DNA of 64,000 bases from Mobula hypostoma (taxonomy: Eukaryota), in the NCBI RefSeq assembly GCF_963921235.1, contig NC_086108.1, forward strand, positions 93,622,001 through 93,686,000, in the 5' to 3' direction. The notes below the pieces were generated by a model. That model was not told where the DNA came from. It did not search any database and was given only the letters and a program-made list of their open reading frames with translations. A program made the translations under genes and the position numbers. This document shows, piece after piece, positions 1 to 64,000 of the stretch. The number at the start of each line of letters is the position of its first letter. Positions within the stretch are counted from its first letter, which is position 1.

Positions 1-1095
1 CTTGAATTATGGGGTCGTAGACCAATGGAACATGCAAAGAGACCAGTTATCCTATTGAAACTGGTGTGGTGCCATTTCCTGCCTTTTCCCCATCGTCCTG
101 CAATGTTACAGCATGAACAGAAGCCATTCAGCCCATCATGTCTGAATATCCTCTATTCTCCCTGTCTCCCACATAGCCTGTACTGCATTTCCTTACCCCA
201 CCTGAGGTGCAGTTTTCAGAAATGAGCACAATATCTCTACAGTGAACCAGACGTTTTTTTTTCCTCTAACAGGTTTTCATAACTTCCTTCCTTTCGTATT
301 CTGTATATCTGTATGACTTTTTGCAGCTTTATCACTTTCAAAAAAATTGTCCATTCAAATCCCTAAATTTCCCTCATTCCCTTTTAATATTGTACATTTA
401 GTTACATTGTCTCCACTTATTCCTCCAATCCAGCTGTCACTTGGTAGCTTTCACGTCCAAGGCATCTGCTTTTCTCACCACCTGACGTCTGTAATCACCG
501 TCCACATTGTTCACAATGTGCCTATGCTATTTCTGTCCCATTTCTGAGTATTCCCAATGTCAGCCTGCAGTTAGAGGAACTTCTCTTCATCGACTTCCTC
601 TTTCCCGCTAAAGTAAAACAATCGCACAGATTGAGACGATGCTGGGATTGTTGTTCAATCCACCCCCTTTCCTCTTTGCAGCAGTTGTTCCCAGATCTGA
701 GTAATTACTGCAAAGCCACGTTCACACAGTCAGCTGTTTAACACTTAAATACATGATTATAGACAAATAACTACAAGAAGAGATAAGATTTTAATTAAGC
801 TTCTTCAGACTTATAAGCATTTCGGAGCAGAATGCACTTTAAGTCCAAAAGTTCAGAGTAAATTAATCAAAGTACATATATGTTACAATGCACTACTCTG
901 AGATTCATTTTCTTGCAGCAAAAAAAGAAATACAATAGAATTTATGAAAAACTATACACAAAGACTGACTATACTAGGCAGAATAATGGTTCAACATAGA
1001 CTAGATGGGTTGAAGGGCTTTTTTCTGTGCTGTGATTCTCTATGACCTTGACTGACAAACAATCAATGTGCAAAAAAAAAGACTGAGATTAGGAG

Positions 1096-1180
1096 AGTCC
1101 TGATGAAAGGTCTTGGCCCGAAATGTTGACTGTTTACGCTTGCCTGGCCCTGCTGAGTTTTTCAGCATTTTGGGTGTATT
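1096..1180 (+). mobile_element. Penelope pLTR fragment starting at a decayed hammerhead, nested in a Rex/Babar-type remnant (~835-1440)
   Basis: AGTCCTGATGAAAGGTCTTGGCCCGAAATGTTGACT followed by CCTGCTGAGTTTTTCAGCATTTTG. Confidence 0.7.
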
Positions 1181-2597
1181 CCTGAGAATAGGAATTGTAA
1201 AGAGTCCTTGAAAGTGAGTCTTTAAGTTGTAGAACCAGTTCAGTGTTGGAGTAAGTGAAGTTATCCACTCTGGTTCAGGAGCCTGATGGTTGAGGGGTAA
1301 TAACTGTTCCTGAACCTGGTGGTGTTGACCATAAGACTTCTGGACCTCCTGCCTGACAGTAGTAGTGAGAAGAGGACGTGGTCTGGGTGGTGGTGGTTTT
1401 TGATGATGGATGTTACTTTCTTGTGGCAGTGCGTAATGTAAATATATTGACTGCTTCAACAAATTAACTTGTATGCTATAAAAATATTTTTCTATAAAAT
1501 ATGCCTTTCCTGAAAGCACAAATTTAAACCTGGTGACGTACAAGAGTACAGCTGGAGCGGGACATTCTAGAGCGATAGGGCAGCCAAGTCTGCAGCCTGC
1601 CTGGGGAGCTCAGTATAGCATTACTGTGCTGTTGGCTGGGTACCTTGTGAAAACAGGGAGGGAACCGCAGAGTCCAAATCTCCCTATGGGTGGGTGTGAC
1701 TGCTACACGGCAAGTGCTTTGCAGAGCAGAGAAGTCCCACAGGTCCTGTGATTCTGGTAATCTGCTTTCAGCTGGGTGGGTTGAGGAGGAGAGGGGTTGT
1801 TATTCGTCAATTCAACAAGAATTCGGAACAAAATGAGCTGGACGCGTTTCAACAAATAAGATCATGGCTCTTCTCGTCTTGCTTTATCAACATCGTGGAA
1901 TTATTTGCCCAGTCTGTTGCAGACATCGATATAATTAGTCTTTTGGCAAATCAGCAATCCAATTACCCTGACATGGAATTATAATTAGTTTCAAAATATT
2001 TGTTGAAGTTAAGTTATCAGTGAATCCACAGCAGCACAATCGTGTGTCTTCATTAGATTAAAAAATTCTCGGGCCAGTCAGTCGGACAGGTTGAAGAATG
2101 ATACATTGATAATAAATGAAAAGCTAACCTTGCTTCTTTGATTAAGTCCATAGCATCCGCAAGCTTCTGATGTCAGTTGCTTAGTTACCAAGTATTTGTC
2201 AAACTTCAGTTAGATAGGAGTTGTAAGCTCGGTAAATTTCCCGAGTCGCTTTTGTCTGAAACCAGCAACTCTGTGAGGGATATCAATTTAACAGATTAAG
2301 ATCGATGGGAAATGTAAAGTGTCATAATGGATCCAGCACAGGGTTGCTTTATCTTCTACACTCACTTTGAAGAAGAATCGGTATCACTTGTACAAGGGTT
2401 ACAAAATATGATTGACTAGTGAGACTCTGTTCCTTTATCTCTATCTCTACTCTTGCTTAGCTCCAACAAGCTTCCAGACACCATCCCAGAAACAACCTTA
2501 CCCTATCAGTACTCAAATAGCCAAGGGTTATATAGTTATATACCAACTTTGATGAGAAGGACCAGGGCATCAAGAACCTATCAACCACAAACCTGAA

Positions 2598-2737
2598 GAA
2601 ACACACACAAAATGCTGGGGGAACTCAGCAGGCCAGGCAGCATCTATGGAAAGGAGTAGCAGTCGTCGTTTCAGACCAAAACCCTTCATCACGTACTACT
2701 TTGATTTCCAACATCTGCAGATTTTCTCTTGTTTGTG
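2598..2737. mobile_element. Short inverted Penelope pLTR-derived element
   Basis: ACACACAAAATGCTGG..GAACTCAGCAGG..CAGCATCTATGG, decayed minus-strand hammerhead, then the TTTCCAACATCTGCAGA..TGTTT tail. Confidence 0.7.
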
Positions 2738-2767
2738 ACAAACGTAAAAAGTTATTTTAATTTATGC

Positions 2768-3062
2768 CATGGCAACATAGCAGTTAACACGGTGCGATTA
2801 CAGCGCAGCGAATCAGAGTTCAGAGTTCAATTCTGACACCATCTGTTAAAGGTCTGAACGCCCTGTCCAGGGACTGCATGGGATTTCTCTGGCTGCGTGG
2901 GTTTCCTCCCGCATACCAACGACGTACCGGTTAGCTGGTCATTGGAAGTTGTCCCGGGATTAGACCAGGGTTAAATCAAGGGTTGCTGGGCAGCACAACT
3001 CAAAGGGCTGGAAGGGCCTATTTCACTGTGTATCTCAATAAATAAAATAAAAGATAAATAAA
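2768..3062 (+). mobile_element. tRNA-derived V-SINE-like element
   Basis: B-box-like GAGTTCAATTC, V-domain-like TGCGTGGGTTTCCTCCC, A-rich tail; similar to 22272 and 43362. Confidence 0.65.
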
Positions 3063-4156
3063 ATATTTAGAGATACAGTACAGTAACAGGCACCTCCTGC
3101 CCATGACCAATTAACCTACTAACCTGTCGGTCGGTCTTTGGAATTTGGGAGGAAAGCAGAGCAACTGGAGGAAACCCTCGCAGTCACAGGGAGAACGTAC
3201 GTACAGTGGTGGGAGTTGAACCCAGATCACTGGTGCTGCAAAGCATTACACTTGCCTCTACGCTATGTTCCTGGACCCAAAGTGCCACCGTTCCTTAAAA
3301 GGGGTTTCCAAACTGGAGTCCACAGACCCCTTGCTTAATAGTATTGGTCCATGGCATGAAAAAGTTTGGCTGAAGAGTAAAGCCCCAGCTCTGAAGGTAC
3401 CTGTAGGCCAGGGTCCTGTAGGAAGCCCATGACCTAAAGAACAGATGGTGGCTGCAGAGATTTCTTAAGGCTCAGCAACTCACTGATAGCTAGGATTCCA
3501 CATTGTTGAGGTCTTTCAGGGCCCAAACACTCAAGCCTCCCCCACCTGGGGCCAAGAATGGAGTAAACTCGTTTCTACTCTGGGATAGACTCTGTCTATC
3601 CTTCTTGTGCATCCCATCATTTTAATTTCTCAGAACTCTCCTCATCCAGAGAGGAACAGAATCCAAGTTTTTTTTTAAGACATGCAGCAGAATAACAGGT
3701 TGTTCCGATCCAATTGACCCACGCTGACCAATTATACCCATACAACCAATTAACCTACTAACCCATATGTCTTTGGAATGTGGGAGGAAACTGCAGGGAG
3801 AACTTACAAACTCCTTACAGACAGCAGCAGGAATTGAATCTGGAGCTTTGGCGCTGGAATGGTGTTACACTAACCGCTACGCTTTGTTCCGCCCAAATTT
3901 GTCCACCCTCTCCTTATTGCTTCTAGTCTTTATTACAGACAACATCTTGATGAACCTCCTCTGCACCCTCTACATCCTCCCTAGAATGGGGCAGTCAGTA
4001 TTGAACACAGTTCTACAAATGCAGCCTAGCCAGAAGCCCTGTGCCACCAGCTACCTCGCAGACTACTCACCTGGCCGCTTCGCCCTCAAAGGTTCAGAAA
4101 GGGAATTCCAGAGTTGAGACAGTCCATAGAAGAATGACATCTTGTAATCCATATAT

Positions 4157-4678
4157 TCATAGTCGTAGTCATAGTCATACTTTTTTGATCCCGAGGGAAA
4201 TTGGTTTTCGTTACCGTTGAACCATAAATAATTAAATAGTAATAAAACCATAAGTAATTATATAGTAATATGTAAATTATGCCAGGAAATAAGTCCAGGA
4301 CCAGCCTATTGGCTCAGGGTGTCTGACCCTCCAAGGGAGCAGTTGTAAAGTTTGGTGGCCACAGGCAGGAATGACTTCCTATGACGCTCTGTGTTGCATC
4401 TCGGTGGAATGAGTCTCTGGCTGAATGTACGCCTGTGCCCAACCAGTACATTATGTAGCGGAGACATTGTCCAAGATGGCATGCAACTTGGACAGCATCC
4501 TCTTTTCTGACACCACCGTCAGAGAGTCCAGTTCCATCCCCACAACATCAGTGGCCTTACGAATGAGTTTGTTGATTCTTTTGGTATCTGCTACCCTCAG
4601 CCTGCTGCTCCAGCACACAACAGCAAACATGATAGCACTGGCCACCACTGACTCATAGAACATCCTCGGCATCGTCCG
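4157..4678 (-). mobile_element. Rex1/Babar LINE 3' fragment with (ATGACT)n tail
   Basis: MFYESVVASAIMFAVVCW...NKLIRKA; near-identical copies at 32389 and 50779. Confidence 0.85.
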
Positions 4679-5662
4679 ACCATCATAGTTAGGGACATAC
4701 AAAGTACGACAAATGGAAGAAATTAGAGATTCAGAAGGGCTGTTGAATTGAATAGGGCTACGAAGATGGGGAGGGCCATGGGTCTGGGCTAATTTGAACA
4801 CAAGGGTGAAGATATTAAAATAATGGCAGTGTCAGTCCAGGGTCAGATAACAGCAACTGAGCACAGGACAGGTTGATGGATGAAGTAACGGAGTAGGCAG
4901 CACAGTTTTGGCAGAGTTCAGATTTTCAGGGAATGAACAGGGAGAAGCCATGCAGGGCAGCATTGGAATATCCTCCTTGTGTCCCCAAATATGTCAAAGT
5001 TATTGGTATTGATTTAGTACCAGGATACAGAAAAAAATTGTTCATACAGATCAAATCATTACAGAGTGCATTGAGCTAGAATAAGGTAAAATAATAACAA
5101 TGCAGAATAAAATGTAAGGATATTGAAAAAGTGCAGTGCAGGTAAGCAATAAAGTGCGAGGTAATAATGAGATATGAACTGAAATTGTCAAACCTATAAA
5201 CTATTTATACAGATGTATTTGGGCCATGACACTCACGAAAGTTCGAGTATATTTGAGTACTTAAAAGGACTTAATCTTACTTTATCTCTCATTGTAACAT
5301 TACAGTGATTTTTTATGTATTGCATTGTACTGCAGCCGCAGTACAACAAACTTCATGCTGAATGTCAGTGATGTAATCACACCAACTATCAGCCCTGATG
5401 AAATGGCAGAGCAGACTCTGCCAAATGGTCTAATTCTGCTCCCTGTATCTCATGGTCTTATAAAAATGAATACAGTGTACTTCTAAAATTACTGAAAACC
5501 TGATTCTCATGCTGAGTCTGACTTGACAATATTCCACTCTCAACAGCTGCGTAAATATTTACATCGGAGAGCGCCCGTATGAAGGCTTGCTCGTGGATTG
5601 TGGGAAGCGCTTGGGAATGCTAAATGTATGTTTGTAACACTACTGGTTTTCCTTTCTCCCAG

Positions 5663-5860
5663 TTTGCTTATGGAGTCCCAGATCTATCCCTTAAGGACAT
5701 AGCCTGTAGCCAGTTCCTCCTTGACCGCTTCATCATCTTCTCCAGTTGGCGAGGGCTGCGTACGGTCCTGAACGGAATGTGTGTCCTCTCCGAGCAACGG
5801 CTCCAGAGAGTAGAGGATGCACTTTATGCAAACGTGGATTTCTTTAAGCTCTTTCAAGTG
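5663..5860 (+). CDS. ABCA4: ABCA4 exon (human exon 6 equivalent), exocytoplasmic domain 1
   Basis: cccag|TTT...GTG|gtagg; 198 nt; [27 protein letters not shown]...[13 protein letters not shown] matches ABCA4 FAHGVPDLALKDIACS...[12 protein letters not shown]. Confidence 0.96.
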
Positions 5861-6407
5861 GTAGGCCTGTTATTCTACTTGCTTATCATTGTTAGAACAT
5901 AGTTATTTGCTGTTAAAAACCTTCATCGCGTTTTTTTTTTTGCCCGATTTCATCTTTACATTAACTTCAAGATGAAAGTCACCAGTTGTTGATTTTCAGT
6001 AATTCATACATTCTTTATGAATTTTCTTAAATTTGAATATTACCTAGCAGGTAAATAGTAAAATAACTGGAGTGAAAAAACAGTCTTCTCAAACAATACT
6101 TTTGAGGCAACCTAGAATTAACATCTTCATGGAATTAGGCAGAAATGGGTGTTAGTGGTCTTGTAGGAAACATTTAGTACTTTTTTAAAGGAGGGGAGGG
6201 CGGGAGAGACGAGTGAAGGTTTAGGAGCGACACGGATGGCTGAAGGAAGGACGTGATGTGTAGGAGATTAGATCTGGAGGAATGATGAGGGCTGGTGGTG
6301 GTTGAACAGAAAATCAGAAACAGGAAGACACGGAACCTGTTTGATGTTGAGCTGAATTTCTAATCTAAGCATGAAAATATCCAAAACAAACTCTGTTTTC
6401 TTTTCAG

Positions 6408-6497
6408 CTTCCGAAAGTGCTGAACAGGCATGCAAAAGGAATAGATGTGCACTTTTGGATAAGGATTTTAAATGATGCGTCATCCGTCCTGGAAGAG
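6408..6497 (+). CDS. ABCA4: ABCA4 exon 7 equivalent
   Basis: ttttcag|CTT...GAG|gtaac; 90 nt, phase 0-0; LPKVLNRHAKGIDVHFWIRILNDASSVLEE resembles human [30 protein letters not shown]; not in the ORF track. Confidence 0.9.
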
Positions 6498-6944
6498 GTA
6501 ACAAAGTACAGTGTTTGTGTTCAAAATCATATATGAAATATTCTATTCCATCTCATCGCTGCTATAAAAAGAAAAGCCCTGTGCTTCAATCCATCTCTGT
6601 CCAAGAAGGACCATTTCAGAATGCCCTGAATTATGTGAAATGGTCCACACTCATTTGAAACTGAGTAAAAGTAGCTAGAGTTAATTTTATATCGGTTTGA
6701 TATTGGAACTTGTTTTTTTTCATACAGCAGTGCAGCTGTTGTAGACTGACATCATGGTATTAACTATACTGGATGGAGCAATCTTTCCCAAACCCCATTC
6801 AACCTCTCTAGGCAACTAAAACTATTGTATGAGTTCATTACCAGGTTACTCACTCTGCCTGGCTGCATGCCAGGAGGTTTTGTTACATGGAACCCCTCCT
6901 TCACCTCCATCCCTCCCATGATGGGTCATCAGTTTTCAAAGCTC

Positions 6945-7460
6945 ATGCTACTGTAGGGCCTTCAGCCATGTCTACTGATTTGTCTACATGAGCTGCTAGT
7001 CCTGTTCATATACCTGTCCAAATGTATTTTAAATGTTGAAACTATACACCCCTCTGGCAGCTTCTTCCACTTACCTGCCACCCTCCATATGCAGTAGAAG
7101 TTTCATCCCGGGTTCTTTTTAAATCTCCCTCACCTTAAATCTATGCCCTCTAGTTTCAAAGGCCCCAGCCCTTTGAAAATGACAGTGACCATTCACCTTA
7201 TCCAACCCCTCATGATTTTATATATCTCTGTAAGGTCACCCCCTCAGCCTCTTGTGCTCCAGGGAAAAGGCCCAGTCTCTCCTTATAACTCAAGCCTTGC
7301 AGCCCCAATAACATTCTCTCCAGCAAAATTACATTCTTCCTGTAGTTGGGCAACCAGACCTGCACACAATATTCCAAGTATGATCTCACCAACATCTTGT
7401 ACAGATGTAAATTGAAATTACAAACCCTAGACTCAATGGCCTGACCAATGAAGGCAAGTC
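6945..7460 (-). mobile_element. CR1 LINE 3' fragment
   Basis: LVRSYLEYCVQVWLPNYRK...LSYKERL, CR1 ORF2 C-terminal motif. Confidence 0.75.
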
Positions 7461-7741
7461 TTCAGTTTCTTCCCACTACAGATAAAAGGCTCCTCGTGAT
7501 AGGATGACTTTTGATGGTCATTCAAATAGCTTTACTATATATGCTACAAATGCTTCTGTTTAAAAATTAAAATGTCCCGAAAAATTGAAAAGACAAACAT
7601 GTTTAGCTTGGTGCAAATGATTTGTCTCCTGGGTTTGGAGCAGTCTCAGAAATTATTTTTTTATTTACTGGCTACTCTTGAAAATCCTTCTCTCTATTTA
7701 GCATTCTGAATCCCTGTATAAGCTGCTTTCTTTTCGGACTG

Positions 7742-7950
7742 TTCATTGGGACTGAGGATGACTAACATCCACTCTGGTTTTGTGGGTTCTGAGGTGGCTG
7801 ATGAAATCAATGTGGGAATGACAGATGGGGCAGGAGGGTTCCGATGGAGTGGGTGGGTGGATGACTGGTTTGTAAGGTGGCTTGCTACTCACACAAGGTC
7901 TCTGTGTGCTCCCATCACATTTTCTTGAGGCTATTAATACCATTCAGAAT
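7742..7950 (-). mobile_element. RTE LINE 3' end
   Basis: C-terminal zinc-finger remnant CPIC..FISHLRTH; same family as 63310-63830. Confidence 0.6.
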
Positions 7951-8214
7951 GCTAATTTTCCCCTTAAAGTAGTACCTACCCTCCTGTTGTAAGTACTTGT
8001 ACCTATTTGGTCGATATGTTCTGTTACAATTAGGACAGTGATAATAAGAGCTTGTTAGTGTGTTGGTGGAAATAAGAACTGGAACCTTGCCATGCCACTA
8101 TTTGGAAATGAGCTGGTGGTTCTTTTCACTTCTTCCTGAAGGAACTCCACAAAAATGCCTCTCATTTCCCTTCCTAACATTAACGGAGCAGCTTGACCTT
8201 TCCAAGTTTCTATT

Positions 8215-8695
8215 TTCGAACATAGAACACTACAGCACATCACAGGCTCTTCATCCCACAACGTTGTGTAGGCCTTTTAACCTACTCTATAATCAACCTA
8301 ACCCCTCCTTCCAAAATAACCCTCCATTTTCTATCAACCACATGCCTATCTATGAGTTTCTTAAATACCTCTAATGTATCTGCCTCTGTCATCACCCCTG
8401 GCATGGCGTTCCACACAACTACCACTCTCTCTGTAAAGAACTTACCTCTGACATTCCCTATACTTTCCTCCCATCATCTTAAAACTATGCCCCTTGTATT
8501 AGCCATTTCCACCTGGGGAAAAAGGGTAACGGCTGTCCACTCTATTTATGCCTCTTGTCATCTTGTACATTTCTAAAGTTATCTCTCACCCTCCTTTACA
8601 CCAAAGAGAAAAGCCCTAGCTTACTCAGCCTATCTACTTAAGACATGCTCTCTAGTCCATGCAGCATCCTGGTAAACCCACTCTGCACCCTCCTC
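8215..8695 (-). mobile_element. CR1 LINE 3' fragment
   Basis: GAACATAGAACACTACAGCAC tail and similarity to the 3' end of the 36.5-kb CR1. Confidence 0.7.
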
Positions 8696-8772
8696 TATCT
8701 TGTTGCTTTGTTAATTCAATCATGAATGAAGTGACGGATGTACTCAATACTTTTCAATTTATTTCCACACAG

Positions 8773-9013
8773 TTCACTGCACAGGACAGTGTTCGGGATT
8801 TACAGCAGGTTGTTTACCCATTGTTTACTGAAGGCGGTCCTGCGTCATTCAGTCAGCTGATGGACCTGTTATCGAGTCTAATCTGTGGCTATCCTGAGAA
8901 AGGAGGATCCAGGGTTTTCTCTTTTAATTGGTATGAAGATAATAACTACAAGGCTTTCCTGGGAATTAATAACACAAAGAAAGAGTCTAAGTATACGTAT
9001 GATTATGCAACAA
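8773..9013 (+). CDS. ABCA4: ABCA4 exon 8 equivalent
   Basis: cacag|TTC...CAA|gtaagt; 241 nt; LICGYPEKGGSRVFSFNWYEDNNYKAFLGI. Confidence 0.97.
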
Positions 9014-10144
9014 GTAAGTATTTACCATCGAGTTTCTATAAGACATAAGCGTTCATTCACTCCATCACTCACAAACAGTGACTGCAGTGTGTCCAGTCCG
9101 TGAAACACACTGCATTTACTCACCCACCTACTCTAACAGCACCAAATTCAAGAGTAACGCTGTATAAAGAGAAAAGATTAGTTTTATTTGTCACACGTAC
9201 GTCGAAGCATACAGTGAAATGTGTGACCCATGACAACAACCAACACCGTCCGAAGATGTGCTGGGGGCAGTCCGCAAGTGTTGCCATGCCTCTGATGCCA
9301 ACATTGCATGCCGACAGCTTACCATCCTTTACTACCTGAATCTGGGAGTGAAGCCGAACACCCAGCGGAAATCCTCCCCGTCACAGCGCGAACGTACAAA
9401 CTCCTCACAGACAGCAGCGAGAATCGAACCCTAGCCACTGGCACTGTAAAGTGTCATGTTAACTTCTACACTACCATGCTGCTCCTGTACAGAAACAAGA
9501 ACACCTACAGTACTGTGCAAAAGTCTTAGGCGCATGCTGTATCTGTGGAATTCGTTGCCACAGGCAGCTGTGGAGGTCAAGTCATTGGGTATACTTTAAT
9601 AATAATATTTACTTTATTGATCCCAAGTGGGAAATTATATCATTACAGCAGCAACATTTAAAAACACACTTAGCAAAAATAATAAATAATAATAAATGTA
9701 ATAATAATAGCAATAATATTTGCTAATAATAAAGCACAGAATAATAGGTTAGATTATGAGGGGACACAGTCCTCTTTTATTGTCATTTAGTAATGCATGC
9801 ATTAAGAAATTATACAATTTGTTCCTCCAGAATGATATCACAGAAACACAAGACAAACCAAGACTAAAAAAAACTGACAAAAACCACATAATTATAACAT
9901 ATAGTTACAACAGTGCAAAGCAATACCGTAATTAGATGAAGAACAGACCATGGGCACGGTAAAAAAAAGTCTCAAAGTCTCTCGAAAGTCCCATCATCTC
10001 ACGCAAACGGTTGAAGGGAGAAATTACAATAAAGTACAAAATAATAATAAAGTACAAGAAAATAATATACACAATAATAAGTTACCAATGTGCAATAATA
10101 ATGTACAAAATAATAAAACAGAGACTATCGTACTATGATGTGTG

Positions 10145-10450
10145 TTCTCCTGTCACAGAGATGAACTGTTGTATATGCTTATTGCATTTGGTAGGAAAGA
10201 TTTTCGGTAGCAATCCTTGTGACAGTAAAACCTAATGAGCCTGTTCGAAAGGGTGCTCCACTGTTTATTCAGTGGGTCATGGAGAGGATGAGCCAGATTG
10301 TCCATAGTGGATAATAGTTTGTTTAGTGACCTCCTCTCCACCACTAACTCAGAAGAGTCGGGTTGTAGCCAAGGACAGATCCAGCTTTCTTGATGGAATC
10401 TAATTAGTCTTCTTGCATCACCAGCACCAATGCTGCTCCCCCAGCATCGG
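10145..10450 (-). mobile_element. Rex1/Babar LINE 3' fragment
   Basis: MDNLAHPLHD...RKSFLPNAISIYNSS. Confidence 0.7.
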
Positions 10451-11088
10451 GCAGAGGTTGTTAGATTCTTGATTAGTCAGGGTGTGAAGGCATACAAGGG
10501 AGAAGGCAGGAAACTGGGTCTGAGAGGGAAAATGGATCAGCCATGATGAAATGGCGGAGCAGACTCTATGGGCCAAATGGTCTAATTCTGCTCCTATATC
10601 TTATGGTCTTATGCCTCTACCACTTTTTCCAGCAGTTGATGCTATATACTCATCGCCCTCTATGTGAAAAACCTACCCCTCAGGTCCTCTTTAAATTTCT
10701 CCCCTCTCACCTGAAAACTATGTGCTCTAGTTTTGGACTCCCTGGGGAAAAAAATGACTGTGACCACTTACCATATACGGCAACTCATGAAGTTATAATG
10801 TTATTTCATCATTGGTTCTAAATCCTGGAACTCTTTGCCCAACAGAAATATGGAAATGACTTTGCTGAAAGGAATTATCCTATTAATTTACACTTCTGTC
10901 GTGGGTGGGTACTCTGTTAATAGTGTTCATGAGCTGTAAACTGATGAAACTAAGTGCTGAGAGTGGGTATCCATCAAATATTATCAATATCTGCTTGGAA
11001 GGATTTTATTTTATTCTGGTCATTTCTATTGGAATAAGTAGCAGTCTATGATGGTCAGATTACTAATATTTGATAATGTTTTCTGTAG

Positions 11089-11228
11089 CTCCCTTCTGTA
11101 ACGCACTTAATCAAAACATGGAGTCCAACCCTGCAACCAAGATAGTCTGGAACGTTTTGAAGCCGTTACTAATGGGCAAGGTTCTGTTCTCTCCAGATTC
11201 TCCTGCAACACGACAGCTGATGAAAAAT
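11089..11228 (+). CDS. ABCA4: ABCA4 exon 9 equivalent
   Basis: tgtag|CT...AAT|gtgag; 140 nt; [46 protein letters not shown]. Confidence 0.96.
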
Positions 11229-12355
11229 GTGAGTTCACTGGATTGTTGGGATAATTTCATCAGCACCTAAGCAACACATAGCACAGGTCCTTCTGTACAC
11301 TATTTCCATGATGCCAGAGTCCATCCTACTGTGTTGCCCATTTATTCCCCGTTCTTGCTTGTTCCTGAACTGAATGGCCCGTTAGGTGTCATCAGATGAC
11401 ATTTCAGAGCTAAACGTATTGCTATGGATCCAGAATTATGTTTGGGCCAAAATGGGTTAGTCAGCAGATTCTCTACCCTATGATTAACCAAATAGGTTCG
11501 AAGACGTCTCATTAGTTTCATGACTAGCATTGATAATTTCACGTGCATGTAATGCTATCATTTGAGGACAGTTTATTAATTTGCTTGTGTATTTCTCTGC
11601 TTATGAGAATGCTAACTTTGAATGAAGTTGTATATGCTGTAAATGAGCATCATTATTGGATTGACCTGGATTTTGCAGTGTACTGAAGACTGGAAGTCCA
11701 CTGAAAACCAAGACTTGCTTTACACACAGTAGCCTATTGGCTGCAATCAGCCTTACATTGTTAAACACAAAACAATAATTGCTTCTCCAGAGAACGTGAA
11801 GGTGGTGAATTTGTATCTGTATTCAGATAAGATGGCTGAACAATGCTTTAGGAAATACAGAATGAACGCTTGTCAAATACTTTTTCAGTTTGTAGGTTTT
11901 GCATTGCATGTCAAATGCTGCTTTCGATTTTGAAGAGTGATTAAGGTCATCTTTTACATGCTGCACAAGTTGGAAAATAGAGCAACATAGTCTATGGTCA
12001 TTGGTTCCAAACCAACATTCAATAGGTCTCTTCAAATGCTCAATATGGTATTGTGTCTTAAAGTGCAAGACTCAGCCAGCCCAAATACTTGCAAAGCGTC
12101 AGAAGATTCAGGATAATGCCTTGGTTTTACTGAAAAATTTCCTCCGGCTGTTTTTGATTCCCTGGATATAATTTACAGGCATCATATCACACATACAGTG
12201 TAATATCTGATCACCCAGTGAGATGCTTAGCAGCTCCTGTAAATGACTGTATTATTTAAAAGAAGAATTTGTTCAAGCCAGTCTTCCATACTTGTGTCCT
12301 TGAAGTATTTAAATGGAGCGTAAACTGATACATGGTGTCGGAAATTTCTTCACAG

Positions 12356-12472
12356 GCTAACGTCACTTTTGAGGAACTGCACAGACTGAAACAAGTTGGA
12401 AAGGTGTGGGGGGAGGTGAAGACTCAGCTTTGGAACTTCTTCCAAAACAGCGTGCAAATGAACATAATACGA
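12356..12472 (+). CDS. ABCA4: ABCA4 exon 10 equivalent
   Basis: cacag|GCT...CGA|gtaagt; 117 nt; ANVTFEELHRLKQVGKVWGEVKTQLWNFFQNSVQMNIIR. Confidence 0.96.
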
Positions 12473-13439
12473 GTAAGTGCTGGCAAGCAAAGTGTTTCCC
12501 CACATGCCAAGCAGCTATCTCTCAAATCATTAACTTCTATCAGCATATTTATCTGGAATGTTAAATTGCCTCTGATGGACTTACCAGCAGATTTGAGCAG
12601 ATTTCTGGCCTATTTATACTGGTGTCGAGAATATTTCCCTCCCTTAGTGTGTAGATTTAGATTGGATTTATTTGTCATGTATACTGTATTGAAATGCATT
12701 TCATTTGCATTAACAACCGACTCAAGCTAAGGGTGGGCTGGGGGCAGCCCACAAGCTTTAGTGCACATTCCAGTGCCAACATAACACGCCCACCATTTTC
12801 AGCTGAACAAAACGCAGCTGACATACAATAAGCTACAAGAACGACGAGGACAAAATGACGACAGCAAAACAAGTCCCCTTCTCACCTTCTCACCCAAACA
12901 CACAGTCGGGCCTACATCTCCAGGCCAGGCTGTCTCCGGGCCTCTGACCTCCAGTCCTTCATCCAGGCCACAAGCTCACTGATGTGCTGACATCAGGCCT
13001 CTGACCTCTGAACTCGATGACCCAGGGGTTTCCCCACACTCACCAGCTCCAGGTTGTGCAATGCAAGCCTTCATAGTGTCAAGTTAGATTCTTAAATTTG
13101 CCAGAGATTGTTTTAAGATTAGAAATTGACAGAGGAATTCAAGAATTGTAAAATACTCATGGTGCTCTAATACTTCTCAATGGGCTTTCTGCATTCCAGA
13201 GGACTGACACATGGAGGTTTAACTATATAGGGTGATATATGATATGAATTTGGGCAACTTTAAACCATTTCCAGGAGGCCATGTACCTAGTATACAAAAT
13301 TGCCCCTAATACGGCATTAATTCATCCACTCAACCCTGAGTTGTCATAGGAGAATTAGTATGGGAAGGGATTTTATTTTAAACCATTGCAGAATGGAGGT
13401 TATTTGCTGATCTTTCATCTAAGGCGCGTTGGTGGGATT

Positions 13440-13540
13440 CAAAGCAACACACATGAAATGCTGGAGGAACCCAGCAGTTCAGGCAGCATCTATGTAAAAG
13501 AGTAAACAGTCGACGTTTCAGGTCGAGACCCTTCTTCAGT
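13440..13540 (-). mobile_element. Penelope pLTR fragment ending at the hammerhead core
   Basis: Reverse complement of 13507-13539 is CTGAAGAAGGGTCTCGACCTGAAACGTCGACTG. Confidence 0.75.
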
Positions 13541-13853
13541 TGGCTTTAACCCTAACTCATCATGTTTAATAAAGGACTGTATGTATTCACATGTGCACAC
13601 AATATGCTTCACGTGCCTTTTCAAAAGCAATTTAAATCAGAACCAGGTTTATTATCACTGACATACACTGTGAAATTTGTTGTTTCGTGGCAGCAGTACA
13701 GAGCAAGACATAAGAATTACTATAGACACAATAAATTCCCATGCACGCCCCTGTCTACCAGGCCTGGGAACATTTGCAGCTAACCTGTCATAGAAAGGAG
13801 TTTAATCCTTGGTATGTTTTTTCACTACATTCCTTGCCTTTTATTTCCCACAG

Positions 13854-14051
13854 GATTCAATAAAAAACCCCACAGTGTCATATTTCATAAACAGGCAACT
13901 GGAAGACATGGACATGACAGCCAATGACATCATAAACTTCCTAAACAACAGACCATTCAGTGATAGCACAGACGGAGCGCCAATCTTCACCTGGCAGAAT
14001 ATTTATAATGTAACCGATCAGATCCTCACCACTTTCAATAACTATATGGAG
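13854..14051 (+). CDS. ABCA4: ABCA4 exon 11 equivalent
   Basis: cacag|GAT...GAG|gtaag; 198 nt; DSIKNPTVSYFINRQL...FTWQNIYNVTDQILTTFNNYME. Confidence 0.95.
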
Positions 14052-15472
14052 GTAAGAAAACAGGAAAATTGATCAAGCTCGGATCATGTTGTAGAGGTAA
14101 ACCATGCCTGTTTGCTGTAACTCTGCAACACAACTACACCCTGGCAGATAAGGCAGCTTAGTGTTGTACAGGAACCATTTCTTATTTTATGTTTCAGGAT
14201 GATTTATTCACTTTCAGACCGTTATTTCTATATCACCATCCCAAATTGACCATGGGAGGGAGTTGGGTGGGTGGGTTGCGAATTATGGTTTTGAACGGCA
14301 GCCCTTGTAATGAGTAAACCCCACAGTTTTGCCTCAGTCACAGTGAGAGAACAACAGGGTACTTAGACCATAAGGCACGGGAGAATTAGGCCCTGCAGCC
14401 CAACAGGTCTTCGTCACCATTCCATCATGGCCGATTTATTATCCCTCTCAACCCATTCTCCTGCCTTCTCACAGAATCCTTTGATATCCTTACTAATCAA
14501 GAACCTATCAACTTCTGCTTTGAGTATACCCAGTTTCCAGCTGATCTGGAATTTTGAGGTGCTGGTGTTCCCGTGCACCATCTGGCCCCTTCTCCTGGCT
14601 GGACTCTTACTCTGTACTTTTCTTGCGGTCAAAGGTGTTGACTTGGAACAGTGCGGCAGCATTAAAAACAGATTTATTATCATTGGCACGTCACGGTATT
14701 TCTTGTTTTGCATCAGCGGTGCAGAGGAGTACAAAAAAAATTACTATAAGGAATATAACAAAATAAATAAACAGAGCAAGAAAAGAGCAAAATAGCCATG
14801 GTTCATGGACCATTCAGAAGTCTGGTGGTGGAGCGGATGAAGCTGTTCCTAAAATGTTGAGTGTGTGTCCTCAATCCCCTGTACTTCCTCCTCGATGGTA
14901 GTAATAAGAAGAGGGCAAGTACTGGATGGTGAGTGCCCTTCACGACGGATGGCACCTTCACGATGGGTGGCACCGCCGTTTGAAGATGTCCACAATAGTG
15001 GGGAGGCTGGTGCCTCTGACGGAGGTGACTGAGCCTATAACCCTCTGACTAGTCATCCGGCTGACTAGGTCATAGCACAGTAACAGGTCTAGGCCTCTCT
15101 TCAGAAACATCAGGAATAGGTAGAACCACAGCATCGAGTGCTTTTCACTCTCCCTTTTAAAAATCTCATCCTCGTGTTTAACTCCCTCCTTGGCCACACA
15201 TTTCAGTCATCTCCATTTCTATAGTGACCCCCGTCTTCCTCTGCCTGCCAATGGGCAGCCATTTTCAATGTCCCTTTTTTGATGCTATGACTCCAAGCTT
15301 TGTAGTTTCATTTCCAAACAGCAATGCCACTCTATCTCTATCTCCTCCCTGAAGATCATTGGAATTGTGTATATTATTGTCACATGTACTGAGGTACTGT
15401 GAAAAGCTTGTCTGGCATTACAATTCATGCAGATAAAATCATTGTGCAGTGCACTGGGATAATACAAGGTAA

Positions 15473-15921
15473 CAGAATGATCCCAGGAATGAAAGGGTTA
15501 AAGCAAGAGAAGTTTTCAGTGGCTCTTTACTCACTAAAGTTTAGAAGAATGAAGGGAGATTGGATTGAACCTATCGAGCATTGATAGGCATAGAGTGGAT
15601 GTGGAGAAGATGTTTCCATTATAGTCTGGGACCAGAGGGCACAGCCTCAGAATACAAGGATGTCCCCTTAGAACAGAGATGAGGAGGAATTTCTTCAGCT
15701 GGAGGGTGGTGAATCTGTGGAATTTATTGCCACAAACCGCTGTGGAGGCCCATTCATTGGGTACACTTAAAGCAGAGGTTGATTCGTCAGGACAACAAAG
15801 GGTATGGGGAGAAGGCTGGAGAATGGGATTGAGAGAGATAATAAATCACCAATGTTTGAGTGGTGGAACAGACTCATTGGGCTGAATGGCCTAATTCTGC
15901 TCCTACGTATTTTGGTCTTAT
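15473..15921 (+). mobile_element. CR1 LINE 3' fragment
   Basis: RRNFFSWRVVNLWNLLPQTAVEA and the CR1 3' UTR GGGCTGAATGGCCTAATTCTGCTCCT. Confidence 0.8.
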
Positions 15922-17309
15922 AGAATGCAGAATAAAGTGCAACAGCTACTTAAACCCCCACAAAGAGTCCTGTCGGTTTTAGTACATTGAAGGCAGTCTA
16001 GAAGGGCATGTCGGTGTTGCTGAGGCCCAATTGTTTCCTTCGTATTGCAGTCCAATTGATAATTGAGAGTTTCCAACTATCGGGATGTGCTGCAATCCTA
16101 TCAGACAGAAGACCCATGAGACATTGTAACACCGACAGAAACATTCCGGCCACTACAGGAGCCTGTAGTCCCCACAAGTATATAAGTTGCTGTACATATA
16201 TAGTACATACTGTTATTAGTTTCTCAGTCAGCACATCCCAATACCCAGCGTGCCTCAATGTATTTGTGAAACCATTACAATACTCAAGACCTATTTAGCC
16301 ATGATGCTGAAGATTTAGTGAAGCTTAGATTCAAGTACACTGGGTTCCATTTTCACTGCTGCTGCTGCTGGTTTAGTTCATGCGATAGGGAGCACTCATC
16401 TGGCTGTTACCGACACATATCACTGTTGTCAGCATGTTTGGGAAGTTTTTCAAAATAAAGGTTGAATCTGCTCTGTGATTTAACTTCATCCCCTGGCAAC
16501 CACACTTGCTTCAGAATCCATTCACTCAGGAGATAAGATGTCTTGGTGCTGTTATAGCCGTCTGACAAAGGAGATTAAAAACATCATCAAGATATCGAAG
16601 AGAAGTAATTGCTAGTTAGTGTTTCTTTTATTATTCATTGAGAAAAAGAGATAATATTACCCAACACCAAATATGCATCATTTGACAGCAGATATTGTCT
16701 TGAGATCTTCCTGTACTTCTCAAAGTTAATTTTCTTTCAGTGGTTTAGCATCTAGAATTTATGCCTTGAGACTGGGTGGGATAGACGAATAAGATCACTT
16801 TCAATTATCCATATGAAAGAATCCCAGTGTGGAGTCCAGCTGTTGCTTTAAAGATTCAGGGATTGTGACCTCTGTTCTTCTCCCTAAAAGTGCATGGATT
16901 GATCAATTTTTGTGAGAATAATTTTCCGGGGCCCATCTTTTGTGAGTTTGAAACCTATTGCACTTTTTCCTCTCTTCCAATTTAAATTCAAAGTGCTTTT
17001 CAGATTTTGGCGGTTTCAGAAAGGCAAATGGAACAGTAAGAGTTAAGATAAGCTTGTATTCCGGTACTGTTTTGCTAAACTTCACATCTTCTTTCAAGTA
17101 TCTTGCTCATTACACAATAATTCAACAAAAGACAAGTTTTTGTTATCTGGACATCTGTGGTCGCTTGTTGCAGGTGCGGGAGAGTCCACTGAAGTATAAA
17201 TTACTGTTTACATTTCTAGCATTTAATTACAGACACCATAAGCTGTTATCTTCTCACTCTGCTATTTACTCAGCCATTCTCTTGTGGTAAACTCTTTGAT
17301 TATTTGCAG

Positions 17310-17515
17310 TGTTTAAACTTGGATAAATTCGAAGGCCACTTGGATGAAGGGCACCTCACCCACAGGGCACTTTATCTTCTGGAGGAAAACAAGTTTTGGG
17401 CAGGGATAGTGTTCCCAGACTTGCATCCGTGGTCAAACGAGCTTCCGACTCATGTCAAGTATAAAATCCGAATGGACATTGATGCGGTGGAGCGAACAAA
17501 TAAAATAAAAGACAG
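17310..17515 (+). CDS. ABCA4: ABCA4 exon 12 equivalent
   Basis: tgcag|TGT...AG|gtcag; 206 nt; CLNLDKFEG...FWAGIVFP...[22 protein letters not shown]. Confidence 0.97.
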
Positions 17516-19499
17516 GTCAGTTTCATTCGTAGAACGTAGAACAGTGGAGCACAGAAACAGGCACGAACAGCCGACAATGTCTCTGCAGAACAAGATGCTG
17601 AATTAAATCAACTCCCTTCTGTTGGCACATGGTCCCTCCACCCTGCATATTCATGTATCTAACAACCTATTAAACACCACTGCTGTATATCCTTCCACTA
17701 CTACCCTTGGTGGCTCCTTTCAGGCACCTATCACTCTGTGTTAAAGAAAACTTGCCCTGTACATCCCCTTAACCATTCTCCTCTCACCTTAAATGCATGA
17801 AGAGGACTATAGGATCCCAAAGTAAAACCAACTAGCTATTTGCAAACTCTCAGTAATTTTATGTTCATTCCCATAAGACATGGAAGCACAATCAGGACAT
17901 TTGGCACATCTGCTCCGCCATTTCATTCTGTCTGATTCCTTTTCCTCTCAGCCCCAGTCTCCAGCCTTCTCCCTGTTTCCCTTCCTACCATATGTCCATG
18001 GACCTGCCGAGTTCCTCCAGCAATTTGTGTGTATGTTCCTATTGGTAGAGTTCCTTCCCTGTGCCAAATGTTTGTGGAGTGTCCTGCTGGCATCATACAG
18101 GTTGCAAGTGCTGTCCATCTGACCTGCCTTCCTCCAGTCTACGTCTGAACAGGATAAGCAAAGTATGTGTCAATTTTAAATTGCATGGACCCATGTCTTC
18201 AATAGCTTTACCAGGAGGGAAGGTTGACTGATTTCCCCAATCACTCTTGTTAGCAACACTGTGTCCTGTGCACAGAAGCAAAATGCGGCCTGTCCGAGAA
18301 ACCTAAAGGAAGGCAAAAAATGCTGAACATGTTCAGCAGGGCAGGCAGCCTCTGTGGAAAATCAGGGCAAGTGTTCCACTCACTGACCTTCCACACAATA
18401 CTGAGAGTGGTAAAAGTGAATGGATACCCCAGTGAGATAGAGACATGCCTGCCCAGCATGCCGTCACCTCCGGCGGACAGGGCGAATGAGATCAACGGTG
18501 AGATCTAACGGCCAGGAAGACGGTTCTGCTGTGCTTCAGAAGACATCATAGTTACGACCCCAGTTTGTGACACTTGTTCATACCCCACTGGACCTGGACT
18601 TCCGAAGTCGAGAGAGTGGAACTGCCCGAGTGCACACGCTTTTCCAGTTTAAAAACTCTCCCACACAGGCTTCCTGCCTTTGTCGGACACGACAAAAACA
18701 TTGTGTCGTACACACGGAAACAAAAACGTTGGCCAGAGAGATTGTTTTCTGTGGTTGAAGTTGAACCCCACGGACTCTACCTCACCATCCTCATCAGTTC
18801 CGCAATGCAAGCAATTGCCCCTCTTACTTGCTTGAGCATTGAGTTTGGAAATGGCTGGCGATGGCACCCAGCTTGTTTCAGAATGGGCTCCCCTCCAATT
18901 GTTTCACTTGGCTGTGCTATGAAGTGTAACCAGATGAGCCTGAGTTATTGAAATTAAAAGTGCACATTCTCTCCTACGACTGTAACACTTACACAATGGG
19001 GGATTGTTTCACACAATAGAGGCACAGTGTCCATGGGAGATGTTGAGTGATCCCCACTGCTCATCATTCCACAGAGCTTTGGTGTAGCTATTTCCTTGTC
19101 ATTCCCCTCTGTCTGACCATGGATTGTTTTATGTTGTGCGTACCCCACCCTGTTCCAGGGCCTATACAAGGCTGATTGTGAATATTCTCAGCCACTTTGA
19201 CTGGGCAATAGTCCAACTGTGAGGTTTGTCCGCTCTTTAAAGAGCCATCACAAGTTTCAATCCATTTCATTGAAACTCTGCCTTCACTTGCGACAGGATA
19301 TGACACTCCCTCACTAAACCAACCCCCCAGGCCGTTCCAGTAGCACCGGGTTAGATTCCAATGCCTCTTCCGTATAAACACGCACCTAAAATGGAATAAG
19401 CTGCTGAGCTGAACAGTCTGATCCTGTCATGGGCATCAGAAAGACTCAGCACCAAGTGTCGGAATTTTACTCTTCTGACTCACTGCATTTTATTACCAG

Positions 19500-19860
19500 T
19501 AGTAACGCAGAAAGCACTGGAGGAGCTCGGTGGGTCAGACAGCATCTATGGAGAGAAATGGACAGTGGACGTTTCAGGTTGAGACCTTTCATCGGGTCGG
19601 GGGTGAAAGGGGGAGTTAGCCAGTTTAAAAAGGTGGGGTCAAGGGGGAGGAGCAAGAGCTGCCAGAGTGATAGGTGGATCCCACTGAGGAGGGTTGATAG
19701 ACAGCTGAAGGAGGGTGGCAATGGTGTCAGAAGCCAGGAGGTGATAGGCAGAAGTGACAAAGGGCTGAAGAAGGTGAAATCTGATTGGAGAGGACAGTGA
19801 AGAGTAGAATAAAAGGAGGGAGGTGGGGAGGAGTGTGCGGGTGGTGGGCAGATGGAGAGG
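19500..19860 (-). mobile_element. Older Penelope 3' UTR/pLTR fragment
   Basis: CAGCATCTATGGAGAGAA..GACGTTTCAGGTTGAGACCTTTCATC followed by a purine-rich segment like the 51.7-kb arm. Confidence 0.65.
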
Positions 19861-20145
19861 GTGGGGGATCTTGCAGTAGGTTAAAAGTTAGCACAACATT
19901 GTGGGCCAAATGACCTGTACTATGCTACACCATTCTGCGTTCTATAAACATTTGCTGAAGTTGTAATGATGGATTCATTAGTAAATGCACCATCTGGTCT
20001 GGTGCTGGGCTAGGCATAACATGAAGCTCTTCATACTTGATGCCCTGTGTAATGAGTTATCTTAAAGATGAACACTGCAATCATCCTATTTTTCAGAGTT
20101 AAAGTGGGGGGGGGGGAATAACTGGGACACTGAAATCAGTGATCA

Positions 20146-20625
20146 GGTTTGGGTGGCAGGGTGAAGATAGGTCTCTACCAAAGGAGGTTTAAGGCGCTTT
20201 TTCCCTCTGCTAGCCTATAGGTCACTCTTGGAACTCACATCAAAGTTGCTGGTGAACGCAGCAGGCCAGGCAGCATCTCTAGGAAGAGGTACAGTTGACG
20301 TTTCCGGCCGAGACCCTTCAGGTCACTCTTGGGCTAGGTGTAGCACCTGCTTAGCCCCCTGGTCAGGGTCACATGAAGCGGTGAGAGCAGGGTCATATGA
20401 ACAACTGGTGTATATCACAAGACCTTGTGATGTAACCACTGACGCTAGGCAGGCAATCACTGAAGATTATTGATAATGGCTGGGGTCACCCATCTTGTAA
20501 AGACACTGCCCAGAAGAAGGCAATGGCAAACCACTTTTGAAGAAAAATCTGCTAAGAACAGTCCTGGTCATGGAAAGACCATGATCACCCATATCATATG
20601 ACATGGCACATATTAATGATGATGA
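20146..20625 (+). mobile_element. RTE/BovB-related non-autonomous element, interrupted by a Penelope fragment
   Basis: GAAGAAGGCAATGGCAAACCACT (Bov-A-like motif) and (GAT)n tail. Confidence 0.55.
20232..20319 (-). mobile_element. 88-bp Penelope pLTR insertion
   Basis: Perfect 13-bp TSD AGGTCACTCTTGG at 20219-20231 and 20320-20332. Confidence 0.85.
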
Positions 20626-21076
20626 TCTCTCTTGTATGGAACATGGATATTTATGCATTAGTGTAGAAAAAAACATGCTTGGGGGTGGGAGTTGCTACAT
20701 AGCTAGCCTGCGTCTCAACAGTTAACACTTACATTCATATGTGAAGGTTGAGTACTTGGGGAAAGTACCAAAGATTTGACTACACCCACAAAATTGGTCC
20801 ATACTCTTGCACTGTGCCACATGTGTAGTGATTTTGTTAACCCTTCATTTATCCTTTTCCTTTATCTACAAATCCTTCCACAGAGCCATTCATCTTTGTT
20901 TTGTAGCCTTGTCCACTTCCAGTGCCACCTGCTCTCTTCCCTTCTGTGACTTCAATTTCCTGTACCTGCTCCCCAGCCCATCACTGACAAGAGCACTTCA
21001 GCACAACTCCAAACCTTAACAACCTTTCGTGGCCAGCAGTAATGGTGACTGTCGATTCAGGCACTGAATGCATTGT

Positions 21077-21647
21077 AAACACAAAATAATCCGCAGATGC
21101 TGGGGTCAAAGCAACACTCACAACACGCTGGAGGAACTCAGCAGGTCGGGCAGCATCCGTGGAAAAGATCGGTCGACGTTTCGGGCCGGAACCATTCGTC
21201 AGGACTACTCAGGTTGGAGGAGCAACACCTCATATACCGTCTAGGTAGTCTCCAGCCCCTTGGTACGAACATAGAATTCTCCAACTTCCAGTAATTCCCT
21301 CCCCCTCCCTTCCCTTATCCCTATGTCACTCTGCCCCCTCCCCCAGCTGCCTACCTCCTCCCTCTTGGATCCTCCTCCTTCTACTACCCATTGTGTTTTC
21401 CCCTTTTCTTTCTTCACCTTTCCTGCCTATCACCTCCCTGCCTCCCTTCCCCCACCCCTTTATCTTTCCCCTTACTGGTTTTTCACCTGGAACCTACCAG
21501 CCTTCTCCTTCCCACCCTCCCCCCACCTTCTTTATAGGGCCTCTGCCCCTTCCCTCTACAGTCCTGACGAAGGGTTCCGGCCCAAAACGTCAACCAATCT
21601 TTTCCACGGCTGCTGCCCAACCTGCTGAGTTCCTCCAGCATGTTGTG
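21077..21647. mobile_element. Inverted-end Penelope-like element with GIY-YIG C-terminal remnant
   Basis: Perfect 14-bp TSD ACTGAATGCATTGT (21063-21076, 21648-21661); LRLEEQHLIYRLGSLQPLGTNIEFSNFQ; hammerheads at 21171-21206 (-) and 21560-21595 (+, GAAA mutated to AAAA). Confidence 0.9.
21171..21206 (-). ncRNA. Minimal hammerhead ribozyme motif
   Basis: Reverse complement AGTC-CTGACGA-ATGGTTCCGGCCC-GAAA-CGTC-GACC. Confidence 0.7.
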
Positions 21648-22271
21648 ACTGAATGCATTGTGTCTCCCTAACTCTTCTCAGGTGGTTATAATCAACAAAA
21701 CATTAAAAAATTAGTTCACTGTTTCACAACGACAAGTGATAATGAGAGAAATCTGCTTAACCTGTCTGTATCTTAGCTACACTTAATATATTGCCCTCTG
21801 TTAATCTATTAACAGGATAAGTGAATTGGTGGTTGATTCACAAGCAGTAAGCCCTGGTTCTCAACACATTGGTTCCCTTCAAATGAGCACAAGGATACCC
21901 TTCAACCTCAAGCATCCATGAACTGCTTGAACTCCTCTTGTCATTTGTCCCTCTCGGCTCAAGTGTATGTAACTTCTGCCTATTTGTCTGTAGAATACTC
22001 ATAACAATTTGCACTTGTAGATTATCTTTAATGTAGTAAGTGTTCCCAGGTGTTCCACAGGAGGGTTAGCAAGCCCCATCTGCCATCGAGTCATGTAGAC
22101 CAATACTAGTGCATACTGTATTTTCCAAAAGTTAAAATCAAGTAGGATGGAAGAAGTTTCTGTGATCTCCTTATCAGAGGAAGGAAAGGTGGGAGGTACA
22201 ATTAAAGGAAAGAATTCCAGAGTTTCAGGCTGCAGCAGCCGCCAGTGATGAACAACTAAAAGCCCTGCTAC

Positions 22272-22540
22272 ATGGCGGCGTAGCGGTTAGCACAATGCTT
22301 TACAGTGCAGGTGACCCAGGTTCAATTCCCGCTGCTGCCTGTAAGAAGTTTGTACGTTCTCTCCATGACCACATGTGTTTCCTCCGGGTGCTCCGGTTTC
22401 CTTCCATCGTCCAAAGATGAAACAGTTGGTCGATTAATTGGTCATTGTAAATTATGCCGTGGTTAGGATAGGGTTAAATTGGGAGTTGCTGGGCAGCGGG
22501 CTCAAAGGGCCGGAATGTATCGCAATAAATAAATAAAATA
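22272..22540 (+). mobile_element. tRNA-derived V-SINE
   Basis: A box GGCGTAGCGG, B box GGTTCAATTCCC, V-domain TTTCCTCCGGGTGCTCCGGTTTCC, (AAAT)n tail. Confidence 0.85.
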
Positions 22541-22694
22541 CAGGTCGACCTTCACTAATCCGACTACCCGTAATCTGGTTCTTTTGATAATCCGGCACTG
22601 ATTATGCTTAATGCGATCCTTCTGTAATTCGGCATTTTCAGTAATCCGGCACTCCTCAGGTCCCAATGGTGCCGGATTAGTGAAGGTCAACCTG
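22541..22694. mobile_element. Tc1/mariner (Tigger/pogo-like) MITE
   Basis: 22-bp TIRs CAGGTCGACCTTCACTAATCCG / CGGATTAGTGAAGGTCAACCTG, TA on both sides. Confidence 0.85.
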
Positions 22695-23452
22695 TAGTAG
22701 ATCTGATGCCATAAAATTACAAATAAAATTTCAGCTTTAACCACACTGGTTACTCTCAATTACAGCAAACACGTATAGGATCCAAGGATCTCTGCTTCTG
22801 ACCCAGACATCTCCCGCTGCCACCCATTCCCCAATCACCACACACATAGACAGAAGCAGACACACAGAAACAAACACGCACACACACCTACATCACTGCG
22901 CACAGTGAAACACGTTAATGACAAGCAGACTCCAAGGATGTGCAGGCGAAGTGGCTCGAAGGGCTTGCAGGGCCTACTCCCTGCTGAATCTCAATCCATT
23001 TTCCTATGAATACACTGAGCAAGAATGACAATGGAGTGGTATGATCAAATATTTTTACTGAGTCACGCCAGTAACAGCACGTGCTGGGCAACTTAGTGTG
23101 GCAATGGTGAACCGGCCCACCGAGACGGAAACATGCGCCCTTGAATGCCTGCGCGAGAAAGAAAGAGCCCTCCATGTGTCGGGGGCCAAATCAATTCACT
23201 GCGCAATCCGTTGACCACATGCACTCTTGCCACGTCCCCGCAATTGATTTGAAACAGTTGACATTTCCTCTCAATCTCCCTCAATCTGTGTGGCTTCGGT
23301 CCTTTCGGTTATCCCAAGTGTTGACCATACACGTGAAAAGGAGAGATTCCTGATATTTCCAACTCACGAGCATGGGCCCTTCTTATTTACACCATTACTG
23401 GGTGTTATTCACTCCGTATCTTGCGTTAACTCAGTGCTTGCCTCTCCCACAG

Positions 23453-23629
23453 GTACTGGGACCCAGGACCCAGAGCTGACCCGATCGAGGATTTGCGTTA
23501 TATCTGGGGAGGTTTTGCTTACTTACAAGACATGATTGAACATGGAATTATCAGGACCCATACCAGCACCGAGGTCCCATCAGGAATCTATGTCCAGCAA
23601 ATGCCATATCCCTGCTTTGTTGATGACAT
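23453..23629 (+). CDS. ABCA4: ABCA4 exon 13 equivalent
   Basis: cacag|G...AT|gtgagt; 177 nt; [58 protein letters not shown] (frame not shown in the ORF track). Confidence 0.97.
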
Positions 23630-24337
23630 GTGAGTGAATTATTAACTGGTGTTCTCTTAAAATTCCATTTTTTAGAAGATGATTTAGCTCCAGCAAATTG
23701 GATTTTGTTTTAGCACTGTTTGATGATAGGATATGAATGATAGAAAAATGGAGGGCTATGTAGGAAGGACGGGTTAGGTTGATCTTAAAATAGGTTAAAA
23801 GGTTGGCACAACATCGTAGGCTGTAAGGTCTATACTATGCTGCAATGTTCGATGTTCACTGTACAAGTAATACATTAATTCCAATTTAATTAACACTAAG
23901 GTGATTTCTTCAAGTGCCAGGTCAATTCTTCCAGACATATGATGAAAACACTTCTGGAAAAAGCCTGTTAAATTCACCAGTGCACATCGAGGGGTCAGGA
24001 TAAGGGAAGTAACCAATGACTGCATCAGGATCATGTCACAGATGCCATGAAATCCAGAAATACGTGAAACTATTGAGAAACTCAGCCTGGAGTACTTGGT
24101 TTTTGGTCAACTCTGGATGTTGCTAATACTGAGACTCATTGGGGGCCCCCCCCCCCACCACTAGGTAGCTTGAAGGGAAGATCCCTTCCACTGCCGCCTG
24201 GCAGGAGGCAGGCCCTAGGCTGCAATGCTGCCCCTAAACACCCGGCACCAGGGTACAGTGTCTGCCATCTCTACCCCAGCACCACACCCCCAACAAGCTG
24301 CATTCTCAAATCGATTAGATTGATTTTAAAGTAGGTT

Positions 24338-24785
24338 CAGGCAGATGGGGCTTGTCACTGTTGTTGGCAGTTCATCCAGGTATGGGGTTCCCAACCTTTT
24401 TTATGCTATGGACTTCTACCATTAACCGAGGAATCCATGGATCCCAGGTTGGGAACCCCTGATCTTGGAGAAGGAAAACTTTGATCTCAACCCTCTACTG
24501 CCTTGCGGATATACCCACTCTTGGCAAAAGCTTCAGGGGTAAACCCTGAGGGGAAATCCAGAGCTGGAGGCCCGAAGGCAGTCCTACGATGACCCAATAC
24601 TGACCGGCAACTCCTGCAACGCAGCTGTCACCAAACCGTATCCCTTGGATTCATCAGCTGCGTGGAGAGGGGGAGTCTGCTACATGGGCAACAGCTTGCT
24701 CCCCATATCATACTGCCCTGACTTGCGTATCACGTAGGCAGCCAGGATGCAACATCCATGGTCAACCTCGACCAACAGAGGGCCT
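24338..24785 (+). mobile_element. RTE-related non-autonomous element inserted in a CR1 tail
   Basis: TSD TTTAAAGTAGGTT / TTGAAAGTAGGTT (24325-24337, 24786-24798); GGAGAAGGAAAACT motif typical of RTE 5' regions. Confidence 0.55.
24382..24461. mobile_element. hAT-like MITE
   Basis: TIRs GGGGTTCCCAACCT / AGGTTGGGAACCCC; decayed reverse copy near 3300-3370. Confidence 0.7.
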
Positions 24786-24914
24786 TTGAAAGTAGGTTAA
24801 AATATCGCACAACACTGTGGGCTGAAGGGCCTGTACTGTGCTGTAATGTTTTATGTTCTATGAGTGAGTTACTCGGGGGAAACATTACACATTAGATTAC
24901 AAGTGGAATAATTC

Positions 24915-25872
24915 AGCGAATATTCAATTTATAAGTTTGCTGATGACACCACAATTGTAGGCCGTAACTCGGGCAATGATGAGTTAGAGTACAGAGAGGA
25001 AATTAAGAACCTGGTGGCATAGTGCAAAGACAATAACCTATCCCTCAATATCAGCAAGACGAAGGAATTGGTTGTTGACTTCAGAAGGAGTAGCGGACCA
25101 CACGACCCAATTTACATCGGTGGTGCACAAGTGGAACAGGTCAAAAGCTTTAAGTTCCTTGGGGTCAATAGCACAAATGACCTGACTTGGTCCAACCAAG
25201 CAGAGTTCACTGCCATGAAGGCCCACCAGCGCCTTTACTTCCTGAGAAAACTAAAGAAATTTGGCCTGTCCCCTAAAACCCTCACTAATTTTTATAGATG
25301 CACCGTAGAAAGCATTCTTCTAGGGTGCATCACAACCTGGTATGGAAGTTGTCCTGTCCAAGACCAAAAGAAGCTGCAGAAGATCGTGAACATGGCACAG
25401 CACATCACACAAACCAATCTTCTGTCCGTGGACTCACTTTACACTGCACACTGTCGGAGCAGTGCTGCCAGGATAATCAAGGACACGACCCACCCAGCCA
25501 ACACACTTTTTGTCCCTCTTCCCTCCGGGAGAAGGTTCAGGAGCTTGAAGACTCGTGCAGCCAGATCTGGGAACAGCTTCTTTCCAACTGTGATAAGACT
25601 ACTGAATGGATCCTGACCCAGATCTGGGCCGTACCCTCCAAATATCCGGACCTGCATTTTGGTTTTTTTGCACTACCTTACTTCCCATTTTTCTATTTTC
25701 GATTTATGATTTATAATTTAAATTTTTAATATTTACTAATTTTAACTATTCTTAATATTTTTAATATTTAATATTTGTAATCCAGGGAGTGTGAAGCGCA
25801 GAATCAAATATCGCTGTGATGATTGTACATTCTAGTACCAATTGTTTGGTGACAATAAAGTATAAAGTATAG
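24915..25872 (+). mobile_element. Rex1/Babar LINE 3' part (RT C-terminus)
   Basis: KFADD at ~24933; VVDFRR, FKFLG, KAHQRLYFLRKLKK, SFFPTVIRLLN; AATAAAG(TATAAAG) tail. Confidence 0.9.
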
Positions 25873-26756
25873 AGTACTTCCCAAGATTTTCAGGCTTAAA
25901 TTCCTAAATTTCCAACATGTTGCTCACCATAAACAACACAAAGTTAGTCATTGATCATTATTAATATAAATCAACCAGCCTTGCTGAGAGAGGCTTTCTG
26001 GAGACATGACCTACGATTCAGAGAATATATCGTGATCTTAAACGTGTCCCAACTAAAAATTAAGGAGTTAACGAGATGAACCACAAACATTGAGTATCAG
26101 TTGAAAGTTCCACTCAGTACTGAGGTGAAAGGGCCTAGTGTGTAGTGTGTAGGCTCATCCTTGTGTATGTATATCAAGCAGTGGTAAACCCAGGCAATTG
26201 GACTTGCTGTGATGTCCAGAACATATTTCACCACTCAGCCGAAAGGCTTCTTCGGTGTATGTAGTTACTACCAGCCACCAAGTGATGCTTGTTGGGCACA
26301 AATTTACTATCTTGAGCTTAAAATCTAGAAGAAATTGATCATTTTCTTAATGTTTAGCTTACAGGAAGTCTAACTTGAAAAGCAAACACCTGCAGGTGCT
26401 GGAAACCTGAAATAAAAATAGAAAGTAACTCAGCCATCCAGTGGTATCTGTCGAGAAAGAAATGAAATTAAGCTATCAGGTTGATGAACTTCAGTTTGAA
26501 TTCATTATAAGGACATAATAAATGGAAGCAGAAGTAGGCTATTTGGCCCATCGAGCCTGCCCTATAAGTCAAAAAGATCATGGCTGATCAGTTCCACCTA
26601 CCTGCCTTTTCCCCATAACCCTTAATTTCCCTGCTTAGTAAAACTTACATAAATTATCATAAATGTGACAGTTTACATCTAATAAACTAGACATTGTATA
26701 TACCATGGTGAGGTAATAAAACACTTTGTTTGAGCCTGGGTTGTACGAAGACTCTA

Positions 26757-27066
26757 ACACAGACAAAATACTGGAGAAACTCAGCAGGTCGGGCAGCATC
26801 TATGGAAAAGAATAAAAGGTCGACATTTCAGGCCAACATACTTCATCAGGACTGGAAAGGAAAGGGGAGGAAGCCAGAATAAGCTTCCCTCCCTCACCAT
26901 CTTATTCTGGCTTTCTCCCCTTTCCTTTCCAGTCCTGATGAAGGGTCTCGGCCTGAAATATCGACTCTATATTCCCCTCCATAGATGCTACCTGACCTGC
27001 TGAGTTCCATCAGCATTTTGTGTGAGTTGCTCTGGATTTCCAGCATCTGCAGAATTCCTTCTGTTT
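26757..27066. mobile_element. Palindromic Penelope pLTR element
   Basis: Arms ~26757-26883 and 26901-27024; hammerhead motif on each arm; tail ends in TGTTT. Confidence 0.85.
26931..26966 (+). ncRNA. Minimal hammerhead motif (decayed stem III)
   Basis: AGTC-CTGATGA-AGGGTCTCGGCCT-GAAA-TATC-GACT. Confidence 0.6.
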
Positions 27067-27305
27067 TATTGTGTGAAAACTGATAAGGACAGTGTTTGAG
27101 AATCTAATTCTTGTAGTAATGAAGGAACTCTTCAACAGCAATGTGAGGGGAAGGAATGTAAACCAGAATGCTTGTCACCTGATATTAGCACAATTGTTAT
27201 TTACTTGCTTCTTACACTTTTAACTTTTGCTGCAATTTATCTGCTATACCTGCCCATTCCCTTTCCCACCCCTCCTGCCTGTTGACTCTTCTTCCCCACC
27301 CCAAG

Positions 27306-27528
27306 CTTCATGCTAGCGCTAACCCGTTGCTTCCCGATGTTCACGGTGCTCTCCTGGATCTACTCCGTCTCCATGACTGTGAAGAGTATTGTTCTTGAAA
27401 AGGAGATGAGGCTGAAAGAGACCCTGAGAATCATGGGAGTCACCAGCTGGGTGCATTGGGTCACATGGTTCATCGACAGCTTCCTCATGATGGCAACCAG
27501 TACAGTGCTGGTGACCGTGGTGATCATG
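27306..27528 (+). CDS. ABCA4: ABCA4 exon 14 equivalent (TM2-TM3)
   Basis: long pyrimidine tract, ccaag|C...ATG|gtaag; 223 nt; [40 protein letters not shown]. Confidence 0.96.
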
Positions 27529-27877
27529 GTAAGAATTCAGTGATAAGCACCACCCAAGCACATGGCATTCACCTTCAGAATAGGAGTCCAGGAATAAGAG
27601 TGGGAGGTAGGCCGCACGCCACCAGGTTCAGGCACAATTCCTACCATCAACTATCAGGCTCTTGAACCAAAGGGAATAACTTCACTTACCTGTCATTGAA
27701 ATGTTCCCTCTACTGATAGACTCACTTTCAAGGACTCTTCATCTCATGCAATAGATATTTATTGCTTATTTATTTATTATTATTATTATTATCATTATTT
27801 CTTCTTTTGTATTTGCACAGTTTGTTGTCTTCTGCCCTCTGGTTGAGTGCCCTAGTTGGGCGGTCTTTCATTGATTC

Positions 27878-28858
27878 AAGTACATTTATTATCAAAGAAT
27901 GTATGAATTATACAAACTTGACATTAGCTTGCTCACAGGTAGAAACCTGAAAGAACCCAATTAAGGAAAAAAAGAAGAAAAATAAAAATAAAAGACCAAT
28001 GTCTGATGCACAAGAGAAAAAAAAAACACAAATCATGCAAACAGTTGAAGTGAGCAACAGCATTCCGAACCAAAACCGAGTCCTCAGACCCACAGCAGCA
28101 CAGAGTAGGCCCAAAGCCTCACTTATCAGTTTATCATATTAGCGAGCACGGAGCACAGCAGCCGCGGCTGTCTTCATAGACACAGTGCCATGGAGATGAC
28201 CATCACAGAGAGCAAATGAAATCTGCTCACGTCCCATCTGACACCCTGTCTTCTCAGTCCTTTTGGGCCAACATTTAAATTGACCAAACAACGCAAAAGC
28301 GAAAGGCTCCAGTGCCCAGACAGAGGAGTAAGATCGTGGAGGGCGAGCAAAATTGGCTCTCGCTTCTGATCTGGGGCTGGCGTTTAAACTGTCTAAACAG
28401 CGTATCGTGCCTCTCACTAGACCACGCCGTCCAACAACTCACTCTGGGCCCAGATTTCATTACCCAGCCTGAAGCCACTCCCAAGCTCTTCAAATCAGTT
28501 TGGCACCCAGAGCGATCCGATCCAACCTTGCACCCCGGCCAGTTGTACAGGCACCGGATCTCCTCTGCCCAGGCCCCAACTTCCCCTTTTAGCGCTCAGA
28601 GAGCTCCAACATCACGCCCAGGCAAGCTGCACGGGCATCGGAACTCCATCTGCAAAGATTCTGCGGCATACCATCTCCGCTCATCCCCCAATGTTACCTC
28701 ACTATTGCTTGTCCCTTCACTGTTTATGGCAATAATTTAACACAATTTACCACAGAAAAGGTATTTTTAGTGAAGTTTTTGGTCAGATTTCCTAGCTTTT
28801 TGACTACCTGAAAGTTGTCGCACATGTTCAGTAGCGCCATCTTAACCAGAAGGCAAGT
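27878..28858 (-). mobile_element. Non-autonomous LINE-mobilised element nested in a Rex/Babar remnant
   Basis: Minus strand starts CTTCTGGTTAAGATGGCGC and ends in a Rex-like AATAAATGTACTTGA tail; TGATTC on both sides; host repeat resumes after 28860. Confidence 0.5.
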
Positions 28859-30359
28859 ATGATTCTGTTATGGTTATTATTCTATAGATTTATTGAGTAT
28901 CCTCACAGGAAAATGAATCTCAGGGTTGTATATGGTTACATATATGTACTTGATAATAAAATTTACTTCGAACTTTAAACTTCACTCACCTCAACTCTGA
29001 ACTGACTCCACAACCTATGGACTCACTTCCAAGGACTCTACAACACATATATTCAATGTATATTTTTTATTTACACAATTTATCTTCATTCGCCATTTGG
29101 CTGTCTGTCAGTCTTTACGTATGTATAGTTTTCATTAATTCTATTGTATTTCTTTATTTTCCTGCAAATGCCTGAATAAGAGGAATCCCAAGATGCCTCC
29201 AGTAACATATACATGCTTTGAGAATAAGTTTACTTTGACTTTGAAATCAGCATAACCATAGACACGGGATATTTGTGCCCTGTATCACAAGCCTATTAAC
29301 ATTCTTTGATTTGGAAGCCTGGTTTGAATTAGTCTGCCATCAAACTTCTCTCTAAACAATGGGTGTATGGGTAACAGCCTCAACCAGGGAGTTTCCTTTA
29401 TCCATGTTTATACTTCCTGGGTCCTTTTGCATCGGAAAATCAAAGTAACTTTTTAATGATTTAATAGACTAAATGGATTAGTTTAAGTTGTGGACAGTGA
29501 TCTAGTGGTATCCAGGTTAAGGAGAGTTCAGAGATAACTCGCTGGGATAAAAAAAAATCAGGTGCTGCTGGATAAGGAAAGATCCAGATCAGGCAATTAT
29601 CACAAGCACTGCATATCTTCCTAATTACAGGAGATTGCAGATTCAAGGTTACCCTTTCTTTTGCAATATACTCATTTCAAATGAAAAAGCTTGGGGTTTG
29701 GCTAAGATAGGGCATGAGAATATTTTAGTTACCGAGCCAGCTGTGACTTTGATGGAGATTGGATTGTGCAGTCACTTTATCTGGACAGATGTTTATCTCC
29801 TGAGCTTTTTATTACTATCACCAGGCTGCAGGGAACCCCAGAGCATCGAAATTATTTATGTCTGAAAGTTTCAAGATGTAGAAGCCTGAATCTATTCATA
29901 GCCTACTAAAATACCTCACAGTCAAACAGAAATGGTTTTGTGAAAATGAATTAAATGGCTGGTTAATTGTTTTTTTTTGTGTTGGCTCTGTTTGAGGGTT
30001 ATATGTTCATTCACTGTTCTTCATTAAACAAAAACATTGGGGAATATGTTACAAATGCAACTTCAAACACTGAAAATTTGGAATAAAACAGACAATGCTG
30101 GAAATGCCCACAGGCCAGGGAGACACAGGGTTAATGAACTTCAAAGTTCAAAGTAAGATTTATTATCAGAGTATGTACATATCACCACATACAACTCCGA
30201 GATTCTTTTTCTGCTGGCATACTTAGCAAATCTATAGAATAATAACTGTAAACAGGATCAATGAACAACAAACTGTGCAAATGCAAGTATAAATAAACAG
30301 CAATAAATAATGAGCATGAAATAATAAGGTAAAAGAGGCCTTAAATGAATACAGTTACA

Positions 30360-30722
30360 TGGGTGTATAAGATGATGAGAGGCATTGATCGTGTGGATAG
30401 TCAGAGGCTTTTTCCCAGGGCTGAAATGGTTGCCACTAGAGGACACATGTTTAAGATGCTGGAGAGCAGGTACAGAGGAGATGTCAAGGGCAAGTTTTTT
30501 TACTCAGAGAGTGGTGAGTGCGTGGAATGGGCTGCCGGCAACAGTGGTGGAGGCGGATACGATAGAGTCTTTTAAGGGACTTTTGGATAGGTACATGGAG
30601 CTTAGAAAAATAGAGGGCTATGGGTAAGCCTAGTAATTTCTAAGGCAAGGTCATGTTCTGCACAGCATTGTGGGCCGAAGGGCCTGTATTGTGCTGTAGG
30701 TTTTCTATGTTCTATGTTTTCT
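30360..30722 (+). mobile_element. CR1 LINE 3' fragment nested in a Rex/Babar remnant
   Basis: VYKMMRGIDRVDSQRLFP; FFTQRVVSAWNGLP; (TTCTATG)n tail. Confidence 0.85.
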
Positions 30723-31753
30723 ATCCCTTTTATTCAAGAGTCTGATGGTTGAAGGGTAGTAATTGTTCTTGAACCCGGTGGTGTGAGTCCTGAGGCTCCT
30801 GTACCTTCTACCTGATGGCAGCAGTGAGAAAAGAACATGGCCTGGGTGGTGATGATCTTTGATGATGGATGTTGCTTTTTCTATGGCAATGTTTCACGTA
30901 GATGTGCTCAATGGTTGGGAGGGTTTTACCTGTGATGTACTGGGTTGAATCCACTACCTTTTATAGGATTTTCTGCTCAAAGGAATTGGTGTTCCCATAC
31001 CAGGCCATAATACAGCCAGTCAGCACACTTCCCACCACACATCTATAGAAGTTGGCCATGGTTTTTCATGACATGCTGAATCTCCGCAGGCTCTTGAGGA
31101 AGTAGAGGCACTGTCGTGCTTTCTTTGTGATTATATTCAAAGATTCAAAGTACATTTATTATCAAAGTATGTGTGCCGTATTCAACCCTGAGATTCGTCT
31201 TCTCCACAGACAGCCACAAAGTAAAAAAAGACTGTGAACCCGTTCAGAGAAAATCTTCAATCCCACACACAAAACAAAACAAATCGCGCAAGTGGAAACC
31301 AAAATAAAAACAAGTGAGAGACACAAAATATAAAACACAAAATCAAAAGAATCCAGGCATATTCATTTCAGCTCAGTTTTCATATCTTCAAAATCAACCA
31401 AAAAAGAAGCGACCAGAAACCAGAAATATATCATAACGTGAACTGCAGAGTCCAGTCCATAAACTTGAAGTCCATGAACATTTTCATCTGTCTCTCCCCG
31501 CAGATATTATCTGTCCTGCTGAGTAATTCCAGACTTCAGATTTTAATTACATTGTTAGTACTATCAATCCACTACTGGGCACTTATTTAAAGTGTCCGCA
31601 AAGCTTATCATTAATTACTGTCAGAGTTCTTGTCACTGACCAAGCCTTTAATTATGTGATTTGCTCTTTCTCATGTCCTCCAGAAGTTTGTCTTCCTCAC
31701 ATTTTGTTCTTTAAGATTTTAATTGTTTGATTCTCTTTTGCTTTTGTTCCCAG

Positions 31754-31975
31754 AGAGGAAATGTGCTGCACTACAGCAACCCCTTCCTCCTCTTTGTCTT
31801 TCTCCTGGTCTTTACCATAGCCACCATTATGCAGTGCTTCCTGCTGAGTGTGTTCTTCTCCAAGGCAAACGTGGCTGCTGCTTGCAGTGGGATCATTTAC
31901 TTCAGCCTCTACCTGCCTCACATTCTCTGCTATGCTTGGCAGGACAGGATGACCAGAAATATGAAGTTGACAGTG
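31754..31975 (+). CDS. ABCA4: ABCA4 exon 15 equivalent (TM4-TM5)
   Basis: cccag|AGA...GTG|gtaagt; 222 nt; [14 protein letters not shown]...[27 protein letters not shown]. Confidence 0.97.
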
Positions 31976-32388
31976 GTAAGTTTAACAGAGTGAAATCCTT
32001 ACCTCTTTGAATAGTCCAGCACTGGTTCACATTAACTAATAGATGAGGGCTTTCAAGATGAGGATCATTGCAAAGTATATTTGCAATATTTTAACCAGGA
32101 ACTAAATAAGGATTTTCACACCCAGCTTGGACATTGAGTCACATTGGAGGCCTTTCATGAATTGTTTCAGCCATTAGAAAGATTCAAGATTGTTTAATGT
32201 CAGGTGTAAAGGAGAATGAAATAATTATAATTCCAAATCTGATTCAGCACAAGAAAGAACAAAGATAAAGAACAGAATAATAAAATTTTAAAAGCACAAT
32301 AAAGATAAATACATAAGATAGCTTAGTTGTATGTCCATAAAGTGACGGTGTACATAAGGTGCCCCTGATAATTTTATATTCTTCTATC

Positions 32389-32952
32389 AGTCATAGTCAT
32401 ACTTTATTGATCCCGGGGGAAATTGGTTTTCGTTATAGTTGCACCATAAATAATTAAATATTAATAGAACCATAAATAGTTAAATAGTAATATGTAAATT
32501 ATGCCAGTAAATTATGAAATAAGTCCAGGACCACCCTATTGGCTCAGGGTGTCTGACCCTCCAAGGGAGGAGTTGTAAAAGTTTGATGGCCACAGGCAGG
32601 AATGACTTCCTATGACGCTCTGTGTTGCATCTTGGTGGAATGAGTCTCTGGCTGAATGTACTCCTGTGCCCAACCAGTACATTATGTAGTGGATGTGAGA
32701 CATTGTCCAAGATGGCATGCAACTTGGACAGCATCCTCTTTTCAGACACCACCATCAGAGAGTCCAGTTCCATCCCCACAACATCACTGGCCTTACCAAT
32801 GAGTTTGTTGATCCTGCTGGTGTCTGCTACCCTCAGCCTGCTGCCCCAGCACAAAACAGCAAACATGATCGCACTGGCCACCACAGACTCGTAGAACATC
32901 CTCAGCATCGTCCAGCAGATGTTAAAGGACCTCAGTCTCCTCAGAAAATAGA
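32389..32952 (-). mobile_element. Rex1/Babar LINE 3' fragment
   Basis: MLRMFYESVVASA...HRKSFLPVAIKL; same family as 4157 and 50779. Confidence 0.85.
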
Positions 32953-33154
32953 GAAATATTAGGTCACCCCCTCACACCTGATGCTCCAGAGACTGTCCAA
33001 TCTCTTCATCAGCGCAAAACCTAGCAGACACTGCAGGGAACACTGATGGGGTTAGAGGTTCCCCAGTGAGGTTGAGCAAACCCAAGCTAACATTAGAAGT
33101 TGCTGCCATTACTACTGCAAAGGTAGGCTATCTGAAATAATTGAATTCATTGCT

Positions 33155-33500
33155 CAATAGTGCAATGGTGTATGCTACTGTGTCACTGTTGCGGGGACTG
33201 AGATTCGATCCTGACCTCTGGTGCTGTCTGTGGGGCGTTTCTACACTCTCCCTGTGACTGTGTGGTTCTCCCTGGGTTCTCCCTGGATTCCCCAGTTTCC
33301 TCACAATTACAAAATGTGCTGTGGTCACTGTGTAAATTGTCCCTAGTTTATTAAGTGGCAAAAGGACCATGTGAAAGTTAATAGGCACGTTTGAGAGAGA
33401 ATGGGGTATTGCTGCAGGGAAAATAAGGGTGGAGGAATGGGTCAGGTAAGATTGTCCATTGGGGTCCTGCATGGGCCAAGTGGCCTTCTTCTGGGCCATA
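33155..33500 (+). mobile_element. V-SINE (older copy)
   Basis: GATTCGATCC B box and a decayed V-domain. Confidence 0.55.
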
Positions 33501-33614
33501 ATAAAGAAGAATTCTGAGAGCTATAGCAAGCTTACACAGCAGGCGAGGTGCTGCTCCCTGACTCTTCTCTGTGTTTAGCTGGAACACTCAAGAACACCAT
33601 CATCATTAAGGGCA

Positions 33615-34860
33615 TATTTTTCCGCAACATCATTTAAAGTCTCAGAAAGAGAATAGTAAAAGTTTGCAATGTGTAGCAATGATTTGGATGAAATTGTAGA
33701 TGGGTAATTAGCAAGCATGCAGATGACGCCAAGACTGATTGTGCTGTGGACAGTATAAAGGATTATCAAAGAATACAGCGGGATGCAGATCAGTTACAGA
33801 TATGGGCTGAGAAGTAGCAGCTGGAGTTTAATCTAGGCAAGTGTTAGGGGTTGTACTTTGGGAGATCAAATGAAAAGAGAAAGTATACAATTAATGGAAG
33901 ACTCCCTAATAGCACTGAGGCACAGAGGGATCTTGGGTCCATGTCCATAGTTTACTGAAGTGGCCATGCAGGCGGGTATGGGGGTAAAGAAGGCCTATGG
34001 CAAGGTTCCCTTCATTGGTAGGGTTATCAAGTATAAAAGTAAGGTAGTCATGCTGTACCTGTACGAAACTTTAGTCAGACTGCACTTGGAGTATTGTGTG
34101 TTACAGGAAGGATGTGGAGACAATGGAGAGGGTGTAGAAGTGGCTTACTAAGATGCTGCCCGCAGTAGTGGACGTGAGCCATAAGGAAAGGTTGGACAAA
34201 CTTGGGTTGTTCTTCATTGAGAATCAGAGGCTGTGGAGAGACCTGATGTGTGTTTCTATAAATGACGAGAAGCGTAGATAGGGTAGGCAGCCTGAACCTA
34301 TTCCTCAGCGTAGAATGTCAAACATCAGAGGGCGTGTCTTTAAGGTTAGAGAAGGGAAGTTTAAAGGTGATGTGAGGAGCAAGTTTTTTTAAGCTGGGAG
34401 TGGTAGATGCCTGGACTAGGATAACAGTGGTTGTATTAGAATCAGACACACAGGTGCAGTTTGTGAGGCTTTTAGATAGACACATAAATATTTTGGAAAT
34501 GGAATTGTGTTACTATTGCCACACATACAAAGGTACAAAGGAAAGTTTGTCCTGTATATTGTTCGTGCGTTGAGGTATTACAAGGTAAGTCAATAACAGA
34601 GTGCAGAGTAATGTGTTAAAGTTATAGAGAAAGAGTAGTGCAGGTAGATGAGAAGGTACAAGGTCATACCAGTGCAGATTGTGAGGTCAAGAGTCCATCG
34701 AGGGAACCGTTCTGTAGTTTTATAACAGTGGAAATATGAAGGGAATGGAGGGATAGGGATGAGACAGCAGGAAGACATTTAATATAAATTGGCATCAAGA
34801 TCAGCACAACATAGTGGGCCGAATGGCCTGCTCAAGGTTGTACTGATATATATTCTAAAA
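33615..34860 (+). mobile_element. Decayed CR1 LINE (RT C-terminus to 3' UTR), interrupted by a Rex-type tail at ~34500-34730
   Basis: ADDAKT-like segment and LYLYETLVRLHLEYCV. Confidence 0.75.
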
Positions 34861-35268
34861 GCCTTCACTGTGGTTGTGTCAGAAGCAGTTCGCTGTCATT
34901 GAAGAGCAGCACGAGAGGTAAATGCAAGCAGTCTTCTTATGCAGAGATCGGGTGAGACACACACTGGGTTAAGGGTGAAAGGGGAACACGAGGGGGAATT
35001 CCTTCATTCAGAAGGTGGTGAGAGCGTGGAAGGGCTGCCAGCAGAAGTGGTCAATGAGGGTTTGATTTCAACATTTAAGAGTAGTTTGGATAAGTACATG
35101 GATGGGAGGAGTACGAGGACTATGGTCCAGGTGCAGGTCAATGGGACTAGGCAGAATAATAACCTTGCAAGGACTAGATGGGCCTGACGGTCATCATTCT
35201 GTTCTGTGGTGCTTCTTGCTCTGTGCTGTGACCATCGCTGAATGGTTGTTTGTTTCTTGACATTTCAG

Positions 35269-35473
35269 AGTCTGTTGTCTCCAGTGGCCTTTGGGTTTGG
35301 ATCGGAGTATCTATCCCGCTACGAGGAACAGGGCATTGGTTTACATTTGGGCAATATCCACGCCAGTCCTGTTGAAGGGGACGAGTATAGTATGCTGCTC
35401 TCCATCGCAATGATGCTGTTCGACGCTTTTCTGTATGGAATTCTCGCCTGGTACCTTGATGCCGTGTTTCCAG
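35269..35473 (+). CDS. ABCA4: ABCA4 exon 16 equivalent (TM6)
   Basis: ttcag|AGT...CAG|gtatg; 205 nt; [25 protein letters not shown]...[11 protein letters not shown]. Confidence 0.97.
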
Positions 35474-36084
35474 GTATGCTGACGTCAAGTGGAAGATTGA
35501 AACTGGTTTGCTGGAGTTGATATTCTATGATCACATGTACCGAGATACAGTGAAAAGCTCATCTTGCATCTTTTTCATACCGATCGAATCATTACACCGT
35601 GCATTCAGTCAGTACAAGGGAAAACAAAGCAGAAAACAGAACGAGGTGTTGCTGTTACAGAGTAAGTGCAGTGCAGGTAGACAAGAAGGTGCAAGGTTAT
35701 AACGAGGTAGATTGTGAAGTCAAGACTCCAACTTATCAAACTGGGTATCCATTCAATATTTTTATTACGTATAGATTTTACAGGAGATACCTCTTTCATG
35801 AAGTCTCAAGATTTTGTTATAGCGATGATTTGCAAATATTATTAATTCCATCTGTTATTCTAACTATATGTCTCCCTATCCCTAAATTACACCTAAACCA
35901 TAGAAGGAATCACAGTCTCTGCTACGTTTAACTGTTTAATTGCACTGTAGGTAACATTTAATAATCAAATGTAATTATGATCATTTTTGAGAAGTGCTAT
36001 CTTGATATCCTGCATTTTAATCTTCTTTTTTGCTTTCAATTGTAATACAATAAACAAGAACAGGCACAAGGTGGCTATTTATCA

Positions 36085-36302
36085 TAAACACAAGGGTTTT
36101 TGCTGACGCTGGAAATCTTGAGCAACGCACACGAAAAGCTGAAGGAACTCAGCAAGCTGGACGGCATCTATGGAGAGGAATAAACTGTCAGCGTTTCAGC
36201 TGAGATTCTTCATCAGCCAGATGAAGGGATGTTGGTTCAGTCCTTTACATAGATACTGACTGACCTGCTGAGTTCCTCCAGCACGTTGTGTGTGTTCCTC
36301 AC
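36085..36302. mobile_element. Palindromic Penelope pLTR element
   Basis: TSD GGCTATTTATCA / GGTTATTTATCA; arms join at decayed hammerhead cores (~36206). Confidence 0.75.
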
Positions 36303-36534
36303 GGTTATTTATCAGTCAGGTCTTGGACAGCGTAGTACCTGTCAGGTACAATGGAAACAGGATACTAGGGGCAAGAGAACTGATAAGAGCCATCAAGCAT
36401 GTTTCATAGATACAAGGGGACTTGCAAACCCAACATAGACAGCACTCTGGGTGATCCCAGGTCACTAGAATTATGAGACAGCAACCAGGACCCCCTTTGC
36501 CATGAGGCCATAACTAAAGTAATTTTTTTTTACA

Positions 36535-39500
36535 TAGAAAATAAGAAAACCTACAGCACAATACTGGCCCTTCGGCCCCCAATGCCGTGCCGATCATGTA
36601 CCTTCTTTAGAAATTACCTAGAATTACTCATAACCCTCTATTTTTCCAAGCTCCACGTACCTATCCAGGAGTCTCTTATAAGATCCTATCATATCCGCCT
36701 CCACCACCATCACTGGCAACCCACTTCAAGCACTCACCACTCTCTGCGTAAAAAAACTTACCCCTGACATCTCCACTGTACTTACTTCCAAGCACCATAA
36801 AATTGTGCCCTGTCATGTTAGCCATTTCAGCCCTGGGAAAAAGCCTCTGACTATCCACACGATCAATGCCTCTCATCATCTTAGACACCTCTATCAGGTT
36901 ACCTCTCATCCGCCGTCGTTCCAAGGAGAAAAGGCCGAGTTCATTCAATCTATCCTCATAAGGCATGCTCCCCAATCCAGGCAACACTCTTGTAAAACTC
37001 CTGTGCACCAATTCTATGGTTTTCACATCCTTCCTGTAGTGAGGCGACCAGAACTGAGCACAGTACTCCAAGTGGGGTCTGACCAGGGTCCCTTATAGCT
37101 GCAACATTACCTCTCAGCTCCTAAACTCAGTCCCACAGTTGATGAAGGCCAATACACCATATGCCTTCTTAACCACAGAGTCAACCTACACCAAAGCTTT
37201 CAGTGTCCTATGGACTCGGACACCAAGATCCTTCTGATCCTCCACACTGCCAAAAGTCTTACCACTAATGCTATATTCTGCCGTATCATTTGACCTACCA
37301 AAATGAACCACCTCACACTTATCTGGGTTGAACTCCATCTGCCACTTCTCAGCCCAGTTTTGCATCCTATCAATGTCCCACTGTAACCTCTGACAGCCCT
37401 CCACACTATCCACAACACCCCAAACTTTCTGTCATCAGCAAATTTACTAACCCATCCCTCCACTTTCTCATCCAGGTCATTTATAAAAATCACGAAGAGA
37501 AGGGGTTCCAGAACAGATCCCTGAGGCACACTGCTGGTCACCGACCTCCATACAGAATATGACCCATCTACAACAGCTCTTTGCCTTCTGTGGGCAAGCC
37601 AATTCTGAATCCACAAAGCAATGTCCCCTTGCATCCCATGCCTCCTGATTTTCTCAATAAGCCTTGCATGGGGTACCTTATCAAATCCCTTGCTGAAATC
37701 CATATACACTACATCTATTGCTCTACCTTCATCAATCTGTTCAGTCACATCCTCAAAAAATTCAATCAGGCTCGTAAGGCACGACCTGCCTTTGACTATT
37801 CCTAATCATATTATGCCTCTCCAAATGTTCATAAATCCTGCCTCTCAGGATTTTTTCCATCAATTTACTAACCGCTGAAGTAAGATTCATTGGTCTATAA
37901 TTTCCTGAGCTATCTCTACTTCCTTTCTTGAATAAGGGAACAACATCTGCAACCCTCCAGTGCTCCGGAACCTCTCCTGTCCCCATTGATGATGTAAAGA
38001 TCATAGCCAGATGCTCACCTATCTCCTCCCTCGCCTCCCACATTAGACTGGGGTACATCTCGTCTGGTCCCAGTGACTTATCCAACTTGATGCTTTCCAA
38101 AAGCTCCGGCACATCCTCTTTCTTAATATCTATATGCTCAAGCTTTTCAATCCACTGCAAGTCATCTCTACAATCGCCAAGATCCTTTTCTGTAGTGAAT
38201 ACTGAAGCAAAGTATTCATTAAGTTCCTCTGCTATCTCCTCCAGTTCCATACACACTTTCCCACTGTCACACTTGATTGGTCCTATTTTATCACGTCTTA
38301 TCCTCTTGCTCTTCACATACTTGTAGAATGCATTGGGGTTTTCTTTAATCCCGCCCACCAAGGCCTTCTCATGGCCTCTTCTGGCTCTCCTAATTTCATT
38401 CTTAAGCTCCTTCCTGCTAGCCTTAAAATCTTCTAAATCTCTATCATTACCTAGTTTTTTGAACCTTTCATAAGCTTTTCTTTTCTTCTTGACGAGATTT
38501 ACAACAGCCTTTGTACACCACGGTTCTTGTACCCTACCATCCTCTCTCTATCTCATTGGAACATACCTTTGCAGAATGCCACACAAATATCCCCTGAACA
38601 TTTGCCACATTTCTGCTGTACATTTCCCTGAGAACATTTGATCCCAATTTATGCTTCCAAGTTCCTTCCTGATAGCCTCATATTTCCTTTTACTCCAATT
38701 AAATGCTTTCCTAACTTGTCTGTCCCTATCCCTTTCCAATGTCAGGGTAAAGGAGATAGAATTGTGATCACTATCTCTAAGTTGCTTTCCTTCTCCCACT
38801 GAGAGATCTGACACCTGACTAGGTTCATTTCCCAATACCAGATCAAGTCCAACCTCTCCTCTTGCAGGCTTATCTACATATTGTGTCAAGAAACCTTCTT
38901 GAACACACCTAACAAACTTCACCCCATCTAAACCCTTTGCTCTAGGGAGATGCCAATCAATATTTGGGAAATTAAAATCTCCCACCACAACAACCCTGTT
39001 ATTATTACATCTTTCCAGAATCTGTCTCCCTATCTGCTCTTCGATGTCCCTGTTACTATTGGGTGGTCTATAACAAACACCCAGTAAAGTTTTTGACCCC
39101 TTCCTGTTCCTAACTTCCACCCATAGATTCTCAGTAGACAATCCCTCCATGACTTCCTCCTTTTCTGCAGCCGTGACACTATCTCTGATCAGCAGTGCCA
39201 CGCCCCCACCTCTTTTGCCTACCTCCCTGTCCTTTCTGAAATATCTAAAGCCTGGCACTCTAAGTAGCCATGCCTGCCCCTGAGCCATCCAAGTCTCTGT
39301 AATGGCTACATCATAGCTCGAAGTACTGATCCACACTCTAAGCTCATCCACTTTGTTCATAATACTCCTTGCACTAAAATAGACACATCTCAAACCATTG
39401 GTCTGAGCACATCCCTTCTCTATCACCAGCCTATCCTCCCTCTCACACTGTCTGCAAGCTTTCTCTATTTGTGAACCAACTGCCCCTTCTTTCGTCTTTT

Positions 39501-39696
39501 CAGTTCGGTTCCCACTCCCCAGCAGTTCTAGTTTAAACTCTCCCCAATAGCCTTAGCAAACTTTCCCGCCAGGATATTGGTCCCCCTCAGATTCAAGTGC
39601 AACCCGTCCTTTTTGTACAGGTCACACTTGCCCCAAAAGAGATTCCAATAATCCAGAAACCGGAATCCCTGCCCCCTGCTCCAATCCATCAGCCAT
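36535..39696 (-). mobile_element. CR1 LINE with near-complete ORF2 (APE endonuclease + RT, disrupted) and ORF1 esterase C-terminus
   Basis: APE motifs ITETW, GDFNFP, SDHN; RT motifs [25 protein letters not shown]1 LYKKDGLHLN (SGNH DxxH) at ~39550-39690; split by stops and frameshifts. Confidence 0.93.
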
Positions 39697-41327
39697 TTCC
39701 CTTTACATTTGTGATCCTGAGTAACCTCCAGCGAATCCTGCTCTCTGGATCAGGAGACAGACTCTTTCATCTTGCTGAGTTCCAATTGAAAAGAACTGAA
39801 TCCTTCTGGTCCAACCTGATGCATGAACATTTCTCACCTTAGAGCCATAGAGTCATATATAATACAGAAGCAGGTCCTTCAGCTCTTCTAGTCTGTCCCA
39901 GACTGTTGTTCTGCCTTGTCCTATCACCATGCACCTGGACCTCCAATCCATGTACTTATCCAAACTTCTCTTAAATGTTACAACTGAAACCCCACCCCAT
40001 CCATTTCCACTGGCAGCTTGTTTGCACACTCTGAGTGAAGAGTTCTCCCTCAGGTTCCCCTTTCATCTTTCATCCTTAACCTATCACCTCTAATTGTAGT
40101 CTTACCCAACCTCTGAAGAAAAAAACCTGCGTTTATCTATCTTATCTGTACCCCTTATCAAGTCTCCCCTCATTCTCCTACACAACAAGGAAAAAAGACC
40201 AAAACTGCCAACAATACTCCAAATATGGCCTCACCAACATCTTATCCAACTTCAACAGCCAGGGAACTTAAATCAGAGCTGTGACCTTAAAGCAGCAATT
40301 ACATGTGTGACCCTACGCCCTCTTGCAAAGTTTCCCAAACTCCCAGCAACAATCAATTTTGTGACGTTTAGAATATCTGCGTGCATGCGTGCCCACTTGA
40401 ACAGAGTCCCAGACTTCCCTCAGCTATGTAACTAAGTGCTGGCAGTCCCTCATGGAAATGCCGACATTCCAGGGGAAGTTGTGAGCCAAAACAGGATTAA
40501 AGATTGCTTGCATTTGTATTTCTCTGGAAAAAATAACTTTACCTCACCCCAACCTTCATGTCCTCAGGAGAAGCAAATGAAAGGTGCCAGTTTCCTTTGA
40601 TAATGATGACGTTCCCATAGAAACCATATCAGAATAATTAATAATGGTATTCCAACAGGCAGATTTGGTGGCACGATGATCATGACAGTTTGAACAGTTC
40701 ACCTCATTTGGGCTTAATCAGTATATTTTTAAAAAGAAAGGAAGACAAATTAGATGGTAAGAAAGATTAGCTTTATTTGTCATACGTACATCCCATGTCA
40801 AATCATGTCATCAAGGACCATGCTGAGCACTGCCAGTGCCACCTCTGTTCCAGCGCCAACGTAGCATGCCCACAGGTCACCAACCCAACACTGTAGCACA
40901 ACACTATTACAGCTTGGGGGGGTCGGAGTTCAGAGTTCAATTCCGACGTCCTCTGTAAGATGGTTTTACGTTCTTCCTGTGAGCACTTTGGTTTCCTTTG
41001 CTTGCTCCCACAGTCCAAAGACATAAACTTGATCACTGTAAACTGTCCTGTGATTACGCTACGGTTAAATCACTGGGCTGCTGGGCGGCACGGCTCAGAG
41101 AGCCTGAAGGACCCGTTCCACGCTGTATCTCCAAATAAATAAATATGTCTTTGGACTGTGGGAGGAAACTGGAACACGTGGCGGAAACACACAAGGTCGA
41201 CCGTACAAACTACTTACAGATAGCAGCAGGTATTGAACCACAGTCTTACAGCTGGAACTGTCATAGTGTTACACTAGCAGCATTAAAAGCAAACATTGTA
41301 TTGTATAGAGTCCTGAAGAAGTATCTC

Positions 41328-41926
41328 ACATGGTCTGTACATTCTACTGGCTGTGTCGTGAAGAAGGCACAACAGCGCCTCTTTCACGTCAGACGGTTGA
41401 AGATGTTTGGTATGGGCCCCACCAGATCCTAAGGACTTTCTACAGGGGCACAATTGAGAGCATCTTGACTGGCTGCATCACTGCCTGGTATGGGAACTGT
41501 ATTCCCTCAGTCGCAGGGCTCTGCAGAGAGTGGTGCAGACAGCCCAGTGCGTCTGTAGATGTGAACTTCCCACTATTCAGGACATCTACAGAGACAGGTG
41601 TGTAAAAAGGGCCCGAAGGATCACTGGGGACCCAAGTCAGCCCAACCACAAACTATTCCAGCTGCTACCATCCAGGAAACGGTACCGCAGCATAAAAGCC
41701 AGGACCAGCAGGCTTCGGGACAGCTTCTTCCACCAGGCCATCAGACTGATTAATTCAAGCTGACAAAATTGTATTTCTATGTTATATTGACAATCCTGTT
41801 GTACATAACATTTATCATAAATTACTATGATTGCACATTGCACATTTGAACAGAGATGTAACGTGAAGATTTTTACTCTTCATGTATATGAAGGACGTAA
41901 GTAATAAAGTCAATTCAATTCGATTC
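41328..41926 (+). mobile_element. Rex1/Babar LINE 3' fragment inserted into a hammerhead motif
   Basis: KKAQQRLF, FYRGTIESILTGCITAWYG, SFFHQAIRLINS; (CAATT)n tail. Confidence 0.85.
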
Positions 41927-42026
41927 AGCCCCCAAGGTCGACTGTTTATTCTTTTCCATAGATACTTCCTGGCCTGCTGAGTTCCTCCAGCATTCTGAGT
42001 GAGAAACTTTATATATTCATAATGTT

Positions 42027-42260
42027 AAGCAACACCCACAAAATGCTGGAGAAACGCATCAGTTCAGGCGTGCTCTATGGAAGTGAATAAACAGTCGACA
42101 TTTCAGGCTGAGACCCTTACTTGGGCCCCAAAGGAGGGTCTCGGCCCGAAACATTGACAGTTAATTACTTTCCATAGATGCTGCCTCACCTGTTGGAGTT
42201 TCTCCAGTATTTTGTGTGTGTTGCTTTGGATTTCCAGCATCTGCAGACTTTCTCCTGTTT
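42027..42260. mobile_element. Palindromic Penelope pLTR element
   Basis: TSD ATATTCATAATGTT / ATACTTATAATGTT (42013-42026, 42261-42274); arms meet at the hammerheads. Confidence 0.8.
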
Positions 42261-42556
42261 ATACTTATAATGTTCTTGTATTTGGGGACGATGGAAAATT
42301 CGAAGCTTGCCTCACAATTGCCATTGCTGATACTAGCATTTAACTCCAGAGTTAAGTATTTAATTACTTGAATTTAAATTTCCCAATGCAGTGCTGGGAT
42401 TGGAGTTTTCGATCAATCGTCCTTACCTTTAGACACCAGTACAGTAGTCTAACCACTGTGTTTCTGTGGCAATATTAATCACTATTCAGGGGTAATATCA
42501 CCCAGAACGCTGTATCTATGCTTTAATTCACCTTGTGCTTCTTTCCCGTTCTTTAG

Positions 42557-42643
42557 GTCAGTATGGAGTACCAGCACCCTGGTATTTTCCACTCCAGATT
42601 TCTTACTGGGCTGGTGCTGAAAAGCCCCAAGCTGCAACAGAAG
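42557..42643 (+). CDS. ABCA4: ABCA4 exon 17 equivalent (extended, 87 nt)
   Basis: tttag|GT...AAG|gtgagt; phase 1-1; GQYGVPAPWYFPLQISYWAGAEKPQAATE. Confidence 0.93.
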
Positions 42644-43361
42644 GTGAGTTATTTATAAACCGAGAAACCTTTCTTCTCAGTTGTGTTTCCCCCCTGTTAT
42701 AGGTGATATGGTTTGCAGGAGTGTACGTCTGAGACAGTCAGAGTGGGTACCCTGTGATTACTTAACTTGATCACATCTGGCTTTGTGAAGGCAGAATTCT
42801 CCACTTAAAAGTGTCTGAAAACTTAGCCAGTTCTTTCCTATTATTACCAGAGACTTAAAAGAGACTCGGCATGCTGTCTATACTCTTGTTAAAATTAAAG
42901 CCTTGTGCTCACTGCATTTAAACTTACATCAATGCACAGCTTCAATGGTGTTTTCATTACAATGGCAAACTGCCAAGTTTTCTTGGGTGGCAGTATAATG
43001 GCTCAGTGTTGAGCGGGCATCGCTGGATGTGACAGGAATGAGCTTGTGTACAATTCACCTTCATTGTCATGATGCAGCCAAGGATACAAGATAAATAACT
43101 CCATAAAAATGTACAAAATAGAAGCCATGTTTGGCTATACAGCCCCCTGAGCCTGTGGGATTACCCATGAATTTACAGTTCAGTAAATTCATGAGTAGTC
43201 CCATACCTCAGGCATACGTTCCCAACTGATTCTCTTATGCTGTAAATACAAATATTAACTTGAGTATCCACAGCACTCCTGGACAGAGCAAGATCTGAGT
43301 AAAGATATCGTCAGGTGAGGTAGTATGAAAAGATTTAGGCGTATTTGATATGAAATATTTT

Positions 43362-43648
43362 GGGCGGCACGGTAGCGCAGTGAGTAGGACAACGCTTTAC
43401 AGTACTGGTGGCACAGGGTCAATTCCCGCCACTGCCTTTAAGGAGTTTGTACATTCTCCCCATGGCCATGTGGGTTTCCTCCAGGTTGCTCCGGTTTCCT
43501 CCCACAGTCCAAAGACGTGCCATTTGTTAGGTTGATTGGTCGTTGTAAGCTGTCCTGTGATTAGGCTAGGGCTAAATTGGGGGATTGCTGGGCGGCGCAG
43601 CTCCAGGAACTGGTAGGGCCAACTCCGTGCTGTATCTCAATAAATAAA
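43362..43648 (+). mobile_element. tRNA-derived V-SINE
   Basis: GGGCGGCACGGTAGCGCAGTG head, GGTCAATTCCC B box, V-domain, AATAAATAAA tail. Confidence 0.85.
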
Positions 43649-44146
43649 TGACAATGAAGTTCCATAGCGGTCAACCCCTTATCCAGAATCAGAATCAGTT
43701 TATTCAAGGACATTATCTCAGAGCGGTTACTTTAGTTAATCCTGAGGCTAAATATTAATGAATTCAGACCATAATGTCAACAGTTTTCTTATCTCAGACT
43801 CCCTATCCAGAGATTATGTCCAGATTCTCCAGTCTTCAGTGTCCACACAAAAAATTCCTTCACAATCCCATTCCTTATTGCCATCCAGACTAATGATGAA
43901 GTCTTCTGTGCTGGCTCAGTGTTGTTTTCCGATGGAGAGATAACCTTGGAAATCTAACAGGTAAAGTCTGCCACATGATTAGCTAAAATAACTGCCCCGA
44001 TATTATATTCTTCAGTGAAGTAATTCTTTGTAAAATGCTGCCAGTGTGGATTAATTTAATTGGGAGTTATTTCATCGTAAGCTATTGTATCCTAGCTTGC
44101 ATCCAAAGTGGGCATTAATCAAAATTTACTTTTAATCTTTGCTAAG

Positions 44147-44485
44147 ACAAAAATGAACTGAGAGGAGCTGTGAAAGAGCCCGAGAAGGTGGAGACACCTG
44201 CGGAGGCAAAGGAAGAGAAACCAGCAGAGAACACGGCAGAGCAAACAGAGCAAGCGCCAGACAACCCCGGGGATGGCGACAAGCCGAAGGAAAGCAAGAA
44301 GATTTGCAAACTAAAGGAAAAAGAGGTGAAGGAGCAGCTTGAGAAGGAGAGGCAGGAGAAGGAGAGACTTGAGAAGCAAAAGCAGGAAATGGAAAGGCGA
44401 GAGAAGGAAAAGCAGGAGATGGAAAGGCTGGAAAAAGAAAAGCAGGAGAAGGAGAAGGAGAAGGAAAAGGAAAAAATCAACCCCG
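44147..44485 (+). CDS. ABCA4: ABCA4 exon 18 equivalent, expanded E/K-rich linker exon (339 nt)
   Basis: ctaag|AC...CCCG|gtaat; phase 1-1, open frame continuous with exons 17 and 19; occupies the position of the 90-nt human exon 18; no recognisable sequence homology, so the call rests on frame, splice sites and position. Confidence 0.8.
44311..44460 (+). repeat. Coding minisatellite, 5 x 30 bp (10-aa unit EKEKQEMERL-like)
   Basis: Units at 44311, 44341, 44371, 44401 and 44431 translate LKEKEVKEQL / EKERQEKERL / EKQKQEMERR / EKEKQEMERL / EKEKQEKEKE. Confidence 0.9.
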
Positions 44486-44569
44486 GTAATAACTCAGATC
44501 AGTAACGCTTTAAAATCGGCTTTACAGCACTTCATGATGTTGACTATGTTTGTCTTTATCTGTTGGCAG

Positions 44570-44765
44570 TGACAGCAGCAATGGCAGGAAACCCTCTCTA
44601 TGAGCTGGAGCCTTCCAGTCTGACTCTGGGAGTGTCCATTCAGAACCTGGTGAAGACTTTCGGTGAAGGACAGAAGCCTGCCGTAGATGGGCTGAGCATT
44701 AACTTCTTTGAAGGGCAGATCACTTCCTTTCTGGGTCACAACGGAGCTGGAAAAACCACCACAAT
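44570..44765 (+). CDS. ABCA4: ABCA4 exon 19 equivalent (NBD1 start, Walker A)
   Basis: ggcag|TG...AT|gtaag; [12 protein letters not shown]...[17 protein letters not shown]; exact acceptor ambiguous (several in-frame CAGs). Confidence 0.93.
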
Positions 44766-45602
44766 GTAAGAGCTTGTGTTCTATTTGTCGCAACAATGAA
44801 AATAATCACTGCCCAGCTAAAATATGGAAACAAGCCAGGCTCATGCAGCTCTGTTTACATCCCCGCTCAAGTCAAAGGCAGTAGAATAAAGGGTTGTTGG
44901 CCATCTGCACAGTGAAAATAATTGCTCTGCACAATGGCTCTTCTGTAACTATTGAAAATCTGTCATATGTTACCGAACAGTATCATTAGAACATGACTTG
45001 CTACTGACCACATGCAAAGGGATTGCATTTGAGTTCCTGGGACCCAAACTAGCAACAAAAGATTGTAAGGGGGGGCGCTGAACAGAACAAGGGCAAGTAC
45101 GAAGGGATAGAGAAAAGCAAAAACATTGATAGATGTTTACTGCTACTTGGACAGTATGTTTTATTAGAAGGAATTTCAGTATAATTCTCTTTGGCATTAA
45201 TCCTCTCTACAGTTTCATACAAATAATTTGCTAATTTACTGTAGTCACCCAGTTCAATGTAAACCTTGGGAAGCTAGGCATTCCCTGTCCAAGGAGCACA
45301 CGTGGCTAATCACTGAACTAGAACAATAGCTGCTGTTTAAATTATCGCATGCATTCGGCAAACACGTTCCATCTGAGTCGTTCACTTCTCTGCTCCAAAA
45401 CAACTCCAAAACTTCAGCTCTGGCTCTTCTGAATTAAACTTTTCAGAAACCAGGAGCAGGAAAATTCCTTTTGTCTTTATTGTTTTGTGTACACCCTATA
45501 TCAGATCGGACTGCACCTTAAAAGATAATTTAAAAAAATAAACAGGAATGCAGGGGTACAAATTAAACGGGGTGAAGTATATTCAGTTTTCCAAGAAATT
45601 TA

Positions 45603-45790
45603 AAAACAAGAGAAAATCTGCAGATGATGGAAATCAAGGTAACACACACAAAATTCTGGAGGAACTCAGCAGGTCAGGCAGCGTCTATGGAAATGAACAA
45701 GCAGTCGACGTTTCGGGCTGAGACCCTTCTTCAGGACTGGAGAAAAGAGATAAGGTCAGAGTGAGAAGGTGGGGGGGAGGGGAGGGAGAC
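45603..45790 (-). mobile_element. Penelope pLTR copy with intact hammerhead
   Basis: Full tail, pLTR body and hammerhead at 45702-45739; an opposite-strand decayed copy lies at ~46375-46668. Confidence 0.8.
45702..45739 (-). ncRNA. Minimal type I hammerhead ribozyme motif
   Basis: Reverse complement reads CAGTC-CTGAAGA-AGGGTCTCAGCCC-GAAA-CGTC-GACTG, with a 5-bp stem I. Confidence 0.8.
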
Positions 45791-47939
45791 TTCACTCAAT
45801 AACTGCTATACAATAATAGAGACAAAGGGTCAAAATGGTCCCTTCGGCCCGTCTCATCCTGGGCATCCATGACGCCTATCTATACCGATCCAATCAGTCG
45901 GCATTAGGCTCCTATCTGTATATTTCTTCCCAATCCAAGTACCTGTCCAAACGCCCTTTAAATGTATTTGTCTCCACCATCTCCTCTGCCCACTCATTCT
46001 GTATAATAACTACCCTCTGACTGGAAAAACCTTCCCCCACAGATCTCATTTAATTTTCTCCCCTCTCACTTTAAACCTACAGTATGCCTCGCTTTAGACT
46101 CTCTTACCCCATGAAAAAGACTTAGATGATCCACCATATCCATGCCCCTCATAATCTTATAAACCTCTATAAGGTTTTTAAGGAGCTTACTATTCAGACG
46201 TCCCTCTTTCTTATCCAAGTCATTTGTAGGGTACCTATGAAATACCACAAAGGTCCCAGCATTAATACTGTATTACCCCACTGGTGACAGATGTCCAGTC
46301 AGAAAAGCAACCCTCTACCATTGCATTCTGTTTTCTATTACCAAACCAATTGTGGATCCAGTTTGGCAATGTGTCTTTCCCTCTCTCACCTTAGCTTCTT
46401 ACATGCCCCTCCCTCCCTCTGGTGCTTGCCCTCCTTCCCTTTCCTCTCTGGTCTTCCACCCTTTCCTATTAGATTCCCCCTTCTCCAGCCCTTTATCTCT
46501 CCCACCAATTGACTTCCCAGCTATTTACTTCACCCCTCCCCCTCTCTCAGTTTCACCAATCACCTGTCCCCTCCTACTTCTTCCTTCCCTCCCCCCACCT
46601 TCTTATTCTGACTTCTTCCCCCTTCCTTTCCAGTCCAGATGAAGGGTCTCGTTGCAAACCGTCGACTGGTAATCCCTTGCTGGAATCCATGTATGCCAGA
46701 TCCACTACTCTGCCTTCATCAGTTTTCTTCATTACTTCCTCAAAGATCCAGAGCAGGACTTTCCACGTATAAAACCATGTTGACTTCCACCAATCAGTCC
46801 CCATCGTTCCAAATGAACATAAATCCTGTCCCTGAAATGAGATTCAGCATTGCACTAAGTATGATTATGAAGACACGTAGTCCTCTTTTATTGTCATTTA
46901 GTAATGCATGCATTAAGAAATGATACATTACTTCCTCTGGTGTGATATCACAAAACACAGGACAAACCAAGACTGAAAAAACTGACAAAGCCACATAATT
47001 ATAACATATAGTTACAACAGTGCAACAATACCATAACTTGATGAAGAAGTCCCTGAGCACAGTAAAGTTTAAAGTTTCTCAAATGTCCCACATCTCACGC
47101 AGACGGGAGAAGGAAGAAAAACTCTCCCTGCCATGCCGACCACAATCCGACTCATCTGAAAACTTCGAGCTCTGATCAGCTCTCCGTCACCGAGTACTGA
47201 GCACTATCTCTGTCCAAACGATTCAACCTCTTTCTCGGTTGCCAAAAGCAGGCAACGCCAGGATTTTCAGGCCTACCCTCCAAAAGATTCCCGACCACAC
47301 AGTAACGACAGCAGCGAATGGGCGTTTCAGAAATTTCTCCAGATGTTCCTCTGTGCTTTCACGTCCATTCTCCATCAAATCAGAATTGTCCACGGCCCCT
47401 ATTTAACAGATACAATATCATTTTTCACCGGTTTGTTAAGTAAAAGATAACTTGGATTGTTGTAATAATGAGATTTATCCCTGGGATCAAACAATTTCAG
47501 ACTCTAACAAGTTTACCAAAACTTAAAAGGTCCAAGTAAGGAAAACAGGAAATTAATAACAAGCGTTTAAATAAAACCCTCTGTGCCCTTGTGTCATGCC
47601 AAAGCACCTTCACATAAATAATGAGAGGGAGATAAGGGACAACAGGAAAATACACTGTAAGTACGCAGTTTATTTATCTGTGTTGACATATGATCACATA
47701 ATGGAATTGAAATGAGTCACAATAAGTGACCTGTCATAGACAGGCAATGAATGAAGAGATACGCACTGCTGCTTAAAGCTGCACACTGATGTTGTTAAGA
47801 TTTATTATATGCTGCCCTAAAATCGTTAGCTGACATTTACAGCTGGAGCCGAAACTCGTATTTTCAAACCATTGAACTGAATTAAAATCCGGTGTTTCAG
47901 GAAAAAGCCAAATCTAAAGTAATTTTAATAGGCCAAACC

Positions 47940-49395
47940 ATTTAAACTGCCTACTCCCGTCAACCTGAACCATAGCCGTCAATACCCCTATTATCCTTGT
48001 ACCTATCCAAACTTCTCTTAATCGAGCTCGGATGCACCACATTCATTGGCAGCTGGTTCATCTTTCCCACAACCCTCTGAGTGAGGAAGTTTCCTCTCAT
48101 GTTCCCTTTAAACTTTTCACCTCTCATCCTTATCCCATGACCTCTAGTTGTAGTCCCACCCAACTTCAGTGGAAAAAAGCTGTTTGCATTTACCCTATCT
48201 ATACCCCCTCATAATTTTGTACACCTCTATCAAATCTCCCCTCAACCTTCAACATTCTAAGGAATAAAGTCCTAACCTATTCAATCTTCCCTTATAACTC
48301 AGGCTCTCCAGTACCAACACCATCCTTGTAAATTTTCTCTGTACTTTTTCAACCTTATTTACATTTTTCCTGTAGGTAGATGACTAAAGCTACACACAAT
48401 ATCCCAAATTAGGCCTCACCAACATCTTATACAACTTCAACATAACATCCCATCTCCTGTACTCAATACTTTAATTTCTGAAGGCCTATGACACCACTTT
48501 CAAAGAATTATGGACCTGAATTCCCAGATCCCTTTGTTCTACCACACTCTTCAGTGCCCTACCGTTCACTGTGTAAGACCAACACTGGTTGGTCCTACCA
48601 AAGTACAACACCTCGCCCTTGTCTGCATTAAGTTCCATCTGCCATTTTTCAGCCCATTTTTTCAGCCTGTCCAGATCCTGCTGCAAGCCATGATAGTCTT
48701 TCTTGCTGTCCACTATACCCCCAATCTTGTTGTCGTCCCAAAATCTGCTGATCTAGTTAACCACATTATCATCCAGATCATTGTTATAGATGTCAAACAA
48801 CAATGGACTCAGCACCGATCCCTGTGGCGCTCCACTAGTCACAGACCTCCAGTCAGAGAGTCAACCATCTACTACCACTCTCTGGCTTCTCTAACAAAGC
48901 CAATATCTAATCCAATTTACTACCTCATCTTGAAAGCTGAGTGACTGAAACTTCTTGACAAACCTCCTATACGGGACTTTGTCAAATGCCTTGCTAAATT
49001 CCATGTAGACAACATCCACTGCCTTGCCTTCATCAATTTTCCTTGAAAACTCTATTAGATTGGTTGGACACGACCTACCACGCATGAACCCATGCTGAGA
49101 CCGTCCTTAATCAGTCCATGTATATCTCTTGTATTTGGTCCCTTAGAATATCTTCCAATAACTTTCCCACTACTGATGTCAGGCTAACCGACCTATAATT
49201 TTTTGGCTTATTCTTAGATCCTGTCTTAAACAGCTGAACAACATTAGCTATCCTCTCGTCCCTTGGTACCTCACCTTTCACTATGAGTGACTTAAATATC
49301 TTTGCTAGGGCCCCTGCGATTTCTTCACTTTCATCCCACAGAGTCTGAGGGAAAACCTTGTTCGGCCCTAGGGATTTATCCACCCTAATCTGCCT
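47940..49395 (-). mobile_element. CR1 LINE fragment (RT region, decayed)
   Basis: [43 protein letters not shown]. Confidence 0.85.
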
Positions 49396-50124
49396 CTGCT
49401 TTCCTCCCACATTGCAAAGTCTTATAAGTTAGGGTTAGTAAGATGTGGACGTGCTATGTTGGTGCTGGAAGCATGACAACACTTGAGGGGTGCCCCAGCA
49501 TCTTTTCTTGCAGAGGATATATTTCACGGTATCTTTCAATGTACACGTGACAAATAAAGCTAATCTCATTCTCCACACAGCAAGTGGCACTTTCTTCTTC
49601 TTTGTGTAGTGTACATAGGTTAATAACTACCCAGTCTTGACTTAAGGATCTAGAATTCATTCATCAATCATTAGGTTAACCATCCAGCTCCAACCAACAA
49701 GTTAACACTTTGAAGGAAGTTGCTGTTAATGGTGTCCTTGTTCAGCAGTTTTTCTTCTCTCTCAAAAACTAAGTCCAGTCAATGTGGGTTGAGTTTATTG
49801 TTATCTACACAGGTACAGTGAGGTTCAGGTACATTGAAAATATTGCTTGTTGCAGGATACGGATTCAGACAGCTCACAGAACGTAAACTGGACAAAAATT
49901 ATACAAGACAGTGAAGGAAACAGACTGTTGCAAAGCAAGATTTTAGTGCAAGAGATGGTCTATAGTGTTCCCACGCTGAAGCAGTCAACTTTAGGCTGAA
50001 GCCAGACTGTCATTCCAGTTCATGTAATTGAGTGACGTGTAATGCAGCAGAGAACGAAAGGTAGCAAGAACGTGACCCCAGTCTTGCTTACCAGCAACCC
50101 CTCTCCCCACCTCTTAACGTCTGT

Positions 50125-50269
50125 AAACACGAGGAAATCTGCAGATGCTGGAATTTCAAGCAACACACATAAAAGTTGCTGGTCCTGACGAAGGGTTTCG
50201 GCCCGAAATGTCGACTGTACCTATTCCTAGAGATGCTGCCTGGCCTGCTGCGCTCACCAGCAAAGTTTA
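50125..50269. mobile_element. Short inverted Penelope pLTR element
   Basis: TSD TCTTAACGTCTGT / TCTTAATGTCTGT (50112-50124, 50270-50282). Confidence 0.85.
50182..50216 (+). ncRNA. Minimal hammerhead motif (slightly decayed)
   Basis: GTC-CTGACGA-AGGGTTTCGGCCC-GAAA-TGTC-GAC. Confidence 0.65.
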
Positions 50270-50778
50270 TCTTAATGTCTGTGCTGAGTTAGCTGGTTTA
50301 ACAGACAGGTTAGTCTCCTCTTCCTACCCACCTTCAACTTTCTCCTCTTTACCTCCCCCTCCCCCATCCCCTGACCCACCCCCTCTTCCCTGATCGCTGC
50401 TGTTCTGGAGGTGAGTGTTTGTCAAGGGTGCGTGAAGGTCCAGTTGTAGTTTGTCTGTGGGGCCACTGATATGGAAACAAGGTGGCCACCCTTGTTATTC
50501 GTGGTTCACACAGAAGTGGCTTCCTTGGCAACATGCTGGGGACGGAAGCATCAGCACAATCAGGAAGGACGAAGAACTTGTCAAAAGGAGCTTTAGCATT
50601 GCAAACTAATTCCTACAGGACCAAACAGTATTAATTGCAAGATGTCAGTGATGGATTGCCAGCTCCTTAAAATAACAATTGAATTTGCGCAAAGTTGTGT
50701 AATTACGTCTTAAGGTGTGCAACAAATTTTTCACGTGTACTCAGTTTTAAAAGTGGACAATATTATTTCTACAAAGTT

Positions 50779-51290
50779 TAGTCATAGTCATAGTCATAAT
50801 CATACTTGATTGACCCCGGGGGAAATTGGTTTTCGTTACAGTTGAACCATAAATAATAAATAGTAATAGAACCATAAATAGTTAAATAGTAATATGTAAA
50901 TCATGCCAGTAAATTATGAAATAAATCCAGGACCAGCCTATTGGCTCAGGGTGTCTGACCCTCCAAGGGAGGAGTTGTAAAGTTTGATGGCCACAGGCAG
51001 GAATGACTTCCTATGACGCTCTGTGTTGCATCTCGGTGGAATGAGTCTCTGGCTGAATGTAATCCTGTGCCCACCCAGTACATTATGTAGTGGATGGGAG
51101 ACATTAACCAAGATGGCATGCAACTTAGACAGCATCCTCTTTTCAGACACCACCGTCAAAGAGTCCAGTTCCATCCCCACAACATCACTGGCCTTACGAA
51201 TGAGTTTGTTGATTCTGTTGGTGTCTGCTACCCTCAGCCTGCTGCCCCAGCACACAACAGCAAACATGATAGTGCTGGCCACCACAGACT
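50779..51290 (-). mobile_element. Rex1/Babar LINE 3' fragment next to the exon 20 acceptor region
   Basis: Open frame [13 protein letters not shown]...AIKLYNSS; (ATGACT)n tail. Confidence 0.88.
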
Positions 51291-51325
51291 GTCAGGTTTA
51301 ATAAACTTCTCTCTCTGTTTAATAG

Positions 51326-51457
51326 GTCAATGCTGATTGGGTTATTTCCACCCACATCTGGTACGGCATTTATTAACGGCAAGGACATCCGCACAGAAAT
51401 TGAAGCTATCCGACAGGACATCGGTGTATGCCCCCAGCACAACATCTTGTTCAATAA
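51326..51457 (+). CDS. ABCA4: ABCA4 exon 20 equivalent (NBD1, Q-loop)
   Basis: aatag|G...AA|gtaagc; 132 nt; [43 protein letters not shown]. Confidence 0.96.
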
Positions 51458-51675
51458 GTAAGCAGAATATCTCAACAGATCTGGATATACAGTTCTGGTC
51501 GGCCCACTGTAGGAAGGATGTTGAGGCTTTGGAGAGGATACAGAAGAGGTTTACCAGGATGCTGCCTGGTTTAGGGAGCATGTGCTATCACGAAAGGCTG
51601 GATAAACTTCAGGCAACATACATCAAAGTTGCTGGTGAACGCAGCAGGCCAAGCAGCATCTATAGGAAGAGGCGC

Positions 51676-51711
51676 AGTCGACGTTTCAGGCCGAGACCCT
51701 TCGTCAGGACT
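51676..51711 (-). ncRNA. Minimal type I hammerhead ribozyme motif
   Basis: Exact reverse complement of the 52946-52981 motif, in the left arm of the palindrome. Confidence 0.8.
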
Positions 51712-52945
51712 AACTGAAGGAAGAGTGAGTAAGGGATTTGAAAGCTGGAGGGGGAGGGTGAGATGCAAAATGATAGGAGAAGACAGGAGGGGGAGGGATA
51801 GAGCCGAGAGCTGGACAGGTGATAGGCAAAAGGGGATACGAGAGGATCATGGGACAGGAGGTCTGGGAAGAAAGACAAGGGGGGGGGGTGACCCAGAGGA
51901 TGGGCAAGAGGTATATTCAGAGGGACAGAGGGAGAAAAAGGAGAGTGAGAGAAAGAATGTGTGCATAAAAATGAGTAACAGATGGGGTACGAGGGGGAGG
52001 TGGGGCCTTAGCGGAAGTTAGAGAAGTCAATGTTCACGCCATCAGGTTGGAGGCTACCCAGACGGAATATAAGGTGTTGTTCCTCCAACCTGAGTGTGGC
52101 TTCATCTTTACAGTAGAGGAGGCCGTGGATAGACATGTCAGAATGGGAATGGGATGTGGAATTAAAATGTGTGGCCACTGGGAGATCCTGCTTTCTCTGG
52201 TGGACAGAGCGTAGATGTTCAGCAAAGCGGTCTCCCAGTCTGCGTCGGGTCTCACCAATATATAAAAGGCCACATCGGGAGCACCGGACGCAGTATATCA
52301 CCCCAGTCGACTCACAGGTGAAGTGATGCCTCACCTGGAAGGACCGTTTGGGGCCCTGAATGGTGAGACCCGACGCAGACTGGGAGACCGCTTTGCTGAA
52401 TATTGGTGAGACCCGACGCAGACTGGGAGACCGCTTTGCTGAACATCTACGCTCTGTCCGCCAGAGAAAGCAGGATCTCCCAGTGGCCACACATTTTAAT
52501 TCCACATCCCATTTCCATTCTGACATGTCTATCCACGGCCTCCTCTACTGTAAAGATGAAGCCACACTCAGGTTGGAGGAACAACACCTTATATTCCGTC
52601 TGGGTAGCCTCCAACCTGATGGCATGAACATTGACTTCTCTAACTTCCGCTAAGGCCCCACCTCCCCCTCGTACCCCATCTGTTACTCATTTTTATGCAC
52701 ACATTCTTTCTCTCACTCTCCTTTTTCTCCCTCTGTCCCTCTGAACATACCTCTTGCCCATCCTCTGGGTCACCCCCCCCTTGTCTTTCTTCCCGGACCT
52801 CCTGTCCCATGATCCTCTCGTATCCCCTTTTGCCTATCACCTGTCCAGCTCTCGGCTCTATCCCTCCCCCTCCTGTCCTCCTATCATTTTGCATCTCCCC
52901 CTCCCCCTCCAGCTTTCAAATCCCTTACTCACTCTTCCTTCAGTT

Positions 52946-52981
52946 AGTCCTGACGAAGGGTCTCGGCCTGAAACGTCGACT
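52946..52981 (+). ncRNA. Minimal type I hammerhead ribozyme motif
   Basis: AGTC-CTGACGA-AGGGTCTCGGCCT-GAAA-CGTC-GACT: stem I AGUC/GACU, both core boxes, stem II, GUC triplet. Confidence 0.8.
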
Positions 52982-55122
52982 GCGCCTCTTCCTATAGATG
53001 CTGCTTGGCCTGCTGCATTCACCAGCAATTTTGATGTATGTTGCTTGAATTTCCAGCATCTGCAGAATTCCTGTTGTTTGTGGATAAACTTCAGTTCTCT
53101 TCTCTGGAGCACCAGAGGCTGAGGGGGAGAACTGATAGAGCTTTACAAGATTATGAATGCTACAGATGCCACAGATAGAGTGGACAGAGAATATCTATAT
53201 CCCAGGGGCATTCAGCTCATCCTGTTCACGCTGGCATGATCTTCTACCTAGTCTCATCTACATTCACCTGGACCATATCCTTTCAAGCCCCTCTCTTCCA
53301 TGCACTTATCCAAATTCCTCTTAAAAATGTTACAATTGAATCCGTATCTGCCACTTGCACAGGCAGCACGTTCCACGCTCCCTGCACCCTCTGAGTGAAG
53401 AAGTTTCCCTTCAAATTCCCCTTAAGTGCTTCACCTTTCACCCTAAACCTATGACCTGTATTTCTAGTCTCACCTAACCTGAGGGGAAAAGCCAGCTTAC
53501 ATTCGTTCTATCTAAACCCCTCAACATTTTGTATACCTCTGTAAGAACACACCTTGGTCACCTCTGCTCCAGGAATTAAAGTCCTAACACATTCAACCTT
53601 TCCCTATAACTCAGGTCCTCAAGTTCCGGCAACATCTGTGTAAATAATTGTGAAGTTTAGTACAATGTAGTACCTTTTGAGAAGAAGAAATGGAAGGTCT
53701 CTTAGGACTTAGAAGGTGCTAGGTGCTGTAGAGGATGAATGGGAATCTGGAGTACAAATAAACCAATCAAACAAAGCTGCACCACAGGTAGCAATACCAA
53801 ATAGAAAGCAAGTTAAGAAATGGACATTTTTACTAGAGGGACAGATCCCAAATTAAACTTGCATCAGAGAGATTGGATATGGAGAGATATTTCTATAAAT
53901 AGGTTATTCTAGAATCAGAGGGCACAGTTTCAGAATAAATAGATATCCCTTTAGAACTGAGATGAGGAAGAAATTTCCACAGCAAGAAGATTCCACAGTG
54001 GTGAATCTGTGGAATGCATTGCCATGGAGGCCTGTGGAGGTAAAGCAACTTGTTGCATTTCAGGTAGATATTAATAGGTTCTCGATTGGCAAAAGGATTA
54101 AGGATTACAGGGAAATACACACAAAATGCTGGAGGAACTCAGCAGGCCAGGCAGCATCAATGGAAAAGAGAACAGTCGACGCTTTGGACCAAAACCCTTC
54201 AGCAGGGCTACAGGGTAAAGGTGGGAGAGTGGATGAAAAAAATCAGCCCTGATTGAATGGTGGAGTAGACTCAATGGGCCAAATATCAAACCTTAGCTGA
54301 GCCATACTTTTCAAGTGTTTCTCCTGATACCAGCATCAGCCATCTCTTGAGTCTCCACACGTGCACACAGATCTGATCACCACGTTATTAATGACATGAT
54401 CAGGAGACGATCGAGGGGATGGGGTGAAGATTTAAAATGATGGTTTCGAGTTTGGACAGACCATACATGTCAGGAAAAGATATACAGACTGGGTCTCCTC
54501 ACTGTCAAAAGAAAGCTGGTGGGAGATCTAACTGAGGTCTTTACAATAATGGAAGTTTATCATGACTGAGTACAGAGAAATTATATTTTCTTGAGAGGAA
54601 AAGAATAGTTAGAGACTCTTCAAGATAAAATAGTCGCCTTGAAATACAGTAGGGAAGCTTCGCCCAAAGGCCGGTGGGTATGTGAAACCTGCGACCATTG
54701 AGAATAGGAAGGAAGAGGCAGAAGGAAACAGAGGCTCCTGGTGACATATTTACAGAAGGAAATATTGGAGGTCTGAATGTAGCAAAAACACCAAGGTGGA
54801 ATTGTCAGCCCAAATGACTTCTTTTTCGAGCAGTCTATCTACATAATGCTTTGCCGTGGAGCCAACTATACGGCTTTCTGGGCAAAGAAGAAACTGAAGG
54901 AAATGTGAGGTAATGAAGTTTAGATTAAGTAATGTGAGTTAAAATTTTGGAGCCAGTTCATGTGGCAATGCTTCAGAAAAAAAGTCATATCAAAAACTTG
55001 ACCATTTGAACACATTTTTCAGGCTCAGAATCAGGTTTAATATCACTGGCAGATGTCATGAAAGTTGTTGTTATACAGCAGCAGTATATTGTAAAACATA
55101 ATAAAAAGTAAATTATAGTAAG

Positions 55123-55129
55123 GTGTGTG

Positions 55130-55201
<72 letters not shown>
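55123..55201. repeat. Compound (TG)n(TA)n(GA)n microsatellite
   Basis: Direct reading. Confidence 0.95.
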
Positions 55202-55205
<4 letters not shown>

Positions 55206-56714
55206 CATAGTAAAAAGTCAAATTAAATAAGCAGTGCAAAAAGAGAAAAAGAAGTAGTGACGTAGTGTCATGGGTTCAATGTCCTTTCAGAAATCAGACA
55301 GTAGAGGGGAAGAAGCTGCTCATGAATCATTGAGTGTGAGCCTTCAGGCTCCTGTACCTCCTCTCTGTTGGTAGCAATGAGAAGAGGGCAGGTCCTGGGT
55401 GTTGGGAGTCTCCTTTTTGAGCCACTGCTCCTTGGAGATGTCCTGGATAGTACAGAGACTAGTGCCCACGATGGAGCTGACTGAGTTTACAACTTTCCTC
55501 AACTTATTTCAATACTGTGCAGTGAAACCAATCCCACCCCATACCAGATGGCGATACAGCCAATTAGAGTACATCTGTAGAAATTCGTGAGTGCCTTTGG
55601 TGACCTTCTAATTCTCCTCAAGCTCCTAATGATATACATTAGGAGTCTGACAATTCACCTCCAGACAGTAGGCGTCACCAGCACGGCCAAAAATTTCTCC
55701 ACTGCCAGCAGAAATCAGAGTCTGCAATTTTGCTGTTCTCTCACAACGAAACCTGTGTGGGGTTTGGGAGTGAGACACCAATCAGAGTCTCATGTTGATA
55801 TGTTGCAGAGAGCACCTCGCGGACTCTGTTATTGCTTTTCCGTCCTATTACCTCGAGGGAATACCAGGGAAAAGCATCGTCAGGATGCACACTGAGGCTG
55901 GGAGATGCTCTCTGCAAAATATCGATGCAAGACCTCGCAGAGGTCAGACTTGCACTGATCCGTATGGATGGCAGGCAAAACCAAGTTTTTCACTGTATCT
56001 GTGACAATAATATGCCAATTACCTATAATCAGCAGTATGGAGAAGTGATCGGAGATTTGATCACTGATCAGAGAATTAATCAGAGATTCTCCTTTTGGTG
56101 ACAGCACACTATACTTGCAAGCTGCATGCTGTGATACCTGGCGCTTTGATCAAGCCAAACTTGGGAGAAGAGTCATATGTGGCATAAGAGCTAATTGTGC
56201 CAATTCATTGCATGTGGAGTGCCTATGCCCTTCCACCACACCCCTCTGCTCCCGTACTTTCCTACAGTTCCACTGTATTCTCAGCCACCGTACTGCCACT
56301 GCCATAGGGAGCATCCTTTAATCTCTAACTCACTTCCCAGAGGTCTCAGCAGACATGCCCACAAAGCTTTTCATACGACTCATGACAGGAGCCGCAGTGT
56401 CACAGTTTGAATGCATACACCTGTGAGTTAAATGCTATCACGCTGCAGTTAATGCACTTTTGTCCAATTGCACACATTTTCTTCGGGGGTCAGAACGGAT
56501 GTCTGTGTTATGTCCAGCACGTACTTCGTACACCAAAATAATGTGATACCCATTTAGAAACATAGAAACACAGAAAACCTTCAGCACAATACAAGCCCTT
56601 CAGCCCGCAATGCTGTGCCGAACGTGTACTGACTTTAGAAATTACCTAGGGTTACCCATAGCCCTCTGTTAATTAGCCTTCATTGTGCACTAATGTTTGC
56701 CCTGCTTTTTGTCA

Positions 56715-57240
56715 TCAGAATCAGAATCAGGTTTAATATCACTGGTATATGTAGTGAAATTTGTTAACTTTGTGGCAGCAGTACAATGAAATACATGATA
56801 AATAATTATAGAGAAAAATACCGAGTTACATTAAGTGTGCACTTGTCTGTTAAATAGTTAAGTTCATGTAAGTAATGCAAAAATAGAAATGAAAAAGTAG
56901 CGAGATAGCGTCCATGGGTTCAATGTCCATTTAGAAATCAGATGACAAAGGGGACAAAGCTATTCCTGAATTGTTGAGTGTGTGCCAGTACGATTCTGTG
57001 CCTCCTTCCTGATGGTAACAATGAGAGGTAGACATGTCCTGGGAGGTGGGGGACCTTAATGATGGACACCACCTTCCTAAGGCACCGCTCCTTGAAGATG
57101 TCTTGGATACTACGGAGGCTGGAACCCATGATAGAGCTGACTAACTTTACAAGTTTCTGCAACCTACTTTGATCCTGTACAATAGTCCCCCCACCCCCAA
57201 CCCCATACCAGACGGTGACGCAGCCTGTCAGAACGCACAC
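56715..57240 (-). mobile_element. Rex1/Babar LINE 3' fragment
   Basis: VLTGCVTVWYG...LLPSGRR...FRNSF; (TTCTGA)n tail. Confidence 0.75.
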
Positions 57241-58045
57241 TACCTCACTATTTTTGCCCGACTTTTTTATCATATATATTTCTTATTATAATTTATTGTA
57301 TATTTTATTGGACTGTACTGCTGCCACAAAACAACAAATTTCACAGCATAAGTCAATGATATTAAACCTGATTCTGATTCATTGATTTATATTATAAATG
57401 CAAGATACATAAAATAGACGCATTTCATTCCTGTCCATAATGCATATTGAAACTCTAAACACAACTGCACAATAAGGTGCACCAAGTGAATTACTTCCCC
57501 CCATTCATGTTGATAGCCTCATGTTATACAATAGTCCAACGTTTTGTTCGCTGGGATAGGTTTGCAGAATAACCTAGCTGCTTGCAACTACTGAAAGACA
57601 AGGAAGCAACACTGATTATGGCTGCACCCTGGACAAAGTCACAAAGATGGCCCTTCTCCACAACACATCACTTCAGTTCACCTGGCAAAAGAACTGGCAC
57701 ATCATAGAATGCAGGGCTTTCTTTAAATCTAGAATCTGTCCTGGGAGAAAGGTGATGCATGAAACATTTATTACACAGCGGGACTGCAGAACAATTCTGT
57801 GTTATGCAGGACTGCAATATCCATCAAGATAAGCCGAGTATATCAGTCTGCGAATCTGGTCCACCATTAAAGTGAGCTTATGAGCTGGTTAATAAATACT
57901 GGGGAATGCTTGGTATGCTGGCCTGGGGAAGTTTACGTCTCTCTCCCTCTCTCACATGTTAAGGCTGGAATATTATTCTTGAGCCTGGAGTCTGAAGAAG
58001 GCTGCGAGTCGAATCATCTGATTTTTACATTTATCTTCCCTGCAG

Positions 58046-58185
58046 TCTAACGGTGGCAGAGCACATCTTATTTTACACTCAGCTCAAAGGCCACGCAGCT
58101 GAAGAAGCAGAAAAACAGACAGAAGTAATGCTGGATGAAATTGGATTGATTCATAAAAGAGACGAGTTGGCTCAAAATTTATCAG
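58046..58185 (+). CDS. ABCA4: ABCA4 exon 21 equivalent
   Basis: tgcag|T...CAG|gtaac; 140 nt; [15 protein letters not shown]...[12 protein letters not shown]. Confidence 0.97.
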
Positions 58186-59248
58186 GTAACAGCCCATTGG
58201 CCACTTGTTTATTCAAATACAGTGACTTAGCCCTGTTCCACCATTCTGTCTTGAGTAGGCCACCTAATATTGCTCAGTGAGAATCACTGAGCACAAATTT
58301 ATTTGGCATGTGTCAGACCGAACAAAGCAACCTGCATTTCAGAAGGTTTTCACCAAGTATCAGAAAGGTTATGAGGTTCCTGATGGTCTATTTCTTATTC
58401 CTTAAACTTATTTTCTCAAGACATAAGAAATGGAAGCAAGGAGTGAACAACTTCCTGCTCTCTTAATCCAATAAGATATTTTACCTCGCCGTCTCCTTCC
58501 TGTACAGAAATATATCTCTGATTCCCTTTATATCTAAAATCCATTAATCTGTCTTAATATATTTGGCAACTGAACCTTTGATAGAGAATTCCAAAATTTC
58601 TTAACCCCCCCCCCCAAGGTAAAATAAAATTCTTCCCACTTCTACTATGATGACTAATTCCCCCCACTACCCATTTCTGAGGCAGTGACGCCTGGTTTGA
58701 GCCACTTGACCAGGACAAACATCATCCCTACATCTCCCCTGTCAAGTTCCAGGAGAATTCCATATGTTTCTGTGAGGCAATTTCTAAACCCTGGAGGTTA
58801 TAGACTTTGTTTTCTTCCTCCCTCTTCATATAACAAACCCACCAAACCAGTTAAATCATGGCCCTCCCTCTATTGCGAGTATTGTGTAGGGAGACCAACA
58901 GTGTACACTTTATTACTGCTGCTGTCTCACCAGGACTTTATGTTATTGCAGTTGGACATCTTTATTCTGTACTGAAATTCATTTGCAATGAAGAACGTAC
59001 CACTTGCATTCCTAATTACTGGGAAATTTTCGGTGTCTTCTGCCTCAAACGATTTGTTTAATTTCTCTGCCATTTCCTATGGGTGAGTCTTATCACAGTA
59101 GGATTTAATGTGATGTTAAAGCAGAGTTATTAACCTAATGGCCAGTGGACACTGTTTGCCTTTGTAACTCTGAGGATCACTGTCATGAAGAATTATAACT
59201 TGATGTCAGATTACAACTTGTTGGAAGTTTTCCTCTTTCCTTCCACAG

Positions 59249-59386
59249 GTGGAATGCAGAGGAAATTGTCAGTAGCCTTAGCGTTCATTGGGGGAGCTAA
59301 GGTGATCATTCTGGATGAGCCAACATCTGGAGTAGATCCATATTCCAGACGATCTATCTGGGATCTCCTACTTAAATATCGTTCAG
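59249..59386 (+). CDS. ABCA4: ABCA4 exon 22 equivalent (ABC signature, Walker B)
   Basis: cacag|GT...CAG|gtacg; 138 nt; [46 protein letters not shown]. Confidence 0.98.
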
Positions 59387-62300
59387 GTACGGTACCCTTT
59401 CAATGACTTCAGTGAGAAAAGAATATGCACTGTATGCAATGAAGTTACACTGAAGCCTTTTATCAATATTGTATCCTGAATATGAAAAAAAATTCTTGTG
59501 ACTGCTTCATCAACAACTGTACAAGAAAGCTGTATGCTTGTGCGTCTGCTTGTCTATGTGCTCATGTGCGGGTGTGTTGTGTGTCTATAAAGTGATTTTA
59601 AAACTTACCTCTAATTGTACGTTGAAGCCTACAGTGAAGCACATCATTTGTGTTAAATCAAAGCAGTGAGGGTTGTGTTGGGCAGCCCGCAAGTGTTGCC
59701 ATACCTCCATCGTCAACATAGCATGCCCACATTTCACTAAACCTAACCATACATCTTTGGAATACGGGAGGAAACAAACATCCGAAAGTGAGAAATGTTG
59801 TTTACACCTGGCTCTGATTGGGCTTTCAGGTAAGGTCCAAGCCCGTATGTTAGTCCATGCCAATATTGACCATAATCTGTTCCATCATTAACCGTACTCA
59901 TATCATTGTTAACCATTAGTCAGCTCCACCATGAACTATTCTCCTTGCCATCAATAACCAAAGCCCATGCTATCCTTAATCAGTAGTATGAAATTGTTAA
60001 CCATAGTGCACGCCATCAATAACCAGTCCTTGCCATCGACTCTGCCATAATTTCATTCAAATTCCACCCTTTAAGCTTACCTGCTGCCAACTTCCCAGAC
60101 TTTACTGTCCTGTTCAGCCTCTCACTCTGTTCCCTGTACGCTTCAAGTCATCCAAAACTCTTAATGATCTAGCCTGCACTGCCCTGTGCTCTCTGACCTA
60201 TATTATTGCCCCAGGGAAAAATGCTCATTTCGTTTTCAAACTGCTCCTTTGTCTTTCTCCTCCCATTCTCTCTCACCTCCTCCATCCATGCAATCATCTG
60301 AGGAATCTGTGTTCCTTTAATTTCTTTTTAACTCATTACTCAACCACTGACAGCCACTGGAACTCCCTACCTTAAATTCACTATCTCCTCCTCCTGCCTC
60401 ATTTAAGACTTTCCTTAAAATGTACGTCTTTGACTAGGTTTTCAGTCATCTTCCTTAAATACAAAGAATGAATCGGCTTCGACATTCTTGAGACATTTTG
60501 CTATCTCAAACATGCTATATAAAGGAAGATGCTGTTCTTAATTTTGATAAAATGGTCTCATAGCAAAAAGTAATGGTTGGGTGTGGGCAAGGAGGGCTGC
60601 AATTAGAGCATTAAAAAAGTCTGGGTGTGTCACAGGTAGCTTTAGAGTCATAGGTTAATACAATGTGAAACAGCCCCTTTGGCTCAACATCCTCTTGGCC
60701 AAATTCCCTACTGAGCTCATCCCATTTACTTATATTTGGCCCATGAACCTCAAAATCTTTCCTAACTACGTACTGTACGTGTCCAACCATCTTTTATACA
60801 CTGTCATCGTATCTGCTTCCACGACTTACTCTTGCAGCTTGTTCCAGATTGCCATTGCCCTAATTGATTCATTTATCATTTGTATTTGCACAATTTGTCG
60901 CCTTCTTGCACGTCGGTTGCTTGCCAGTCTTTGTGTGTAGCTTTTCATAGATTTTATTGTATTTCTTCGTTTCACTGCAAATGCTCGCAAGAAAAAGAAG
61001 CTCAGCAAATAATGACATATACTATATGTACTTTACTTTATTCTCGGCATGAAAAAATTGCCCATCAAGTCCCCTTTAAATATTTTCCTTGTCATCTTAA
61101 GTATTTGCCCTCTACTTTTAGTCTTTCGCTATTGTGGGGAAAAACAGACTGACCATTCGTTTTATCTTATAGTTTTATATACCTCCATAAGGTCATTCCT
61201 CAGCCCTAGGCATTCCAGAGCAAAATACTCCAGCCATCCAGTCTCTCCTTCTAACTCAAGCCATCCAGTTCTAATAATATCCTTGTGGATCTTTGAAATT
61301 GAATTTGGGGTTAAGGAAAACATCAGGTGAACGAGACTGCACTGACCATTTCTCCGACGTGTCTTCCCTCCTCGGGCACACCTCACCGAGTCATGGCCAA
61401 GGAGGGTACACAGAATCGTGGTTGCTTTCTTTGGGTAGGTGAAAACCTCCCACCGTCCAACACACACACATTCAATGTCCAGAGATTGGAAGCTGATGAA
61501 TGAAGCCCGGAGACTGATGCAGCAGGTGCTCCACGGCCAACTCGAACAGCAGATGGACTTGTCTGATCTTGGCTCCTTGTTTGTATCTTATCCACAAAGC
61601 CACTTGTCTCAGCAACAGAGTGTTCTTGTGCTGGTTGTCAATCTCCTTTAACACAATGGGAGCTTTTATACTGGAGAATTCACAAGTTGAAAGAGCAAAC
61701 GCTGGAAGAAACCCAGCAGGCAGCCCAGAGATCTTCCACAGGATGGAGATAACATTGCAGATCAATGACATCTGATTTCAGGTTTCCTGCATCTGCAATG
61801 ATTTAGCTCTCACTTTGCATTAGTCAAACTTTGACCTTGGTTACCCAACTCTGAGTTAAAAGCTGCATTTGTGCAGGAGTTTGCCTGAGGTGTCCCTGAA
61901 CCAGGTTCAAAAATGAAAGCAAATTTATTATCAAAGTACATATATGTCACCATGTACATACTACTTCAAGATTCATTTGCTTACAGTCACTGTAGAGCAA
62001 AGAAATACATAGAGTCAATGAAAAACTACACAGAAAGACTCAAACAACCGATGTGCAAAAGAAAGCAAACTCCAAAGAAAATAAGTAGATAATAAATAAA
62101 CAAACAAATAAATAAATAGGTAGATAATATTAAGAAAATGAGTTATAGAGTCCTTGAAAGTAGGTCCACAGGTTGTAGAATCAGTTCAGTGATGAGGTGA
62201 GTGAAGTTCTCCTCCCGGCTTAGGAGTGTGATGGTTGAAGGATATTAGCTCTTCCTGAGCTTGCTGATATAGGAGCAAAGGCTCCTGTACTTCCTTCCTG

Positions 62301-63309
62301 GTGGCAGCAGCGAGACTAGAACATGGCCTGTGTGGTGGGGGTCCTTAACAATGGATGCTACCTTCCTGTGGCAGTGCTCCTTGTAGAGCTCCCGGGGTGA
62401 TAAGCAGTGGTGCCGGGTGCTGCTATCACTGTGAGGTCGCTGCGGTTGAGCAAACACACAAGCTGCTTTCATTTAAATAAGCTCAAAGTCTCGCATTACA
62501 TCTACAGCACCAGAGCCACACTACTGTCCCTCATCACTGTCCAACCACAAGACACAGGAGCAGAATTAAGCCAAATGGCCCATTGATCATGGCTGATTTA
62601 TTTTCTCCTTCAACACGATTCCTTGTATCTACTAATCCAGAACCTATCAACCTCTGCTTTAAGTATATCGAGTGCAACAGTAAGATGGCCGTTATGCCTA
62701 CATTCAGGAATACTCTCTGTGTCTGAGCAGCCCGTCTGCATGGTGTCCATAATAAGACAGTTCTGATCAACTGATAATATTTTTGACTGTACTCTGTGCA
62801 ACTGCAGTCAAGTTGTTATTGAGGTGACTTCACATTATCCAGTGAGAACCATTCAATCACAGATAAACGGTTCCAGGAACTCTCCTCCCACATGAGCCTC
62901 TCCCACTCACCCCTTCTGAGCCACGTGCAGCAGCAGAACTGGTAACCTGTTCAGAAAAGGGACTATAAAGCAGTATTTAAAATATCTGGAGGCACAAGAG
63001 ACTGCAGATGCTAGAATCAGATGATGGGTCTCAACCCTAAATGTCAACTGCTTGTTTCTTTCCATGGATGCTACCTGACTTTGCTGAGCTCCCCCAGCAG
63101 TCTGTGTGTTACTTAAAGTATAAACCTACTGTTTTTTCTTTTTCTTCTCCTTCACTCCTGCTATCGTCACCTTTCCTACCTTGCACCCAACTCCATCACC
63201 TCACCACCCTCACGACCTTTATCCTCACCCTCATCTTTACCATCTTTATCTTCACCATCTCAAAATTCACCTCCAGCACTTTATCCTCCATCACCTTCAC
63301 CACCTCCAA

Positions 63310-63830
63310 TCAGAGGATGACTTGATTTCACTCCGAATGTTAGTTCTGAAGTGACCGATGAGACCACTCGGGGAGCCGCAGATCCTTCCATAGTTGGGGC
63401 AGGAGGTGCCTGGTGGCAGCTGGTGAATTTCTTCCACTGTTTACAGAAAGTTCTTGGTGCCATCTTGAATATTCCTTCTCCACATTGAGTGATCATGGGC
63501 CAGGGATTGTCAGGAGTCAGTGGGCATGGTGCATTTTCATCACAGAGGCTTCAAGTACATTCCTGAACCTTTTCCTGTAGCAATCTCTTCGCATTACAGA
63601 GCTCAGAGTAGAATGTCTGGTGTGATCTTCTGAATGATGTGGCCCAGCAGTGCTGACAATCTGTAACCAGGGGCTCAGTGCTTGGGGTTTGGCCAAGGAG
63701 AGGACACAGGCATTAAATTGTTTATTTTCCCAGTGAATTTGACTGAATTTGGAGGATCTGGTGATATCTTGAGGCACCTGCTACAGGTGTCCCAGAAACA
63801 TTCAGGACGGCAGGGATCACTATGGGTTTT
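63310..63830 (-). mobile_element. Decayed RTE LINE 3' end
   Basis: Across frameshifts: IHWENK, RKRFRNVLEAS, and the terminal zinc-finger remnant CPNYGRICGS..GLIGHFRT. Confidence 0.7.
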
Positions 63831-64000
63831 GTGCCAAGTCTAGATCTTCAAACACTCTTCTGCACAATTGATCAAAGGCTAAAGGGATGAATTTCATCAC
63901 TGATGTCTGTTTTGCCTGTGCACAACGACATATATATTAAATAAAAGCACGCATGCAGTAGACGGCTTTAACTGGTGTTTTCACATTGCAGTGAGAGAGA

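Follow-up and report, generated by a model that had tools for sequence, protein, structure and literature searches.

Hammerhead ribozyme motifs recur on both strands of the ABCA4 locus of Mobula, which raises the question of whether those in sense orientation cut the host pre-mRNA. The initial annotation of our window (the whole stretch of DNA analysed, 64,000 nucleotides) had proposed that several of them pair in cis and cut introns co-transcriptionally. We think it very probable that they are instead inert passengers: 5′-truncated, often head-to-head 3′ ends of an abundant Neptune-like Penelope retrotransposon, with no useful pre-mRNA cutting in ABCA4 introns. The established part of this reading is the family identity, the link to a GIY-YIG/reverse transcriptase (RT) frame, the target-site duplications (TSDs), the inverted geometry, the copy number, the neutral decay of the core and the lack of sense-strand depletion. 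If the motif works as a ribozyme anywhere, this is likely in tandem RNA made by active source elements.

The host gene was identified as annotated. About 17 coding exon pieces, mapped by tblastn with ABCA4 proteins, lie on the plus strand at 5660..59388; the gene extends past both window ends, with further exons outside the window (C50:93.604-93.773 Mb). Its best solved-structure match is human ABCA4 (E 3e-31, vs 9e-21 for ABCA1). All motif copies fall within the gene.

A profile made from 11 of the window's copies matched 23 copies in the window and none in the reversed window, 11 on the plus strand (sense to ABCA4) and 12 on the minus strand (antisense). Nineteen of the 20 positions listed initially proved to be members of one repeat family, the minus-strand coordinates having been the low ends of the motif, and the profile added four fragments at 18001, 18361, 36231 and 41924. 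Of the "split" copy reported at 41309, the position by itself matches the motif 5′ end over no more than 13 nt, but the 3′ remnant at 41924 makes a split possible. The three copies called intact, 45738-45703(-), 51711-51676(-) and 52946-52981(+), are intact, and C17 of the last falls at the predicted cut position, 52977. The copy at 26931(+) likewise matches the strict descriptor; its palindrome is AUAU, likely through double CpG decay. Core boxes CUGANGA, GAAA and UH are intact at 26931, 45738, 51711 and 52946, and at the weaker-stemmed 1096, 13539, 21206, 26853 and 50182.

Most ABCA4-intron copies are decayed leftovers. Sense copies include 1096..1183 (core boxes kept, G10.1 and C15.2 altered), 46632..46678 (broken by U4A, G12A and A15.1C) and 63018..63111 (broken by U4A and G12U). 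On the minus strand are a decayed copy at 2596..2691, a 5′-truncated copy at 13441..13539 that is missing the helix I 5′ arm, copies 19597 and 20320 within 19505..20320, each decayed or truncated, a broken copy of the A6C subfamily at 54112..54209, and an intact minimal hammerhead with its tail, of an older subfamily and antisense to ABCA4, at 45637..45738. Head-to-head pairs were found at 21063..21661 (21206(-)/21560(+), with a 14-bp TSD and G12A in the sense copy), 26756..27033 (26853(-)/26931(+), with 128-nt arms at 84% identity, the sense copy passing the descriptor with AUAU), 36120..36299 (36216(-)/36231(+), broken) and 42027..42227 (42121(-)/42127(+), cores broken on both sides).

The hammerhead motif is not special to ABCA4. 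The exact intact pattern has 58,651 matches genome-wide (0 in the control), and its three copies in the window compare with 1.08 expected from the genome rate (P=0.10). We sampled 1.83 Mb of 12 genes, comprising ABCA4 (169 kb) and dynein genes (1,660 kb). Remnants number 55 in ABCA4 (3.25 per 10 kb) vs 265 in the dynein genes (1.60 per 10 kb). The description of the motifs as dense thus stands for remnants, at twice the dynein-gene density, but not for exact intact copies, which are near the genome rate. ABCA4 is an accidental host of Penelope hammerhead copies.

As first proposed, the motif agrees with the minimal type I hammerhead published for Penelope-like elements, in which helix III is palindromic and has no loop. 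A descriptor search of the 1.83 Mb gave 29 matches (0 reversed), all of this one hammerhead family; positions 15.2-16.2 are palindromic without loop 3, as ACGU in 28 of the 29 and AUAU in one. Both in the window and at RT-bearing loci, the motif comes after an endonuclease stop codon and 3′ UTR, that is, in the terminal-repeat position of an element with RT and GIY-YIG domains. A C-X4-C-X2-C motif, characteristic of the Neptune clade and shared by Nematis (PMC8557442), is present at loci L009, L012 and L042; by this motif the element is classed only as Neptune-like. Judged by sequence features, then, the motif is the 3′ end of a putatively Neptune-like Penelope element carrying the known minimal hammerhead. 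No full-length element with a natural 5′ end occurred in 13 genomic stretches of 7-10 kb, and no hammerhead family emerged at E<=1 from an Rfam scan of the window, where the 26833-26951 hairpin gave nothing but chance microRNA matches.

Penelope elements with minimal hammerheads include Xena, Poseidon and Neptune of fishes (Cervera and De la Pena 2014, PMC4209133). The Mobula copies share with those the core boxes, a helix I of 4-5 bp, an unpaired base between 9 and 10.1, the palindromic 15.2-16.2 without loop 3, the location in the pLTR, and a predominance of singles with some opposite-strand pairs close by. They differ in their short helix II (4 pairs and a tetraloop), in the G10.1-U11.1 of the youngest subfamily instead of G-C, in scant stem covariation within the genome, and in number, at ∼59,000 intact-pattern copies vs ∼4,000 in coelacanth and ∼9,000 in Xenopus, although other descriptors were used there.

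A single young head-to-head insertion lies at 51599..53094, flanked by a 14-bp TSD (51599-51612 and 53081-53094). Its left arm (51613..52261, minus strand, 649 nt), antisense to ABCA4 and transcribed first, comprises the end of the GIY-YIG endonuclease, 3′ UTR, hammerhead and tail, and has 8 mismatches to the right arm (99% identity). The C-terminal endonuclease remnant (52011..52379, minus strand) passes the curated cut-off of Pfam PF01541 (E 1.4e-4), and 94 of its 123 residues are identical to the RT-endonuclease frame at locus L043. The right arm, with a one-sided tail of ∼32 nt, occupies 52400..53080 on the plus strand. Each arm bears an intact minimal hammerhead matching the descriptor: 51676..51711 (minus strand, antisense) and 52946..52981 (plus strand, sense, type I, predicted cut after C17), the latter with 5 pairs in helix I and 4 in helix II.

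Such insertions largely explain why the motif occurs on both strands. Of neighbouring copies within 100 nt, 44 of 51 are divergent and 2 convergent; beyond 500 nt, distance alone cannot tell a true inverted insertion from copies that are neighbours by chance. Reverse transcription would begin at two sites, ∼98 and ∼133 nt past the motif start, on a template of uncut RNA, and would usually halt early. A second, inverted copy would often be added at insertion, leaving one hammerhead per strand. This layout does not differ in kind from the inverted-pLTR insertions of endonuclease-positive Penelope-like elements (PMC8557442, PMC3846280, PMC11167929), which share the 5′ truncation, the head-to-head inverted copy, the 14-bp TSD, the two 3′ ends ∼35 nt apart and a one-sided tail of 30-40 nt.

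In the host transcript the antisense arm would always be made first, and would trap the sense hammerhead as double-stranded RNA. All 37 of 37 nt of 52946 are predicted to pair with the upstream left arm (p>0.9), and 28 of 36 nt of 26931 are predicted to pair with the upstream arm of its own pair. The predicted duplex of 52946 with its arm is ∼-220 kcal/mol, vs -11 for a swapped dimer, these energies leaving out the tertiary core and protein helpers. The 52946 hammerhead is thus predicted to be sequestered. Solo sense copies would be without a nearby partner for building helix III.

Cis pairing that cuts ABCA4 introns during transcription, so as to lower or tune the mRNA, is accordingly hard to sustain, and we regard it as very improbable. 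Its best case is 50182 (50182..50266, plus strand), the sole plausible cis partner of 52946, from which it is separated by 2,764 nt and exon 51326-51457, on the upstream side. Both copies retain all core boxes, and a swapped dimer with full helices can be drawn; with AUGU at 50182, helix III of the heterodimer would have three standard pairs and one wobble. Minimal hammerheads are inactive in vitro as monomers and cleave weakly as dimers (PMC4209133), in vitro cutting is known for an anole Penelope hammerhead (PMC11167929), and mouse Cpeb3 mRNA is reported to be modulated by a ribozyme in an intron (PMC10919898). However, the antisense arm at 51613-52261 stands between the two copies, with predicted pairing of -152 kcal/mol to 50182, and the active dimer lies ∼11 kcal/mol above two folded monomers. 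Only 2 of the 11 sense copies in the window (26931 and 52946) match the strict descriptor; each is downstream of its own antisense arm, and they are 26 kb apart with different palindromes. Further downstream, intact sense copies do not recur until 37 and 64 kb away, in different introns. The insertion is also young, and so not a conserved feature of the gene.

Nor are sense copies purged. In the 12 genes remnants number 166 sense and 154 antisense (P=0.54), no sense depletion, though the expression of dynein genes in few cell types limits the inference. Sense/antisense counts were 14/13 for exact matches, 18/11 for descriptor matches, 41/30 for intact core boxes and 9/3 for solo intact copies; intact counts are small, with a 95% interval of 0.42-0.79 for the sense share. 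Sense copies had lost G12 more often than antisense ones (38 vs 21 of 100, P=0.013), a possible sign of selection for inactivation; they had lost G8 less often (8 vs 20, P=0.024), and copies with either loss numbered 43 vs 36. Cut introns can reportedly still be spliced, and the missing depletion is therefore compatible with harmless or rare cleavage. A genome-wide version of this idea has thousands of intact intronic sense hammerheads dimerising mutually, or with abundant Penelope RNA in trans, and nicking nascent introns at a low rate, ABCA4 included, as a transposon-made cleavage layer; co-transcriptional splicing would hide its cost and let copies escape purging. We give it very little credence.

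Motif, element and insertion layout had already been described, and the useful outcome here is the negative one: introns tolerate intact-looking hammerheads by the tens of thousands, equally on either strand. This suggests that hosts come to no harm from the minimal form, owing to its need for a dimer and its capture by its own inverted arm. In open-access papers (bioRxiv supplements aside) we found nothing on chondrichthyan ABCA4 hammerheads or on intronic strand bias of minimal hammerheads. The role of the Penelope motifs has been stated as unclear (PMC8557442), and cleavage in a host intron, if shown, would be their first in vivo activity.

At the catalytic G12, decay runs at the pace of a neutral CpG, with a change to A in 51 of 183 copies vs 49 of 183 for the G of the loop CpG. 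Stem I/II covariation across genomic copies, whose absence had initially been named as a refutation, was not seen beyond chance at the two pairs tested: compensating double changes were 7 of 16 at 2.2/1.2 (5.2 expected) and 22 of 39 at 10.2/11.2 (19.5 expected), nothing beyond mutational bias. Between subfamilies within this genome, stem changes are only one-sided or in the loop. A rival reading, which the lack of covariation favours, is that the motif is hammerhead-shaped only and that source elements keep it to start an RNA, to accept a splice or to bind a protein, so that not even tandem RNA would be cleaved. We hold this doubtful, with perhaps a modest chance of being right. Two subfamilies, A6C (27 of 183 copies) and G10.1-U11.1, were amplified with success; the pile-up of copies is at the motif 5′ edge rather than the cut site; and helix I is preceded by a pyrimidine tract with an AG. 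Against it, the published consensus is matched in all core boxes, in the palindrome and in the additional base that follows A9, and N7, loop 2 and 11.1 vary between subfamilies while most core positions stay unchanged. The N variability first ascribed to tolerance of the core is real at N7, which differs from one subfamily to another, but CpG decay accounts for some of the C/U variation.

A splice acceptor, with tract and AG as in D. virilis, was unsupported: no GT..AG joint into the AG occurs among the 15 of 123 joints listed, and seven copies starting at +1 have no common upstream exon. Copy ends bear no fossil of cleavage; C17 is the end of at most 97 matches and G1.1 the start of at most 541, without excess over neighbouring offsets, the 3′-end control (264 matches) being a poor one dominated by one subfamily. 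In the anole element, hammerhead mutants were without effect on insertion, uncut RNA was the main template, and RNA-seq reads ending at the cut site were absent (PMC11167929).

Two other kinds of ribozyme were compared with the Penelope ends. Ribozymes domesticated in introns (the amniote RECK/CTCL/DTNB hammerheads, PMC6155905; Cpeb3, PMC10919898) likewise sit there in sense orientation, but are single conserved motifs; the Mobula copies are recent, decaying transposon pieces lacking helix III, and the young TSD-flanked insertion, neutral-rate core decay and 58,651 siblings speak against domestication. The hammerhead of non-LTR retrozymes (bioRxiv 10.64898/2026.07.22.740005) is also of type I and akin to Penelope pLTRs, and a chondrichthyan carries such elements; retrozymes form head-to-tail tandem arrays and were rejected, window copies being solo or head-to-head and no strictly intact one having a same-strand, core-intact neighbour within 2.7 kb. 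One of nine Xenopus dimers tested cleaved (same preprint).

Any effect on ABCA4 might instead come from long double-stranded hairpins, through A-to-I editing, exon skipping or back-splicing, which we consider unlikely. The young insertion encodes a 649-bp hairpin (arms 99% identical) 156 nt after exon 51326-51457, and an inverted pair, 50182/51622 (89 nt, 87%), flanks that exon; duplexes are predicted. By contrast, a contig from a related organism, which may be without these insertions, joins 44765 straight to 51326 with the exon included.

A profile built from 11 copies recovered 23 copies of the hammerhead motif in the window; the reversed window gave none. Eleven are sense and 12 antisense relative to ABCA4, bearing out the initial annotation, which had placed copies on both strands of the gene. 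Sequence also confirmed the motif at its 20 positions, 19 of them recovered by the profile; the one at 41309 is a 13-nt match only. ABCA4 itself lies on the plus strand, with about 17 exon pieces mapping in order within the window and further exons beyond both edges. The exon at 17298–17516 had human ABCA4 as its best solved-structure match, and a catshark protein matched at 88%; the host is probably a cartilaginous fish. Another exon (44146–44501), before the first nucleotide-binding domain, encodes a charged Glu/Lys-rich repeat of 15-nt period; the catshark protein P0001 aligns there at about 50%, the bird protein P0002 gives no alignment, and contigs of two runs include the exon. On the minus strand, 37200–39552 holds a broken CR1/L2-type LINE that retains endonuclease and reverse transcriptase (RT) pieces, and the ABCA4 introns hold many more LINE fragments, some inverted.

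The copy 52946(+) has a helix I of 5 pairs, the box CUGACGA, an extra A, a helix II of 4 pairs with a tetraloop, GAAA, and a palindrome ACGU without a loop; C17 is at 52977. This anatomy agrees with the minimal type I hammerhead of PMC4209133. The 51711(-) copy comes after a GIY-YIG remnant, which shares 76% identity with the end of an RT-endonuclease frame at another locus of the genome. Related frames carry a C-X4-C-X2-C linker, which PMC8557442 names for Neptune and Nematis. These sequence features support placing the motif, a predicted ribozyme, among the minimal hammerheads found in Penelope pLTRs, as had been proposed. Four of the 23 copies pass a strict descriptor: 26931(+), 45738(-), 51711(-) and 52946(+). 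The ABCA4 copies are not domesticated intronic ribozymes like those of RECK or Cpeb3 (PMC6155905, PMC10919898), and the window motifs are not tandem retrozymes (bioRxiv 10.64898/2026.07.22.740005).

The region 51599–53094 is a single insertion: its two 649-nt arms have 8 mismatches between them, a tail is present on one side, and the target-site duplication is 14 bp long. Head-to-head insertions with a tail are already known (PMC8557442, PMC3846280). Among neighbouring copies no more than 100 nt apart in the gene sample, 44 of 51 were divergent. The both-strand pattern is therefore largely insertion geometry. Ends of copies on the 3' side cluster near +98 and +133, matching expectation from the two initiation sites described in PMC11167929. 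At the inversion junction of the young insertion 51599–53094 lies a 39-nt direct duplication (52361–52399), likely a template-switch scar. Outside the window, a tandem array of period 2,342 bp (L211:1844–8963 and L213:1796–4232; C90) carries one hammerhead copy per unit; its units gave no Penelope coding match, and it is likely a local duplication.

Genome-wide, the intact pattern had 58,651 matches in 3.48 Gb and none in the control. The window held 3 against 1.08 expected (P=0.10, or P=0.29 with the inverted pair counted as one), so the description of ABCA4 as dense in hammerheads stands for remnants and not for intact copies. Remnants of all ages numbered 55 in 169 kb of ABCA4 and 265 in 1,660 kb of dynein heavy-chain genes (part of each of 11 of the 20 delimited), about a twofold density.

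Decay was followed in the 183 of 320 copies covering the motif. G12, the general base according to PMC6155905, was A in 51, and the G of the loop CpG was A in 49, so the general base decays neutrally. Non-CpG core positions changed at 7.5% in sense and 9.0% in antisense copies, stems and loop at about 10%. G12 loss was commoner in sense and G8 loss in antisense copies (combined, 43 vs 36 of 100). N7 was variable, as first noted (C 77, U 80, A 19, G 7); set against 21 cases of G8A, these counts indicate N7 differences between source elements over and above CpG decay, consistent with selection at the source. Against this, an A6C subfamily has been amplified (27 copies including 54209(-), about 15% of motif-covering copies); A6C had low activity in another hammerhead (PMC3088659). 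Stem covariation, proposed as a check, was absent among genome-wide double mutants at the two pairs tested: standard pairs were restored in 7 of 16 doubles at 2.2/1.2 and 22 of 39 at 10.2/11.2, against 5.2 and 19.5 expected.

Ninety-seven matches ended at C17, and one-base deletions or substitutions account for many of these. Starts at G1.1 numbered 541, roughly 1.5% of the subfamily concerned (capture-corrected), compared with 523 at +3 (roughly 3%), 814 at -1 (4%) and 1,381 at +1 (11%), all with extrapolated denominators. This paucity indicates that templates were mostly uncut. Templates of an anole element were likewise mostly uncut, its hammerhead cleaving in vitro and being dispensable for insertion (PMC11167929). 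The +1 pile-up at the motif front edge included 7 of 65 young copies; genome-wide, young copies have their first base at the G of AGUC, which forms the front edge of helix I, some 3–4 times as often as at nearby offsets (in the window, 50182). The pile-up may be the trace of an RNA start, or of reverse transcription stopping there. In every subfamily observed, helix I is preceded by a pyrimidine tract with a terminal AG (52900–52947, 46590–46633, 45737–45780 and 26890–26932), an arrangement resembling the Penelope of D. virilis, where an intron ends at helix I; no splice joint fell there among the joints listed.

The initial annotation had proposed that sense copies could pair in cis and cut ABCA4 introns co-transcriptionally. 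If pre-mRNA were cut efficiently, copies on the sense strand should be purged. Across 1,829,000 bases whose gene strand is known there was no sense deficit: remnants were 166 sense and 154 antisense (P=0.54), exact copies 14 and 13, descriptor copies 18 and 11, copies with all core boxes 41 and 30, and solo intact copies 9 and 3, the intervals for intact copies being wide (0.42–0.79). Cleavage tolerated by splicing would evade this test. In a head-to-head insertion the antisense arm is transcribed first in any host transcript, and all 37 nt of 52946 are predicted to pair with that upstream arm (26931, 28/36; 21560, 32/36; 42124, 23/37). Whether 52946 partners itself or 50182, the swapped dimer is predicted to be about 11 kcal/mol less stable than the folded monomers and far less stable than the antisense duplex, in energies that omit tertiary contacts. 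Within 5 kb, 50182 is the only other copy on that strand with an intact core, and an exon and the antisense arm lie in between; further intact sense copies are 37 and 64 kb downstream. In a related organism, where these insertions may be missing, one contig joins 44765 to 51326 and so shows normal splicing over that intron. Cleavage of ABCA4 pre-mRNA by these copies is very unlikely.

An 87% inverted pair, 50182–50270 and 51622–51710, flanks the exon at 51326–51457, and the 649-bp hairpin begins 156 nt after its donor, making the locus a candidate for editing, exon skipping or back-splicing.

Follow-up and report, generated by a model that had tools for sequence, protein, structure and literature searches.

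A conserved cysteine motif precedes a repeat-lengthened, predicted single-helix segment in the TM6–NBD1 loop of elasmobranch ABCA4

The window analysed here, a stretch of 64,000 nucleotides from the ray Mobula hypostoma, encodes an ABCA4 whose TM6–NBD1 linker measures 190 residues from the PWYF motif to Walker A, compared with 93 residues in human, where the length is taken from a gap-free alignment of a 93-residue bird model to 7e7i. The difference of 97 residues agrees with the figure given in the earlier note on this DNA. In the reading that we favour, and consider probable, the linker forms a looped-out cytoplasmic arm that carries a conserved Cys motif and has been lengthened in elasmobranchs by a tolerated, fast-evolving helix resembling a single alpha-helix (SAH). 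Judged by the alignments, the conserved element of the loop is the Cys motif just before the repeat, which the earlier note does not mention, and not the repeat itself.

All features discussed lie on the forward strand. Exon 17 (42557–42643, 87 nt) carries the end of the TMD1 half, including the PWYF..YW motif, and the start of the cytoplasmic loop, and matches residues 863–891 of the RefSeq ray ABCA4, XP_062920691.1, exactly. Exon 18 (44147–44485, 339 nt) is an open reading frame between an AG acceptor (...tttgctaag, with pyrimidines at 13 of 17 positions) and a GT donor (gtaata); it is a frame-preserving cassette of 79% purine that corresponds to residues 892–1004 of the same protein, with an exact peptide match at 893–1004. 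An intron 18 of 84 nt (44486–44569, GT..AG) separates it from exon 19 (44570–44765, 196 nt), where NBD1 starts with Walker A, and the three exons join without a stop codon. The c.-coordinates in Table 5 of PMC7544654 give 90 nt for human exon 18, and from the same table exons 17 and 19 are 66 and 175 nt, in line with the comparison made in the earlier note. Within exon 18, an E/K/A/P-rich polar segment (44147–44295), which is predicted coil (pLDDT 33–39) and poorly conserved, is followed by the basic Cys motif K-K-I-C-K-L-K (44296–44316, with the Cys945 codon at 44305–44307) and by the 15-bp/30-bp coding repeat (44314–44469), most of which coincides with a helix of residues 948–998 (44314–44466) in the AlphaFold model. 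This order, a polar part and then a charged repeat, is the one first described from the letters.

Altogether, the window encodes residues 190–1207 of XP_062920691.1; of these 1018 residues, 1015 are identical and the remaining three fall at exon junctions. The whole protein scores 3390 bits to human ABCA4, 2588 to ABCA1 and 2055 to the next paralogue (in a comparison with ABCA1/7/3), and by these scores the gene is the ABCA4 orthologue, as had been supposed. Exon 18 is already known, being part of this public protein model. Exon 19 taken alone (44572–44766) scores higher to human ABCA1 (95 bits) than to human ABCA4 (69 bits), which illustrates how short queries mislead on orthology; given these scores, the human NBD1 start seems to be the derived version. 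A Pfam search with the exon 18 peptide returned no family, and the best ESM Atlas score was 0.76, below the usable level. Open stretches of 114–118 residues, rich in F/S/P, also run across exon 18 on the minus strand and were set aside as the mirror of the purine-rich repeat. Elsewhere in the window, intron 17 contains a SINE-like high-copy repeat at about 43370–43630, with very high depth in all four sequencing runs used below, and the intronic open stretches at 25023–25613, 41458–41760 and 52360–52650 are, from their translations, presumably retroelement fragments.

Inclusion of exon 18 was followed in four of 17 listed public runs, all in the form of contigs and three of them only guessed to be RNA. 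The contig of run X1 matches 44144–44429 and 44569–44673 with no mismatches, and the 55 letters in between equal the length of 44430–44484, a stretch of repeat that was checked in the X1 and X2 contigs by this length only. Because the gap is exactly the remaining end of the exon, intron 18 is missing from the contig. Run X2 has the same geometry across intron 18 with six mismatches. In run X7, loose ends after 42643 match the start of exon 18 at 13 of 15 bases, and loose ends before 44569 match its last 30 bases at 30 of 30. Inclusion of the exon is thus seen in three organisms (in contigs, partly presumed RNA), and the junctions that the earlier note put forward are supported, 42643>44147 in X7 and 44485>44570 in all three. 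The direct joint of exon 17 to exon 19 (42643>44570) was found in none of the 15 joints inspected out of 65, in contigs that drop rare forms. A DNA contig from another relative (run X12) carries a 15-nt in-frame insertion inside the exon.

The repeat is detected by TRF at period 30 over 44314–44455 (4.7 copies, 78%, score 121), with 30-bp units starting at 44338, 44368, 44398 and 44428, and at period 15 over 44314–44469 (10.6 copies, 66%). Identity at lag 30 is 0.69, compared with 0.47 in codon shuffles, and was reached by none of 5000 shuffles; identity at lag 15 is 0.63, reached by one of 5000. At lag 21, which would correspond to a heptad, there is no excess, and 1744 of 5000 codon shuffles reach the observed value. 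Among the 60 codon pairs of the four 10-codon units, 25 are the same, 19 synonymous and 16 non-synonymous. The repeat is genuine, and its units have had time to diverge, with the third-position differences and the absence of stops that were originally noted. The 30-bp unit stands as an enriched period and is refined in its composition: as read from the codon pattern, the basic unit is a 15-bp pentapeptide, (L/Q/R)-E-(K/M)-(E/Q)-(R/K), paired into the 30-bp unit. Arrays of EKERL of up to 330 residues also occur in two unrelated proteins, records P0131 (PF02518/PF01627) and P0174 (PF00626), so the pentamer arises repeatedly.

From the Cys to the exon end, the 57 residues are 75% E/K/R, with a net charge of +1 and no Pro or Gly. 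They contain 21 opposite-charge pairs at i+4, marginally more than in 2000 shuffles (p=0.032), and such pairs exceed shuffles (p<0.05) in 15 of 16 elasmobranch rows, which are related and not independent. The charge-pattern score is a simple one of our own, not Waggawagga, and was applied to 20 of 25 rows, leaving aside two teleost rows and those of Xenopus, turtle and bird. AlphaFold2 predicts one helix of 51 residues (948–998), with pLDDT about 80 over most of its length, and coil before it; the model is poor overall (mean pLDDT 50.8, pTM 0.34) and therefore says nothing on docking. The hydrophobic moment at the heptad angle, computed on seven residues here, is 0.49 and ranges from 0.00 to 0.53 in relatives, and a homodimer prediction for residues 937–1005 (score 0.02, mark 0.32) speaks neither for nor against pairing. 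The label 'SAH-like', already attached to the repeat, is a fair one for the predicted helix in both sequence pattern and model, and by these predictions the charged helix most likely stays a single helix.

The predicted helix shares with the SAH/CSAH domains of myosin 10, drebrin and the CAF-1 KER a richness in E/K/R, the absence of Pro and Gly, an i+4 salt-bridge pattern and a long predicted helix. Unlike those domains, it has a pentamer period that is not E4K4-like, and it lies within a closed loop and does not link two free domains; its helix is a prediction. According to the available part of PMC5812594, SAHs are monomeric by definition and occur in 0.5–3.5% of proteins per species, and pure (EK)n runs, of which the exon tail here is one, may not form stable single helices. 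A second likeness is to the LERER repeat of Mena (ENAH), where L-E-R-E-R is the Arg twin of the L-E-K-E-R pentamer of the ray; Mena has 13 such repeats in 91 residues and binds the alpha5 integrin tail (PMC10340426), which indicates that a repeat of this kind can bind a partner. The analogy is of the works-like kind, since Mena belongs to an Ena/VASP context whereas the host of the ray repeat is an ABC transporter, and the likeness is probably convergence, EKERL arrays being found in unrelated proteins as well.

The array is elasmobranch-wide. Sharks and rays are represented by 22 species: the complete exon, pentamer array included, is present in 17, a part of it in the model of one, and four lack it. 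Elasmobranch linkers span 181–218 residues with a median of 198 (17 rows), by which the 190 residues of the ray are unremarkable. The RefSeq protein of a chimaera has a 172-residue linker with the Cys motif and without pentamers; the repeat would thus have been gained on the elasmobranch stem, after the chimaera split, a timing that depends on this one chimaera record. Long loops occur elsewhere too, of 129–161 residues in ray-finned fishes, 133–167 in amphibians and 150 in turtles and birds. Non-mammalian bony-vertebrate ABCA4 (gar, sturgeon, teleosts, Xenopus, turtles and birds) has the same layout, with a polar segment leading to C-K-H and then to an EKE-rich stretch. The His of this C-K-H is replaced by Leu, Lys or Arg in cartilaginous fishes, and the distance from the Cys to the end is 62–81 residues in elasmobranchs as opposed to 30–50 in bony vertebrates. 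Turtles and birds differ further in that the loop appears, from model breakpoints, to be split over two exons and the helix repeat is absent. Human ABCA4 (7LKP/7E7I) is an orthologue with the same exon order and a linker that is disordered in the structures; at 93 residues, it lacks both the C-K-L motif and the pentamer helix of the ray.

A census of records longer than 800 residues, of which 397 of 408 could be parsed and 11 were left out, extends this picture; its records are not species, and many are redundant. The motif C-[KR]-[HLKR] in a long charged loop is present in 158 of 267 ABCA4-like records, from sharks to birds, including the Xenopus entries NP_001011033 and NP_001089022 (P0370, P0372), and in 157 of the 159 ABCA4-like records with a linker of more than 125 residues; it occurs in none of the 130 paralogue records. 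A linker of at most 100 residues and no motif are found in 103 of the 267, 40 of them with exactly 75 residues and mostly from birds; among these short records are those of four of the 22 elasmobranch species and all records seen from squamates and crocodiles, the latter two groups being represented by automated models only. Mammals are represented by human only, and no lamprey, coelacanth or lungfish ABCA4 was found. From its spread, we infer that an ABCA4-specific long loop was already present in the jawed-vertebrate ancestor. The earlier view of a lineage-specific insertion in a narrow sense is not supported, a long charged linker (129–167 residues) being general in non-mammalian ABCA4, which largely fulfils the second condition that the earlier note itself named as refuting; neither is its direction of change, an expansion in the ray, since much of the difference reflects the loss of the Cys-bearing loop on the human side. 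As estimated from medians, about 55–60 of the 97 extra residues would be human-side loss and about 40 elasmobranch gain. The longer linker of frogs and fishes may already have been mentioned in earlier work on the evolution of vertebrate ABCA4 (J Mol Evol, 2005). Two further features of this site were observed. A lamprey ABCA1-like record (P0459) has a G/K/S-rich linker of 209 residues without the Cys motif, which would be either an independent expansion or a model error. Frogs and newt (P0253–P0277, P0303, P0352) have an acidic motif, D-S-V-E-T-E-L-S-(I/V)-H-E-H, right after the exon 17 tryptophan, which was not seen in other groups.

Conservation in the loop is concentrated on one residue. 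In an alignment of 68 rows chosen for a long linker, Cys945 is shared by 68 of 68 and no other column from W237 to E373 is invariant, whereas the median column identity in the loop is 0.25. The Cys is followed at +1 by Lys in 66 of 68 rows and at +2 by His in 50 and Leu in 13, and an alignment-free count of the motif by regular expression agrees with the alignment. The part of the bird loop with which human exon 18 aligns is the proximal segment, and the human loop is without C-K-H; in the human line, the Cys motif would thus have disappeared while the proximal piece remained, and the motif would not be needed for the transport cycle itself. Among the records with the motif, many from teleosts (for example P0152, P0166, P0283 and P0308) have a second Cys motif, C-N-G-S, 8–10 residues before C-K-H, and birds have an E-G-C further up the loop, aligning to human Cys886. 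A search of the ABCA4 literature, with most subscription papers outside its coverage, found no description of the loop or its Cys, and one on phosphorylation of ABCA4 T901 found nothing; the accessible parts of PMC8501128 and PMC8219669 yielded nothing further on the loop.

The geometry of the proposed arm follows from its attachment. In the human cryo-EM models (PMC7932691), the built chain stops at 873/881 and resumes at 914/916, leaving 874/882–913/915 unmodelled, which accords with the poor order in mammalian ABCA4 stated in the earlier note. Since the folded transporter holds the loop at both ends, extra residues would loop out, and the in-series spacer originally proposed is unlikely; the interaction arm named beside it may still apply. 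In the favoured reading, the ancestral TM6–NBD1 loop would have begun with a disordered polar half and continued through a basic C-K-H motif into a short helix rich in EKE. On the shark and ray stem, a 15-bp GAG/AAG-rich unit inside this helix would have been multiplied, by slippage or unequal exchange, into a charged helix of about 50–65 residues. The helix would start from NBD1 and hold the Cys at its tip, at a distance of up to about 7.5 nm for 51 residues of 1.5 Å each, and the 50-residue coil would provide the return path to the transporter. Between two Mobula species, exon 18 differs at 5 of 113 residues and the rest at 22 of 2310 (Fisher p=0.007), a rate about 4.6 times faster, and the length from the Cys to the helix end varies from 49 to 68 residues across 16 elasmobranch rows; by this fast change and variation, the length looks tolerated rather than tuned. 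What selection would preserve in this reading is the Cys motif, together with the reading frame and the alternation of charge, and not the length.

Two alternatives concern the exon itself. That exon 18 is an intronic purine-rich repeat mistaken for an exon might be argued from the four elasmobranch models that lack it and from runs only guessed to be RNA, but contigs without intron 18 at its exact boundaries, loose ends matching both ends of the exon, and a frame and Cys kept in 17 species leave this notion a negligible probability; barring artefactual contigs, the junction evidence rules it out, and exon 18 is shown to be a normal coding exon of elasmobranch ABCA4. Compatible with the favoured arm, though in our estimate unlikely, is a regulated alternative cassette, by which photoreceptor isoforms with and without the arm, or the Cys exon, would coexist. 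The exon preserves the frame, and skipping it gives a linker of 77 residues, the length in ABCA1 (77–79 residues in 84 of 130 paralogue records). The RefSeq isoform X3 of S. torazame lacks exactly residues 892–1012, which is this exon, and Mauremys X1, Tympanuchus X2, Melanerpes X2 and a pigeon model lack only the Cys exon; RefSeq isoforms of such kind rest on RNA alignments. Against skipping, every exon-17 and exon-19 end visible in the contigs leads into exon 18, and three M. birostris and three Hemitrygon isoforms all retain it. Moreover, symmetric low-complexity exons are easily missed, with Callorhinchus, Phasianus, Pelodiscus and Erpetoichthys each having one model with and one without, so that a model without the exon does not imply a gene without it, and the missing loop in the 103 short records may represent either annotation gaps or real alternative splicing. 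Related irregularities were seen in other models. In the Hemiscyllium model (P0242), exon 18 is replaced by residues resembling read-through of the 3' part of intron 18 (window 44540–44569), probably the sign of an annotation patch. A second cassette of 27 residues, in the linker after NBD1 (P0227 residues 1383–1409) and downstream of the window, is missing from isoforms M. birostris X2, Hemitrygon X3 and S. torazame X2. A length difference of 28–29 residues separates paired isoforms in Xenopus, gar, bichir, eel and newt, and may stem from the same exon.

The other alternatives concern what selection acts on. Selection for helix length itself, giving elasmobranchs a Cys-tipped arm with which NBD1 could reach an adjacent disc rim, the plasma membrane or a partner protein, is in keeping with an array that 17 of 22 species retain, invariably in frame and showing the i+4 charge pattern, and with lengths that stay within the 49–68-residue band without running away like the 300+ residue EKERL arrays (P0131). 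However, lengths differ by about 19 residues (about 3 nm), the exon changes about 4.6 times faster than the rest of the protein, no more than 18 residues occupy this place in the chimaera, and bony vertebrates have far fewer than elasmobranchs, which makes such selection rather doubtful. At the opposite extreme, the whole loop, Cys included, might be neutral filler in a disordered region, evolving fast with free indels and partly lost in human without loss of function. The Cys and its Lys, kept across sharks, fishes, amphibians, turtles and birds in a loop of such low median identity, are hard to explain without selection, and in-frame loss of the short human exon 18 is recorded in two Stargardt cases (PMC7544654, Table 5), although this may reflect a minimum length only; we regard filler as improbable. 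We give still less weight to the idea that the repeat is a coiled coil through which ABCA4 dimerises or clusters at the rim, the zipper beginning at the Cys. Regular Leu/Met residues and a heptad-angle moment of 0.4–0.5 in some rays and sharks would suit it, but the period is 5/10 and not 7, as the lack of enrichment at lag 21 indicates, and a Leu every five residues spirals round the helix, the moment falling to 0.00–0.08 in the two catsharks with the purest arrays.

We return to the looped-out arm with a conserved Cys. A cytoplasmic Cys among basic residues suggests S-acylation, and the sequence context fits: if the arm is real, the likeliest role of its Cys would be S-acylation, pinning the loop to a membrane, with a short binding site slightly less probable and each of the two short of an even chance. 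Tentatively, and going well beyond the arm itself, non-mammalian ABCA4 may possess an overlooked, splice-switchable, Cys-tipped arm that anchors it to a second membrane or a rim scaffold, through S-acylation or a partner, with a helix extension in sharks and rays and a loss in the human line.

In sum, the repeat itself is ordinary, an SAH-like tolerated expansion common to sharks and rays and present in public models, and the loop has been hidden in alignments by the many automated ABCA4 models that drop it. The invariant Cys is a single testable residue in a loop resolved by no structure, and its motif is present in ABCA4 of zebrafish type and of Xenopus, both used as Stargardt models, and missing in human. 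Loss of zebrafish abca4 disturbs cone outer-segment structure, as stated in the part of PMC11744051 available, where the words 'linker' and 'cysteine' are absent; this phenotype makes a non-transport module worth testing. If the anchoring arm is true, ABCA4 would have had, besides retinoid transport, an ancestral function as a tether, and the models of Stargardt disease in zebrafish and Xenopus would depart from human in one defined module.

Follow-up and report, generated by a model that had tools for sequence, protein, structure and literature searches.

How a near-perfect palindrome came to lie close behind an exon of the ABCA4 orthologue of the ray Mobula hypostoma, and whether it matters to the gene that holds it, are the questions raised by this locus. 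The window, as the whole 64-kb stretch of DNA analysed is called here, is best read as containing, in intron 20 of that gene, a two-armed insertion, now dead, of an endonuclease-bearing Penelope-like element (PLE) that is very abundant and probably of Neptune type, and a probability of roughly 0.88 is attached to this reading.

The exon concerned, 51326-51457, matches residues 973-1016 of human ABCA4, in which c.2919-3050 corresponds to Leu973-His1017 from the start of exon 20 (PMC7544654). On its own the ray exon scores slightly higher with ABCA1 than with ABCA4 (76.4 vs 71.2 bits); the upstream exons at 5663-5860 and 8773-9013 are clearly those of ABCA4 (81.9 bits without an ABCA1 match, and 97.7 bits vs 54.5 for ABCA1). 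Judged by protein similarity the host gene is the ABCA4 orthologue with the insertion in its intron 20, and from orthology it would be expected to be expressed in the retina. From the end of exon 20 to the left copy of the target-site duplication (TSD) is 155 nt, the distance downstream of this exon that had been given in the original prediction, and both splice sites of the exon lie outside the predicted RNA stem considered below. The parts of the locus are as follows.

51326 to 51457, plus strand: counterpart of human ABCA4 exon 20 in the host gene; in-frame, 132 nt, in the first nucleotide-binding domain (splice scan, protein match)
51470 to 51612, plus strand: LINE relic, presumably CR1-like, left part of the insertion target (colinear with the relic at 34150-34280)
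51599 to 51612, plus strand: left TSD copy, 14 bp (14/14)
51613 to 52364, minus strand: PLE copy 1, 5′-truncated, about 750 nt, with GIY-YIG and CCHH residues, stop, 3′ UTR and antisense hammerhead
51613 to 52261, minus strand: left palindrome arm, within copy 1 (arm alignment)
52262 to 52360, minus strand: spacer, in which copy 1 runs on upstream (N-terminal half of GIY-YIG); missing from copy 2 (ORF 52008-52544 minus; Pfam)
52361 to 52403, plus strand: 43-nt templated duplicate at the head-to-head joint (repeat comparison, junction, family contigs)
52400 to 53044, plus strand: right arm, 5′-truncated PLE copy 2, with GIY-YIG C-terminal half, stop at 52651-52653 and 3′ UTR (ORFs, arm alignment)
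52945 to 52982, plus strand: minimal type-I hammerhead motif, predicted to cut after 52977 (motif scan)
53045 to 53080, plus strand: 36-nt PLE tail, copy 2 only (arm alignment; the same tail stands on one arm of the window relics A-F)
53081 to 53094, plus strand: right TSD copy, followed by the remainder of the presumably CR1-like relic (14/14; target continuity)

The intronic element itself, 51613-53080, is 1468 nt long, and its arms of 649 and 645 nt are reverse complements of one another, with 637 of 645 aligned columns identical; they differ by eight substitutions and by two indels of 2 nt each (98.15% by blastn, gaps counted). The tail is on the right side only and has no mirror copy. All of this, together with the PLE coding sequence and tail found, bears out what had been proposed from the letters alone, namely a 1.47-kb palindromic Penelope element with near-perfect inverted arms and a one-sided 36-nt tail. 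Each arm had also been said to hold a GIY-YIG C-terminus, a 3′ UTR and a hammerhead, and here too there is agreement, as Pfam PF01541 (GIY-YIG) is matched over 52011-52358 on the minus strand and a minimal hammerhead core is present in both arms. The 138 nt between the arms had the appearance of a neutral loop, an interpretation that was rejected since they hold the continuation of copy 1 (to about 52364) and a 43-nt sequence duplicating the start of copy 2. By its sequence the element consists of two head-to-head copies rather than two arms around a loop, copy 1 terminating at the tail-less site and copy 2, tail included, spanning 52400-53080 on the plus strand. TGGT(G), shared between the two as a microhomology, marks the start of the duplicate and the end of copy 1; the duplicate finishes in the ATAT with which copy 2 begins. 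Contigs of the family depart from the window sequence at 52363-52365 and have tail-like letters before 51608, and these departure points fix where copy 1 was truncated, display the 4-5-nt microhomology of the joint and identify the tail as family sequence. A direct pLTR or partial tandem, which is optional in truncated PLE copies, is absent, the 43-nt repeat at the joint being the only direct duplicate.

The TSD, TGGATAAACTTCAG, is identical at all 14 positions between 51599-51612 and 53081-53094, and so is as perfect as had been claimed; this pair scores 14 in a search where 150 random position pairs all stayed below 9. Both flanks are colinear across the TSD with an uninterrupted relic at 34150-34280 and so form one continuous target relic. 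Microhomology at the left junction amounts to 6 of 8 positions, is weak, and had no counterpart at the relics inspected by eye.

The match to PF01541 scores 24.0 bits (cut-off 22.6) and is followed by a stop codon, and the reading frame of the right arm alone yields no Pfam family. The CCHH motif, as defined for PLE endonucleases (PMC8557442), is present, with VIYCVRCSRCGLLYIG providing two cysteines between GIY and YIG, followed by the EH and HF histidines. Among 26 matches from 93 candidate proteins the best is to P0001, also from Mobula hypostoma, identical at 108 of 116 residues (93% over 116 aa), and proteins of Hypanus sabinus come after it. The relatives P0001, P0003 and P0017 have long reverse transcriptase (RT)-like regions upstream of the endonuclease, a part that the window copy has lost by truncation; with Pfam RVT_1, P0017 gives a hit short of the cut-off (E 0.0077) and P0001 none. 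Before its endonuclease, at a position just beyond the truncation point of the window copy, P0001 carries a CX4CxxC linker (CKRNKCYTC), a feature found in the nearest ray proteins generally, and a CX2-5CxxC linker is described as the mark of the Neptune and Nematis clades (PMC8557442). On these sequence features the element is an endonuclease-bearing PLE, probably of Neptune type. Fold-back DNA transposons and MITEs have symmetrical termini and are without retroelement coding or a tail; such an identity was ruled out by ends that differ by a 36-nt tail and arms that encode a piece of a PLE endonuclease.

The family is extremely abundant. Contigs at 90% or more on the left part of the locus number 171,577 in sequencing run X1 and 98,419 in run X5, keeping in mind that summed depth is not copy number and that run X1 may itself be the source of the window; the exon flank is covered by one contig, at depth 14.7, in X1 and is uncovered in X5 and X13. 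At 51673, 51745, 51806 and 52326 the letter present in the window makes up 26-54% of the depth in X1 and at most 2% in X5, which assigns the copy to a subfamily enriched in its own lineage.

Nor does the layout stand alone. Profile search of the 64-kb window gave 20 matches, two of them this element, and the remainder were grouped, with the help of arm comparison and the hammerhead motif scan, into eight unpaired pieces and the following six two-armed relics.

2596 to 2740: relic A, no TSD above background
21077 to 21651: relic B, TSD 14/14
26755 to 27067: relic C, no TSD above background
36085 to 36302: relic D, TSD 11/12
42027 to 42259: relic E, TSD 13/15
50125 to 50269: relic F, older, in intron 19 and not part of the insertion, TSD 12/13

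Every one of the six has outward-facing 3′ ends and a tail on exactly one arm, while arm lengths and joints differ from relic to relic. A TSD of 12-15 bp with a score of at least 9 flanks four of the six (0 of 150 random pairs), the locus ends for this search being hand-set with 14 nt of slack, and one of the unpaired pieces has a TSD of 13/13. In endonuclease-bearing PLEs the combination of an inverted truncated copy, a one-sided tail of 30-40 bp and a TSD is reported to be frequent (Craig et al. 2021, PMC8557442), and in Pen2a_Av of Adineta vaga (Arkhipova et al. 2013, PMC3846280) an inverted pLTR goes with a tail of 31 bp and a TSD of 9 bp. With the former the window element shares the inverted 5′-truncated copy at the 5′ end, the tail at one end, the hammerhead in the terminal repeat and the C-terminal GIY-YIG with CCHH; it differs in that both copies are truncated inside the endonuclease, and in lacking both a full ORF and a direct pLTR tandem. 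With Pen2a_Av and the Pen2 derivatives it has in common the inverted repeats, the one-sided tail, a single TSD (9-10 bp there) round the whole unit and a target that is another retroelement, whereas its 645-nt arms include coding sequence, its TSD is 14 bp, and its joint has a 43-nt templated duplicate where theirs has a short palindrome. The palindromic layout is a common, already published product of PLE integration. A literature search turned up no paper on PLEs of rays or on such a joint type, from which absence from print does not follow.

That the palindrome is a by-product of integration can be said with considerable assurance. Two-strand cleavage, two-site priming and the joining of early-stopped cDNAs through microhomology is a reasonably well-favored account of how this happened here, though held less firmly. 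The anatomy, the TSD, the continuity of the target, the microhomology of the joint and the recurrence within the window can be read from the letters, and the order of events at the locus would be reconstructed from them as follows. The GIY-YIG nuclease of the element would cut both strands of the target, 14 nt apart, and each free 3′ end would serve as a primer, with element RNA as template, the top-strand end starting at an inner site and giving copy 1 without a tail, the bottom-strand end starting at an outer site and giving copy 2 with the 36-nt tail. Both cDNAs would stop early, at about 750 nt (copy 1) and 680 nt (copy 2). The first would then anneal via the TGGT(G) microhomology at a CTCACCA site, copy about 40 nt, release and join the second, a short snap-back and re-annealing step that would leave the 43-nt duplicate, and fill-in would create the TSD. 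In vitro support for such priming comes from the Anolis Poseidon element PAc, which belongs to a family other than that of the window element. Frangieh et al. 2024 (PMC11167929) report that PAc cuts and extends both strands, with no difference between them, and that its reverse transcription has two start sites, one at either end of the tail; the two start sites fit the two ends seen here. Unlike PAc, of Penelope/Poseidon type, the element has relatives with the CX2-5CxxC linker of Neptune/Nematis; its target is not notably AT-rich, and its inner end matches the target at 6 of 8 positions, where PAc needed no match.

The other ways to make a palindrome, by copying it whole from the RNA of a palindromic source locus or by self-priming or fold-back of one strand, have some claim to attention, as self-priming on an antisense template has been proposed for head-to-head PLEs (PMC3846280), the 43-nt duplicate is itself evidence of a short snap-back event, and the same subfamily alleles occur in both arms. 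They are nonetheless unlikely here. Copy 1 has 103 nt that are missing from copy 2 and copy 2 has the tail that is missing from copy 1, so neither arm can have been copied simply from the other; had cDNA 1 folded back once, the tail would be missing, and had cDNA 2 done so, the spacer would be. The make-up of the spacer, a continuation of copy 1 plus a templated duplicate, thus favors two cDNAs primed on opposite strands over fold-back. Copying from a palindromic source would require the reverse transcriptase to traverse a 650-bp stem and halt exactly at the tail-less site, and the variation in arm lengths and joints among the six relics also speaks against it.

Once transcribed, the element should fold. 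The original prediction of a double-stranded stem of about 650 bp in the pre-mRNA is supported by the modeled fold of 51320-53120, which has 650 arm-to-arm pairs, and the further proposal that the stem would sequester the sense hammerhead is supported by the same model, in which 52945-52982 lies inside it. ABCA4 pre-mRNA probably forms, if the fold is a guide, a transient intronic stem of 650 bp that is removed with the intron. Intronic inverted Alus (PMC2533698) provide the analogy that makes A-to-I editing of it plausible. The stem may be edited, and the expectation is that its effect on the gene is most likely little. An editing footprint in the DNA of the arms was considered and rejected, as only one A>G and one T>C occur among the eight differences. 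In the putative RNA run, X9, exon 20 is without cover and the types of change are as in the DNA runs (A>G at 13 places in all four); since paralogous contigs swamp the locus, the contig runs are uninformative on editing, expression and polymorphism.

An alteration of ABCA4 splicing by the insertion, with exon 20 looped out or affected by a stem near its donor, is improbable. Loss of exon 20 from human ABCA4 is rated deleterious (PMC7544654). Relic F, in intron 19, can base-pair across the exon both with the left arm (82 nt, 89% complementary) and with the tail, and in minimum-energy folds its partner is the left arm as long as the right arm has yet to be made, and thereafter the tail; exon skipping in primates has been associated with inverted pairs on either side of the exon (Denisko et al. 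2026, PMC13019027). The net gain from pairing of F is, however, only 18-20 kcal/mol over competing folds. Of 16 exons checked (some exon starts being approximate and exon 18 not located), 5 are flanked by an inverted pair, within 3 kb on each side, some of these duplexes being stronger, and exon 20 already had such a pair before the insertion, F with 54127-54206. As for a stem near the donor, an Alu stem in a RABL5 minigene no longer had an effect when about 68 nt or more had been added to its 24-nt distance (Lev-Maor et al. 2008, PMC2533698), which places it about 90 nt from the exon; the stem here is 155 nt from the donor. Intronic inverted Alu pairs (PMC2533698, PMC13019027) resemble the present case in being two intronic inverted repeats able to pair, to be edited and sometimes to shift splicing; the window element differs in having been made in one event and in being longer, more perfect and not an Alu, and it lies beyond the exon distance that mattered for RABL5.

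The hammerhead was at the center of a more ambitious proposal, a self-silencing design: the antisense arm, whether retained or built in, would be there to lock up the sense hammerhead and to supply Dicer with substrate, thereby shielding the host pre-mRNA or curbing the family. The motif has a 5-bp stem I, CUGACGA, a 3-bp stem II and GAAAC-GUC, without helix III, and its mirror core is near 51675-51712 on the minus strand. It resembles the minimal hammerheads of metazoan PLEs in its type-I core, lack of helix III and palindromic 15.2-16.2 pair, and no difference between these (PMC4209133) and the predicted window motif was found. Rfam at the gathering score gives no match, hammerhead included, in the 64-kb window, and the isolated motif has a hammerhead fold of -6.3 kcal/mol (constrained) vs -11.9 kcal/mol for its free fold, so that the hammerhead is not the lowest-energy form. 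The burial of 52945-52982 in the predicted fold, the transcription of the antisense arm first and the siRNAs matching inverted regions of Penelope copies in transgenic Drosophila melanogaster (PMC3681739) speak for such a design. In the same paper, however, the siRNAs are judged unable to silence Penelope efficiently; a single minimal hammerhead is reported to give no detectable cleavage in vitro (Cervera and de la Peña 2014, PMC4209133), which leaves little for the antisense arm to sequester, and PAc hammerhead mutants insert unaltered (PMC11167929). Among the relics cover is inconsistent, the sense hammerhead region of F being uncovered and A and D having no hammerhead on the sense arm. The layout, moreover, arises whatever the host context (PMC8557442, PMC3846280) and is the usual PLE product, as in six of six relics, and a copy without RT has nothing to gain from silencing. 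The notion of a design is not supported and is very improbable. As for the suggestion that the DNA could be cruciform-prone, Alu inverted repeats cause less breakage and fork arrest in yeast once their spacer exceeds 8 bp (PMC8053094), and the spacer here is 103-138 nt, making a cruciform unlikely. A hairpin can form in single-stranded DNA (PMC10164571).

An assembly or library fold-back artefact is the least credible alternative of all, for though none of the listed contigs in four runs bridges the left junction and inverted PLE structures are known to trouble assemblies (PMC8557442), such an artefact would mirror the flank too, and against it stand the one-sided tail, the perfect TSD, the target relic continuing exactly across it, and eight arm substitutions that, with two indels besides, split 4/4 between the arms against the family majority (four being left-arm differences and the other four, which are outside the 40 of 48 variant places shown, being taken as right-arm).

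The arms differ by 0.62% per arm (95% range 0.27-1.2%), which at the epaulette shark rate of 7e-10 per generation (PMC10587355) would translate into millions of generations, a poor fit with a lineage-enriched subfamily. CpG decay (three of the eight changes), RT error or two templates may contribute to the divergence. The description of the element as young, then, holds relative to the other PLE relics in the window and does not extend to an absolute age, none of which is claimed.

The window element is a clean, well-preserved example of a published insertion pattern and as it stands is of little importance. Its joint has modest value as an in vivo example consistent with priming on both strands from two start sites, as observed in vitro. 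It would gain in importance only with RNA evidence that ABCA4 splicing is affected. The boldest version of that idea, that a lineage-specific palindrome and relic F clamp the in-frame, functionally essential exon 20 in two successive ways, by the left arm while transcription proceeds and by the tail once the stem is closed, with measurable skipping or circularization and a heavily edited duplex in ray photoreceptors, is a long shot; if true, it would be an inverted-Alu-like effect produced by Penelope elements. With the family so abundant in these rays, ready-made intronic hairpins must be common, and they could take the role that inverted Alus have in primates.

Across exon 20 of the ABCA4 orthologue (51326-51457), the new two-armed Penelope-like element of intron 20 (51613-53080) is predicted to be able to pair with relic F, the older two-armed relic of intron 19 (50125-50269). 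In folding, the predicted partners of relic F are first 51629-51710 in the left arm and later the 36-nt tail (53045-53080), and the computed folds give a net gain of 18-20 kcal/mol for the pairing. Nearer to exon 20 than the new element is a LINE-like 3′ fragment (50779-51290), probably Rex/Babar-like, ending about 35 nt short of the exon 20 acceptor; copies 91-95% identical lie in the same orientation at 4154-4677 and 32389-32913, and Pfam returned no family for the fragment.

Beyond relic F, five two-armed Penelope relics are present in the window:
2596-2740, two-armed relic, tail one-sided
21077-21651, two-armed relic, tail one-sided
26755-27067, two-armed relic, tail one-sided
36085-36302, two-armed relic, tail one-sided
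42027-42259, two-armed relic, tail one-sided

Their arms range from tail-only up to about 450 nt, and three of the five have target-site duplications (TSDs) of 12-15 bp. A further two-armed copy, the seventh and an interrupted one, may lie at 45603-46671, where 450 nt separate a tail-bearing minus-strand Penelope piece from one on the plus strand; a search for a TSD there found none. There is also an unpaired Penelope piece of 88 nt, without tail, at 20219-20332, flanked by a perfect 13-bp TSD and, at 93% to the new element's subfamily, close to it.

At the new element itself, the 3′ end of the target (51605-51612) and the would-be continuation of the cDNA into the tail (53045-53052) agree at 6/8 letters. 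The agreement may be due to chance, or to a short stretch of pairing between target and RNA where reverse transcription is proposed to start without the tail (the inner priming site). The sense 3′ UTR carries a strong polypyrimidine tract with CAG (52894-52912), possibly a cryptic acceptor that the predicted arm-to-arm RNA stem would hide. Five ray gene models (P0003, P0005, P0024, P0025 and P0026) bear host-gene names yet contain the element's Penelope coding sequence, and represent either exonised elements or annotation errors.
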